Assembly: GCF_004010195.1 (NCBI RefSeq)
Contig: NC_057718.1
Location: forward strand, 7,272,110-7,326,340
DNA from: Chiloscyllium plagiosum
Taxonomy: Eukaryota
Reading direction: 5' to 3'
DNA length: 54,231 nt
Shown here: positions 1 to 54,231 of the stretch, in pieces
Layout of the letters: every line of letters starts with the position of its first letter
Numbering within the stretch: position 1 is the stretch's first letter
Notes under the pieces: generated by a model
Seen by the model: the letters and a program-made list of their open reading frames with translations, nothing else
What the model was told of the DNA's origin: nothing
Database searches by the model: none
Position numbers and translations under genes: made by a program

Positions 1-54
1 ACACTTTCATCAGTTGGATGTTCAGAAATTGGGGACTACCTGTAATTACACAAA

Positions 55-345
55 CACATAAGAACCAGGAGCAGGAGCAGGCCATTTGGCCCTTGGAGCC
101 TGCTCTACCATTCAGTAAGATCATGGCTGACCTTTTCATGACCTCAGCTCCACTCACCCACCCACTCACCATAATTCTTAATTCCTTTACTGTTCAAAAA
201 TCTTTGCATTAAAATCATTCACCCACTCACCATAATTCTTAATTCCTTTACTGTTCAAAAATCTTTGCCTTAAAATCATTCAAGGCAGTAGCCTCAACTG
301 CTTCACTGGGCAGAAAATTCCACAGATCCACATCCCTTTGGGTGG
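55..345 (-). mobile_element. CR1-type LINE 3' end, containing a 61-bp tandem duplication
   Basis: cataagaa tail and ggccatttggcccttggagcctgctctaccattca 3' UTR motif shared with other CR1 copies in the window. Confidence 0.75.
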
Positions 346-884
346 CTCCTCAATTCATAAGGTGCTCAAAGAAAGGCTTTTATATAAATGTAACTTTTCA
401 AAATGTGCCTGTAATCACGATTTCAACACAGTGTCCAAGGAACTTATTCTTTAATTCTGACAGAGACCAGGTTGAACGTATTGGACAATCACTCACCCCA
501 TCCATAAGTGGTCACCACCTCTGAACCAAACCCGGTGTGTTTCTGGATTATCTGCTCTCTTGGGGAGCTTCAGAGTTGGTCCTGCCCTTAGCTGACAGCC
601 CCTAAAGACACACTCATACACTCACAAACTGGATCATGTTTTGAGAAATAAGTCTCTCCGTCCCATTCTAAAAATAAAACATCTGATTCAGTCTGAGCTG
701 CAGCTCGATTTACTGTGTAAAATAACATGTCAGCAAACCCTCACCAAGAAGGCAGACAACATGGGACCACAGAGTTTGCTTTTTGAACAATAATACTGAA
801 TACAGGCAAGAGATACAGAGCTCCTTTGCTGTCAAATGATAACTTTGTGCCTTCAACCAGCTAGAACCATTATCTTTGTAAAAA

Positions 885-1068
885 CCAAAAGAAATGTGAA
901 TGCTGTAAATCAGAAACAAAAAACAGGTATTGCTGAAAAAGCTCAGCAGGTCTGGCAGCATCTGTGAAGAGAAGTCAGAGTTAATATTTCGATCCGAAAC
1001 GTTAACTTTGATTTCTCTTCACGGATGCTGCTAGACTCGCTGAGCTTTTCCAGCACGCATGTTTTTGT
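885..1068. mobile_element. PLE-derived palindromic mini-element
   Basis: Imperfect inverted arms gctgaaaaagctcagcaggtctggcagcatctgtgaagagaa / ttctcttcacggatgctgctagactcgctgagcttttccagc around tttcgatccgaaacgtt (ribozyme 3' half). Confidence 0.75.
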
Positions 1069-1884
1069 GACCATAGTCTCTAACTTCATTTTTATAAAGT
1101 ACTTCTTACAATACAGTGTGTATGATTCACTCAGGCGGCAATTGGCAGCAGAGGTCTCTCGGTATTGTCTCTTCCTGGGTGGGAGAATAGGAAAGACAAC
1201 ACGTTTGTGCTGGGTTTCCACGCAAAGCCATTGTACAGCTTTGCTCACCTGTCGAGAGAAGGTCTCCATGTATGATGGACTATAAGGGTGAAAACCACAA
1301 ACAGCAGGAAACATGCACAACTCACTTATAGATATCAAGCCTGTCCAGAAAATCTTCCAAACAAAATACCGAGTCATTTGTGATAATGTTCTGACACTTT
1401 TCCTACCCAGAAACTCGATGTCTATGTTAAAGTACAGAATCAGGCCCATTCAGCCCAACTGCTCATGCTTGTTTGTATTACACACTAACCATCTTCCATC
1501 CCACCTTGTCTAATCCCATTGCTTTTTATTTTACTCTATTCCATTTTATGGGATGCAGCGTTGCTGGAAAAATGGACATTAATAATTCGTCGCTAATTGG
1601 CGTTGAACTGAGTGACTTGCTAGGGCCACTTCAGAGAGCAGTTAAGAGGCAAGCACATTGCTGTGAGTCTTTTTTTCATACTCACTTGTGAGATGTGGGA
1701 TTTATTGGTTGTCCCTAGTTGCCCCTTGAGAAGGCAGTGGTGAGCTGTCTTCTTGAACTGCAGAGGTCCATGAGATATAGGTAAACCCACATTGTAACTA
1801 AGGAGGGAATTCCAGGAGTTTGATCCAGGAGCAGTGATAAATTTCCAAGTCAGGATGGTGAGTGGCTTGGAGGGGAAACATAGC

Positions 1885-2465
1885 AAATAGGAGCAGGATT
1901 AGCCATTTGGCCCTTCAAGCCTGCACCACCATTCAATATGATCATGCAATCTCAGTATCCCACTTCCATTTTCTGTCCATACCCCTTGATCCCTTTAGCT
2001 GCAAAGACCATGTCTAGCTCCCTCCTGAATATATCTAACAAACCACTCCCAACAGTTCCTGGTTCCACAGGTTCACCACTCTCTGAGTGAAGAAATTCTT
2101 CCCCATCTCAGTCCTGAATGGTTTACCTCTTACCGAACCAGAGGACACAGCTTAAAAAAACGGGGTAGACCTTTTAGGGCAGAGCTCAGGAGAAACTTCT
2201 TCACCCAGAGAGTGGTGGCTGTGTGGAATGCTCTGCCCCAGAGGGCAGTGGAGGCCCACTCTCTGGATTCATTTAAGAAGGAGTTGGATAGAGCTCTCAA
2301 AGATAGTGGAATCAAGGGTTATGGAGATAAGGCAGGAACAGGATACTGATTAGGAATGATCAGCCATGATTATATTGAATGGCGGTGCAGGCTCGAAGGG
2401 CTGAATGGCCTACTCCTGCACCTATTGTCTATTGTCTATTATTGTCTATTATTCTTAGACTGTGA
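1885..2465. mobile_element. CR1 3' end (minus) interrupted by a younger CR1 3' end (plus, ~2130-2452, (ctattgt)n tail)
   Basis: Inner copy encodes the CR1 C-terminal FFTQRVV.VWN.LP motif and ends ctattgtctattgtctatt. Confidence 0.8.
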
Positions 2466-2612
2466 CTTGCGCGTGGAATCACATGTAGGCCAGGCCAGGT
2501 AAGAATGAAGGATTTCCTTCCCTGAAGGGCATTAATGACCTAGATGGGGGTCTTTACCACCATTACTGAGACAAGCTTCAAATTCCAGATTTACGGATTC
2601 AATTTAAATTTT

Positions 2613-2898
2613 ATAGAATCCCTATACTGTGGAAGCAGGCCATTCAGCCAGCTGAATCCATACCAACCCTCTAAAAAGCATCCCATCCAGATTCACCCCA
2701 TCCCTGTAACCCTGCACATTCCATGGCCAACCCACCTAACCTGTACATCTTTGGCTTGTGGGAGAAAACCGGAGGAAACCCAGGCAGACACAGGGAGAAT
2801 GTACAAATTCCACAATGACAATTACACAAGACTGCAATTGAACCCAGGTGCCTGGTATTGTGAGGCAGCAGGGCTAACCACTGAGCCACCATGCCACG
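2613..2898 (-). mobile_element. HE1-type V-SINE
   Basis: Reverse complement of the tRNA-like head (gtggctcagtggttag...gggttcaatt), the V core and a CR1-like tail. Confidence 0.88.
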
Positions 2899-3638
2899 CT
2901 GATTTGAGCCTGTGTCTCAAAAGCACTAGTTGGGTCTCTGGATGACTAGTCCAGTTCTATTACCATCGTGCAGTCCCTTCTCCTTCAAATACTCAAACAG
3001 CTTCACTTTAAAGACATCTTGTCTCTTCACATCAACTGCATGGAACAGCTGAGAAGTAAATATTTGCAGAGGTATGGGGAAAGAGCAGGGAGGTGAGTGG
3101 GGCTAATTCGATGTCACCTCCGTCTTTATGGTAAAGTTTATGGTTTTGTAGAGTACAGTCAATAGACACAAGAAAGAGAGATTACACAGACATGCTATTG
3201 AAAAAGATCGAAAGGAATTAACCAAGAGCTCAGACTGTCACTCCCTTGCAATCCTTTATTTTCAATAATATACACAAGGTACTGCATAGTCTTTTTTAAG
3301 GCAACAGTAAACCATGTTTTCAAGATATGAGGTGGGGTTGGTAACATGCAGTCAAGTTATTTACTGTAAGTAAGAGTTCAGATTTCCACATGATGACTCC
3401 AGGGATGAGGAAGTTCGGTTACATTGACAGATTCGAAAATTTGAAATTCGGAAAAAGAAGTTTAAGAGGAGATTTGATTGAGGTGTTCTGGGGGGGTCGG
3501 GACAGAGGAGATAGAGAAAAACTGTTCCTGTTGGTGAAAGGACCTGGAGGGCACAGATTGAAAATACAAGAAGGAGAAGCGATGACACAAGGAAAAGCTT
3601 TTTCACGCAGCAGATGGTTAGCAGCTGGAATTTGTGTT

Positions 3639-3677
3639 GCAGACGTTTCGTCCCCTGTCTAGGTGACATCCTCAGTG
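3639..3677 (-). ncRNA. Minimal hammerhead ribozyme motif (inverted copy)
   Basis: Minus strand: ca CUGAGGA u gucaccu-agac-aggggac GAAAC GUC ugc. Confidence 0.7.
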
Positions 3678-3913
3678 TTGTCCCTTTGACTGGGACAACA
3701 CTACTATTATAGGACAAGCCAAACAGAGAACAGCCAGGGAATTCCTAGAGGCATGGCACTCAACTATAGATTCAATCAATAAGCACATCGATCTGGACCC
3801 AATATACCGACCACTGCAGCGGACAGCTGGAACTGACAACCGGAAGCGGCAGATTCAAACCACTACAAATGGCGGAGGAAAGATCACAGAAGCGCTTCAC
3901 AGGAGGCTGCCAA

Positions 3914-3953
3914 GCACTGACGATGTTACCTAGACAGGGGACGAAACGTCTGC
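3914..3953 (+). ncRNA. Minimal type-I hammerhead ribozyme motif (PLE family A)
   Basis: gca CUGACGA u guuaccu-agac-aggggac GAAAC GUC ugc: stem I gca/ugc, full core, loopless palindromic stem III. Confidence 0.8.
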
Positions 3954-4255
3954 AACACAAATTCCCAGCTCGGTGAACAAAACCACAACAACGAGCACCC
4001 AAGCTACAAATCTTCTCACAAACTTTGAACATGCCAGGTTTTGGGGGAAGGTAAGGAAACTGCACAAGGTGCATTGCTCATTTGGAGAGTGGACACCAGC
4101 ACAATGGGCCAAATGGTCTTTTATAACAATGCTGTGACTCAGGAGGCAGGAACTCAAACTAAAACAGTCAATTAATGAAAGGAAAACATTGAGCAGAACT
4201 TGCATTTATCTACACGCTATGCCTTTCCTGATTTCAGGGCATTGCAAAATATTTG

Positions 4256-5925
4256 ATAGAGTCATAGAGAATTACAGCATGGAAACTTCGGTCCAACCCG
4301 TCCATGCCGACCAGATATCCCAACACAATCTAGTCCCACCTGCCAGCACGCGGCCCATATCCCTCCAAACCCTTCCTATTCATATACCCATCCAAATGCC
4401 TCTTAAATGTTGCAATTGTACCAGCCACCACCACTTCCTGTGGCAGCTCATTCCATACACGTACCACTCTCTGCGTGAAAAAGTTGCCCCTTAGGTCTTT
4501 TTTATATCTTTCCCCTCTTACCCTAAACCTATGCCCTCTAGTTCTGGACTCCTCAACCCCAGGGAAAAGACTTTGCCTATTTACCCTATCCATGCCCCTC
4601 ATAATTTTATAAACCTCTATAAGGTCACCCCTCAGCCTCNNNNNNNNNNNNNNNNNNNNNNNNNNNNNNNNNNNNNNNNNNNNNNNNNNNNNNNNNNNNN
4701 NNNNNNNNNNNNNNNNNNNNNNNNNNNNNNNNNNNNNNNNNNNNNNNNNNNNNNNNNNNNNNNNNNNNNNNNNNNNNNNNNNNNNNNNNNNNNNNNNNNN
4801 NNNNNNNNNNNNNNNNNNNNNNNNNNNNNNNNNNNNNNNNNNNNNNNNNNNNNNNNNNNNNNNNNNNNNNNNNNNNNNNNNNNNNNNNNNNNNNNNNNNN
4901 NNNNNNNNNNNNNNNNNNNNNNNNNNNNNNNNNNNNNNNNNNNNNNNNNNNNNNNNNNNNNNNNNNNNNNNNNNNNNNNNNNNNNNNNNNNNNNNNNNNN
5001 NNNNNNNNNNNNNNNNNNNNNNNNNNNNNNNNNNNNNNNNNNNNNNNNNNNNNNNNNNNNNNNNNNNNNNNNNNNNNNNNNNNNNNNNNNNNNNNNNNNN
5101 NNNNNNNNNNNNNNNNNNNNNNNNNNNNNNNNNNNNNNNNNNNNNNNNNNNNNNNNNNNNNNNNNNNNNNNNNNNNNNNNNNNNNNNNNNNNNNNNNNNN
5201 NNTCCTCTTTGTTACTTCCTCAAAAAACTCAATCAAGTTTGTGAGACATGATTTCCCATGCACAAAACCATGTTGACTATCCCTAATCAGTCCTTGCCTT
5301 TCCAAATACATGAACATCCTGTCCCTCAGGATTCCCTCCAACAACTTGCCCATCACCGAGGTCAGGCTCACTGGTCTATAGTTCCTTGGCTTGTCTTTAC
5401 TGCCCTTCTTAAACAGTGACACCACATTATCCAACCTCCAGTCTTCCGGCACCTCACCTGTGACTATCGATGATACAAACATCTCAGCAAGAGGCCCAGC
5501 AATCACTTCCCTAGCTTCCCACAAAGTTCTAGGGTACACCTGATCAGATCCTGAGGATTTATCCACCTTTATGCGTTTCAAGACATCTAACACTTCCTCC
5601 TCTGTAATTTGGACATTTTGCAAGGTGTCACCATCTATTTCCCTAAGTCTATATTTTCCATATCCTTTTCCACAGTAAATACTGATGCAAAATACTCATT
5701 AAGTAACCCCCCCCCCCATTTTCTGTAGCTCCATGCAAAGGCCGCCTTGCTGATCTTTGAGGGGCCCTAGTTACCCTTTTGTCCTTAATGTATTTGTAAA
5801 AACTCTTTGGATTCTCCTTAATTCTATTTGCCAAAGCTATCTCATGTCCCCTTTTTGCCCTCCTGATTTCCCCCTTAAGTATACTCCTACTGTCTTTATA
5901 CTCTTCTAAGATTCACTCGATCTAG
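4256..5925 (-). mobile_element. CR1/HER1 LINE, 5'-truncated (RT domain; spans the N gap)
   Basis: ORF 4625-5623: KSSGSDQVYPR...NYRPVSLTSVMGKLLE...SQHGF..GKSCLTNL; C-terminus FFTQRVVRVWNELP; CR1 short-repeat tail. Confidence 0.95.
4640..5202. other. Assembly gap (563 N) inside a CR1/HER1 copy
   Basis: Run of n; both flanks are CR1 RT sequence in the same orientation. Confidence 0.99.
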
Positions 5926-6114
5926 GTGATTGAATTACTTTTTGAAACAAACAAAAACAGAAATTTCTGGAGAAACTCAGCAGCACTGGCAGTGTCTGTG
6001 GAGAGAGAAACAGAGTTAACGTTTTGAGTGCTATAATTCACACAATTTCTGTTTTTATTTGTTTCAGGTCACCAGTATCCACAATTCCTTGGTTTATTTA
6101 AGTATCTTTTGAAG

Positions 6115-7290
6115 ACAGTACACATTACAATGCATGATGCTTACCTACAGCAACAAGAGCATGAGGACATCCAGGTCTCATTGAACACACCTCTCTTACA
6201 ATTTACAGCCTATCTGGTCATAATCTGCCTTCTTATTTTTGGTACCAAAGTGGATAATCCACATTATATTGCTTCACCATATATTGGCCCATTCACTCAA
6301 CCTATCTGAATCACAGTGCAACCTCTCTGCATCCTCCTCACAGCTCACCCTCCCATCCAGTTTCATGTTGTCTTCAACCTTTGAGCTATTACATTTAGTT
6401 CCCTCATCTAAATCATTAACAAATATTGTAAATAGCTGGGATACTTGTACTGATCCTTGCGGTACCCCACTAGTCACTGCCTTTCACAAAAAGACCCATT
6501 CATTCCCACTCTGGGGGGTGGCCTGGTGGCTCTGTGGTTAGCACTGCTGCCTCACAGTGCCAGAGACCTGGGTTCGATTCCCACCATCGGGCAGCTGTCT
6601 GCGTGGAGTTTGCACATTCTCCCTGTGTCTGCGTGGGTTTGTTCCGGTTTCCTCCCACAATCCAAAGATGTGCACATCAGGTGAATTGGCCATATTAAAT
6701 TGCCTATAGCGTTAGGTACATTAGTCAGCGATAAATATAGGGTAGAAGAGTGGGCTACTCTTCGGAGGGTCGGTGTGGACTTGTTGGGCCGAACGGCCTG
6801 TTTCCATGTTGTAGGGAATCGAATTGAATCTAATCTTTGTTCTCTGTCTGCAAACCAATTTTCCTATCCCTCTCAATACACTTATCCCAATCCCACATGC
6901 TTTAATTTTACACATTAATCTCTTATGTGGGTCTTTGTCAAAAATCCTCTGAAAATCCAACTAAACCACATCCACGACCCACACCCCATGGTAAACACTA
7001 CTGGTTACATTCTTGAAGAATGTGTAGATTTGTCAAGCATGATTTCTCTTTGGCGAATCCATGGTGACAGTGCCTGATTCTATTGCTGTTTTCTAAGTGC
7101 TGTGCTGTAAAATTCAGGATAATGGATTCAAGCACCTTCCCCACTACTAGCATCAGACTCTCTGGTCTATAATTCCCCGTTTACTCTCTCCATCCCTTTC
7201 TAAATAATGCGGTTACATTAGGTATTCTTTCAATTTGTAGGAACTGTTCCAAAGTCTAAAGAACCTTGGAGGATGACCACCAATACTTTC
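6115..7290 (-). mobile_element. Older CR1 RT fragment interrupted by HE1
   Basis: TSGVPQGSV...FTIFVNDLDEG (6274-6477) and MDFQRIFDKDPHKRL (6721-6960). Confidence 0.8.
6516..6835 (+). mobile_element. HE1-type V-SINE
   Basis: ggtggctctgtggttagcactgctgcctcacag...gggttcgattcc head, V core gtggagtttgcacattctccc, tail. Confidence 0.9.
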
Positions 7291-8111
7291 ATTGTTTCTG
7301 GGGCAACCTCCTAAAGTACACAGGTGCAGCAGGTAGTAAGAAGGCAAGCAGTATGTGGACCTGCGTCGTGAGAGGATTTGAGTATAGGAACAGGGATATC
7401 TTGCTGCAGTTTTACAGGGCCATGGTGAGGCCACACCTGGAATATTGTGTGCAGTTTTGGTTCCCGTATCTGAGGAAGGATGTTCTTATTTCAGAGGAAG
7501 TGAGGTGAAGGTTTATCAAACTGATCCTGGGCTCGCAGGTGATGTATGAGGAGGGAGTAGGATTGGATTCACTGGAGTTTACTTAAAAATGACACAACAC
7601 CAGATTATAGTCCAACAGGTTTAATTGGAAGCACTGGCTTTAGGAGCGCTGCTCCTTCATCAGATAGTTGTGGAGCAAGATCATAAGACACAGAGTTTAT
7701 AGCAAAAGATCACAGAGTCATGCAACTGAAATGATATATTGAACAAACCTAGATTGCTATTACGTCTTTCACCTTTTAGAATGAATTGCAGGTTTCGATT
7801 CATTAGTATGTAAATCTCAGAACTACTTTTAAGTAACATTCTCAAGATAACATTTTATTTAAAAAAAGGTGATGTCTCAGCTCAGACAATGTACTATTGG
7901 TGTAAGGTTAGTGTCTGTCTGTATCCCAATCTTGAATCAGACTGGTTCTATTTCCAAAGTAGGAATTTATAAAATATTCATGGATTGACTGCCTGCAGAT
8001 TGTGCGCTTTTGAGCAAAATAGAATGTACCTGCAAATATAATTCTGCAAATACAAATTCACCCCGTGGACTTATATGTGTATGTGTATGCATGAGATAGA
8101 GAGAGAGAGAG

Positions 8112-8324
8112 AGGAGAAAGTGAGGTCTGCAGATGCTGGAGATCAAAGTTGAAACTTTATTGCTGGAACAGCACAGCAGGTCAGGCAGCATCCAGGGAAC
8201 AGGAGATTCGACGTTTCGGGCACAGGCCCTTCTTCCTGAAGAAGGGCCTGTGCCCGAAACGTCGAATCTCCTGTTCCCTGGATGCTGCCTGACCTGCTGT
8301 GCTGTTCCAGCAATAAAGTTTCAA
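8112..8324. mobile_element. Perfect fold-back PLE mini-element (87-bp arms, 2-nt loop, 37-nt one-sided tail) in a (GA)n tract
   Basis: 8149-8235 is the exact reverse complement of 8238-8324; sequence matches the 3' end of the family-B PLE at 36855-38800. Confidence 0.93.
8233..8266 (+). ncRNA. Minimal type-I hammerhead ribozyme motif (PLE family B)
   Basis: uuc CUGAAGA a gggc-cugu-gccc GAAAC GUC gaa: perfect stem I, stem II and core. Confidence 0.85.
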
Positions 8325-9049
8325 GAGAGAGAGAGAGTGAATGTGTGCATGTGTGTGTGCGTTTGAGTATGAGTGCATGTGGGAGAGTGTGTGTTTGCAA
8401 TTGTGCTGTTTGTGTGTGTGTGTGAGATGAGGTATAAGCCTGTGAGAGGGTATGTGTGTAGGTGTGAATGTGGTGGTTGTACGTATATGTGTATGAGAGA
8501 GAGCGCATGTATGTGTGTGTGTGTAAGTAAGAGTGCGTGTATATGTGTGCGAGAGTGTATAGTATAGTGAGGTCACCTGTCGTGTGACATGAACCCAAGG
8601 TCCCAGTTGAGGCCACCCCCATAGGTACTGAATTTGGCTATCAGCCTCTGCTCGGCTACTTTGCGTTGTTGTGTATCCAGAAGCCTGCCTTGGAGGACGG
8701 TTACCCGAAGGTCTGAGGTTGAATGTCCCTGACCACTGTGTGTGTGTGACTTAAAAGAAGTTCTGAGATTTACATATCAATGAACCAAAACTGCTACACA
8801 TACAGTCAACAACCTAGGTTTGTTCAATATGTCATCTTAGTTGCATGACACTGTGATCTTTTGCTATAAACTCTGTATCTTATGGTCCTCCTCCACAACT
8901 ACCTGATGAAGGAGCAGCACTTCAAAAACTAGTGCTTCCAAATAAACCTGTTGGACTATAACCTGGTGTTGTGTGATTTTTAACTTTGTTCACCCCAGTC
9001 CAACACTGGCTCCTCCACATCACTGAAATTTCGAAAAATGAGGGGGATC

Positions 9050-9505
9050 TCATAGAGTCATAGAGTCGCAGAGCTGCACAGTATGGAAACAGACCCCTCA
9101 ATCCAACTTGTCCATGTCGACCAGCTATCCTAACCTAATCTAGTCCCATTTGCTAGCACTTGGCTCATATCCCTCTAAACCTTTCCTATTCATATACCCT
9201 TACAAATGCTTTTTAAATGTTGCAATTGTACCAGCCTCCACCACGTCCTTGGGCAGCTTGTTCCATACACGCAAGTTGTGCCTTAAGTTCCTTTTATATC
9301 TTTCCCCTCTCACTCTAAACCTAAGCCCTCTAGTTCTGGGCTCCCCCACCCTGGGAAAAAGCCTTGTCTATTTATCCTATCCATGCCCCTCATGATTTTA
9401 TAAACCTCTACAAGGTCATCCCTCAGCCTCCAACGCTCCAGGGAAAACAATCCCAGCCTGTTCAGCCTCTCCCAATAGCTCAAACCCTCCAATCCTGGCA
9501 ACATT
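9050..9505 (-). mobile_element. CR1/HER1 3' end
   Basis: MLPGLEGLSYWERLNRLGLFSLE..RLR.DL.EVYKIMRG; catagagt tail repeats. Confidence 0.92.
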
Positions 9506-9864
9506 GTCTCATTCTAATGAAAATGATGACTTTCCAATTCCCATTCACAAGTGGTTGGCAGTGTCATTAAAATGCTTTCTAATAAACCCATTTCCCTACT
9601 CCATTGATCAACTTGTACCAAGTTTCCACTTTTAAATATATCGAGGATATTTTAAAAATATTGTTTCCAAATGATTACACTTTAAAGCACAGACTGACTC
9701 ACGGCAGGTTTTGTTTTTCTCAATGATGTGCAAATCCATCTGAGATCTAGGCCTCAGAAACTTAAGGGTAACATCCACACATTGAAATGGACATAGCTTT
9801 GGGCACAGTTTGTGCCACAATTACCAACCGAACCCAATGGAGAAACTCTATAGTAGAAATGAAT

Positions 9865-10400
9865 AAAATAGATGCAGAAGTAGGCCATTTGGCCCCTCAA
9901 GGCTGCACCACCATTCAATATGATCATAGCTGATCATACAATCCCAGTATCCCATTCCCACTTTCTCTCCATACCCCTTGATCCCTTTAGCCACAAAAAC
10001 CATGTCCAGCTTATTTTTTATTCATTCCTGGGATGCGGGCCTCCTTGGTTAAGTCAGCATTTATTGCCCATCCCTAATTGTCCAGAGGATGGTTAAGAGT
10101 CAACCACATTGCTGTTGGTCTGGAGTCACATGAAGCCAGACCAGGTAAGGATGGCAGTTTCCTTCCTTAAAGGACATTCGTGAATCAGATGGCTGCCTCT
10201 TGAATATTTCTAATAAACTGGCCCCAACAGCTTCCTCTGGGAAAGAATTCCACAGGTTCACAATTCTTTGAGTGAAGAAATTCTTCCTCATGTCAGTCCT
10301 GAATGGCTTACCCTTTATTCTTACACCGTGACCCCCTGTTCTGGACTTCCCCAACATCAGGAACATTCTTCCCATATCCAGCCTGTCCCGTCCCATTATT
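9865..10400 (-). mobile_element. CR1 3' end interrupted by a tRNA-SINE tail (~10012-10195)
   Basis: KNFFTQRIVNLWNSFPEEAV; the inner segment matches the SINE at 18789-19135. Confidence 0.78.
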
Positions 10401-10779
10401 AATATTACCATACCTCAAAAGGACTATCAGATCAGCCATAATTTCATTGAATGAAAAGCAGACTTTGTGGACTGAATGGCCTACTACAGTTCCCATGTTT
10501 CACGGTGTTAAAAACAGTGCCCTGTTTGAACTGTTGCAGTGCGGTTATTCATAGAGACATGAATTGAGTTGCCAGTCTGGGCTGAATGAGTCTTTCCTTA
10601 TTGAACTTTCGCCTGTGAGCTATATTGAGGCAGCTGGGTTCTTGTCAGGTAACATTAAGTATATTTTATGGTGACCTCACTAACTTAAGATCCTTTCCTG
10701 CTCTGCTGTTCCAATGATGCTCAGGATGGAATGTTTCACTTTGACATTTTATACCTTTCCCATTTTGATTCCTTTCTAG

Positions 10780-11070
10780 CACTGGGGGGCATAGTTTAAT
10801 GAGAACCAGACAGTTCAGGGGAGATGGTAGGAAGCACTTCCACACACAAAGGGTGGGAGAGGTTTGGAACTCTCTTCCACAAATGACAGTGGATGCTGGA
10901 TCAGTTGTTAATTTTAAATCTGAGATTGATCAATTATGTTAAACAAAAGTATGAAAAGGATTGGCCAAAGGCTGGTATATGGAGTTAGGCACAGATAATC
11001 CATCATCTCATTGAATGGCGGAACAGGCTCAAGGGGCTGAATGGTCCTCTCCAGTTCCTTTGTTCCCTGC
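10780..11070 (+). mobile_element. CR1 3' end (diverged)
   Basis: ggggcatagttt...gaactctcttccacaa...gaatggcggaacaggctcaaggggctgaatgg. Confidence 0.7.
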
Positions 11071-11489
11071 TCTTTGGTCTTAATCTTGTTTTCCTCTTGC
11101 TTTTAAATTGGAGCTGTCCATTGTTCTGCCGTTCACTCCTCCTCCAGACACATCTTTTGTCCCCCACTTATCCCAGTACTATTCTGTTTGCCCAGCACTA
11201 CAGAGACATCTATCATTTACTCCCTCTTGTCTTCCACTTGATCACTGACCTTCCTTTATTCCATCTTCCCCTGGTTTGAAACGTATTCCGGTTTTCTGAT
11301 GAAAAGCCACTTGTCGTTAAGTGTTGGAAACTGACTGCACCTTTCCATGGCGTGCTTGGTGATGGAGTATTTGATCAGGTGGGAAGGGAACTTGCCACTT
11401 TCCTCACCACCACCCCAGTTAAATCCTGGGTAGGAAGGCTTGTGCATAGCCTTGCTACTCCACCGTTAATTGAAGTCTTTAAATTGGAC

Positions 11490-12190
11490 AACAAGGCATA
11501 TTGGTACAGCACTTTTAGCAGAGGATAAATCTCCCAAGATGTTTCACAGGGGCATTTCTTAATCATTCACAGGGTGAGGGCATCACTGGGCAGGCAGCAT
11601 TTATTGCCCATCCCTAATTGCCCAGAGGGCAGTTAAGAGTCAACCCCATTGCTGTGGATCTAGAGTCACATGTAGGCCAGACCAGGTAAGGATGGCAGTT
11701 TCCTTCCCTAAAGAGAATTAGTGACCAATGGATTCATGGTCATCATTAGACTTTTAATTCCAGATATTTATTAAAATCCAATTCTTCCATCTGCTGTGGC
11801 AGGAATCAAACTCAGACCCCCAGAACACTACCTGGGTCACTGGGCTAACAGTCCAGCGATAATACCACTAGGCTATTGCTTGCCTAAGCATGATCAAAGA
11901 ACATTTGACTCGTTAGGACAGATGGACAAAAACATGATCAAATTGGTTGGTTTTAGAGAGTGCCTTGATGGTATAGGAAGAGTCAGATACTTAATGACAG
12001 AGTTTTAGGGGCTAGACAACAGAACACTGATCTATGGGAAGCAAGATACTCACCAGGCCTGAATTGGAGGAGCATAGATATCTCAGAAGATTGAGAGGCT
12101 GGTGGAGACTACAAAGGTAGAGAGCGACGAGACCATGGAGGGATTTGAAAATGAGGACGATATTTTTAAAGTTAAGAGAAAGAAAAGGGT
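11490..12190 (-). mobile_element. L2-type LINE 3' end (old), interrupted by a SINE
   Basis: Minus strand ttaaaaatatcgtcctcattttcaaatccctccatggtctc (L2-like FK.LHGL motif) and an L2-like tail near 11490-11550. Confidence 0.6.
11563..11880 (-). mobile_element. tRNA-derived SINE, family 2 (non-HE1)
   Basis: Reverse complement of 18789-19135: head tagtggtattatcgctggac, ggaaactgccatccttacctggtctggcctacatgtgac, tail gggcaattagggatgggcaataaatgctg. Confidence 0.85.
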
Positions 12191-12199
12191 GCAGTTCGA

Positions 12200-12746
12200 A
12201 TGTTGAATGTGTAAGAATTCAGGCATGAGGAGAACAGAGGGCTTCAGTACCTTGCATATATTAGAACAGAGCATTAACTGACATAATGAAGACTCTCATC
12301 ATGAAAGGGAGGTGGAAACACGGGAATGTGGAGAAGTCTGAAAAACACAGATCGCTCTTAACCAGGCTTTGTTGCTGTCCTTGACATAACGCCAATGTGG
12401 ATCCATTCAAAATAACTGTGTTAGCACTGGTGTTGAAAATAAACACCACACTAATTGGAAAGTCTACACTCTTGTCTCTTATAGTTCGCACCTTTTTAAA
12501 CTCAACCTCTGTAATTTGACAACTGTGAATTGTTACTTATTACGAATTAACCAATGACCTTTTTGATGCTACGATCTCATTAGTCAGGTGATTTAGCTCC
12601 AGCCAAACTGGCTGGCTGAGGTTTGTGAGGTTAATGACTGTGATTCCATGACATTGTTTGGACATTGTAATATCTGTTTTTTTTTGATGAATTGAAACAA
12701 CTGTCTCCATTCCGCAATTTCACGTTGTAATCTCTTCTACCTTGTG
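12200..12746 (-). other. AIG1: Putative AIG1 3' UTR (non-repetitive part; true end unknown)
   Basis: Non-repetitive AT-rich sequence directly after the stop codon; no AATAAA/ATTAAA on the minus strand within this stretch. Confidence 0.55.
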
Positions 12747-12787
12747 TCAATCCATTTTGTTCTTGCTGTCAACCTTTTCTTCTATAC
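12747..12787 (-). CDS. AIG1: AIG1 terminal coding exon (41 coding bp including TGA)
   Basis: Minus strand: acceptor ctgcttttatatttctAG then gtatagaagaaaaggttgacagcaagaacaaaatggatTGA. Joined to the phase-1 T of the previous exon it reads CIEEKVDSKNKMD*, comparable to the recalled human AIG1 end SMEEEKEKPKLE*. Confidence 0.85.
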
Positions 12788-12922
12788 CTAGAAATATAAA
12801 AGCAGATCAGATATATATTTCAGTGAAGTATTTTTTCTATTTTTGCCTCTTACAATTTGTTTGCTTGTAAACTGTCAATACCATCAGGGCACCCTCAGCA
12901 GAATACCTGTCCTGTCCTGTCA

Positions 12923-13748
12923 TTAGATTAGATTCCCTACAGTGTGGAAACAGGCCCTTCGGCCCAACCAGTCCACACTGACCCTCAGAAGAGTAACCCA
13001 CCCAGACCCATTTCCCTCTGATTAATGCACCTAACACTATGGGCAATTAAGCATGGCCAATTCATCTGGCCTTCACATCTTTGGACTGTGGGAGGAAGCC
13101 ACAGAACTGTGTCCAGTTCTGGTCGCCCTATTATAGGAAAGATGTGGATGCTTTGGAGAGGGTTCAGAGGAGGTTTACCAGGATGCTGCCTGGAATGGAG
13201 GGCTTCTTTTATGAAGAGAGGTTGACTGAGCTCGGACTTTTTTCATTGGAAAAAAGAAGGAAGAGAGGGGACCTAATTGAGGTGTACAAGATAATGAGAG
13301 GCATAGGTAGAGTTGATAGCCAGAAACTTTTTCCCAGGGCAGAAATTGTTAACACGAGGGGTCATAGTTTTAAGCTGTTTGGCGGCAAGTATAGAGAGGA
13401 GGTCAGACGGGGTTCTTTACGCAGAGAGTTGTGAGAGCATGGAATGCATTGCCAGCAGCAGTTGTGGAAGCAAGATATTTAAGAGACTGCTGGACATGCA
13501 TAGGGTCACAGAAATTTGAGAGTTCGTACATTAGGTTTAACTCACATGAGGATCAATGGTCGGCACAACATCGTGGGATGAAGGGCCTGTTCTGTCCGAT
13601 GTTCTAAGCCGGAGCACCCGGAGGAAACCCACGCAGACATGGGGAGAATGTGCAAACTCCACACAGACAGTCGCCCAAGGCTGGAATTGAACCTGGGACC
13701 CTGGTGCTGTGAGACAGCAGGGCTAACCACTGAGCCACCGTGCCGCCC
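12923..13748. mobile_element. HE1 (minus) split by a plus-strand CR1 3' fragment (~13103-13605)
   Basis: HE1 3' half at 12923-13100 and 5' half at 13606-13748; inner ORF CVQFWSPYYRKDVDALERVQRRFTRMLPG. Confidence 0.88.
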
Positions 13749-14063
13749 CAGAAAGCCCATTGCTTGGCCCTCTCAGCCATTTCATGGGGTAATTAAGAGT
13801 TAACCGAGTAGCTATGGATCTGGACTCATGTGCAGTCCAGACCGGGTAAGGACAGCAGATTTCCTTCCCTAAAGGACATTAGTGAGCCAGGAAGGTTCTT
13901 ATGACTCACTGGGTGTTTCATTGCCTCGCTGATATTACATTTCAATCCCAGGTTAGATTGAATTTAAATTCCACAAGTTGCCATGATAGGATTCGAACCC
14001 ATGTCCTCAAGGCATTAGCTTGAGGCTCTGAATTTCTCGTCCACTCATATTACTACTACACAA

Positions 14064-14260
14064 GGAGAAAATGAGGGCTGCAGATGCCGGAGATCAGAGT
14101 CAAAAGGTGTGGTGCTGGAAAAGCACAGCAGGTCAGGCAGGATCTGAGGAGCAGGAGCGTCATCATTTCAAAAGGGTTTATGCCTGAAACGTGGACTTTC
14201 TTGCCCCTCAGACGCTGCCTGACCTGCTGTGCATTTACAGAGGCATACCTTTTGACTCTT
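14064..14260. mobile_element. PLE family-B fold-back mini-element (diverged)
   Basis: Tail gagaaaatgagggctgcagatg; arms agagtcaaaaggt...cagcaggtcaggcag / ctgcctgacctgctg...accttttgactct. Confidence 0.8.
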
Positions 14261-14314
14261 ATTGTTGCACAATACTGTCTTCCTTTGTGTTAGTTGTCCC
14301 CGTTGTGAACTCCA

Positions 14315-15395
14315 GAGTGCTTCAGTGCACAGGGATCTGTATGTCATCATTCATTCATGAGTCACAGAAAACTAATGTTCAGGTACAGCAGGTAATAAGG
14401 AAGGCAAATAGAATTTTCTTTTGCCAGAGGGATAGAGTATAAAACTAGGGAAGTGTTTCTGCAACTGCACAAGGCTTCAGTGGGACCGCACCTTGTGTAT
14501 TGTGTACAATTTTGGTCCCCTTATTTGAGGAGTGATATAATTGAATTGGAGGCAGTTCAGAGGAGGTTCATTACATTGATTCCAGAGATAAGGGGTTTGT
14601 CTTATATCATAGAATCCCTAAAGTGTGGAAACAGGCCATTTAGCCCGACAAGTCCACACCGACCCTCTGAAGAGTAACCCACCCAGACCCATTCCCCTAC
14701 TCTACATTTACCCCTGAATAATGCACCTAACTTACACATCCCTGAAGACTATGGGTAATTTAGTGTGGCCAGTTCACCTAACCTGCACATCATTGGATTG
14801 TGGGAGGAAACCGGAGCACCCAGTGGAAACCACATAGACACGGGGAGCATGTGCAAACTCCACACAGACAGTTTCCCGAGGTTGGAATCAAACCTGGGTC
14901 CCTGGTGCTGTGTGACAGCAGTCTAACCACTGAGCCACCATGCCACCCCTCTCTTTTTATGAAGAGAGATTGAACAGTTTGAGCCAGTACTCTCTGGGGT
15001 TTAGAAGGATGAGAGGAGATCTAATTAAGGTGTATAAGATGCTGAAGGGAATTGACAAAGAGATGTGGAGAGAAAGACATAGAGATGGTGTTTCATTTGG
15101 GACAATTGAGAAGAAAGATCATACTTTGCAGATAATGGGTAGCAGATTTAAAACAGATGAGGTGCAATTATTTTTCTCAGAGGGTCATGAATCTGTGGAA
15201 CTCACTACCACAGAGTGTGGTGGACACTGGGAAATGATTAAATTTAAGGAGAAGGTAGGCAGACTTTTAATTAGCAACAGGTTGAAGGGTTATGGAAAGT
15301 GGAGTTTGAGTTGAGATCAGCTATGTTTGCCTTAAATGGCGGAGCAGGCTTGAGGGGCTGAATGGACTACTCCTGCTCCTATACCCGATGTTCTT
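14315..15395 (+). mobile_element. CR1 RT C-terminus and 3' end interrupted by HE1 (minus, ~14608-14948)
   Basis: PHLVYCVQFWSPYL...EAVQRRF and RRMRGDLIKVYKML on either side of a complete HE1. Confidence 0.85.
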
Positions 15396-16124
15396 TTGTT
15401 GACAGAAGTGGGTTTGAGCCCAGCCTTTCTCTCCTACACTTGACCCCTGACTTGAAGCTGCTGGTAATTTGATAGTTAGGACATTTCTGAGTCCTAACAG
15501 TATCATCTAATAGTGGTCCTGTGCGAAGTATGCCACTTACTCGGCACGATCACAGTTAATTTCTGCATGCTCCGATATCTGCAACATGTCTGCCTCAAGC
15601 TCCTTACCCCATGTGAGGTAGTTCGAAGCCATGATAGAACAAGAACTTTCACTTGTTCAGTCTGGGTGTTCACCTGGAAGAATAGTCAATATCGAATTCG
15701 GAAAATTAACAGTGATATCATAGGAGGATGGTCTGACAAGGGTTCTGTATAGCTGCAACATGGTTTGTCAACTCTTGTACTCCGTGACAAAAATGGAATT
15801 CACACCGTGGCAATACAGGTAACCAAGGTGATGAAGAAGGCATATGGCACGCTTGCCTTCATCGGATGGAGTATGGAGTACAAGAGTTGACAAACCATGT
15901 TGCAGCTATACAGAACCCTTGTTAGGCCATGTTTGAAGCATTGTGTGCAGTTTTAATTAGATTCCCTACAGTGTGGAAACAGGCTCCTACGCATAGAGTG
16001 GTAGGAGCCTGGAACGTACTGTTTGAAGAGGTGGTGGAAGCAGGCACATTGGTGACATTTAAGAGGCATCTGGATGGTTCCATGAATAGGGAGAAGAGAG
16101 AGGAAATATAATGAAAAGAGACAA

Positions 16125-16470
16125 AGGGAGGCAACAGCATAATGGCACTATCACTGGGATATTAATTCAGAGACCCAGGTAATGTTCCTGAGACCTGGGT
16201 TTGAAACTTGCAATGGCAAATTGTGGAATTGGAATTCAATAAAAGTCTGGAAATGAGAGAGTAATGATGACCATAAGTCAATTGTCAAAAACCTATCTGT
16301 TTCACAGATATCCTTCAGGGAAGGAAACTGCCATCCTTACCTGGTCTGGCCCACATGTGACACTAGACCCAGAGCAATATGGTTAATTCTTAACCGTTCT
16401 CTGGGCTACAATGGATGGGCAATAAATGCTGGCCTAACCAAGGAGGCCCACATCCTGTGAATAAATAAAA
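16125..16470 (+). mobile_element. tRNA-derived SINE, family 2
   Basis: Same head, core and tail as 18789-19135; ends gaataaataaaaa. Confidence 0.8.
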
Positions 16471-16689
16471 ACTAAACCAAAATCCCAAATCTGTTTTCCA
16501 GATTTTTTTTTCATTTTGCAGAAGCTTTCATTTTAAGGAAAGGACTCAAGGAATATAGCTGAGATGGAGAAGGAAATGGAAATATTTTTAAGAAGGTGAG
16601 AGATAAATTGTGTTTAAACAATGGACTACAATTATTTCAGGAGCACACATCAAAAGGTGAGATTTTATGTCATGAAAATATTTCTAATG

Positions 16690-16985
16690 ATTAGATTCCC
16701 CACAGTGTGGATACAGGCCCTTCAGCCCAACCAGTCCACACCTACCCTCCGAAGAGTAACCCATCCAGACCCATTTCCCCCTGATTAATGCACCTAACGC
16801 TACTAGCAATTTAGCACGGCCAATTCACCTAACCTGCACATCTTTGTGTTTGTGGGAGGAAACCCACACAGACATGGGGGAAGAATGTGCAAACTCCACA
16901 CAGACAGTCACCCGAGGCTAGAATCAAACCTGAGACCCTGGTGCTGTGAGGCAGCAGTGCTAACCACTGAGCCACCACACCACCC
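16690..16985 (-). mobile_element. HE1-type V-SINE
   Basis: ttagatt tail through gcagtgctaaccactgagccacc head. Confidence 0.88.
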
Positions 16986-17557
16986 AGCAATGACTAGTGA
17001 TATCTTTGAGCAGTTTAGGGCTACACTAATGAAGTTCAAAAGAGTGAGAGGAGATCTAATTGAGGTATATTAAATGCTAAAGGAGATTGACAAAGTAATG
17101 TAGAGAGGATGTTTCCTCATGCTGGCATTCTAGAATAGCTGGGAATTTGAGTATATTTATGTTGGAGATAGACAGATTTTTAATTAGTAACGGTTTGAAG
17201 GGTTATAGAGAGTGGGCAGGAAAGTGGAGTTGAGGCAGAAATGAGATCAGCCATGATGGTATTCGATGGCAGTGCGTGCTAGAGGGGCTGAATGGCCTCC
17301 TCATGCTCCTAGTTTTCATGTTTGAAGCTCAATTATTGTATAAGGAACTGAGAATCACCTAAAAGCTGGTTAACTAAAAGTTGGAGAGAGGTTTCCCTGG
17401 AAGTGAAATATAAATGGGTTACGTTGCAGATACGTAGCTTGCAAAGAATAATTAATAATGAGTTGTGCCCATAATGAATATTCCCAGTAGCGGATGTGTC
17501 ATCGATTGTCCTGCAGAGTTGCAATTTGTGAACCAGGCTTTACAGTATGTCATACAA

Positions 17558-17738
17558 AATCAAAATTGTGGCGCTGGAAAAGCACAGCTGGTCAGGCAGC
17601 ATCCGAGGATCACGAATGAAGAGCTTATGTTTGAAATGTCGACTCTCCTGCTCCTCGGATGCTGCCTGACAGGCTGTGCTTTTCCAGCGCCACACGTTTT
17701 GACTCTGATCTTCTGCACCTGCAGTCCTCACTTTCTCC
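17558..17738. mobile_element. PLE family-B fold-back mini-element ~50 bp from the AIG1 donor site
   Basis: Arms gtggcgctggaaaagcacagc..tcaggcagcatccgagga / tcctcggatgctgcctgac..gctgtgcttttccagcgccac; tail ctgcagtcctcactttctcct. Confidence 0.85.
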
Positions 17739-17787
17739 TATATATCATGGATACATGTTAAACTGAAACAGCAACGCCAGTACTTAC

Positions 17788-17951
17788 ATCTTGACTCGTC
17801 CCAGATGAAACTGTTTAACATCTCGCCCACCACGTACAGTACATTGATCACAACCAACGACGCAACAAAGACAACAGCCTTGAGGATGTTAGAGAGGTGG
17901 TCAAGAAATGGATAGACCCACATTCCTGTGATGTGATGGATCCAGCAAATC
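17788..17951 (-). CDS. AIG1: AIG1 penultimate coding exon (164 bp; phase 2 in, phase 1 out)
   Basis: Minus strand: acceptor ttccctgatcttctcccAG, exon (W)[54 protein letters not shown], donor GTAAGT. Closely matches the recalled human AIG1 segment [20 protein letters not shown]...LYLLGEVLNNYIWDTQK and is closer to it than to ADTRP. Confidence 0.93.
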
Positions 17952-18224
17952 CTGGGAGAAGATCAGGGAAATGCAAACAGTCAAACCTTCTTGCATCCAA
18001 GATAAGCAACAGAAAACAGCTGTAACACTTTCATATCACAAAATTAGGCCCTGTCCCTACTGTGGAGATCATCTCCTGCCGTAAGCTAACAGCTAAACTC
18101 CTCCAGTCCAGGTAGAGGAGCCATTGCAGATTCACCTTGTCCCAGGCTCTGATTAGAATACAGTCAATGACTGGTCATTGCAAGTTCAGTTGCAACATGT
18201 AGATGCTGAAGGATAGTCTTTTTT

Positions 18225-18560
18225 GGAACCGAAAACAGCTAATGCTGGAGATCTCAGCGGGTCAGACAGTATCCATGGGGAAAGACCAAGCTAACATTTT
18301 GACTCTAGATGACTCGAGCTGAGGGATTCCTGATGAAGGGCTTTTGCCCAAAACATTGATTTTCCTGCTCCATGGATGCTGCCTGACCTGCTGTCCTTTT
18401 CCAGCACCACTCCAATCTTGACTCTAATCTCCAGCACCTGCAGTAGCCACCTCCACCCTGAGGTACTGATGAAGAGTCATCTGGATCGAAACGTTAGTTT
18501 GCTCCCTCTCCATGGATACTATGATCTCCAATATTTGTTGTTTCCAGTACAGATTCTAGC
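18225..18560. mobile_element. Composite of PLE 3'-end mini-elements with two hammerhead remnants
   Basis: ctgatgaagggcttttgcccaaaacattg (degenerate, ~18330) and ctgatgaagagtcatctggatcgaaacgttag (18466-18497). Confidence 0.75.
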
Positions 18561-18788
18561 ATTTGCTCCTACATTTGGCTGTATTGAAGCTTATTTCAAA
18601 AAAGAAGTGAGGAAACGTGGCGTCTTCCAGAGAAGGTACCTGAACGTTTCTGCAGGGCTACGGGAACACAGCAAGAAACTGAACAGAAAGAGCTGACATA
18701 GGGAGGATGGGTTGAATGGCCTCCTTTTAACTGCACTGATCGATGATTCGAGGTAATAGTATCTGTGTTACTTCTGAAATGTGCGAAT

Positions 18789-19135
18789 GGGGGAGGCGAT
18801 GTATTGGTAGTACTATCACGGGACTATTAATCCAGAAACCCAAGTAACGTTCTGGGCACCTGGACGTGAATCCTGCCATGGCAGAAGGTGGAACTTAAAT
18901 TCAATAAAAGTCCGGAATTGAGAATCTATTGATGTCCATGGATCGACTTTCGATTGTCAGAAAAACCCATCACTAACAAGAGATGGAAACTGCCATCCTT
19001 ACTTGGTCGGGCCTACATGGGACTCCAGACCCACAGCATTGTGATTGTCTCTCAACTGCCCTCTGGGCAATTAGGGATGGGCAATAAATGCTGCCTAGCC
19101 AGCGACACCCTCATCCCATGTATGATTAAACAAAA
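18789..19135 (+). mobile_element. tRNA-derived SINE, family 2 (near full length)
   Basis: gggggaggcgatg..tagtactatcacgggac A-box-like and gtgaatcc B-box-like head; tail shared with the LINE at 42880-43582. Confidence 0.85.
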
Positions 19136-20164
19136 ATCCACCATTTTGCATTTGGAAAGGGCTCCCGGCTTTAAGAGGACCACTTCAGCAGGCTAAGCCA
19201 AAATATTAGCCACGCAACAGAGGCAAGAGTTGTCGAGAGGGTGTGGGACTAGAGGTGCAAGACTGTCTATGTTAGTGACTCTCCCTGCTCCTGTGAGAAG
19301 GCATGGATAGAGTAGATTGAGAGAAACATTGCCCTGCTGCTCAGAGGCATTGGGGGCAAATGTTGGGTTGAAGTCAGGACCCGGAGATCTAACTTTAAAC
19401 TCACAGCTTGGCCATTCAGGAGAGAGATTAAGCAGTGGTTGTCCATGAAAAAGGTGTAGAATATTTGGAACTCTGCATCAAAAGCCGATGGATCTTGGGT
19501 CCTTTCAAATTTGAGATTGATGGAATTATTTTGGAGACTAAAAACCAGGCATTAGGAGTCAAGACAAAGATCAGCCACAGTCTCACTGAATGGGGAATGC
19601 ATTTCGTAGAATCCCTACAGAGTAGAAACAGACCATTTTGGCCCAACAAGTCCACCCTAGCACTGTGAGACAGCAGTGCTAACCACAGAGCTACTGTGCT
19701 ACCCCACTTGTTGGGCTGAATGGCTTGCTTCAATTCTTTGTTCCTGAGCCAGGCTATCTGCTGAATGCCTTCCTTGGTCTCACAATGCACCAGCTTCCTG
19801 TGAGTCTCCACACCCTCAAAAGGATCACAGAGTTGGGGATTGTACATGTCTCTCTTCAGATCCTATCTTCAACCTAACAGCTGGTGCTTTAATGGTAAAC
19901 ATCTCTTCTCACAAACTGGTTTGCCACCTTTGTTTTCCTTTTTTGAGGACAAGAAGGACTTTGTTGTTATTCGTATATTATCATTAACAGCACTTAAAGC
20001 AATTAACTCTGGGGTAGCAGGTGATGGTGAAAACAAACCACCTAGTGCTACACAACAGGAAGAGACTGCTGTGACTCCCAGTGCGGGGGAAGAAACATCA
20101 GAGAAAGCTTACAGTCCCAGAATGTCCCTAAGCACCTCACAACCAAATATAGAAGCGTATGTGT

Positions 20165-20890
20165 GAAGTGCAGTGAACGCAACCAATTTGCTCACAGAAA
20201 GCTCCCAGATGCATCAAGAGATAATGACCTGATAATTTTCTTTTGTGTGGAGGTTGTTTTGGGATGAATATTGACTAGGAGAACCCTCTGCTCTTCTTCA
20301 ACATTTTGCAATGGGATCTTAGAATTCCGACAGCCTGGAAACAGGTGCTTTGTCCCAACAAGTCCACACCAACCTTCCAAAGAGTAGGCAAAAGTGAGGA
20401 CCGCAGATGCTGGAAACCAGAGTCTAGATTAGATTGGTGCTGGAAAAGCACAGCAGGTCAGGATTTTCCTGCTCCTCCAAAAAGTAACCTACCCAGACCC
20501 ATTCTCCAACCCTATTTACCCCCGATTAATGCACCTAACCTACACATGTCTTTGAACACTATGGGGCAATTTAGCATGGCCAATCCACCTAACCTGCACA
20601 TCTTTGGATTGTGGGAGGAAACCCATGCGGACACCGGGAGAATGTGCAAACTCCACACAGACAGTTGCCTGAGGCTGGGTCCATGGCACTGAGAGGCAGT
20701 AGTACTGACCAGTGAGCTACTATGCTGTCCTAAAGAAAGCAAACAGGGCTTAGACTGAACATCTCACTCTAGAGACAGCACCTCTGACATTGCAGGGCTG
20801 TTTGTACAGCAATGAAGCGGCAGCCTGGATGTTCTTTCCAAAACGCTGATCTTTCTGCAATATGACTTGAGCCCATGTTCTTCTGATCTA
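20165..20890 (-). mobile_element. DeuSINE (SacSINE1/AmnSINE-like) interrupted by HE1 (~20310-20730), itself interrupted by a PLE mini-element (~20390-20480)
   Basis: Minus strand aagatcccattgc...gaagaagagcagagggttctcc...aatattcatccc...gggagcttt...caaattggttgc resembles the recalled Deu domain; the 5' part resumes at ~20740. Confidence 0.65.
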
Positions 20891-21174
20891 CTATGTACAA
20901 ACATATGAATTAGGAGCAGGAGTAGGCTATTCAGCCCATCGAGCCTGCTCTGCCATTCAACAATAAGATCATGCCTGATCTGATTATTCCACATTCCTGC
21001 TTAGGCCCCAATAACCTTTGACCCTCTTGCTTATCAAGAGCCAACAACCTCAGAATTAGAAATATTCAGATTCTGCTTCCCTCACTTTTTGAGGAAGAGC
21101 ATTCCAAAGACTTGCAACCCTCCGCAGAAAAAACCTTCTCATCTCTGTCTTAAATAGTTCAGGGTTAGGGTTTA

Positions 21175-21535
21175 GGAGAAAGTGAGGATAATGGATGCTG
21201 GAGAATCAGAGTCGAAAAGTGTGGCGCTAGAAAAGCACAGCAGGTCAGGTAGATCCGAGGAGCAGGAGAATCGATGTTTTGGGTATGATTCCTTCATCAG
21301 GAATGTGGGAGGAGTAACGGAGGGGGGGGAAGGGGGAAGGTAGCTGAGAAGGCGATAGGTAGATGCAGATAGGTGGTGATGATGATAGGTGAGGGTGGAG
21401 CAAATAGGTGGGAAGGAAGATGAACAGGCAGGACAGTTGAAGAGGGCAGTGCCGAGTTGGAGGGTTAGATTTGGGATGAGGTGGGGGCAGGGGAGATTAG
21501 GAAACTACTGAAGCCGATGTTGGAGCTGTGTGGTT
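21175..21535 (-). mobile_element. PLE family-B 3' end
   Basis: Reverse complement of the 38470-38800 region, including a degenerate hammerhead. Confidence 0.8.
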
Positions 21536-21769
21536 GAATGGGGTGTGCAATGAGAGAGAGAGGGGGTTAGGTTTTAGTTCAGGAATCTCTGACCTCCTGT
21601 ATCACAGTCACCAATAGAGTCTGTTCCAGGGATATTTGTGAGCGATGTCAGAGGAACTATGGAGTGGGAGGATATGAGATTAGGCACAATGTTGGTCACA
21701 GGGAGTCATAGAATTCCTATAGTGTGGAAGCAGGCCATTCTGCCCTTCGAGTCCACACCACCCATTGTG

Positions 21770-22088
21770 GGTGGCACGGTGGCACAGTGGTTAGCACTGC
21801 TGCCTCACAGCGCCAGAGACCCGGGTTCAATTCCCGACTCAGGCGACTGACTGTGTGGAGTTTGCACATTCTCCCCGTGTCTGCGTGGGTTTCCTCCGGG
21901 TACTCCGGTTTCCTCCCACAGTCCAAAGATGTGCACGTCAGGTGAATTGGCCATGCTAAATTGCCCCTAGTGTTAGGAAAAGGGGTAAATGTAGGGGAAT
22001 GGGTGGGTTACGCTTTGGCGGGTCGGTGTGGACTTGTTGGGCCGAAGGGCCTGTTTCCACACTGTAAGTAATCTAATCTAATCTAATC
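21770..22088 (+). mobile_element. Young full-length HE1 V-SINE inserted into an antisense HE1 (21706-22338)
   Basis: ggtggcacggtggcacagtggttagcactgctgcctcacagcgccagagacccgggttcaattccc, CpG-rich, (aatct)n tail. Confidence 0.95.
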
Positions 22089-22654
22089 ACCCCTCTGAAC
22101 AGCATCCCTCCCAGATCCATCCTTCTAGTCCACCAAGCCTGCACGTCTCTGGACACAGTAGACAATATCTCATGGTAAATCCACCTAACCTGCACATCTT
22201 TGGATTGTGGGAGGAAACCCACGCAGACACGGGGAACATGTGCAAGCTCTACTACACAGTCAGCTGAGGATGGAATTGAACTAGGGTCTCTGGCCTTGTG
22301 GGGCAACGGTGCTAACCACTCGGCCAATGTGTCACGCCAAGTCTGGGAGCAGTGTGCTACAGTCAGACCAGGAGGTCAAAGAACACTAGGACCTTCACAT
22401 CAGCACATACACAGGGGATGAAACACTTCCTGTCCAACATAAATACAACACCGGGATTTCTAATGTGAGCCAGAGCTGATATTTGCCAGTGTAACATGCT
22501 TTGTGAGGAAATACACTATGAACAACGCTTAATAAGAAGAACTTTGCTTTTCGATAGGTTGTTGAGGGTCATAACTTTTCCTCTGCACAGGTGCCAACTC
22601 TTTGAGATTGCTCTGGAATTTCCAAGAATGGGCGATAATCTCCAGGCCCATGTT

Positions 22655-23065
22655 GAGACATGGTGGCTCAGTGGTTAGCACTGCTGCCTCACAGTGCCAA
22701 GGGCCTGGGTTTGATTCCAGCCTTAGGCGACTGTCTATGTGGAGTTTGCACATTCTCTCCACGTCTGCATGGGTTTTCTCTGGGTGCTCTGTTTTTTTCC
22801 CACGGTCCACAGATGTGCAGGTTAGGTGAATTGGCTATGCTAAATTGCCCATAGTGTTAGAGAAGTGGGTCTGGGTGGGTTACTCTTCAGAGGGTTGGTG
22901 TGGACTTGTTGGGCTGAAGGGGCTGTTTCCACACTGTAAGGAATCTAATCTAATCTAGTCAGGGGTAAATGTAGAGTAATAGTATAGGGGAGTGTGTTAC
23001 TCTTCTGAGGGTCAGTATGGACTTGTTGGGCTGAACGGCCTGTTTTCGTACTGTTGGGGTTCTTT
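22655..23065 (+). mobile_element. HE1 with a second HE1 3' segment (double tail)
   Basis: Tail gttactcttc...ggacttgttgggctgaa appears twice (~22880-22956 and ~22995-23060). Confidence 0.85.
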
Positions 23066-23727
23066 AAAAAAAAATCAGTGGCAGCAAAAGAATTGTGTAT
23101 TTCTTTGCAAGTGGTTATAAAGATATCAGTGATGAGAGAGGATAAGGTTTTGGTTAACTAGGTAGGGCAGCTGGAGACTAGAAGTCATATGATCAAGTCT
23201 CCAGAAACATGTCCAACCAGAGTTGATGACCTCCGTTGGATTCATCAGACTTTCAGCTCCCTCCATTTCAACCTGGCCAGATACTGAGGACTCAGGCCTC
23301 TTATTCTGTAAGTTTTATTCATTCATGGGATGTGGGTGTCAATGGCTGGGCCAGCATTTATTGCCAATCTCTAACTGGCCTGGAGAAGATGGTGATGTGC
23401 AGTCTATGCAGTGGTGGCCATGAGTAGTCGAAAATGGGTTGGCTGTGTGGAAGGCAACTCATCCCTTGACAGGATGTGAAATAGGGGAGTGGAGTAGTAG
23501 ATGTGGAAGATGGCGTTCATGCTCTGAAATTGTTAAACTGGACGTTGAGTTCTGAAGGCTGCGAGGAACTGCTTCTTCCATGTCTATTACTGAAATAAAG
23601 CTGGCTTGATGGGCTAACTCTGCTATAGTGTTTCCATCAGCCTGCTGCCCTTGAGTTTAGAGATGGCTGTCAGGGTGGGAGAGGCAGAAACCCTCATTAC
23701 ATCGAAGAAGTACTTAGATCTGGAACA

Positions 23728-23900
23728 AGAAGGAAAGAACTGCGGATGCTGTAAATCAGAAACGAAAACAGAAATTGCTGGGGAAGCTCAGCAGGTCTGG
23801 CAGCATCTGTGGAGAGAAATCAAAGTTAATGTTTCTGTGATATATGCTTCTCTGATTTCTTCCAGACCTGCTGGACTTTTCCAGCAATTTCCGTATTTAG
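23728..23900. mobile_element. PLE-derived palindromic mini-element
   Basis: gaaattgctggggaagctcagcaggtctgg / ccagacctgctggacttttccagcaatttc. Confidence 0.75.
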
Positions 23901-24294
23901 CTGTGCACTTGCGATGCCAAGGCATACAGGGCCTATGCTGGAAAATGGGATTAGAAGAGTCAGGTGTCTGTTTTTGACCAATGTAGACTCGATGGGCTGA
24001 AGAGCCTTGTTCCTTGCTGTAGACCTCTCTGACTCTGTGGTAGAGGCCGAGGGTTTGAAAAGTCCTGTCAAAGGACAGATCTGGAAGGAGGTCCAGAATC
24101 AAAGTTACGATTAACAACACAGTGATGCGCAATCTGATCTCTGACCTCCAAAGGAAAAAAATACAGCAACAAAAGTGGGTGATTAAATTCTTCCCAAATT
24201 GGACTCATCAGTGAAACATGTAACGCCTTTGTGCACTGTTACATTCTGCCCTTCCCCCTGCTCCCCCCGCCCCCCCCCAACACTAAGACAACTG

Positions 24295-24535
24295 ACAGGA
24301 TGTGCGGTGACTCAGCATCATTTGTGAATGAGATTTCTGGAAACCACGTAATATTGTGGGAGGCAGGGTGCTACGTGAGGTCACACAGCTAATGAATATG
24401 TTTGGATATGTTTGCGCGACTGAGTCTGCCCTCTCCCATGCAGTTGCCCCCGGAGTGTTTTGTTAAAACAAATAAAAGTACAATTTAGCTGATCTGCTGG
24501 TTCACAGAAATCTGTTTTCCTCCCACGTATTTTAT
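24295..24535. promoter_or_regulatory. Candidate intronic enhancer (ARE/NF-E2, HRE cores, Fox-like sites)
   Basis: GTGACTCAGCA at 24307-24317; TACGTG cores at 24345-24350 (-), 24372-24377 (+) and 24524-24529 (-); TGAGGTCA at 24376-24383; tandem ATATGTTTG; non-repetitive context. Confidence 0.35.
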
Positions 24536-24821
24536 GCTGCTTGCTTGGCATGTTTACCTTTAATCTGCAGGTGCCAATGACAATTGAGGTACATTGAGTT
24601 GTTAACTGCTCTTCTAAAGCCCGACTGTGGATCTCCTGTTACTTGTTTCTTGGACGTGGAGATTGTGACTCAGAATCACCAAACTTTTACAGTGGGAGAA
24701 AGAGGCCATTCTGCTCATCATGTCTATACCAACTCTTTTACCTCGTGTCAGTTTCCTGGCTTTTCCCCATATCCTTGCACACTATTCCGATCCAACAAAA
24801 ACCATCCACTGCCCTCTTAAA

Positions 24822-25845
24822 GTCATAGAGTCATAGAGATGTACAGCACGGAAACAGACCCTTCGGTCCAACTCGTCCATGCCGACCAGATATCCCAACC
24901 CAATTTAGTCCCACCTGCCAGCACCTGGTCCATTTCCGTCCAAACCCTTCCTATTCACATGCCCATCCAGCTGCCTTTTAAATGCTGTATTTGTACCAGC
25001 CTCCACCACTTCCTCTGGCAGCTCATTCCATACATGTACCACCCTCTGTGTGAAAACATTACCCCTTAGGTCTCTTTTATATCTTTCCTCTCTCACCCTG
25101 AATCTATGCCCTCCAGTGTTGGAATTCCTCTACCACATTCCCAGGCAATGCATTGCATACCTTAACTTTTCGCTGTGTGAAAATGTTTTTTCCTACATCT
25201 CCCTTGCCATTTTTGCAAATCACTTGAAATCCACGCCCTTTCATTCTTGTTCCTTTCACAACTTCTCCTGATCTGCTCGATCCACACCACTCGTGATGTT
25301 GACAACCTCAATCAGATTTTCTTTCAGCTGTGTTCTCTCCGGAGACAACAGTCCCAACTTCTTCAATTTAGCCTCATAACTGAAACATCTAATCCCTGGA
25401 ACCATTCTTGTAAATTGTGTCTGCACGCTCTCCAGTGTGTTCACATTCTTTCCTGTAATTTGACACCCACAAGCGTACACAAAGCTTCAGCTGATGTACA
25501 AATGCAGTATCACCTCATTGCTGTTATACTCCATGCCCCAGTTAATAAAGCTGAGAACACTGTCTGCTTTATCGACTGCTCTGACCTAACACCTTCAGTA
25601 ATCTGTGCACATATATTCCCAGGTCCCTCTGTTCTTTCAACCCCTTTGGAATTGTACCCCCTATTTAATATGTTGTTACAGAGTCATAGAGTCATAAAGC
25701 ACTGAAACAATCCTTTCGGTCCAACCAGTCCATGTCGAACATAATCCCAAACTAAACTAGTCCCACCTGCCTGCTCCTGACCCACATCTCTCCAAACCCT
25801 TTCCTCTTCATGTACCTATCCAAATGACTTTTAAATGTTGTAACA
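24822..25845 (-). mobile_element. Cluster of CR1 fragments
   Basis: VFTQRVVHVWNELPEEVV (24905-25096), LESVQTQFTRMVPG (25256-25480), gtcataga tails. Confidence 0.85.
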
Positions 25846-26044
25846 CACACCCCACCCAATATAGAAAAAATCATTGTTCTAAATTTGTAGCTAAAAACAT
25901 CCTTGATAAATTACCATTTTAATTTCGCCTGGTCTTTATTTTTTTTCCACATTTATAACACTTCCAACTGAGGTGCATTCACAACCTTCCCACTTTAATT
26001 CCGCTGAAGGGAACACTTGCATTGTGTTACCCTCTTCTTTACAT

Positions 26045-27220
26045 GATGGAGGCTGGTACAATTACAGCATTTAAAAGGCACCTGGAAAGGTATAATAATA
26101 GGAATGTTTTAGAGGGATATGGGCCAAGTACTGGCAAATGGGACTAGATTTGTTTAGGATATCTGGTTGACATGAATGAGTTGGACCGAAGGGTCTGTTT
26201 CTATGCTGTGCATCTCTATGATTCTATAACTACCCTATCCTTACCCTATCTCATCCACTGCCTTTCATCATTTATGTAAATGATTTGGATGTGAACATAG
26301 GAGATATAGTCAGTAAGTTCGCAGATGACACCAAAATTGGAGGTGTAGTGGACAGCGAAGAAGGTTACCCCAGAGTACAACGGGATCTTGATCAGATGGG
26401 CCAATCGACCGAGGAGTGGCAGATGGAGTTAAAATGAGATAAATGTAAGGTGCTGTATTTTGGAAAGACAAATCAGAGCAGGACTTATACACTGGGAAGT
26501 GTTGCTGAACAGAGACCTTAGAGTGCAGGTTCATAGCTCCTTGAAAGTAGAGTCAGAGGTAGATAGGATAGTGAAGAAGGTGTGTGTATGCTTTCCTTTA
26601 TTGGACAGAGCATTGAGTATAGGAGTTGGGAGGTCATGTTGTGGATGTACAGGACATTGGTTAGGCCACTGTTGGAATATTGCGTGCAATTCTGGTCTCC
26701 TTCCTATTGGAAGGATGTTGTGAAACTTGAAAAGGTTCAGAAAAGATTTACAAGGATGTTGCTAGGGTTGGAGGATTTGAGCTATAGGGAGAGGCTGAAC
26801 AGGCTGAGGCTGTTTTCCCTGGAGCTTCAGAGGCTGAGTGGTGACCTTATAGAGGTTTATAAAATCATGAGGGGCATGGATAGGATAAATAGACAAGGTC
26901 TTTTCCCTGGGGTGGGGAAGTCCAGAATTTGAGGGCATAGGTTTAGGGTGAGAGGGGAAAAATTTAAAATGGACCTCCAGGGCAAATGTTTAATGCAGAG
27001 GGTGGTACGTGTATGGAATGAGCTGCCAGAGGAAGTGGTGAAGGCTGGTACAATTGCAACATTTAAAAGGCATCTGGATGGGTATATGAATAGGAATGGA
27101 GGGATATGGGTCACATGCTGGCAAATGGGACAGATTAGGTTGGGATATCTGGTTGGTATGGATGCATTGGATTGAACAGTCTTTTTCCGTGCTGTATATC
27201 TATATGATTATGATTCTATG
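26045..27220 (+). mobile_element. CR1/HER1 (short 3' end plus ~950-bp RT C-terminus to tail)
   Basis: KFADDTK motif at ~26315; LVRPLLEYCVQFWSP; RVVRVWNELP; tatgat tail. Confidence 0.93.
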
Positions 27221-29039
27221 ACCCTAACTACTGTGCAAAAGCACGCTTCGACTGCAGGCTGTGGTCAGCTTTCTGTTCTTAAAAGCAGTCTGTCCATTTC
27301 AATAGAAAGTTGCATTGAATTGAAGAGGTGATAGTGGAGTGGTAACTGGGCTAGTAATGCAACCACCCCAGGCCAATAATTCACAGGAATGGGTCGGAAT
27401 CCCACTATAGCAGATGGTCAATAAAAATTCTGGAATTAAAAGCTCATCTAATGGTGATCTCCTGCTCCTCGGATGCTGCCTGATCTTCTGTGCTTTTCCC
27501 CTTGACTCTGGTCTCCAGCATCTGCAGTCCTCACTTTCTCCTAATAGTGCCCCTTCTCAATTACTGTAGGAACCCTTCCTGTTCATCAATGCTCATTGGG
27601 GAGATCAAATCTGCTGACTTTCCCCGGCTTTACCCACATGTCAATCCAAAGCCACAGCAATGTGGTTGACAGCCAACTGCCACACAGGACAATTAGGGAA
27701 GACCAATAAATATTGGCTCAGCCAGCGATGGCTGTGTCCCATGAAAAGAAAATGAGTCTCCTGAATCCTATTGTTAAAATTCTAAACCAGAGAAATAGAA
27801 GGTCAGGGAGTGGACAGGGCTCCTGGGACACAGATGCAATGTTGGAGGCCTTCCTGGTTAAGAGAGAGAGAGAGAGAGAGAGATGGACTGGAGGAGTTAC
27901 ATGTAGAAGGATGAAGGGAACAGACACAAAGGAACACCACCGTCCACAATTTCCCCTTCCAATCGCACATCATCCTGACCAAAACATATGTTGCCACTTC
28001 TTTATCATCACCAGGTCAAAATTCAGATTGAATATCACTGCCCCACACAGACTGCAACAGTCATAGAAGGCAGCCCATGACATCCACCTTCAGCTAGGGA
28101 TGGGTAATGCATACTGTCCTTGACAATGGTACTCAGAACCCATGAAGAGGCAAAAAGAAATAAATGATTGTAGTCATCATGGCACCTTAAAATGTTCCAG
28201 AATCTCAAAGAAATGCTAATCATTGACCAGGCAAAAGAAGCCCTGCCTTTCCTACCTAATAGTTTTGGACAACATCTGATGTTCTCACCAAGACGTGTTG
28301 ACCAGCTACCGTAAGGCCTAGTGACATCAATGTGGTTCCCTGGTAGCCTTCAGACTCTGTGAGAGGAGACAGTGACTCTGAGCTGGAACACAGGGAACAC
28401 ACAGAATGGTTGCCTCACTGATTTGCAGTACTGCTCACAAAGGACTTCTGCATCAAAACTCGTCATTTGATCAATGATTAAAGAACAAAGATCTGGGCTA
28501 AAACAAAATGTCTCACCAACTCCAGCCCAAACACAAACATCTTCAATTAACACCAATCACAGACAAACTATTAATGAGCACAGAATGTATCGCCGACAGG
28601 ACAGAAGCATTTGAAAGAGTCAATGATTAACTTTGATGCAAAGGTCTGTCTCACTGCTGGGCATTCTGTACAGTATGTTCAGGAGATCATTGCCAAGAAA
28701 GATTTACAGTTTCTTTGATTCCTGAGTTGACCCCATGCTCTCACACCCCGATTGAATTTCACCCTCAAATCTCTCGGGTGCTAACCAGACAGTGATAACA
28801 TTTTGTGGTATTAAAGCAGGTGTCTTTGCCAATGTTTTCATGGGAGTGAGAGGGACATACATTTAAGTGTCAGTTTCACCAAGTTTCCCAGAGGGTTTCT
28901 CTCCATGAGGCTGAGCCCTTTCTCTCACCATATCTTATTCGAACCTGCCTTATTAACAACCTGCACCACACCTCTTGTGCAATACTAGCCCCATCTTACT
29001 ACGTACTCTTTCCAGAACCACTCACCACTCACTGGAATC

Positions 29040-29460
29040 CATGAAGTGGAGGGGCTGGTGTTGGACTTGGGTATACAAAGTCCATGGCGCCAGCTTATAG
29101 TCCAATGGGTTCACTTGAAATCACAAGCTTTCAGATTCGCTGCTCCTTTGTCGGGTGGAGGGAAGCACACAGACACAGAATGTATAGGCAGAGAGATAAT
29201 GGTGAGATAATTCCAGGTAATTAAGAATGTCAACAGATAAGTGTAAATGGTGTGAGAGGGGTGTCAACAGCAAGTCTCTGCAGCTGATCAAAAGTGTCAG
29301 ACAGTCTGAGAAAAGTGTCATCAGCTGAATAATAAGTGAAGGGATGACCTATGAATCCATTAATTAAGGCAGAGAGACAATTTTACAAATAATCAAAACT
29401 AAGACCGTGCTAGAGACAAACCAAATGGCTGGAATCTGATGGAAGACCATTCCCTGGTCC
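29040..29460 (-). mobile_element. PLE family-C 3' end (diverged)
   Basis: Similar to the reverse complement of 8900-9022 (ggtgttggact..ttatagtccaa..gctgctcctt). Confidence 0.6.
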
Positions 29461-30089
29461 CCACACCACGTTTAAAAGACCACCATGCACCCGAGAAATC
29501 GCTGGCACATTCCTCCAAGGGCAGTCATTCCGGAAATGTCAGAGAAGAGGAAAGTGGTGTGGCATTTCTCTGAAAGGAACCCGGAGGTCCTGGTGTAAAG
29601 GGCTGGTCTAGAGGAGGTGGATTGTCTGCTTATAGAATGGGCAGAGGAAGCTATGTCAGCAGACCTTGGCAGCCTGGCCTGAAGTCACCACTGAGTCAGT
29701 GCTGTCTCCACAGTCTAGACGGATGCCCAGAAGTTCCACAAGAAGGTCAACTGCCTTTCACCGGGGTAATAGGCACCATCCCTTCTCTGCCACCTCACCT
29801 TCCACCAAAGCTCATGCCCTGCACTCTGACTATTGTCTGCAAAGTCTTTTGCTCACTCACTGTTATTCCTGTGCAAACTCCCACACCATTAAACCTTGCA
29901 CCATCTCAGCGATGCCCCCTCACTTGCCTGGGGCACCCCACCACCTGCCACCTGCCCGCACCAGCTGTGCCTCCCAATTTCCATCTCACTCAACGTCCTC
30001 CCCTTCCTTCCTCTCATTCCAGGGGAAAACACTCGGCAACAGGGTGGAAAGAGCCGGGACAGTTAGAAGGATGACCATTATCAGACACC

Positions 30090-30390
30090 GCATGCACCAT
30101 GAGAAGGAAAATTTTGGAGGAGATGTGTGAGGCAAGTTTTTTACGTAGAGTGGAGTAGGTCTCTGGAATGCACTGTTGGAAGAAGTGGTGGAAGCAGATA
30201 TGACAGCAGTGTTTACAAGGAGTTTAGATAGACACAAGGAATCAAGGAATATGTCTCATGTGCAGGCAGATGGGATTGATTTAGAATGACATCCTGGTTG
30301 GCACAGACAGGGTGGGCCGAAGGGCCTGTTGCTGTACTGTACTGTTCTATATTTCTACATTCTATGTCCAATATTCTATGTTCCATGTTC
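30090..30390 (+). mobile_element. CR1 3' end
   Basis: ttttttacgtagagtgg..tggaatgcactg..gggccgaagggcctgtt; ttctat repeats. Confidence 0.75.
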
Positions 30391-31264
30391 AATCCCTCAT
30401 GTTCTATGAAACCTGCCCCTCGCAGGAGAGGGCTAACATCTCTCCTGTGGAGATGGCGAGACATCCAAGTCCTACCAATTGAGTAAGTGCCACTCTTCAT
30501 TCCACTGCAACTCTCCCATGAACCCCACTGCCAGTGTCACTGCCTGCTCACCACCTCTGACCATCAGCCACAATGCCTCCTCCCGCCCGCGTCTTGTAGG
30601 TACTTGTGGGATATCCATTACCCTTATGGTGACCTGGGCTACTCTACCAAAGTCAGAGACTTTGTCTGCATGCACAGAGAGGAACAGGATGTGACAATAC
30701 TATGGCTTTAAGAGGTGTATTTTGTCATATTGCTTTCAATGAAGAGAGGTTGGGATAGAGGTTGAGTGGTCTGTTCCAAGTCAATAGAGCAAACAGTTTA
30801 TGAAGCCTTGTTTTTTTTTCAAAGTTGGGACAATAGGAGCAGTATAAATGAGTAGAGTCGGGCTCCCACAGATTTTAGTTTCGCTTTCTCTCTTTGTGAC
30901 AGCTAAAAACTGGGGTTCTCTCTCCGCCTCGAGAATAGCAGGTGAGATAATCAATTTTACTGATTTTACCTTCAAGGTTGTGTTAGTGGCATGTTACTAT
31001 ACTGCTGTTTAGTAGTTAAATAATCTGTTTTTCTGTTCCGTTTCCAATAGAGTGGTTTGTATTTTAACTGTAGAGTAGGAATAAAGTGGTCTGGACCACA
31101 CATGACTCCAGACCCATAGTAATGTGGTTGACTCTTAACTGCCCTCTGGGCAATTAGGAATGGGCAATAAATGTTGGGCCTAGCCAGCAATACCCTCATC
31201 CCATGAATGATATTTTAAAAAAAAAACAAGAATCCAAGATTGTTGTTCGCTCCTGCTAGATTAG

Positions 31265-32355
31265 AACTATAGACCAGTAAGCCTGACGTCGGTGGTGGGC
31301 AAGTTGTTGGAGGGAATCCTGAGGGACAGAATGTACATGTATTTGGAAAGGCAAGGACTGATTAGAGATAGTCAACATGGCTTTGTGTGTCAGAAATTGT
31401 GTCTCACAAACTTGATTGAGTTTTTTGAAGAAGTAACGAGGAGAATTAATGAGGGCAGAGCGGTGGACATGATCTATATGGACTTCAGTAAAGCAATCAA
31501 CAAGGCTCCTCATGGTAGACTGGTTAGCAAGGTTAGATCACACGGAATACAGGGAGAACTAGCCATTTGGATACAGAACTGGCTTGAAGGTAGAAGACTG
31601 AAGATGGTGGTGGAAGGTTGCTTTTCAGACTGGAGGCCTGTGACCAGTGGAGTGCCACAACGATCAGTGCCGGGTCCACTACTTTTTGTCATTTTATATG
31701 ATTTGGATGTGAACATAGGAGGTATAGTTTGTAAGTTCGCAGATGACACCAAAATTGGAGGTGTAGATTGGACCTTGATCAGATGAGCCAATGGGCCGAG
31801 GAGTGGCAGATGGAGTTTAATTTAGATAAATGTAAGATGCTGTATTTTGGAAAGGCAAATCAGAGCAGGATTTATATACTTAATGGTAAGGTTTTAGGGA
31901 GTGTTGCTGAACAAAGAGACCTTGGAGTGCAGGTTCATAGCTCCTTAAAAGTGGAGTCATGGGTAGATAAGACAATGAAGAGGGCATTATAGAGGTTTAT
32001 AAAATCATGACAGGCATAGATATGGTGAACAGCCAAGTTTTGTCTCTGAGGTGGGGGAGTTCAGAACTAGAGGACATATTTTTAAAGTAAGAGGGGAATA
32101 TTTAAAAGGCACCTGAGGGACAACGTTTTGACACAGAGGGTAGTGCATATATGGAACGAGCTGCCAGAGGAAGTGGTGGAGGCTTGTACAATTAGAGCAT
32201 TTAAAAAACATCTGGATGAGTATATGAATAGGAAGGGTTTAGAGGGATATGGGCCAAATGCTGGCAAATGGAGCTAGATTAATTTAGGATATCTGGTTGG
32301 CATGGATGAGTTGGACCGAAGGGTCTGTTTCCATACTGTACATCTCTATGATTCT
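31265..32355 (+). mobile_element. CR1/HER1 RT with an internal deletion
   Basis: ORF 31292-31786: GKLLEGILRD...YMDFSKA...SGVPQRSV...KFADDTK, followed by the 3' end. Confidence 0.95.
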
Positions 32356-33327
32356 AAGAGAAACAGCATAGTTAGAATCAAGTCACCTGACTCCTTAGAA
32401 CATGTTTACATCAAAAATGACTCAAAATTGTTTTTCTGACTCTCCTGACAGTGGTAATGAAAGTTAATCTCTATAAGGTCTCAGCTATAGATGCCTTCTC
32501 CCAATAGATCTCCATGCCATCTCTGTCCCTGTCTCCATGGACCTTTAACAACCCTTTAATATTATGGGGCACACTTAATGATTGTTCATGGCAGCGGCAT
32601 TATTTTGGTAGAGGATGACTCCTGCAATGCCTGTTGTCATTCACAATAGGAAAATTGCTTTATATATTTAAAGGTACAGGAACAATGTGAAGACAGGTTG
32701 ACATTCTCCATCATCACCAGTCAATTAGTTTGCCCAGTTCCCTTGTGGTTTAGTTTCTGTGAACAACAAAATTCAATGTTCCCGTGTTGACTAAGTTGAT
32801 AAATGTGTCTCTCAGGGTGGCATTAGCTCAGCCACCCTGGTTCAATCCCTGGTTTGTCTTGGACTGAAGTGATCTGGACAGAGGTAAGAATAAACAAGTA
32901 AAAATACTGTGGATGCTGGAGATCTGACATCAAAACAGGGAAGTGCTGGAGAAACTCAGCAGGTCTGGCCAGTATTGGTGAAGAGGGAAAGACAGTTAAT
33001 GTTTCCGAGTCCAATATGTCACCGCTTTGAAACTTAAAATAACAATGTTGGGGTTGGACCTAAATGACCTCACTGATACTGAACTAGGAAGCACAACATA
33101 TTTAGAATATAAAACACAAAACAAAGAACAGTACAGCAACGAAACAGGCTCTGTAGTCCATCATGTCTGTATTGATGGTGATGCCATTTTAAACTAAAAT
33201 ATGTATCTGCCTGTATCGATTTATCCCTCTATAGCCCATATCCCTCTATTTTCTACTATTCAGCACTTGGTCTCTGATTCCAACTCCCAACAAACCTTCA
33301 ATGTTGCTGTGACTCTTTCCTCCCATA

Positions 33328-33660
33328 GGGCAGCACAGTGGCTCAGTGGTTAGCACTACAGCCTCACGGTGAAAGGGACCCAGGCTCAATTCCACCTTTG
33401 GGTGACTGTGGAGTTTGCACATTCTCCCCATGTCTGCGTGGGCTTCCTCTGGGTGCACCAGTTTCCTCCCACAGTCCAGGGATGTGCAGGCTGGGTGGAT
33501 TGACCGTGCAAAATTGTCTGTAGTGCCCAAGGAGGTGCAGGCTCGGTGGATTGACCATGGAAAACACAGGGATGGGAGGGCTTGAGTTGGATGCTCTTCA
33601 GATGGTCGGTGTGGACTCAATGGGCTGAATGGCGTGCTTCCATACTGTAGGGATTCAATG
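33328..33660 (+). mobile_element. HE1-type V-SINE
   Basis: gggcagcacagtggctcagtggttagcact head and V core. Confidence 0.88.
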
Positions 33661-34299
33661 ATTGATAAGCTAGAAAATAGGAGGAGGAGGAAGCCATTCA
33701 GCCCTTTGCACATGCTCTGCTGTTCAATGTGATCATGGCTGATCATCCCATTCAGTAAGATGCTACTACTTCTCCACCACCACCAAGATGGAACTATATC
33801 TCAACAGCAGTCAGTGCTTTCATGATCCTTAGGGAGGGAAATAATAAAGAAACTGCTAAATTGATCTTTGTATCTCCTATGTCCTGTGCAGACGAATCAT
33901 CAGTTATAATAGAATATTGGTTAGGGATTGGTAATTAATGCTGCCTTAGCCAGCAGCACCCATGTCCCATGACTGAATAAAAGGAAGTCTCCAGGACATG
34001 ACCTTTCCTAATCCCACTGTGTCTCTTGGAGAATTTCATTTCAGGTTTTAGAAAACAGGGCTGAATATTTTGCCAGTCCCCTGGAGAAGGACTGGGAGTT
34101 GGGAATCCCAGGAAAGTGGCAGCCAGATGAGATGGGATGTGGGCAGACATCTTCCTACCCCCACCTGATGTTTACAATGGAGGGAGCAGCAACAACAATT
34201 AAATTGATTAAACAGCCACTACTTGCATCCTCTGACATTTTACTGGCCAGGAGACAGTACCTGCTCCCAGGTAAAATAGGGCATATGTCTGTCCTCAGA

Positions 34300-35235
34300 A
34301 TTGGATGTAGGTTTGCTCACTGAGCTTGAAGGTTCGTTTTCAGATGTTTCGTCACTATACTATGTAACGTCTTCAGTGAGCCTTCAGATGAAGCACTGGT
34401 GGTATAGCCCACTCTCTATTTATGTGTTTGGGTTTCCTTGGGTTGGCGATGTCATTTCCTGTTGTGACATCATTTCCTCTGGTGATGTCATTTTCTATTC
34501 GTTTTCTCAGGGCGTGGTAAATGGGATCCAAGTCAATGTGTTTGTTGTTAGAGTTCTGGTTGGAATGCCATACTTCTAGGAATTCTCGTGCGTGTCTCTG
34601 TTTGGCTTCTCCTAGGATAGATGTGTTGTCTCAGTCTAAATGATGTTCTTCCTCATCTGCACGTAAGGATACAAGTGATCGTGGGTCATATCTTTTTGTG
34701 GCTACTTGATGTTCATGTATCCTGGTGGCTAGTTTTCTGCCTGTTTGTCCAATGTAGTGTTTGTTACAATTCTTGCAAGGTATTTTGTAAATGACCTTGG
34801 TTTTGCTCGTTGTCTGTACTGGATCTTTCAAGTTCATTCGCTGCTGTTTTAGTGTGTTGGTGGATCTGTGGGCTTCCATGATGCCAAGGGGTCTGAGTAG
34901 TCTGGCAGTCATTTCTGAGATATCTTTGATATTGGAGAGAGTGGCTAGGGTTTCTGGACGTGTTTTGTCTGCTTGTTTGGGTTTGTTGCTGAGAAACCAG
35001 TGGACTGTGTTCATTAGGTACCCATTCTTTTTGAATACATTGAATAGGTGATTTTCCTCTGCTGTGCGTAGTTCCTCTGTACTGCAGTGTGTGGTGGCTC
35101 GTTGAAATAATGTTCTGATGCAGCTTCATTTGTGGATGTTGGGATGATTGCTTCTGTAGTTCAATAGTTGATCTGTACATCCGTTCAATGCATCCAGAAC
35201 CTCAACCTGAGCTACAAATCTTCTCAAAACCCGCT
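34300..35235 (-). mobile_element. Penelope-like element (family A): RT thumb and GIY-YIG, with only the tail inverted at the 5' side
   Basis: VIYKIPCKNCNKHYIGQTGRKLATRIHEH (34631-35014); hammerhead remnant 34340-34379 (tca CUGAAGA...GAAAC AUC uga); plus-strand tail catccagaacctcaacctgagctacaaatcttctcaaaac at ~35191-35230. Confidence 0.92.
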
Positions 35236-35239
35236 GTCC

Positions 35240-35730
35240 TCGGAATGTCGCAGTGTTCCAGTGAATCACAGCGCAAACTGGAGAAACAACATCTCATCTT
35301 CAGAGTAGGCTCTTTACAGCCTTCTAGGTTTAATATTGAGTTCAACACTTTTAGACTGTGAACCTTTTCCTTCCTTTCTTTTAGCGTTTTATCATGTCCG
35401 CCCTCCCCCTCATTCCACTTACTGTCTTTCAAGTTGGCCAGTTAGACACACCATTGTTCTGCCATTCTCACATTCTGATCACTTAATGTAAATTACAAAG
35501 ATCTTTTCTCCACCAGCACTCACTATCCCCACCCACCACTCCCCTGAACTACAGCATAATTGCTGTCCCTCCACACTTCACATCAGCTCTGATGAAGAGT
35601 CATCTAGACTCGAAACGTTAGCTTGCTCTCTCTCTCTCTCTCTCTCTCTCTGTGGATGCTGCCTGACCCGCTATGATTTCCAGCATTTGTCGTTTTCAGT
35701 AGAGATTCCAGCCTCTGCAGTAATTTGTTC
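35240..35730 (+). mobile_element. PLE 3' end (family D) with (CT)n
   Basis: RKLEKQHLIFRVGSLQPSRFNIEF EN terminus, then 3' UTR, hammerhead and gatgctgcctgacc motif. Confidence 0.8.
35585..35623 (+). ncRNA. Minimal type-I hammerhead ribozyme motif (PLE family D)
   Basis: agcu CUGAUGA a gaguc-aucua-gacuc GAAAC GUU agcu: 4-bp stem I, 5-bp stem II, intact core. Confidence 0.85.
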
Positions 35731-35927
35731 CAGCGGCTTCTCAACAGGATGTTGGATATGGGTTCATGATATTACCACAATATCGCCATCTACCTTTAAT
35801 TATTGTCATTCTGGTCATTCCCATCGTCATGAATATCCTGTCCACAATTCCATATTTTTTCAGATAGAACTTTCATTCTTCAGAATTAAAGCCTGAAGTG
35901 TGGAAAATTTGTGTTATTAGATTGCAA

Positions 35928-36249
35928 GAGTTGAAAAATGTGGTGCTAGAAAAACACAGCAGGCCAGGCAGCATCCGAGGAGCAGGAGAATCGACGTTTC
36001 GGGTATAAGCCCTTCTTCAGGAATGAGGCTGGTGTGCCAAGCGGGCTGGGATAAAAGGTAGGGGGGAGGGAATTTGGGGGAAGGGCGCTGGGAATACGAT
36101 ACGTGGAAGGAGGTGAGGGTGAGGGTGATAGCCCGGAGAGAGGGTGGGGGCGGAGAGGTCGGGAAGAAGATGCTGCCTGGCCTGCTGTGTTTTTCCAGCA
36201 CCACATTTTTCAACTCTGGTCTCCAGCATCTGCAGTCCTCACTTTCTCC
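35928..36249. mobile_element. PLE family-B fold-back element with a 14-bp target-site duplication
   Basis: ttattagattgcaa at 35914-35927 and 36250-36263; inverted arms; minus-strand hammerhead at 35989-36024. Confidence 0.9.
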
Positions 36250-36854
36250 TTATTAGATTGCAAAGCTAATAACCAACTCTGAAGCACAGACAATTCAAAC
36301 ATTAAGGCTAATTGCAGAGAAAAATCAAACTTGTTTATCTTTCAATGTCAGATTTGACAGAAAAACAACTTAAACAATATTGGAAATTGGGATCCTCTGT
36401 TATTTTAGTATTTCATACTCGGTCTTTCCTATGTAGTATGAGACCTCATTTGACTGTGTTACAATAGATGTAGCAGGCTCCACACTACATTATTCTGAAT
36501 GAAGTGTTTTCGAAAATAAGGAGATTGTGCTCTTACTGGAATGAAAACTAACCTTCCCATGGAGGGGGGCATGGGGTCAATGATAATTCTACATAATGAG
36601 TAGTGTTCCATGGCTATTGATCAAAAGGATTCAGACAATTGATTGACACAGTATGAACTATCAGTTTCTAGAAACAGAGTACATCATCTCAACCTTGTTA
36701 AGCAGTCCTTGTATATTACAGTCGCCATCAGGGAGTTATCTTCTCCAGATGGAAGATGGACCAGGAAGAGGAGAAAGGAGACCCAGGGCAGAGTTCCCTC
36801 ACACTTCATCTAGAGAATAACTTTAATGAGACCAATACATTTCATGCCAACAGG

Positions 36855-38800
36855 CCTCCACCTCATTGTCCGTGAACCCCATACCACCCAATTCTACCTC
36901 CTACCGAAGATTTACAAACCTGACTGCCCCGGTCGACCCATTGTCTCAGCCCGCTCCTATCCCAGTCAATGTATTGCTGCATACCTTAACACCGTCCTGT
37001 CCCTCTTAGTCCCCCTTAGTCCAAGAACTCTCCACCTACGTTCAGGACACCACCCATGCACTTCACCTCCTCCATGACTTTTGTTTTCCCGGCCCCCAAT
37101 GCCTTATCTTCACCATGGACATCCAGTTCCTGTACACACCGATCCCTCCACCTACGTTCAGGACACCACCCATGCACTTCACCTCCTCCATGACTTGTTT
37201 TCCCGGCCCCCAATGCCTTATCTTCACCATGGACATCCAGTTCCTGTACACACCGATCCATCATGACGAAGGCCTCCAAGCCCTCTGTTCCTTCCTCTCA
37301 CCCTGTCCCAACCAGTACCCTTCCACTAACACCCTCATCCACTGGCTGAACTGGTCCTCACTCCTAAAAACTTCTCCTTCCAATCTTCCCACTTCGTCCA
37401 AACCAAAGGGGTAATCTGCCTCTTTGTTGGGTATGTGGAACAGTTCATTTTCCGCAGCTACACCGGCACCATCCCCCATCTTTTCCTCCGCTACACTGAT
37501 GACTTAGCAGTGCTACCTCGTGCTCCCACGAGGAGGTTGAACAATTCATCAACTTTACTAACAACTTTCACTCTGACCTCAAATTCATTTGGACCATCTC
37601 GGACACCTCCCTCCCCTTCCTGAACCTCTCTATCTCTATCTCCAGTGGTCAACTAACTATGGACATCTACTACAAACCCATCGACTCCCATAGCTACCTG
37701 GACTACATTTCCTCCCACCCTGCATCCTGTAAAACTGCCATCCCTTATTCCCAATTCCTCCGCCTCCCCCGCATTTGTTCCCAAGATGATCAATTCCACC
37801 TCCGAACCTTCCAGATGGCGTCCTTCTTCCACAATCGCAACTTCCCCTCCCACGTGGTTGACGATGCCCTCCAGCGCATCTCCTCCACTTCCAGCACCTC
37901 TGCCCTTGAAACCCACCCCTCCAATCGCAACTAGGACAGAACACTCCCCAGTCCTCACCTTCCACCCCACCATCCTCCATCACTTTTGCCACCTATAAAC
38001 AGACCCCTAGGGATATATTTCCCTCCCCCACCCTATCAGGATTCTGGAGAGACCATTCCCTCTGCGACTCTCTTGTCAGATCCCACCAGCCCAGGCACCA
38101 CTCCTGGAAGCTTCCCCTGTCATGCAGGAAGTGCAAAACCTGTGCCTACTTCTCCCTTCCTCACCTCCATCCAAGGCCCCAAAGGATCCTTCCACATCTG
38201 ACAGAAATTTACCTGTACCTGCACAAATGTCATCTAAAGTATCTGTTGCACCCAATGTGGTCTCCTCTACATCGGGGAGACAGGACGCCAACTTGCAGAT
38301 CATTTCAGAGAACATCTCTGGGACACCCACACCAAACAAGCCCACCGCCCTGTGGCTGAACACTTCAACTCCCCCTCCCACTCCGCCAAGGACATGTAGG
38401 TCCTGGGCCTCCTCTATCGCCAAACACTAACGACCCGACGCCTGGAGGAAGAACACCTCATCTTCCGCCTTTGGACCCTGCAACCACACAGGAGTAATGT
38501 GGATTTCACCAGTTTCCTCATTTCCCCTCAGCCCACCATATCCCAGTCCCAAGCGTCCAACTCGGCCCCACCCTCTTGACCTGTCCATTGTCTATCACAC
38601 ACCCAGCTACCTTCCCTCCAGTTGCACCCCCACCCATTTATCTCTCAGCCCCCACCATCCCACAAGCCTTATTGCTGATGAAGGGCTTATGTCTAAAACA
38701 TTGATTCTCCTGCTCCTTGGATGCTGCCTGACTGGCTGTGCTTTTCCAGCACCACATTCTCAACTGTAATCTCCAGCATCTGCAGTCCTCACTTTCTCCC
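36855..38800 (+). mobile_element. Penelope-like element (family B, Neptune-like), decayed RT and GIY-YIG
   Basis: FYLLPKIYKPDCPGRPIVSA; LRYTDD; DIYYKPIDSHSYLDY.S.HP..CK.AIPYSQFLR; Cys-rich linker and LYIGETGR.L..HFREH; 3' end with a degenerate hammerhead. Confidence 0.93.
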
Positions 38801-39104
38801 ATTCCATGCCAACAGCTTGTTTATCCTCTGCTTCAGTGGCAGTTGTATGGCTTGTTTAACTAATTACCAAAGAATCATATCTAAACTACTGCTTCTTAAG
38901 AAGCACAGCAAACTATCAGAAAATTGTTCCCTGTTGTTGACTGCCTATATAAGGTAACTGTGATCACGAATCCCCAAAATCAACATAATGTATTTGTTGG
39001 CCTTTTGGTAAGGCCAAAGTGGTTGTCATTACTTAAACATTGACCTAAAAGCCAGCAATTCTGGGAAATTTTATTAGAGATAGAACTTAGTCATCAAAAC
39101 AATG

Positions 39105-39590
39105 GAAAGAACTGCTGATGCTGAAATTCAGAATCAAAAGTAGAAACTGCTGGAAAGTCTCAGCAGCTCAGCACAAGCACCTCACTTACCACTTGGGGAA
39201 TCTGCAGCCTTCTGGAGTTGACATTAAATTCAACAATTGTAGGGTTTGAACACCTTTCCCTATGCTTTCTCCCACTCCCCCACACACCAGGCCATGTTAT
39301 TACTCATTGTCAGTCACTAGTTGTCTGCATTAGCATCCGTTCCTTCCTCCAGTCTGACCTTTACCCCCTCCTTTGTCTGTCGAACTGTTCTTCTCTCTCT
39401 CTGGGCTCTATCTCCACCTATCGTTTACTCTCCTCCCCTCCCCCCACCCCATCTTCGATATAAAAACCATCCTTTTCCCAGTTACCATCACTTCTAAGGA
39501 AGGTTCACTGGGCCCGAAACATCTGATTTCTCTCCATAGATGCTGCCAGACCTGCTGAGCTTTTCCAGCGATTTCTGTGTTTTGTTTTAG
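39105..39590. mobile_element. PLE family-D fold-back element (diverged)
   Basis: Left arm gaaactgctggaaagtctcagcag, EN tail, right arm gatgctgccagacctgctgagcttttccagc. Confidence 0.65.
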
Positions 39591-40049
39591 AACTTAGTTA
39601 TGTTGGCTAAAGAATCAAAGAGTCAGATTCAAGGTAAAATAATTCATTTGCTCTTCTGTTTGAATCATCCTAAGTATGCCACATTATCATAGAAACAATT
39701 AATGATGATGGAGCTTGGTTTTGAAAGTTCTTTTACTTGATATATTTGTTTGCTGAAAGAAACAGATAGTGCAGGTTGGAGAAACAGGAAGAGTGGTTTC
39801 GACTGTATATCTCAAGATTGAAAGAGTTAATCAGTTAGGCCTGCACTTAAAGCAGAGAACTTAGGATGTTCATCATTCCCTTAATGGAAAGCTTATGAGG
39901 CTCAAGCCCAAGATGGGTTTCATGAGGGAAAAGCAACTGGATGTGTTGCTCAAACATGAAGCAAGTGAAAGAAAACTACAGTGACCTTTACAGAGCCATG
40001 TGGCAAAAAGAACACAGCCAGCTGAAATAATTAGCTGAGAAAGAGGGGT

Positions 40050-40410
40050 GGCCTTATTGAGGTTTATAAAATCATGAGGGGCATGGATAGGATAAATATC
40101 CTGGGGTAGGGGAGTGCAACCAGAGGGCATGGGTTTAGGGTGAGAGTGGAAAGATATAAAAGAGACCTAAGGGGCAACTTTTTCTTGCGGAAGGTAATAC
40201 ATGTATGGAATGAGCTGCCAGAGGAAGTGGTGGAGGCTGGTACAATTGCAACATTTAAGAGGCATTTGGATGGGTATATGAATAGGAAGGGTTTGGAGGG
40301 ATATGGGCCGGGTGCTGGCAGGTGGAACTAGATTGGGTTGGGATATCTGGTTGGCATGGACGGGTTGGACCGAAGGGTCTGTTTTGGTGCTGTACATCTC
40401 TATGGCTTGA
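40050..40410 (+). mobile_element. CR1/HER1 3' end
   Basis: RDLRGNFF..VWNELPEEVVEAGTIATFKRHLD. Confidence 0.92.
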
Positions 40411-40734
40411 AAGAATCAGTGGTAGCAGACTATGGAAAAGCAGTTGATTTATGTCCAAAGCCAAAGTCCACAATCATGACAAAAATTCAACATTGTTTAG
40501 TCAAGCATCAATGGAAATATAATAATTAGCACCTCAAGGAATTGCTGAAATACTAAGGGCAATTAAAGCAAATTCCAGAGGGCTGTGGCATATGTTGTGG
40601 GTGGATCCCACTGAAAGTAGATGAACCTTCAAGATTTTGTAACATAAGGATACATTTAGGAGGGGAGGGGAGTCAATCCTGAAACTGAGTCATGGAATCA
40701 GTCTTTAGAAACTGAAGTGTTAAGTTAGTGGTAA

Positions 40735-40925
40735 TAAAAGCTAAGTACTGCAAATGCTGGAAATTTTAAGTGAAAGCAGAAAGTGCAGGAGAGAAACAGA
40801 AACAAAGTTAATGTATGACTTATCTTCAAAACTGGATTTGGTTCTTTAATTTTGTTTCGCTGTTCCTCTCTCCAAAGATGTGACTAGACCTGCTGCATTT
40901 CTTCAGCACTTTCCATTTTCAGGTT
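40735..40925. mobile_element. PLE-derived palindromic mini-element (diverged)
   Basis: tgaaagcagaaagtgcaggaga / ttcttcagcactttccattttca; flanked by gttaagttagtggt on both sides (TSD-like). Confidence 0.6.
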
Positions 40926-41237
40926 AAGTTAGTGGTGCTTGGTTGGCTAAATTTTCTTTATATGAACAATAAAATTTGTTAAAGAAAATGTGAAATTGAG
41001 CAGCACAGTTCTGTAAGCTAGTTGTTATAAGTTCTAATTTCTTCCTTAAATGTTAACATTTATTAACAGCGTCGTAAGACTATTTTTTTGAATATGTTCA
41101 TTCACAGTATCTGGGTATTACTGGCTCGGCACCCTTTACTGTTCATCTATAATTGCACTTGAAGAGGTGGTGGTGAGCTGTCTTATTGAACTACTGCAGT
41201 CCTTGCAATATATTTCCATATACATTACAGATTCACG

Positions 41238-41790
41238 CTGCAGCTGTACAAAAGTTTGGTGCGGCTGCACTTGGAGTATTGCTTACAGTTCTGGTCACCG
41301 CATTATAGGAAGGTTGTGGAAGCTTTGGAAAGGGCTCAGAGGATGTTTACTAGAATGTTGCCTGGTATGGAGGGAAGGTCTTAGGAGGAAAGGCTGAGGG
41401 ACTTGAGGCTGTTTTCGTTAGAGAGAAGAAGGTTGAGAGGTGACTTATTGAGACATATAAGTTAATCAGGGGGTTAGATAGGGTGGGCAGTGAGAGCCTT
41501 TTTCCTCGGATGGTGATGGCTTGCACAAGGGGGCATAGCTTTAAAATGAGGGGTGATGGATTTAGGACAGAAATCAGAGGTAGTTTCTTTACACAGATAG
41601 CGGTAGAGGTGTGGAACACCCTGCCTGCAACAGTAGTAGACTCGCCAACTTTAAGGACGTTTAAATGGTCATTGGATAGACACATGGATGAGAAAGGAAT
41701 AGTGTAGGTTAGATGGGCTTCAGCTTGGGTTCACAGGTCAGTGCAACATCGAGGGCTGAAGGGCCTGAACTGCGCTGTAATGTTCTATAA
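41238..41790 (+). mobile_element. CR1 RT C-terminus and 3' end
   Basis: CTRGHSFKMRG..FFTQ..VEVWNTLP. Confidence 0.88.
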
Positions 41791-42439
41791 CCATGAAATG
41801 GAGGAAAACTTGAAATAAAAGAAGTAAATTTGGCTCATTGGTTTCATTCATTCCACATGTCTGTGCACTCTTTCAGCCCTATCCCAAAAGCCATGTAATG
41901 TCCCGCAATCAACTCCTGAAAAAGTCCTTTCTCCATCCTCATGCTCCAAGGGGAAAAGAAGCAAAACTGTAAATATGTGCACCTAACTTGCCATCCAGCG
42001 TCATTTGTTTTTCTCTTTAATCTGGTTGTCACTTGCACTTCCACAGTTCCAGGTGCTTAAGACCTTCCATGTTACATAGGAATTAGGAGTAGGAGTAGGA
42101 CACTCAGCCCCTCAGGTCTGGCTCACCATTTAATGAAAAGAACCAAACTTGACAGCTATCAACCTGCATCTGGAAAGCTGGGACTTATTTGAATACTTAC
42201 TTCTCAAAACTCGTTAATACTTACTTTTCTTTAATTTTGTGATGACACCAGGAATAGCTTGATTCGCAAGGCCGTCACCAGTGAGGGACAACAATTGAAA
42301 AGTTATCTTTCTTTTCTGTGCTCCTGGTCCATCCCCATCATTTAGTAATGCCATCCCTCATGAAGTGTAAGTCACTCAAACAACAAAGCAAGAGTTCTAG
42401 TCAATCAGCTCATTGTTGCTTGTGGGACCTTGGTAAGGA

Positions 42440-42780
42440 TCATAGAATCCCTACAGTGTGGAAGCAGGCCATTCAGCCCATCGAGATCACACTGGTCCTA
42501 CAAAGAGCATCCCACCCAGACCGACTCACCCTACCCTGTAACCTTGCAGTTCCCCTGGCTAATCCACCTAGCCTGCACATGGCTGGATGCTATGGGCCAG
42601 TTAGCATGGCCAATCCACCTAATCTGCACACATCTTTAGACTGTGGGACGAAACCGGAGCATCCAGCGAAAACCCACGCAGAGACGGGGAGAATGTGCAA
42701 ACTCCGTACAGTCACCCGAGGAACTAAACCCAGGTCCCTGATGCAGTGAGGCAGCAGTGCCAACCACTGAGCTACTATGC
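42440..42780 (-). mobile_element. HE1-type V-SINE
   Basis: catagaatccctacagtgtggaagcagg tail through gcagtgccaaccactgagc head. Confidence 0.88.
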
Positions 42781-42879
42781 ATCATACATACGTATTAAGA
42801 CTATGGGAAGAAAATCTGCTGCCATTTGATAATACTGCACTTCTATGATCATCTCCAATTAAATACAATATAGCCACTG

Positions 42880-43582
42880 TCCCTTGACACTCAGTGGTGT
42901 TACCATCACTGAATCCCCCACTATTAACCACCTGGAGATTACCAATGAACAAAAACTCAATTGCACTCACCATATAAACACAGTGATTTCTAGAGCAGGT
43001 CAGATACTAGGAATAATGCAGCGAGTAACTCAGCTCCTGACCTCCAAAGCCTGTCCACCATCCACAAGGCACAAGTCAGGAGTGTGATGGATTACTCCCC
43101 AATTGCCTAGATGGGCTTAGCTCCAACAACATTCAAGGAGCTTGACACCATCCAGGACAAAGCAACCCACTTGATTGGAACCACATCCACAACATCCAGT
43201 CCCTCTACCACCGACACTCAGTAGCAGCAATGTGTACTATCAACAAGACGCACTGCAGAAATTCATCAAAGATCCTGAGACAGCACCTTCTAAACCACGT
43301 CCACTTCCATCTAGAAGGACAAGGGCAACAGATACATGGGAACACTACCCCCTGTAAGTTCCATCCAACCCACACACCATCCTGAGTTGGAAATATGTCA
43401 ACTGTTGCTGGGTCAAAATCCTGGAATTCCCTCCCTAAGGGCATTGTTGGTCTACCTACAGGACATGGACTGCAGCAGTACAAGAAGGAAGCTCACCACC
43501 ACCTTCTCAAGGGGCAAATAGGGATAAGCAAGAAACGTTGGCCCAACCAGAGATGCCCACAACCCAAGAGTGAATAAAAAAA
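42880..43582 (+). mobile_element. CR1/L2-group LINE 3' end (apparent partner of SINE family 2)
   Basis: RAGQILGIMQRV...KAQVRSVMDYSP RT-thumb-like sequence and WNSLP; tail gggcaaatagggataagcaa...gatgcccacaaccc...gaataaaaaaa shared with SINE family 2. Confidence 0.8.
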
Positions 43583-44100
43583 GACTTGATCCCAGTGCTA
43601 GGCTCAGCATTTACATACTCATTTACCTGACTTTTATTATAAAGAAAGGAATCCTTACTTAGTTTATGCAATCTCTCCCTTTTTTTCAACTCCCTCCAGA
43701 AAACAGTTGTGGATAATAAATGTGCCCCCTCTGTATTCTGCCTTGCAGTCTGCTCTCCCTGTGGGCTTCCAGTGTTGTTTATGTACCTGGTGCCCTCTGC
43801 CCTCAGACCGAACATCAAGCTGCCTTTTCCATTATTGTTTCTCTTTTCTTCAACCAAACCCCTGCTCCACCCCACTCCCACACTCCACCTCCCCACAGAG
43901 CAATGCTCCCCTGATCTCTCAGGGATATTAACAGGTTATTTATTGTTCAGTCTCTACAGTGAAAGTTACTTCCGCTAAACATTTTGATTCCCAGTGAGGG
44001 TATGATGGTGTCATGGTGACATCGCTGGCAGCAGTAGACCGGAACCCTGAGTTAATTAACCCAGATGGAAATGAACAAAAGTTCAAACACCTGAAGAAAA

Positions 44101-44194
44101 AAAATTGTGAAGGGCTTTGGAGAAAGTTCATGGGAAGGTGCTAATTTAGTTGTGTCTCTTCCCGTGAACTTTCTCCAAAGCCCTTCACAATTTT
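44101..44194. repeat. 37-bp inverted repeat with a 20-nt loop
   Basis: 44101-44137 versus 44158-44194; one mismatch. Confidence 0.92.
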
Positions 44195-44554
44195 GACCAC
44201 GTTAAATTACCCATAGTGTTAGGTGCTTTAGTCATAGGGAAATGGGTCTGGGTGGGTTACTCTTCGGAGGGTCGGTGTGGACTTGTTGGGCTGAATGGCC
44301 TGTTTCCATGCAGCAGATAATCTAATCTAAGTCCCAGACCATTATCTGGACCTTTCGATTAACAGTCCAGTGAAATCCCACAAGGTCATCATCTCCCAAT
44401 TTGAATGCAGTAGTAGAGGAATAACATTATTTCTTGAGAAGTTATCATTCTGATCTTACAGTGTTGAACTACGTATCTTGGATAACAGGAATGAAAAATC
44501 TAATGGGGTTTCCAGTTGACACAAAGAAAGAATGTGCATCTGTGTGGTAAATAT

Positions 44555-44910
44555 AAAACAAAGAATTGCAGCTGCTGAAAATCTGCAACAAAAGTGGAAA
44601 TTGCTGGAGAAACTCAGCAGGTCTGGCACCAACTGTTTAGAGAGAAAGCAGAGGTAAGGTTTCCAGTCCAGTGATTCCTCCTCACATTAAACATAAACAG
44701 TAATAGCAGGGCACCAATGTCAAGGATGATCATAGCACCTCTTAAGATTCAAACACAAATACTTCCAGAAATGTGAATGTGCAGTGGTCAATGAATAAGG
44801 GTTAGGAATGGGAAGAGGAAGGGTCACTGGAGTTGAGAAACTTTGACTCTGCTTTCCCTCCATGGATGCTGCCAGACCTGTTGTGTTTCGCCAGCAATTT
44901 CTAAACTTGT
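44555..44910. mobile_element. PLE-derived palindromic element
   Basis: gaaattgctggagaaactcagcaggtctggca / tgccagacctgttgtgtttcgccagcaatttc. Confidence 0.7.
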
Positions 44911-45279
44911 TTGCATTTGTATATCCTTAGTATGCCCCAAAAAGGCTTCACACAACCAAAGAAATACACGTGTAGTTATTGTGCGCAGAAGATCCCACAA
45001 ATGCAGATGAATTGACTGGTCAGTAAACCCACCTGCAGGTTGGGTTGCAAAGACATGGGGTGGAGGTCAGATTAAGCTGAGCTGAGGTGCTTTACAAGTG
45101 GAATCATATTCAAGTAATTTTTATTCTATCCAACTTCCTGGTCCATGTCCATCTCCAAAAGGAGCAAATCTAATCATCTCCCTTGACATTCAGTAAGATT
45201 ACCAGATCAAAATCACACACTGTCTGTATAGTAGGCTACCATTTGCTATATCTTCAGATATCAGCACTGCCTGCATCTA

Positions 45280-45910
45280 CATAGGAACAGGTCATTCAGC
45301 CCCTCAAACCTGCTCTACCATTCAATGAGATCTTGGCTGATCCGTGGCCTAACTCTATATACCTGCCTTTTGACAATATCCCTTAATATGTTTGCTTTAA
45401 ACAAGTTGATCTATCTCAGATTTAAAATCAACAACTGATCTAATATCAGCTGCCATTTGCAGAAGAGAGTTCCAACCCTCGACCAGCCTTTGTGTAGAAG
45501 TACTTCCCAATAACTCTCCAGATCATCTCACCCTAATTCTTAGGCTATGGGCCCTAATTCTCAGGCTATGGGCCCTAATGCTAGAATCTACAGCTTGTGG
45601 GAACAGTTTATCTATCTATATGTCTTGATATCTTGAAGATATCTTGAAGATTTTGATCAGATCACCCCTTAATCTTCTAAATCCTTGAGAAAACAGGCCT
45701 AATTTGTATAATCTCGTCTTGTTACTTAACCCCTGAAGTCTATGTATCATTCTTGTAAACCTAAATTGTACTTCCTCCAAGGCCAATATATCCTTCCTAA
45801 GGTGTGGTGCCTAGATCTGCTGATAGTATTCCAAGTGGGATCTAACCAGGGTTTTGTATAACTACAGCATAACTTCTACATCCTTAAACTCCAGCCATTT
45901 GGATATAAAG
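45280..45910 (-). mobile_element. CR1 RT C-terminus and 3' end
   Basis: Reverse complement of a CR1 3' UTR and the accctggttagatcccacttggaatac motif (LVR.HLEY). Confidence 0.8.
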
Positions 45911-46684
45911 GCTGCTTTGTGGTGTGGAATCATGTGGGATACCTGGTTTCGAATAATGACCACCAATCCTTCTTATTTGTATTAGGCAGGATGGACATAC
46001 AAAGCCATTAGCAGAAGATTAACTCAGTCTTGATAAACAGAATACATTGATCACGTTGGTACTTAATAGCTAGTTATGCGACATGTGAGTTGCATGAGAA
46101 TCTTTGCTAAGTCTTCAGTCTAGACCTAAGAGTAAGTACACACATAACTGCAACTGATACATTCTAGTACACAATGTAGCGATGACTAAACATTTGGAAT
46201 ACAATGGTTACTCTCTCTCAAGAACAATCCATTATATCCTGATGGATAGAGCTTATCCCATAATCACTGCTAACCGCTTTCAGGTACTAACTGTCTTATG
46301 CAACACCTGCCCACAATGGGAATAAAGAATCAATCTCCTCAAACTCTCCTCATAATTCTTTGCCACATCCTGCAAATTAGTCTGGTGAACTTTTGCTGCA
46401 CTGCCTACATGGTTAGTACATCTCACCTTAGATACAAAACCGTACACCATATTCCAGGTGAAGTCCTACCTCTGCTCTGTATAACTGCAGCAAGATATCT
46501 TTACTCCTGAACTCAAGTCATCTTGCAATAAAGACCAACCAATTTGCCTTCCTGACTGCTTGGGTGATTCCTGTATCCTAATCTTTAATGACTGATGGAC
46601 ACCAATACTTCCCAAACCCTCACCATTTAAGAAATATTCTGCCTTGCAGAGTTTTTCCACCAAAGTGGATAAATTCAAACTTAT

Positions 46685-46975
46685 TTGATTACCTACAGTA
46701 TGGAAACAGGCTCTTCAGCACAACAAGCCCACCACTGACCCGCCAAAGAGTAACCCACTCAGACCCATTCCTCTACCTTATATTTACCCTTGACTAATGC
46801 ACCTAACACTATGGGCAATTTAGCCTCGCCAGTTCACCTGACCTGCGCATCTTTGGATTGTGGGAGGAACAACTAGTGGGGACCCGCACAGACAGTCACC
46901 CAAGGCAGGGATTGAACCCGGGTCCCTGACACTGTGATGTGGCAGTGCTAACCATTGAGCCACTATGCCACCCTT
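46685..46975 (-). mobile_element. HE1-type V-SINE
   Basis: ggaaacagg tail through gcagtgctaaccattgagccac head. Confidence 0.85.
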
Positions 46976-47421
46976 ATAAGGAGCACATTCCATCTGCCAT
47001 GTGGATTTAGCACCTACCCTTGCAGTATCTTTCTAGTAACAGCCTATCATCCTGAGATGAATCCACTTATTCCTATTCTCCGCTGTCTTTCTGTAGACCC
47101 ATTCTCAGTCTTCTACATTGCTACTTTTCCCCCAATCCCTTGCACTCTAATTTTATTTATGAACTTCCTGTATGGGGCTTGAACAAAAGTCTATAGGAAA
47201 TCCATATACACCACATGTGCTAGTTCTCCTTTAACAATATATAAATAATATCCTCAAAAAACTCCATCAAGCTTTTTAGAAATGATTTCCCTTTCATTAA
47301 ACTAAATTGGCTCTATGTCCAATTTTACGATTATGTTCTAAATGTCCAGTTGCTACATTCTAATAGATCTTATTATTTGCCCTACTGCTAGTGTCAGACT
47401 AACAGGTCTCCAGTCTCCAGT

Positions 47422-48519
47422 CTCTTGTAGTGAATTCTCCGTTCGGTGTTCTCTGTACCATCACGTCTAGGAATGGGAGTTGGCTATCCTTTTCTTCTTC
47501 TCTCGTGAATCGGATTCCTGTGAGTGTGGCGGAAATAGAAAAAACACACCGGATCATCAACGCCACACTCACAGGAATCCGATTCACGAGAGAAGAAGAA
47601 AAGGATAGCCAACTCCCATTCCTAGACGTGATGGTACAGAGAACACCGAACGGAGAATTCACTACAAGAGTATACAGGAAAGGCACACACACAGACCAAG
47701 TCCTAAACTATGAAAGTAACCACCCCAACACACACAAACAACGCTGCATCAGGACACTATTCAACGGGCCACAACACACTGCAGCACACCAGGACTGCAA
47801 AAAGATGAAGAGGAACACCTATACAAGGTATTAGCCAAAAACGGATACCCGCGTAACTTCATCAACAGATGCCTAAGAGAAAGACCACGGAACGAGGACA
47901 TACCACAACCAAAAGGACTAGCCACACTACCATACATCAGGAGCATCTCGGAACTGACTGCCAGACTACTGCGACCCCTAGGACTCATAACGGCATACAA
48001 ACCAACAGCCACGCTCAGACAACAACTCACCAGAACGAACGACCCGATACCCAACATGAGCAAAACGAATGTAGTGTACAAAATACCATGCAAGGACTGC
48101 ACAAAACACGATATAGGACAAACAGGAAGACAGCTAACAATCCGCATACATGAACATCAACTAGCCACGAAACGACACGACCAGCTATCCTTAGCAGACA
48201 ACAAGCAACATGAATTCGACTGGGAAAACACTACTATCATAGGGCAAGCCAAACAGAGAACAGCCAGGGAATTCCTAGAGGCATGGCATTCACCAAAAAA
48301 TCCATCAACAAACACATTGACCTGGACCCAATATACCAACCACTACAGCGGACAGCTGAAACTGACAACCGGAAGCGGCAGGGACAGACCACTATAAACA
48401 CCGGAGGAAACATCAAAGAAGCGCTTCGCAGGAGGCTCCCAAGCACTGATGATGTCGCCTAGTCAGGGGACGAAACGTTTGCAACAAAAACTTCCAGCTC
48501 GGCAAACAGAACCACAACA
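47422..48519 (+). mobile_element. Young Penelope-like element (family A), 5'-truncated, with a perfect 110-bp fold-back at the 5' end
   Basis: IRFTREEEKDSQLPFLDVMV..VYRK.THTDQVLNYESNHP; NVVYKIPCKDCTKHDIGQTGRQLTIRIHEH; inverted repeat 47422-47531 / 47561-47670. Confidence 0.95.
48443..48482 (+). ncRNA. Minimal type-I hammerhead ribozyme motif (PLE family A)
   Basis: gca CUGAUGA u gucgccu-aguc-aggggac GAAAC GUU ugc. Confidence 0.82.
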
Positions 48520-48916
48520 TATTTATCAGACTTCCAACCAATTAACCTTTCAAGTACTTCTTCTGTTCTGATACGAATTCCTTTTTGTTCCTCAGTTTCA
48601 CAAACTCTTTGGTTGCCTTGTATTTTCAGGAAGTTTTCCATATCTTCTTTCATGAAGACAGAGAAAGATAACCTGTTTTCCACGATAGAATCGCCTAGTT
48701 CCTGCTTTACCCACATGTGCACTTGATCATCTTTTCATTTTTGCAGATTCTACCTTTACGTTCCCAGCGAGTTTGCTCTCACATTCTCATTTCCCCTTCT
48801 CAGTCAGTTTCTAGTTGGTGGATTCTAAATTGCTCCCAATCCTCAGGCATACCACTTTTACTGAGATCCCTTTAAACCATGTCCTTTGACCAAATGCAAT
48901 CTTTCACTTCTTTCCA

Positions 48917-49390
48917 ATGTTGCCAGGATTGGAGGGTTTGAGCTATACGGAGAGGCTGAATAGGCTGGGGCTATTTTCCCTGCAGTGTCGGAGGCTGAGG
49001 GGTGACCTGATAGAGGTTTATAAAATCATGAGGAACATGGATAGGGTGAATAGCAAAGGATTTTTCCCTAGCCAGCTAGGTCTAAATCTAGAGGGCATAG
49101 GGTTAAGGTGAGAGGGGAAAGATTTAAAAGGGACCGAAGAGGGTTCACCCAGAGGGTTGTGTGTGTATGGACTGAGCTGCCAGAGGAACTGGTGGAGGCT
49201 GGCACAATTGCAACATTTAAAAGGCTTCTGGATGGGTACATGAATAGGAAGGGTTGGGAGGGATATGCGCCAAATGCTGGCAAATGGGACTAGATTAATT
49301 TCGGATATCTGGTCGGCATGGACGAGTTGAACCAAAGGGTGTGTTTCCATGATGTATCGCTATCTGGCTATATGACAATGACTCTGACTA
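48917..49390 (+). mobile_element. CR1/HER1 3' end
   Basis: MLPGLEGLSYTERLNRLGLFSL..RRLRGDLIEVYKIMR. Confidence 0.92.
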
Positions 49391-49628
49391 TAATGATGGC
49401 TGATTTAATTTTCTCTTTGGTGCTTCAGCCTTAAAAAAAAAGTATATTTGTTGTAGACTGTGTAGTATTTCTTTAAATACACACCATCACCTATCGCCCA
49501 TCAAGTCTTTTTGGACACTCTTCCAATAAACTACATCACACTCAAACATAATGTGACCGCTATATGAAAAAAAGTCACAATGTCCCAAAGGACTTCTTTA
49601 CAGGCAAATTATTAATTAGCCCATACCC

Positions 49629-51583
49629 TGTAGTGAATGAAACCAGGTGGATTTCATTGATCACGAGATCCTTGATTGGGTTTGTTAACCTGGGCTAATC
49701 AGGGAGCCCTGGCTGACCAATAAAACCAGGGGATTCCAACTCTATTTTGATTTAGTCCCTACCCTCCCCTTCACTGTTTTGATCACACAGCACTGTCCCT
49801 TGATGTGAAGGGCAGTGTTTGTCACTGGCCACCCGGGTGTTTTCCAATCTTCCTGGTGGTGGAAATTGAATAAAGATTCGTGCACTTTGTGTCTTTCACT
49901 GTGTCTCACACCTGCACACACACACACCATGGGTGCTGGGGAAAAAATAAGCACTACCGCACTTAGGTAAAAAAAAAAAATAAACAGAGAATTTTGTGAG
50001 CGTTTGCATTCCCTTTTTGATTTTCTTAAAAACCTTCTCCTCTGTTTTTGGCTGCACTTCAGTCCCACGCTCCTGATCTTTGGGCACCCGGTACGGAGGA
50101 AGGAGGGCAGGTCTGAAGACCTCCTCGTGGGTCTGCTCCTGGGCCTGGCCAAACTGGCCATAAACAGGTCCAGGCAGCGGGTCATGGAGGGGATCATTAG
50201 GACTGACAGCCCGCCCCTCTTCCTGGTTACGTTAGAGCCCGGGTGTCTCTGGAAAAGGAGCACGCGGTGTTCACCAACACCCTGGAGTTGTTCAGGGAGT
50301 GGAGTGCATCATTTCTCCCTCCAATTCTATTTTGATTTAGTCCCTACCCTCCCCTTCACTGTTTTTGATCACACAGCACTGTCCTTTGATGTGAAGGGCA
50401 GTGTTTGTCACTGGCCACCTGGGTGTTTTCCTATCTTCCTGGTGGTGGAAATTGAATAAAGATTCGTGCACTTTGTGTCTTTCACTGTGTCTCACACCTG
50501 CACACACACACACCATGGGTGCTGGGGGAAAAAATAAGCACTATCACACTTAGGTGGTAGTGTGGGAAAAAAAACAGGGGACTCACACAGCACTAAAAAG
50601 AAAAACAGAGAAAAAAAAAATAAAATCAGGGGATTCCAACTCTATTTTGATTTAGTCCCTACCCTCCCCTTCACTGTTTTGATCACACAGCACTGCCCTT
50701 TGATGTGAAGGGCAGTGTTTGTCACTGGCCACTCGGGTGTTTTCCTATCTTCCTGGTGGTGGAATTTGAATAAAGATTCGTGCACTTTGTGTCTTTCACT
50801 GTGTCTCACACCTGCACACACACACCATGGGTGCTGGGGAAAAAAAAATAAGCACTACCGCACTTAGGTGGTAGTGTGGGGGTTAAAAAAAAAGGATAAA
50901 AAAAACAGGAGTGGCGCCCAAAAAAAAAAGGAGGAATGTCCCTGCCCTCCCCCTCACTGTTTTGATCACACAGCACTGATCTTTGATGTGAAGGGCAGTG
51001 TTTGTCACTGGCCAAAAAATAAATAAATAAAACCAGGGGATTACCAACACCCTGGAGTTGTTCAGGGAGAGGTGGGCGCCGCAGGGAGTGGAGTGCATTA
51101 TTTCTCCCTCCAACTCTATTCTGATTTAGTCCCTACCCTCCTCTTCACTGTTTTGATCACACAGCACTGCCCTTTGATGTGAAGGGCACTGCTTGTCACT
51201 GGCCACTCGGGTGTTTTCCTTTCTTCCTGGTGGTGGAAATTGAATAAAGATTCGTGCACTTTGTGTCTTTCACTGTGTCTCACACGTATACACACACACC
51301 ATGGGTGCTGGGGACAAAATAAGCACTACCGCACTTAGGTGGTAGTGTGGGGGTTAAATTTAAAAAAAGAAGAAAAAAAAGGAGTGTGATCACACAGCAT
51401 TGCCTTTTGTGTAGGGCACTGCTTGTCAAAAAATAAATAAATAAAAAATAAAACCAGGGGATTCAGAATCTCCTCACTTCAGGGAATGACTCTGACCTGG
51501 CTGGTTACACAGTCAGTGTACTGTGCACGTGCAGATAAAGGGTGACTTGGTGACAGGATAATGGCCTCTGTGCTGTTATTTCA
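49629..51583 (+). mobile_element. Probable solo LTR (~230 bp; 49629-49735 plus 51464-51583) split by the Tx1-like array
   Basis: TG...CA termini, CCAAT-like boxes (gattggg, ctaatca), A-rich TATA-like site and gataaa near the end; no TSD visible. Confidence 0.5.
49736..51449 (+). mobile_element. Array of Tx1/L1-clade LINE 3' ends (4 long units plus short poly-A-tailed fragments)
   Basis: ORF2 C-terminus CERLHSLFDFLKNLLLCFWLHFSPTLLIFGHP...LLLGLAKLAI; repeated 3' UTR with aataaa and poly-A tails; aaaa(c/t)caggggatt recurs four times. Confidence 0.85.
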
Positions 51584-52734
51584 TTCTCATGGCATAACAT
51601 TAAACCCAAGTCAGCCCGATGGCTTTTTGGCTTTCCAATGTACCACCCCAGAACACATCTGAAGGGATTTATCCTCCACAATATTCGTGCTGATTTGGTT
51701 AACTGGTCTATGTATAAATTGAAGTCAAACCTTATTAAACTATTACCTTAGTTACAAATATCTGTAACTTCCTGACTTATGCCATTTCCAACATTATCAC
51801 TAAAGTTTGATGAACAGCTCCTAACAACATTTGCTATCCTTTGCTGTTTCTATGTTGTACCCAAATTGATTTTCCACCCTGATCTTTCAGTCAAATATCT
51901 ACTCTGCCTAATATAATCATCTCCCCCTCATTAAAAACCCTTGAATGTTCAGTTTGCGATTTTGGTCACCTTGTAGCCATGTCTCCATAATTAAACATTA
52001 TCCATTTGCCTCATTTTGTGCATTTAAATCTCCAAACCTTTTTGAAAATGCATTCAATTAAGCTACCTTTAATTCTGCCTTTACATTAGTTCCTATACTG
52101 ATCCAAAATAATGTTTGACTATTCTCTCTTAGTCTTTAAGTTTGCTTTGTACTCTTCTGTGTTCCCTTGAATCCCACCTTCTCAGTTTTCCATCCCCCTG
52201 CCAGTCTAGTTTAAACCCTCCCCAAGTGCACTAGCAAATCACACTGACAGCATGTTAGTCACAGTTCCGTTAAGATCCAAACTAATTCATCTTATATGGT
52301 CCCATTTGCCCCAAACCAGACCCAATGCCTCAGAAATCCTATACAACTTCTCCAATTTCTATTCGCACTATGTTCACCAGTTCTCCTGTTCTAATGCTTT
52401 GGAGGTCCTGCTTTTCAATCTCCCTCCCAGCTCCATAAAATTTTCTGTCAGGATCTCATTCCACCTCCTACCTGAGTTAATGGTACCAATATGCACCATG
52501 TTCTTTAGCTGGTCACGCCTCCCCGGAAAGATGTCCTGCAGTCACCCTGTGATAGTCTGACTCCTGTCACAAATGGGGCAAGATACCATCCTGGACACTT
52601 TGTAATTACCTTTACTCAATTGTAAGGACAAAGTGAGGACTGCAGTCACTGGAGATCGGAGTCAAAAAATTGTAATACCATTACATCTGATTCCAGTTTC
52701 ACCCTCTCAAAACTGCAGGATGAATTCTGTCATA

Positions 52735-52935
52735 ATATGTGCCAGAGGAAGTGGTGGAGGCTGGTACAATTACAACATTTAAAAGGCATCTGGATGGATA
52801 TATGAATGGGAAGGGTTTGGAGGGATATGGGCCGGGTGCTGGCAGGTGGGACAAGATTGGATTGGGATAACTGATGGGCATGGACGAGTTGGAACGAAGG
52901 GTTTGTTTCCGTGCTGTACATCTCTATGACTCTAA
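52735..52935 (+). mobile_element. CR1/HER1 3' end
   Basis: gccagaggaagtggtggaggctggtacaat...ctctatgactct. Confidence 0.9.
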
Positions 52936-52989
52936 TACGGTCACTGCCCCCTCAGGCCTCCTCCACCTTAAGCTTCCCAATCACATCTA

Positions 52990-53740
52990 TCTCATTACAC
53001 ATCACCAAATCCAGCTTTACCTGTTCGTTAAGTGGACTCTCCTACAAACTCCTCCAAAAATACCATCGCATAGACAATCCTCAAATTTCTTTTGTTGGGA
53101 TCCGCTACCAGCCTGATTTTCCCAGTCCACCTGCATATTGAAGTCCCTCATGATGTTTGTGACCATGCCATTCTTCCCTGCCTTTTCTATCTCCTGAGTT
53201 ACTTTCTTCCCCACATCCTGACTACTGCTAAGAGGCCCATATAACTCCCAATCACAGACTTTCTTTCCTTTGTGACTCCTCAACTTGGCCCTCGCAGATT
53301 CTACACCTTCCGCCTCCAAATCACGTCTTGCTATCAATTTAATATCATTTCTAACCAACAAGGTAACACTCTGCCTCCCTGCCTGTCCTTTAGATAGAAC
53401 GTGTATCCTTGGCTATTTAGTCCCCCGCCCAATCCTGTTGCAGCCACATCTCTGTGATAGCCACAACATAGTATCTGCCAACTTCAATTTGCACTGCAAG
53501 CTCATTTACCTTGTTTCGGACACTGCGTGCATCTAAGTACAACACCTTCAGTCCTGCATTGACAATTCCCCTTCTCAAAGTTGTTCCCTCATTGGAAGTG
53601 TCTGAAGTTAGATTCCTGACCCTTTCCATACTCTCTGTCCTATTACATGTTTTGGAAACTTTAATAAGCTCTCCTGAGCCCTCATCCCACCCCTTAATTT
53701 TTTCCATAATTTTCCCTACAACTGTACCCATCGCCCAACT
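52990..53740 (-). mobile_element. CR1 ORF2 APE endonuclease N-terminal fragment
   Basis: LKVLYLDARSVRNKVNEL....YYVVAITEMWL; YGPLSS; IMRDFN..VDW. Confidence 0.88.
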
Positions 53741-53741
53741 A

Positions 53742-53880
53742 TTTAGATTAGATTAGATTCTCTACAGCGTGGAAACAGGCCCTTCTGCCCAACAAGTCCA
53801 CACTGGCCCTCCAAAGAGAAACCTACCCAAAACCCATTCCCCTACCCTGTATTTATTCCTGACTAACATACCTAACACTG
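53742..53880 (-). mobile_element. HE1 3' half
   Basis: (ttaga)n tail, ggaaacaggcccttctgcccaacaagtccacac. Confidence 0.85.
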
Positions 53881-53886
53881 AGGTAA

Positions 53887-54231
53887 AAGTCTCTCTCTCA
53901 CTGCAACTCCCAGGTCATTTCCTCAGCCCTGAAGCTCTTCAACCATGTCCTGAAACAAACTCGCTATCACAGCCACATCTGCTTCCTCAGTGCCTGTCTC
54001 CGTAACCAACTGACCCCACACGGACTCCGGACCACCTTTAAACCAGCAGAGTTCGGACCCGAACAGGACAAACAATACAGACTACAGATTCAAAAACACC
54101 AGCAACGGTTCTCCATCAAGATCCTCCGCTCCACGCTTGCAGCAATGCGCCGGCACCTAACCTCTCTACAGTCAGCCCTGCCTCAGCTGAGGGCCACACT
54201 CTCTCAGAACTGCAAAGGACCCACTCTGTAC
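53887..54231 (+). mobile_element. N-terminal ORF region of a Penelope-like element (open to the window end)
   Basis: 115 stop-free codons KSLSHCNSQVISSALKLFNHVLKQTRYHSHICFLSACLRNQLTPHGLRTTF..., containing the H..FL..C....L.P.GL motif typical of PLE N-termini. Confidence 0.7.

Follow-up and report, generated by a model that had tools for sequence, protein, structure and literature searches.

Minimal hammerhead motifs associated with Penelope-like elements in the genome of Chiloscyllium plagiosum

Hammerhead motifs of Penelope-like elements and retrozymes

The closest described counterparts of the motifs analysed here are the minimal hammerheads of Penelope-like retroelements (PLEs) (Cervera and De la Pena 2014, PMC4209133), which, according to the available text of that paper, have the same boxes, lack helix III and loop 3 and are palindromic at positions 15.2-16.2. 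They share with the present motifs one base left unpaired between 9 and 10.1, the pair G10.1-C11.1, a short helix I and covarying families, and are likewise found mostly as single truncated copies, with opposite-strand pairs 100-700 bp apart. The present motifs differ in that their host group is absent from the main text of that paper, in that helix II of family B has only 4 bp, and in that one family carries AGCU, not ACGU. The Poseidon element PAc of Anolis (Frangieh et al. 2024, PMC11167929) shares with family A a layout in which an AUG lies within the motif: in the portions of that paper at hand the PAc cut site is placed 26 bp downstream from that element's start codon, and in family A the AUG, a candidate start, opens stem II, the cut site following 28 nt after its A. 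Insertions end in the 'tail' at discrete places in PAc and in families A and B alike. Unlike in PAc, as described there, the preceding frame here also terminates inside the motif, in loop II. Non-LTR retrozymes (PMC7229834; 10.64898/2026.07.22.740005), which the accessible parts of these sources present as type-I hammerhead carriers that do not code for protein and presumably rely on PLE enzymes, are a further counterpart, and family D fits this description; they are defined by tandem units, whereas the copies here are dispersed or head-to-head. The hammerhead families of Rfam share the catalytic core, and the motifs here stay below their gathering threshold. Searches for literature on hammerheads and Penelope in sharks or Chondrichthyes turned up only the 2026 preprint, though the supplements of both the preprint and Cervera and De la Pena 2014 may list such species. 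The motifs described below are of a kind already on record, met here in a new host and at an unusual scale. A class whose known range runs from flatworms to reptiles gains a host in which PLE hammerheads are exceptionally numerous and uniform, and standard RNA annotation misses every one of them.

Hammerhead motifs in the window

The window, that is, the whole stretch of 54,231 nucleotides that was analysed, contains motifs which are very probably minimal type-I hammerhead motifs of PLEs. An earlier note had listed 13 sites, six as intact and seven as decayed, and all 13 are present in the sequence as described, the cores of the six being intact indeed; only four of the six, however, pass a strict descriptor that combines the core with stems of a minimum length (4 bp for stem II, 3 bp for stem I) and with a stem III that is palindromic and lacks a loop. 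These four matches, all on the + strand, lie at 3914-3953, 8233-8266, 35585-35623 and 48443-48482, against a mean of 0.0067 and a maximum of 1 in 300 dinucleotide shuffles. The minus-strand sites 3639-3677 and 35989-36024 failed the descriptor, stem I measuring 2 bp in both, and the latter has an additional G>A change in stem II. All boxes are intact at seven window sites, the four strict ones and three with weak stems, and the remaining listed sites are decayed. The count of a loose core pattern is by itself weak evidence, its 14 matches comparing with a mean of 6.10 in 100 shuffles of the window, one of which reaches 14.

A covariance model trained on 63 copies reports 13 window sites at E <= 0.03 (6 of these 13 in the training set) and recovers 12 of the 13 listed places, the thirteenth, 34340 (-), being detected by the family-A profile (E 8.3e-7). 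With family profiles, ~31 arms of 3' modules are detected in the window, and a hammerhead-derived part is present in ~24, so that "more than a dozen motifs in 54 kb", as the earlier note put it, is borne out and is an undercount. Its remark that the motifs are probably unannotated agrees with Rfam, where searches with the entire window and with 91-nt stretches around two intact motifs listed no hammerhead family at E <= 10, likely because helix III is absent. The features of the window, with EN standing for endonuclease and RT for reverse transcriptase, are the following.

918..1063 (no single strand): head-to-head family-E modules; of the motif, only the GAAACGUU side is retained
3620-3690: short inverted arm, of which the family-A motif 3636..3681 (-) is the inner end
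3636..3681 (-): family-A hammerhead motif, core intact, stem I of 2 bp, 41.5 bits
3700..3938 (+): C-terminal end of a family-A PLE frame (...REFLEAWHS...STDDVT*), stop UAG in hammerhead loop II
3911..3956 (+): family-A hammerhead motif passing the strict descriptor, tail to ~4017
5954-6029 (-), 23762-23887 (pair), 39482-39581 (+), 44575-44684 (-), 44815-44907 (+): further decayed family-E copies
7585..7677 (-): family-D module, core decayed (G12>U, U16.1>C), inverted-pair arm with 8745-9000
8142..8325 (no single strand): head-to-head family-B modules, near-perfect hairpin; + arm with intact motif 8230-8269, - arm cut within the CUGA box
8889..9000 (+): family-D module, core decayed
14100..14253 (no single strand): head-to-head decayed family-B modules
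17561..17702 (no single strand): head-to-head decayed family-B modules
18228..18552 (no single strand): three-module cluster of family C, cut before CUGA (18228-18320, -), family B, decayed (18320-18410, +), and family C, core intact, stem II damaged (18463-18552, +)
21211..21307 (-): family-B module, core decayed, EN remnant upstream at 21480-21539 (-)
29070..29160 (-): family-D module, decayed
34300..35125 (-): 5'-cut family-A PLE, EN part of the frame 34631-35125, decayed hammerhead 34343-34376
35146..35703 (+): family-C element, EN-domain remnant 35146-35352 (E 1.5e-8), intact hammerhead 35583-35625, tail to ~35703
35932..36029 (-): family-B module, core intact, stem II GCCC>ACCC, stem I of 2 bp, 53.4 bits
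36900..38769 (+): 5'-cut decayed family-B PLE with RT (YTDD), thumb region and EN (CxxC...YIGETGRQL...), decayed hammerhead 38669-38708, tail to 38769
47403..48528 (+): 5'-cut family-A PLE, frame with shifts, last 225 aa (47720-48394) open, EN domain present, intact hammerhead 48440-48485, tail to ~48528

Motif anatomy and covariation

The window motifs have the box order CUGANGA ... GAAA ... UH of type-I hammerheads and belong to five families (A-E). Helix III and loop 3 are absent, positions 15.2-16.2 forming the palindrome ACGU in families A, B, C and E and AGCU in family D. The best parse of all four strict sites leaves a single base unpaired between A9 and 10.1 (U in family A, A in families B to D), and all four have G10.1-C11.1 as well as CG within the A...U of stem III. 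Across 67 distinct copies from the window and further loci, G10.1-C11.1 is G-C in 63, in a collection whose regular expression did not require the pair; II.1 is paired in 65 and II.2 in all 67 (GC 35, UA 22, AU 10), and in stem I the corresponding figures are 63 of 67 for I.1 and 60 of 67 for I.2. The window shows the families of stem II, and the covariation of stem I, that the earlier note had listed; stem I of family B is UUC/GAA in the copy at 8233 and AUUC/GAUU, which includes a U.U mismatch, in the genome copies. The PLE frame of family A has its stop codon in loop II of the hammerhead, and a frame that runs uninterrupted through the tail opens with the AUG made up of A9, the unpaired U and G10.1.

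In alignment A1, 81.0% of the cells are paired, compared with 61.6% in shuffles (none of 500 reaching 81.0%) and 17.7-46.1% in slid controls. The covariation score, behind which stand only ~five independent lineages, is 0.575 vs 0.217 in shuffles, again with none of 500 reaching it. Strict matches, pair counts and covariation together uphold the view of several families of minimal type-I motifs of the PLE kind, and the stem covariation across families, whose absence the earlier note would have held against its reading, is present. Stems I and II on their own fold with -4.2 to -9.3 kcal/mol, and in the minimum-energy structures of the monomers of families A and C the core is paired differently from the hammerhead; the dimer is a kissing complex, and the nested folding model cannot represent such a two-copy fold.

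That a repeat merely happens to look like a hammerhead, its RNA having no selected role, and that the counts reflect its amplification only, seems extremely improbable. Copy number alone is uninformative about function, and most copies are dead on arrival and decaying, as in the loss of the CpG of ACGU, but lineages with diverged ENs (33-41% identical) have their boxes, unpaired base, G10.1-C11.1 and palindromic stem III in common, and the stems change in step, ACGU to AGCU included.

Association with Penelope-like elements

In families A, B and C the motif is found a short way downstream of a decayed RT/GIY-YIG frame. The frames represent three PLE lineages, and identity between the EN domains of these lineages is only 33-41%. 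The family-A motif starts 17-122 nt from the end of the PLE-frame tblastn match in 29 of 31 intact motifs, the distance being exactly 52 nt in 25 of these, and when the PLE C-terminus of the window served as a genome query, 26 of 30 loci bore a family-A motif in the corresponding position. The motifs of families B and C stand ~120-260 nt downstream of EN-domain remnants that were detected with a family-B EN query; tblastn with the family-A frame gave nothing upstream of family B, C and D motifs, bar one nested family-B copy. The family-A frame has an RVT_1 match (E 8.7e-8, locus L058), its C-terminus groups with GIY-YIG/HTH_animal atlas clusters (score 0.96), and the 34300..35125 element matches the Pfam GIY-YIG model at E 2.8e-4 and 21.6 bits, 1 bit below the cut-off of 22.6. 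The EN of the family-B PLE at 36900..38769 aligns to the family-A EN (E 8e-7), and the family-B EN region has no Pfam match. Over the whole genome, the Pfam GIY-YIG model gave one weak match among the 150 of 14,403 candidates that were scored, and a protein query was used in its place for the genome PLE search. Judged by these domain matches, an RT and a GIY-YIG endonuclease are encoded in one frame, the combination by which PLEs are recognised. The RVT_1 frame at 31265-31786, considered as a further PLE, was rejected, as it reads as LINE (FADDTK).

The claim of the earlier note that the motifs are carried by PLEs accordingly stands for families A, B and C, which adjoin PLE coding remnants; it is not supported for family D, a ~600-nt non-coding element with one motif and an EN match in none of six copies fetched, or for family E, which is unplaced. 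A search for a full-length family-A copy found none, L070 being a further inverted pair, and neither the window nor L070, in loci that in part read N, contains a pLTR-ORF-pLTR arrangement, an upstream motif copy or a tandem. Non-LTR retrozymes, tandem non-coding repeats that cut themselves into small circular RNAs, would account for the single-motif, non-coding family D, and the 2026 preprint (10.64898/2026.07.22.740005), in its available text, finds them in its single Chondrichthyes genome, derived from PLE terminal repeats. That the motifs belong to such elements is nevertheless quite unlikely, given that the copies are dispersed, 5'-cut or head-to-head, not head-to-tail, with no head-to-tail pair seen at unit spacing, that fetched family-D copies are single, that none of the three window arrays listed by Tandem Repeats Finder has a motif, and that families A to C adjoin coding remnants.

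Abundance in the genome

Two patterns match 164,338 intact cores genome-wide, compared with 83 in reversed controls: ACGU accounts for 132,800 (control 72) and AGCU for 31,538 (control 11), and a single family-B 28-mer occurs 33,157 times. As motif counts, these numbers bear out the very large population of candidate ribozymes that the earlier note had expected. The published counts are ~4,000 in coelacanth and ~9,000 in Xenopus, obtained with a descriptor different from ours (PMC4209133, available text).

Copy structure and role of the motif

The motif lies within the last ~100-135 nt of the element, with a 40-100 nt tail after it, and is so common because this position lets it survive even in heavily 5'-cut copies. 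Tails end at discrete places, ~40 or 60-90 nt past the motif in family A and ~62 or 100 nt past it in family B. Copies that are 5'-cut or inverted head-to-head, as is typical of PLEs, are present. Family-B copies are for the most part short, 5'-cut units beginning at the motif's 5' edge, often paired head-to-head. Among 30 family-B copies, representing 28 distinct places since two head-to-head pairs were sampled from both arms, 22 start within 11 nt of this edge, and 16 of the 22 abut an inverted arm. The window holds five head-to-head pairs with a part of the motif, and two more keep tails only or stand ~130 nt apart.

In family-B tail copies across the genome, a purine replaces C17 286 times, compared with 171 and 155 times at the two neighbouring positions, so that, of 33,157 copies or more, a few hundred at the very most (<1%) could start at the cut site. 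The RNA run X19, a single-cell poly(A) library poorly suited to the question, has repeat-derived reads on both strands and no pile-up of read starts or ends; a further run, X20, contributed no reads. These observations, together with the starts near the motif 5' edge, would suit a motif kept for a task other than cutting—a fold recognised by the RT/EN protein, a point of RNA-RNA pairing or a structured transcript 5' end—with self-cleavage marginal or absent in vivo. Published in vitro activity is low (PMC4209133, available text), and PAc, in the accessible part of PMC11167929, cleaves only with protein, its core mutants leave insertion unaffected and no RNA-seq ends lie at the cut site. We regard this as possible though somewhat doubtful, in that what the five families have in common is the catalytic bases (C3, G5, A6, G8, G12-A14, H17) while the rest varies, and that PAc does cleave once protein is added.

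Three PLE lineages (A, B and C) and at least one non-coding derivative (D) each carry their own version of the motif, with the same catalytic boxes and covarying stems. Under the preferred reading of a PLE hammerhead, selection would maintain the RNA motif in active PLE lineages. By analogy with the described systems, the PLE transcript may be cut after GUH only when helix III joins two copies or when an element protein helps, and the predicted cut probably does not set the ends of inserted copies. The copies form a natural data set for asking what role a ribozyme has when inserts do not start at its cut site, why many start at the motif 5' edge and how head-to-head pairs arise.

More tentatively, and with a rather low probability, the motif with its tail (~100-135 nt) could itself be the copied unit in this genome. 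Tens of thousands of near-identical family-B mini-copies would then start at the motif 5' edge as a transcript start or a reverse transcriptase stop, and the hammerhead would act mainly as a handle for a SINE-like element that parasitises PLE enzymes, the palindrome as an RNA pairing site, and cutting would come second. The population would in that case rank with the largest counts of hammerhead motifs made in any single genome. In such a scheme both arms of a head-to-head pair stem from the same family. An origin of the two arms from independent templates was considered and rejected, C(-)/B(+) occurring 0 times vs 11 times for C(-)/C(+), and the mixed family-C/family-B pair at 18228-18410 is for this reason probably due to chance. 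The head-to-head pairs also form long perfect hairpins, which microRNA models score below threshold and which matter for small-RNA gene annotation in this genome.

Hammerhead motifs in the window

The hammerhead finding is real and was correctly recognised, and the element behind it is of a known kind. On inspection of the sequence, each of the thirteen places listed in the earlier note holds the motif as described there. A strict descriptor matches four times in the window, all on the plus strand, against a mean of 0.0067 and a maximum of 1 in 300 dinucleotide-preserving shuffles. It requires CUGANGA, 4 bp or more of stem II (one mismatch is tolerated), GAAA, a self-complementary sequence enclosed by A15.1 and U16.1, H17, and 3 bp or more of stem I. 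A loose core pattern exceeds chance weakly: it matches 14 times, and 100 shuffles average 6.10, one of them also giving 14. Two minus-strand sites, 3639-3677 and 35989-36024, keep all core bases with a stem I of only 2 bp.

Motif sites, modules and a carrier element in the window
3914-3953, plus strand: hammerhead, strict descriptor
8233-8266, plus strand: hammerhead, strict descriptor
35585-35623, plus strand: hammerhead, strict descriptor
48443-48482, plus strand: hammerhead, strict descriptor
35989-36024, minus strand: core-intact site, stem I 2 bp, stem II GCCC changed to ACCC
18466, plus strand: core-intact site, stem II short of one base
18228-18552: cluster of adjoining modules (motif plus downstream tail) of two families, C (minus), B (plus) and C (plus)
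7583-7838, minus strand, and 8745-8983, plus strand: arms of one family-D inverted pair, about 900 bp apart
36900-38769, plus strand: decayed, 5'-cut family-B Penelope-like element (PLE) comprising a reverse transcriptase (RT) with YTDD, thumb region, GIY-YIG endonuclease domain (EN) with CxxC..YIGETGRQL, then a decayed motif

Trained on 63 distinct copies, a covariance model detects 13 window sites at E <= 0.03, six of them training-set members; the other seven lie at 18324 (plus), 8210 (minus), 21267 (minus), 18460 (plus), 7630 (minus), 38669 (plus) and 8897 (plus), of which 18460 is a training row too, leaving six outside the training set. Per-family motif and tail profiles built from genome copies delineate about 31 module arms in the window, the hammerhead-derived part being present in about 24. 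Old copies typically no longer have the CpG within the ACGU palindrome, or G12. Between the family-D arms lie a family-B hairpin and a GT-rich simple repeat.

Motif anatomy and stem covariation

The motifs fall into five families that share a single unpaired base between A9 and stem II, a G10.1-C11.1 first pair of stem II and the absence of loop 3. A15.1 and U16.1 enclose CG in families A, B, C and E and GC in family D, and therefore form a four-base palindrome.

Stems of the five motif families
Family A: stem II GUCRCC/GGGGAC, one fixed mismatch; stem I GCA/UGC
Family B: stem II GGGC/GCCC; stem I AUUC/GAUU with a U.U mismatch
Family C: stem II GAGUC/GACUC; stem I AGCU/AGCU
Family D: stem II GGAGC/GCUCC; stem I CAC/GUG
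Family E: stem II GGGUC/GACCC; known here from decayed copies only

These features are those published for PLE minimal hammerheads, for which Cervera and De la Pena (2014; PMC4209133) give a base between 9 and 10.1, G10.1-C11.1, palindromic 15.2-16.2 and families with covariation. In the 67 distinct copies collected in the window and at genome loci, pair II.2 is GC in 35, UA in 22 and AU in 10, with none unpaired, and pair I.1 is CG in 31, AU in 22, UA in 6 and UG in 4. Pairing was also scored on a MAFFT alignment of 63 distinct copies for the six pairs that fall in consistent columns: 81.0% of cells are paired, compared with 61.6% in shuffles, none of which (0 of 500) attains the observed value; covariation scores 0.575, compared with 0.217 in shuffles, and only 17.7-46.1% of cells pair once the partner is slid. 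The aligned copies are relatives from about five lineages, so the covariation counts as a few independent events and not as 63.

Abundance in the genome

The pattern CTGANGANGN{7,22}CGAAACGTH occurs genome-wide at 66,290 + 66,510 places, against 35 + 37 for the reversed pattern, and its AGCT version at 15,858 + 15,680, against 8 + 3 for the control. Together this gives 164,338 intact cores, on average one in every 21.6 kb, and bears out the expectation of a very large ribozyme-motif population; at this density the window should contain 2.5, and it has 7. The first 100 ACGT-pattern places listed comprise 97 family-B-like and 3 family-A motifs, and one family-B 28-mer alone occurs 33,157 times in the genome, a family-C 31-mer 40 times. 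PMC4209133 gives about 4,000 motifs for coelacanth and 9,000 for Xenopus, obtained with another descriptor. The host, the scale and the AGCU family are new. Calling the population probably unannotated was fair as far as Rfam goes, because searches with Rfam 15 report no hammerhead for the window, nor for 91-nt stretches at E <= 10.

Elements that carry the motifs

The attribution of the motifs to PLEs holds for three of the five families, A, B and C, which lie downstream of a PLE frame or of EN remnants, and did not extend to family D. Family A sits at the end of a PLE frame. With the final 225 codons ahead of the window motif at 48446 as a protein query, 150 of 90,407 first-look candidates in the genome were scored and all 150 matched; in 26 of the 30 loci returned, a family-A motif occupies the corresponding position. 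Across window and loci, 29 of 31 intact family-A motifs start 17-122 nt from the end of the PLE-frame match in tblastn, the spacing being exactly 52 nt in 25 of these 29. One family-A-associated frame contains RVT_1 (E 8.7e-8), a window paralogue matches GIY-YIG at E 2.8e-4, 1 bit under the Pfam cut-off, and the frame's C-terminus clusters with GIY-YIG/HTH_animal (score 0.96). A stop and an AUG inside the family-A motif are new: loop II contains the frame's stop codon UAG, and A9, the unpaired U and G10.1 form an AUG from which a frame (MSPxQGTKRLQ...) is open through the tail end in most of 30 copies. With family A known from partial copies, the likeness of this AUG to the layout of PAc, the hammerhead-bearing Poseidon PLE of Anolis (PMC11167929), is a resemblance only.

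Motifs of families B and C lie about 120-260 nt downstream of EN-domain remnants of two other lineages. The EN of the family-B element at 36900-38769 aligns with the family-A EN (E 8e-7); read through stops, it gave no match in Pfam. As a tblastn query it matches upstream of family-B motifs at two genome loci (L033 and L035) and at 21480-21539 in the window, and upstream of family-C motifs at 35146-35352 in the window (E 1.5e-8) and at loci L005 (E 5.5e-23) and L002 (E 0.003). Within the RT region of the same element, a 114-bp unit occurs twice at 37030-37259 (98% matches). Six family-D copies, picked because they span all of the upstream part present in the window, share about 500-560 nt of non-coding sequence that is CA-rich at its 5' side, then the motif, then 60-90 nt of tail. 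No EN match at E <= 1 occurs in any of the six, and family D is a non-autonomous element built along the same lines.

Elsewhere in the window, a LINE-type RT unrelated to PLEs lies at 31000-32200 on the plus strand (RVT_1 E 2.9e-12, FADDTK motif), and the open reading in six frames at 4640-5202 is an artefact of 563 N.

Copy ends and predicted cleavage

The shape of family-B copies was examined at 30 places (L009-L038), of which 28 are distinct since two head-to-head pairs were sampled from both arms. Only 8 of the 30 reach at least 43 nt upstream; 22 begin 0-11 nt upstream of CUGA, at the motif's 5' edge and not at the ribozyme cut site, and an inverted arm adjoins 16 of these 22. A transcript start or an RT stop at this edge would explain such starts. 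These mini-copies beginning at the motif's edge are new; one short copy (L016) has a 10-nt target duplication. Tails end at two preferred places past the motif (family B, about 62 or 100 nt; family A, about 40 or 60-90 nt), which fits the discrete internal start sites of reverse transcription reported for PAc (PMC11167929).

Copying of cleaved RNA would place the start of many insertions at the first base of the tail. Genome copies with a family-B tail carry a purine for C17 in 286 cases, a purine for U16.1 in 171 and a pyrimidine for G1.1 in 155; the excess at C17 of about 120, less than 1% of at least 33,157 family-B copies, could equally reflect unequal mutation rates. In one raw-read RNA run (6,894 reads, mostly 90-95% alike and from both strands), a single-cell poly(A) library poorly suited to the question, molecules showed no preferred start or end. 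Both results agree with the PAc report, which describes an absence of RNA-seq ends from the cut site and core mutants that left insertion unchanged (PMC11167929). The copy starts and read ends leave open a role of the predicted cleavage in processing that would not feed into insertion.

Head-to-head pairs and hairpins

According to PMC4209133, motifs are mostly single or in opposite-strand pairs 100-700 bp apart. Here, the two arms of a head-to-head pair are of one family: genome-wide, with intact anchors, the neighbour of a family-C arm is an inverted family-C arm in 11 cases and a family-B arm in 0, yet family B is far commoner than C. The cluster at 18228-18552, with its mixture of C and B, therefore looks like the product of several insertions into a single spot. 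For PAc, both DNA strands are reported to be cut and extended (PMC11167929), and a similar process may give rise to the head-to-head copies.

Such pairs of PLE 3' modules form long near-perfect hairpins at 8168-8306, 14107-14249, 951-1035 and 23763-23900, and could be mistaken for microRNA precursors. Rfam microRNA models score 26-50 bits on these four, all below their gathering thresholds. Three more long inverted repeats with sub-threshold scores from microRNA models, at 44101-44194, 47483-47609 and 15724-15935, are not hammerhead modules; the one at 47483-47609 lies inside a family-A PLE remnant.

What the first reader, a model, noticed from the sequence alone, without database searches (positions are those of the whole stretch)
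49719..51463. Stack of Tx1-like LINE ends at one site in an LTR, with the target motif repeated four times
Seen: aaaa(c/t)caggggatt at 49722-49735, 50622-50635, 51029-51042 and 51450-51463 brackets successive 5'-truncated units. The first two motifs are exactly 900 bp apart and are followed by the same truncation point (ccaactctatt); the third is followed by a different one (accaacaccctgg). Removing the array restores a ~230-bp TG...CA LTR-like sequence, cut at its TATA-like region. Established: many Tx1-clade elements are sequence-specific and some target other transposons. Inference: a site-preferring Tx1 family that re-inserts into its own TSD, or insertion followed by tandem duplication.
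Basis: partly seen in the sequence, partly recalled or inferred. Interest (0 to 1): 0.7.

Follow-up and report, generated by a model that had tools for sequence, protein, structure and literature searches.

The report
LINE tails stacked in LTR promoter
A jumping gene related to the frog element Tx1 has landed repeatedly at one 17-base spot beside the TATA box of another jumping gene's end-repeat, a real example of a targeting habit already described in frogs and crocodilians.

Summary
The motif is 17 bases and occurs four times. The stack holds four LINE 3' ends, not three, plus three shorter internal pieces. The LINE's ORF2 end is 53% identical to Xenopus Tx1. The host is a dispersed 227-bp TG...CA repeat split at its TATA position. 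Contigs of this and a related species show 8 other LTR-LINE junctions at this site with 7 different 5' ends (only the top rows were shown), so independent insertion is the rule. Simple tandem duplication fits poorly: all three informative characters pair U1 with U2, not with U3. Exclusive targeting is not shown: LINE tails are 8.5-10 times deeper than the LTR. No read or contig confirms the array's interior. Unexplained: five internal linkers resemble target sites of other LTR copies, which hints at transduced stacks. LTR-targeting Tx1 families and TSD-separated tandems are published (PMC4494074). The scan noted this architecture at ten other loci of this genome (unchecked). New member of a known kind.

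The parts
49629..49718 (+). Left part of a small LTR-like repeat: TG start, two CCAAT-type boxes (49675 reversed; 49695 with one change)
   Evidence: Raw-read depth about 754 in bin 49663-49753 against about 0.35 in unique flanks. At 49696, 1033 of 1251 reads carry C, which gives CCAAT (table 3). The left boundary is read from the TG and is not shown sharply by reads.
49719..49735 (+). Target site copy M1 (17 bp; its A-rich half sits at the LTR's TATA position)
   Evidence: The commoner LTR variant reads TATAAA here (table 7, loose ends behind 49717: 438 reads).
49736..49968 (+). U1: last six ORF2 codons plus 3' UTR, ending about 15 nt early, then poly(A)
49969..49994 (+). A12 tail and target-like linker 1
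   Evidence: 8 of 234 background A-rich run ends score as high
49995..50566 (+). U2: ORF2 C-terminus (frameshift near 50225, 19-bp deletion at 50299 relative to U4, stop at 50338-50340) plus 3' UTR
   Evidence: Family reads continue upstream from 49995 (993 loose ends).
50567..50618 (+). A-run, linker 2, 12-nt internal UTR piece (50583-50594), A-rich run with a second copy of the start of linker 1
   Evidence: (family D13)
50619..50635 (+). Target site copy M2 (one C>T change)
50636..50884 (+). U3: same 5' junction as U1, complete 3' end
50885..51025 (+). A-runs, linkers 3 and 4, a 7-nt piece of uncertain origin (50913-50919), 77-nt internal UTR piece (50938-51014), A-rich tail
   Evidence: (family D2)
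51026..51042 (+). Target site copy M3
51043..51355 (+). U4: starts 67 nt earlier in ORF2 than U1/U3; complete 3' UTR with terminal hairpin
   Evidence: terminal hairpin z = -3.21
51356..51446 (+). A-rich tail, linker 5, 42-nt internal UTR piece (51387-51428), A-rich tail
51447..51463 (+). Target site copy M4
51464..51583 (+). Right part of the LTR-like repeat: decayed poly(A) signal at 51534, CA end
   Evidence: Depth about 635. Loose ends behind 51583 in all four runs with agreement of only 0.34-0.37, as expected for unrelated flanks. Other copies join 49717 to 51535.

Best explanation
A Tx1-clade LINE with a sequence-preferring endonuclease inserts by target-primed reverse transcription at the TATA region of a family of small LTRs, in the LTR's own direction. 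Each event duplicates the same 17 bases, so the site is rebuilt and can be hit again: at least three events gave four site copies here. Shown: the repeated site, LINE identity, LTR host, other junctions at the same site with other 5' ends, and different source variants among units. Inferred: a bottom-strand nick at the left end of the site, with the RNA's poly(A) pairing to the T-rich primer. Inferred and weaker: each inserted cDNA was composite, carrying a LINE end, an A-tail, a target-like linker and a shorter piece. The most likely cause is a source RNA that read through a stack in another LTR copy and was polyadenylated inside the next unit (about 0.4); template jumps in one event (about 0.3) and nested insertions into the tails (about 0.3) remain open.
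For: Four 17-bp site copies with one change in 68 bases, each directly after an A-rich tail or the LTR left part. ORF2 peptide 53% identical to Xenopus Tx1 residues 1178-1242, E 2e-10 for the pair. Of 15 joints shown (of 1183), 6 join the LTR left part to the LINE; 2 more appear among 12 rows shown (of 800) in table 5c. These 8 have 7 distinct LINE starts (+48 to +151 from the U1/U3 start); none of the joints shown uses another LTR position; 2 occur in both species. In the 5 with printed letters the LTR side is a diverged copy ending within about 2 nt of the same site (read by eye). A tail-to-unit joint from another locus has a 16-letter target-like linker (50888 to 50683). Units differ by 2.2-6.5%, with different 3' ends. 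All five internal linkers that precede a short or truncated piece score in the top 0-9% of 234 background A-run ends.
Against: 3' UTR depth is 8.5-10 times and ORF2-end depth 2.7 times the LTR depth, so most tails are not accounted for by LTR copies at 85% likeness. All 8 junctions come from contigs, with short sides of 20-30 letters, mostly in one unevenly covered run (X15); none shown is in the raw reads. The tool cut reads at 51424-51457, so neither the exact empty site nor tail-to-LTR junctions could be read. U1 and U3 share one 5' junction and have the fewest substitutions (5 of 231), and none of the 8 outside junctions uses that start. The linker test used two reference motifs chosen after seeing the data, and a 9-letter degenerate pattern was not enriched window-wide (5 matches, 3.84 expected).
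Confidence: 0.7

Rival explanations
1. The LINE has only a short motif preference (an A-run followed by a G-rich stretch). The LTR's TATA region is one hot spot among many targets, not the family's home.
For: Tail depth is 8.5-10 times LTR depth. The linkers vary widely. One earlier scan note (e1-7788809, unchecked) reached this reading at another locus.
Against: All 8 LTR-LINE joints shown fall at one position of the 227-bp repeat, across diverged LTR copies. LTR variants under 85% likeness and stacking itself would raise the depth ratio.
Confidence: 0.17
2. One or two insertions were followed by tandem duplication or unequal exchange that copied motif plus unit (U3 to U1 or the reverse), with later conversion or nested insertion.
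For: U1 and U3 have an identical 5' junction and the lowest substitution count, 5 of 231.
Against: All three informative characters (alignment columns 62, 99 and CA-run length) group U1 with U2 and U3 with U4; none groups U1 with U3. The 3' ends and tails of U1 and U3 are unrelated. The shared start lies 1 nt 3' of a long RNA stem (z = -2.95) and has 2 nt of homology with the target, which offers another route to the same junction.
Confidence: 0.1
3. The array is an assembly artefact from haplotypes or collapsed repeats.
For: No listed contig or read spans the array (table 8). The scaffold has a 563-N gap elsewhere.
Against: Four different UTR copies and three shorter pieces with unique junctions exceed what two haplotypes can supply. 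Both LTR-flank junctions are in contigs of two samples of this species and one of a related species (table 8). Stacked joints exist at other loci in independent runs.
Confidence: 0.03

Closest known systems
Tx1-8_Crp and Tx1-4_AMi, crocodilian Tx1-clade LINEs (Kojima 2015, PMC4494074; parts 1-4 of 5 read; supplements not available)
   Same: [quoted passage not shown]
   Different: The main text gives no position within the LTR element; figures S3-S4 may. Here the site is the TATA position, and stacks reach four site copies. Kinship to these families was not tested.
Tx1-Mar LINEs with SINEU-3 in Mariner-N4_AMi (same paper)
   Same: Tandem insertions sandwiching a TSD of about 16 bp, read as sequential insertions; the author proposes transcription from the target element.
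   Different: The target is a DNA transposon and the stacked units are snRNA-derived SINEs; here they are the LINE's own 3' ends with extra linkers and pieces.
Tx1L of Xenopus laevis (UniRef entry P0010; passages of PMC1950540)
   Same: Closest named protein; a specific endonuclease targets one site in another transposon.
   Different: Tx1L targets the DNA transposon Tx1D and is described as stringent; stringency here is unproven.
Double-insertion tandems, including R1 in rDNA (McGurk and Barbash 2018, PMC5932611; passages read)
   Same: Head-to-tail units separated by the TSD, with different 5' truncations.
   Different: Different LINE clade and target; no expansion into a homogeneous satellite here.

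Membership tests
Tx1 clade of non-LTR retrotransposons | ORF2 protein closer to Tx1 than to mammalian L1 | tested here: met
   Window peptide 53% identical to Xenopus Tx1. Its closest listed relative P0002 (74%) matches Tx1 at 41% over 99% of its length, E 1.5e-138, but human L1 ORF2p only over residues 9-181 at E about 1e-6.
Tx1 clade of non-LTR retrotransposons | Placement by reverse transcriptase phylogeny; AP-type endonuclease | not testable with these tools
   The window holds only the last ~115 codons of ORF2 and no genome is held. P0001 has no Pfam match.
Tx1 clade of non-LTR retrotransposons | Poly(A) tail, 5' truncation and target-site duplication | tested here: met
Target-specific Tx1 family (Kojima 2015 criterion) | One target type in more than 20% of flanks | tested here: inconclusive
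   8 junctions at one LTR site among the rows shown, but no denominator; depth ratio 8.5-10.
Solo LTR of an LTR retroelement | Dispersed multi-copy repeat with TG...CA ends and CCAAT, TATA and poly(A)-signal order | tested here: met
   Depth, sharp right end, joined halves and loose-end letters; motif positions.
Solo LTR of an LTR retroelement | 4-6 bp target-site duplication around the LTR | tested here: not met
   ACCC on the left against TTCT on the right.
Gypsy superfamily LTR | Attached internal region with Gypsy domain order | not tested
   No internal region in the window; the label comes only from unchecked scan notes.
Tandem by double insertion (McGurk and Barbash 2018) | TSD at junctions and distinct 5' truncations | tested here: met
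   Exact site at three junctions; three distinct starts among four units, with U1 and U3 sharing one.
SINE sharing the LINE tail | RNA-gene-derived head and a fixed 5' end | tested here: not met
   No tRNA, no credible Rfam match, no place where many molecules begin (table 6); units start inside ORF2.

The most novel reading that the evidence does not exclude
The LINE parasitises the LTR's promoter. It lands in sense just behind the TATA box, and every insertion duplicates that box, so even 100-300-bp promoterless tails are transcribed from the LTR, read through whole stacks, and are copied by intact elements into the same site of other LTRs. Stacks would then spread as composite RNAs that carry the target sites of their donor loci, which would explain the foreign-looking linkers and the excess of very short tails.
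Probability: 0.25. Interest if true: 0.65.

Novelty: new member of a known kind. Interest (0 to 1): 0.38.

Why it matters
It adds an LTR promoter site in a shark-like genome to the list of Tx1 targets and gives many natural junctions for defining what the endonuclease recognises. A LINE that disables LTR promoters, or borrows them, would be a clear transposon-on-transposon interaction. If the internal linkers are donor-site tags, source loci of each insertion could be traced. The core behaviour is already published for crocodilian and frog Tx1 families.

Tried and rejected
No whole genome is held, so no flank census or unit phylogeny across the genome was possible. No other copy of the LINE or LTR lies in the window. 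Two exact-pattern scans of metagenome contigs, one for the LINE tail and one for the LTR, found 0 matches. Tandem Repeats Finder reports nothing in the array. Pfam has no match for the window peptide. Rfam gave one chance-level match (16.4 bits against a cut-off of 95). A 9-letter degenerate linker pattern is not enriched window-wide. Hairpin stalling as a general rule for 5' ends was rejected: outside junctions lie at +48 to +151, several inside a stem or loop. Decay of the local 17-mer as the source of the linkers was rejected: they differ by several bases in ten while the four true copies differ by 1 in 68. Whether the related species has an empty or filled site could not be told: its contig starts 47 letters before 51458, next to the stretch the tool cut. 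High contig depths of some junctions in run X15 were not read as amplification, because the same junctions are at single-copy depth in X1 and X5. Look-ups of earlier findings by sequence found nothing. The Tx1L endonuclease paper PMC85248 is not held. Paper searches listed no paper whose title or abstract start describes a shark Tx1 family in LTRs or a Tx1 family at a TATA box; most subscription papers and Repbase were not searchable.

Full report
Setting. The window is repeat-rich animal DNA with many dispersed repeats and decayed reverse transcriptase frames and one 563-N gap. That the repeats look like those of sharks and rays is my recollection and comes from no call. No genome is held, so outside evidence comes from one laying of four public runs: raw reads X19 and contigs X1 and X15 of the same species label, and contigs X5 of a related species (4 of 22 listed runs).

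Observation. The motif lies exactly where stated and extends to 17 bases at 49719, 50619, 51026 and 51447, with one change among the four copies. Allowing 3 mismatches gives 5 matches, all in the array, against 0.28 expected. Spacings are 900, 407 and 421 bp. U1 and U2 share the first interval. Each interval also ends with A-runs and a short internal UTR piece that itself ends in an A-run (12, 77 and 42 nt).

The LINE. U2 carries the end of ORF2, with a frameshift near 50225 and a 19-bp deletion relative to U4. Its first 78 residues are 53% identical to Xenopus Tx1 ORF2 residues 1178-1242 and 74% identical to a 622-residue unnamed protein that matches Tx1 at E 1.5e-138 but human L1 only weakly. 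U1 and U3 begin about 20 nt before the stop codon. There is no tRNA or other RNA-gene head and no dominant start among reads (table 6), so these are truncated LINE ends and not a SINE. Rough copy numbers from raw-read depth are 12,000-18,000 for the 3' UTR, 3,600-6,300 for the ORF2 end and 1,200-2,200 for the LTR. They use a single-copy depth of 0.35 (7 unique bins) or 0.54 (from a 3.6-Gb genome size in an unchecked scan note).

The host. The outer parts, 49629-49735 and 51464-51583, sum to 227 bp with TG and CA ends. Both are deep in reads while the flanks are single-copy. The right end is sharp, with unrelated sequence behind 51583 in all four runs. Other copies join 49717 to 51535 across a different middle (27 reads; 13, 5 and 12 contigs), and their letters show TATAAA at the split position and AATAAA before the end. 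The order CCAAT, TATA, poly(A) signal fits an LTR. It has no TSD and its superfamily was not tested. Both flank junctions are in contigs of the related species, so the LTR itself predates the split of the two species; whether its site is empty there could not be read.

Targeting. Of 15 joints shown out of 1183, 6 run from the LTR left part into the LINE, 1 joins the LTR halves and 8 are within the LINE. Two more LTR-LINE joints appear among 12 rows shown out of 800 in table 5c. The 8 have 7 different LINE starts, +48 to +151 from the U1/U3 start. In the 5 with printed letters, read by eye, the LTR side is a diverged copy that ends within about 2 nt of the same site. No joint shown uses another LTR position. 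Another locus shows a tail joined to a truncated unit through a 16-letter target-like linker. Limits: these are the best-supported rows only, all from contigs, with short sides, mostly in X15; reads were cut at 51424-51457, which hides the exact empty site and the 3' junctions; and the tail outnumbers the LTR 8.5-10 fold, so exclusive targeting is not shown.

How the stack formed. Units differ by 5-15 substitutions in about 231 columns. U1 and U3 are closest by count (5) and share a 5' junction, which favours duplication. But all three informative characters pair U1 with U2 and U3 with U4, and the tails of U1 and U3 are unrelated. The shared start lies 1 nt 3' of a long stem (z = -2.95) with 2 nt of homology to the target, a possible route to recurrence, although none of the 8 outside junctions uses it. 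The 77-nt and 42-nt pieces carry variants absent from their neighbouring units but present in family reads, so they had other templates. I conclude at least three insertion events at one rebuilt site, as described for double insertions (PMC5932611, passages).

The linkers. Five internal linkers precede a truncated or short piece. Scored against the non-A half of the local site or of the commoner LTR variant, they are matched or exceeded by 8, 1, 0, 20 and 3 of 234 background A-rich run ends. The array had 20 such run ends in all: 4 are the true site copies and the other 11 score low. The two reference motifs were chosen after seeing the data, and a degenerate 9-mer was not enriched window-wide. 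The linkers are too different to be decayed local copies; two fit the commoner LTR variant best. The simplest account is read-through RNA from stacks in other LTR copies, polyadenylated inside the next unit. Template jumping, or nesting of U2 in U1's tail (a 10-base direct repeat flanks U2, family D13), cannot be excluded. This step is inference.

Comparison with what is known. Kojima 2015 (PMC4494074; parts 1-4 of 5 read) reports Tx1 families that target piggyBac, Mariner, Harbinger and LTR retrotransposons, tandem insertions sandwiching a TSD, and possible transcription from the target. Its supplements could not be read and may give the position of the crocodilian LTR targets. Passages of PMC1950540 describe Tx1L's specific endonuclease; passages of PMC3747384 place Tx1 beside vertebrate L1. 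Five searches (listings only) showed no paper on a shark Tx1 family at an LTR TATA box, but Repbase and most subscription journals were out of reach. Earlier notes of this scan report the same architecture at ten other loci of this genome; they are unchecked and were not used as support.

Verdict. Real, correctly read in outline, and a new member of a known kind. It works like Tx1L or Tx1-Mar, belongs to the Tx1 clade by protein similarity, and is not yet shown to meet the published criterion for a target-specific family. The open and more interesting question is whether the stacks borrow the LTR promoter and travel as composite RNAs. Interest 0.38.

Noticed in passing
window:34634-35125 (-) and 47403-48394 (+): Decayed frames of Penelope-like elements (label recalled); the first has a weak GIY-YIG match (E 0.00028, below the cut-off), the second none. 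Short related stretches at 3623-3990 and 48215-48519 match each other.
   Followed up: partly
window:31265-31783 (+) and 5204-5695 (-): Reverse transcriptase fragments (Pfam RVT_1) of the abundant CR1-like LINE (label recalled); the 563-N gap at 4640-5202 lies next to the second.
   Followed up: partly
window:37030-37259 and 159-282: Near-perfect two-copy tandem duplications of 114 bp and 61 bp (98% matches); recent duplication or assembly slip.
   Followed up: no
window:49901 (table 5c): A family copy elsewhere ends in an A-rich tail about 30 nt behind the AATAAA inside the 3' UTR, so the LINE has more than one 3' end; the four units here pass that signal.
   Followed up: no
window:51053-51117, 51163-51196, 51323-51348: The LINE's end folds into three hairpins (z = -2.95, -1.68, -3.21); U1's poly(A) starts just after the loop of the last one.
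   Followed up: partly
window:51740: Contigs of X1, X15 and X5 all read A where the window has C (table 3): a private allele or an assembly error in the right flank.
   Followed up: no
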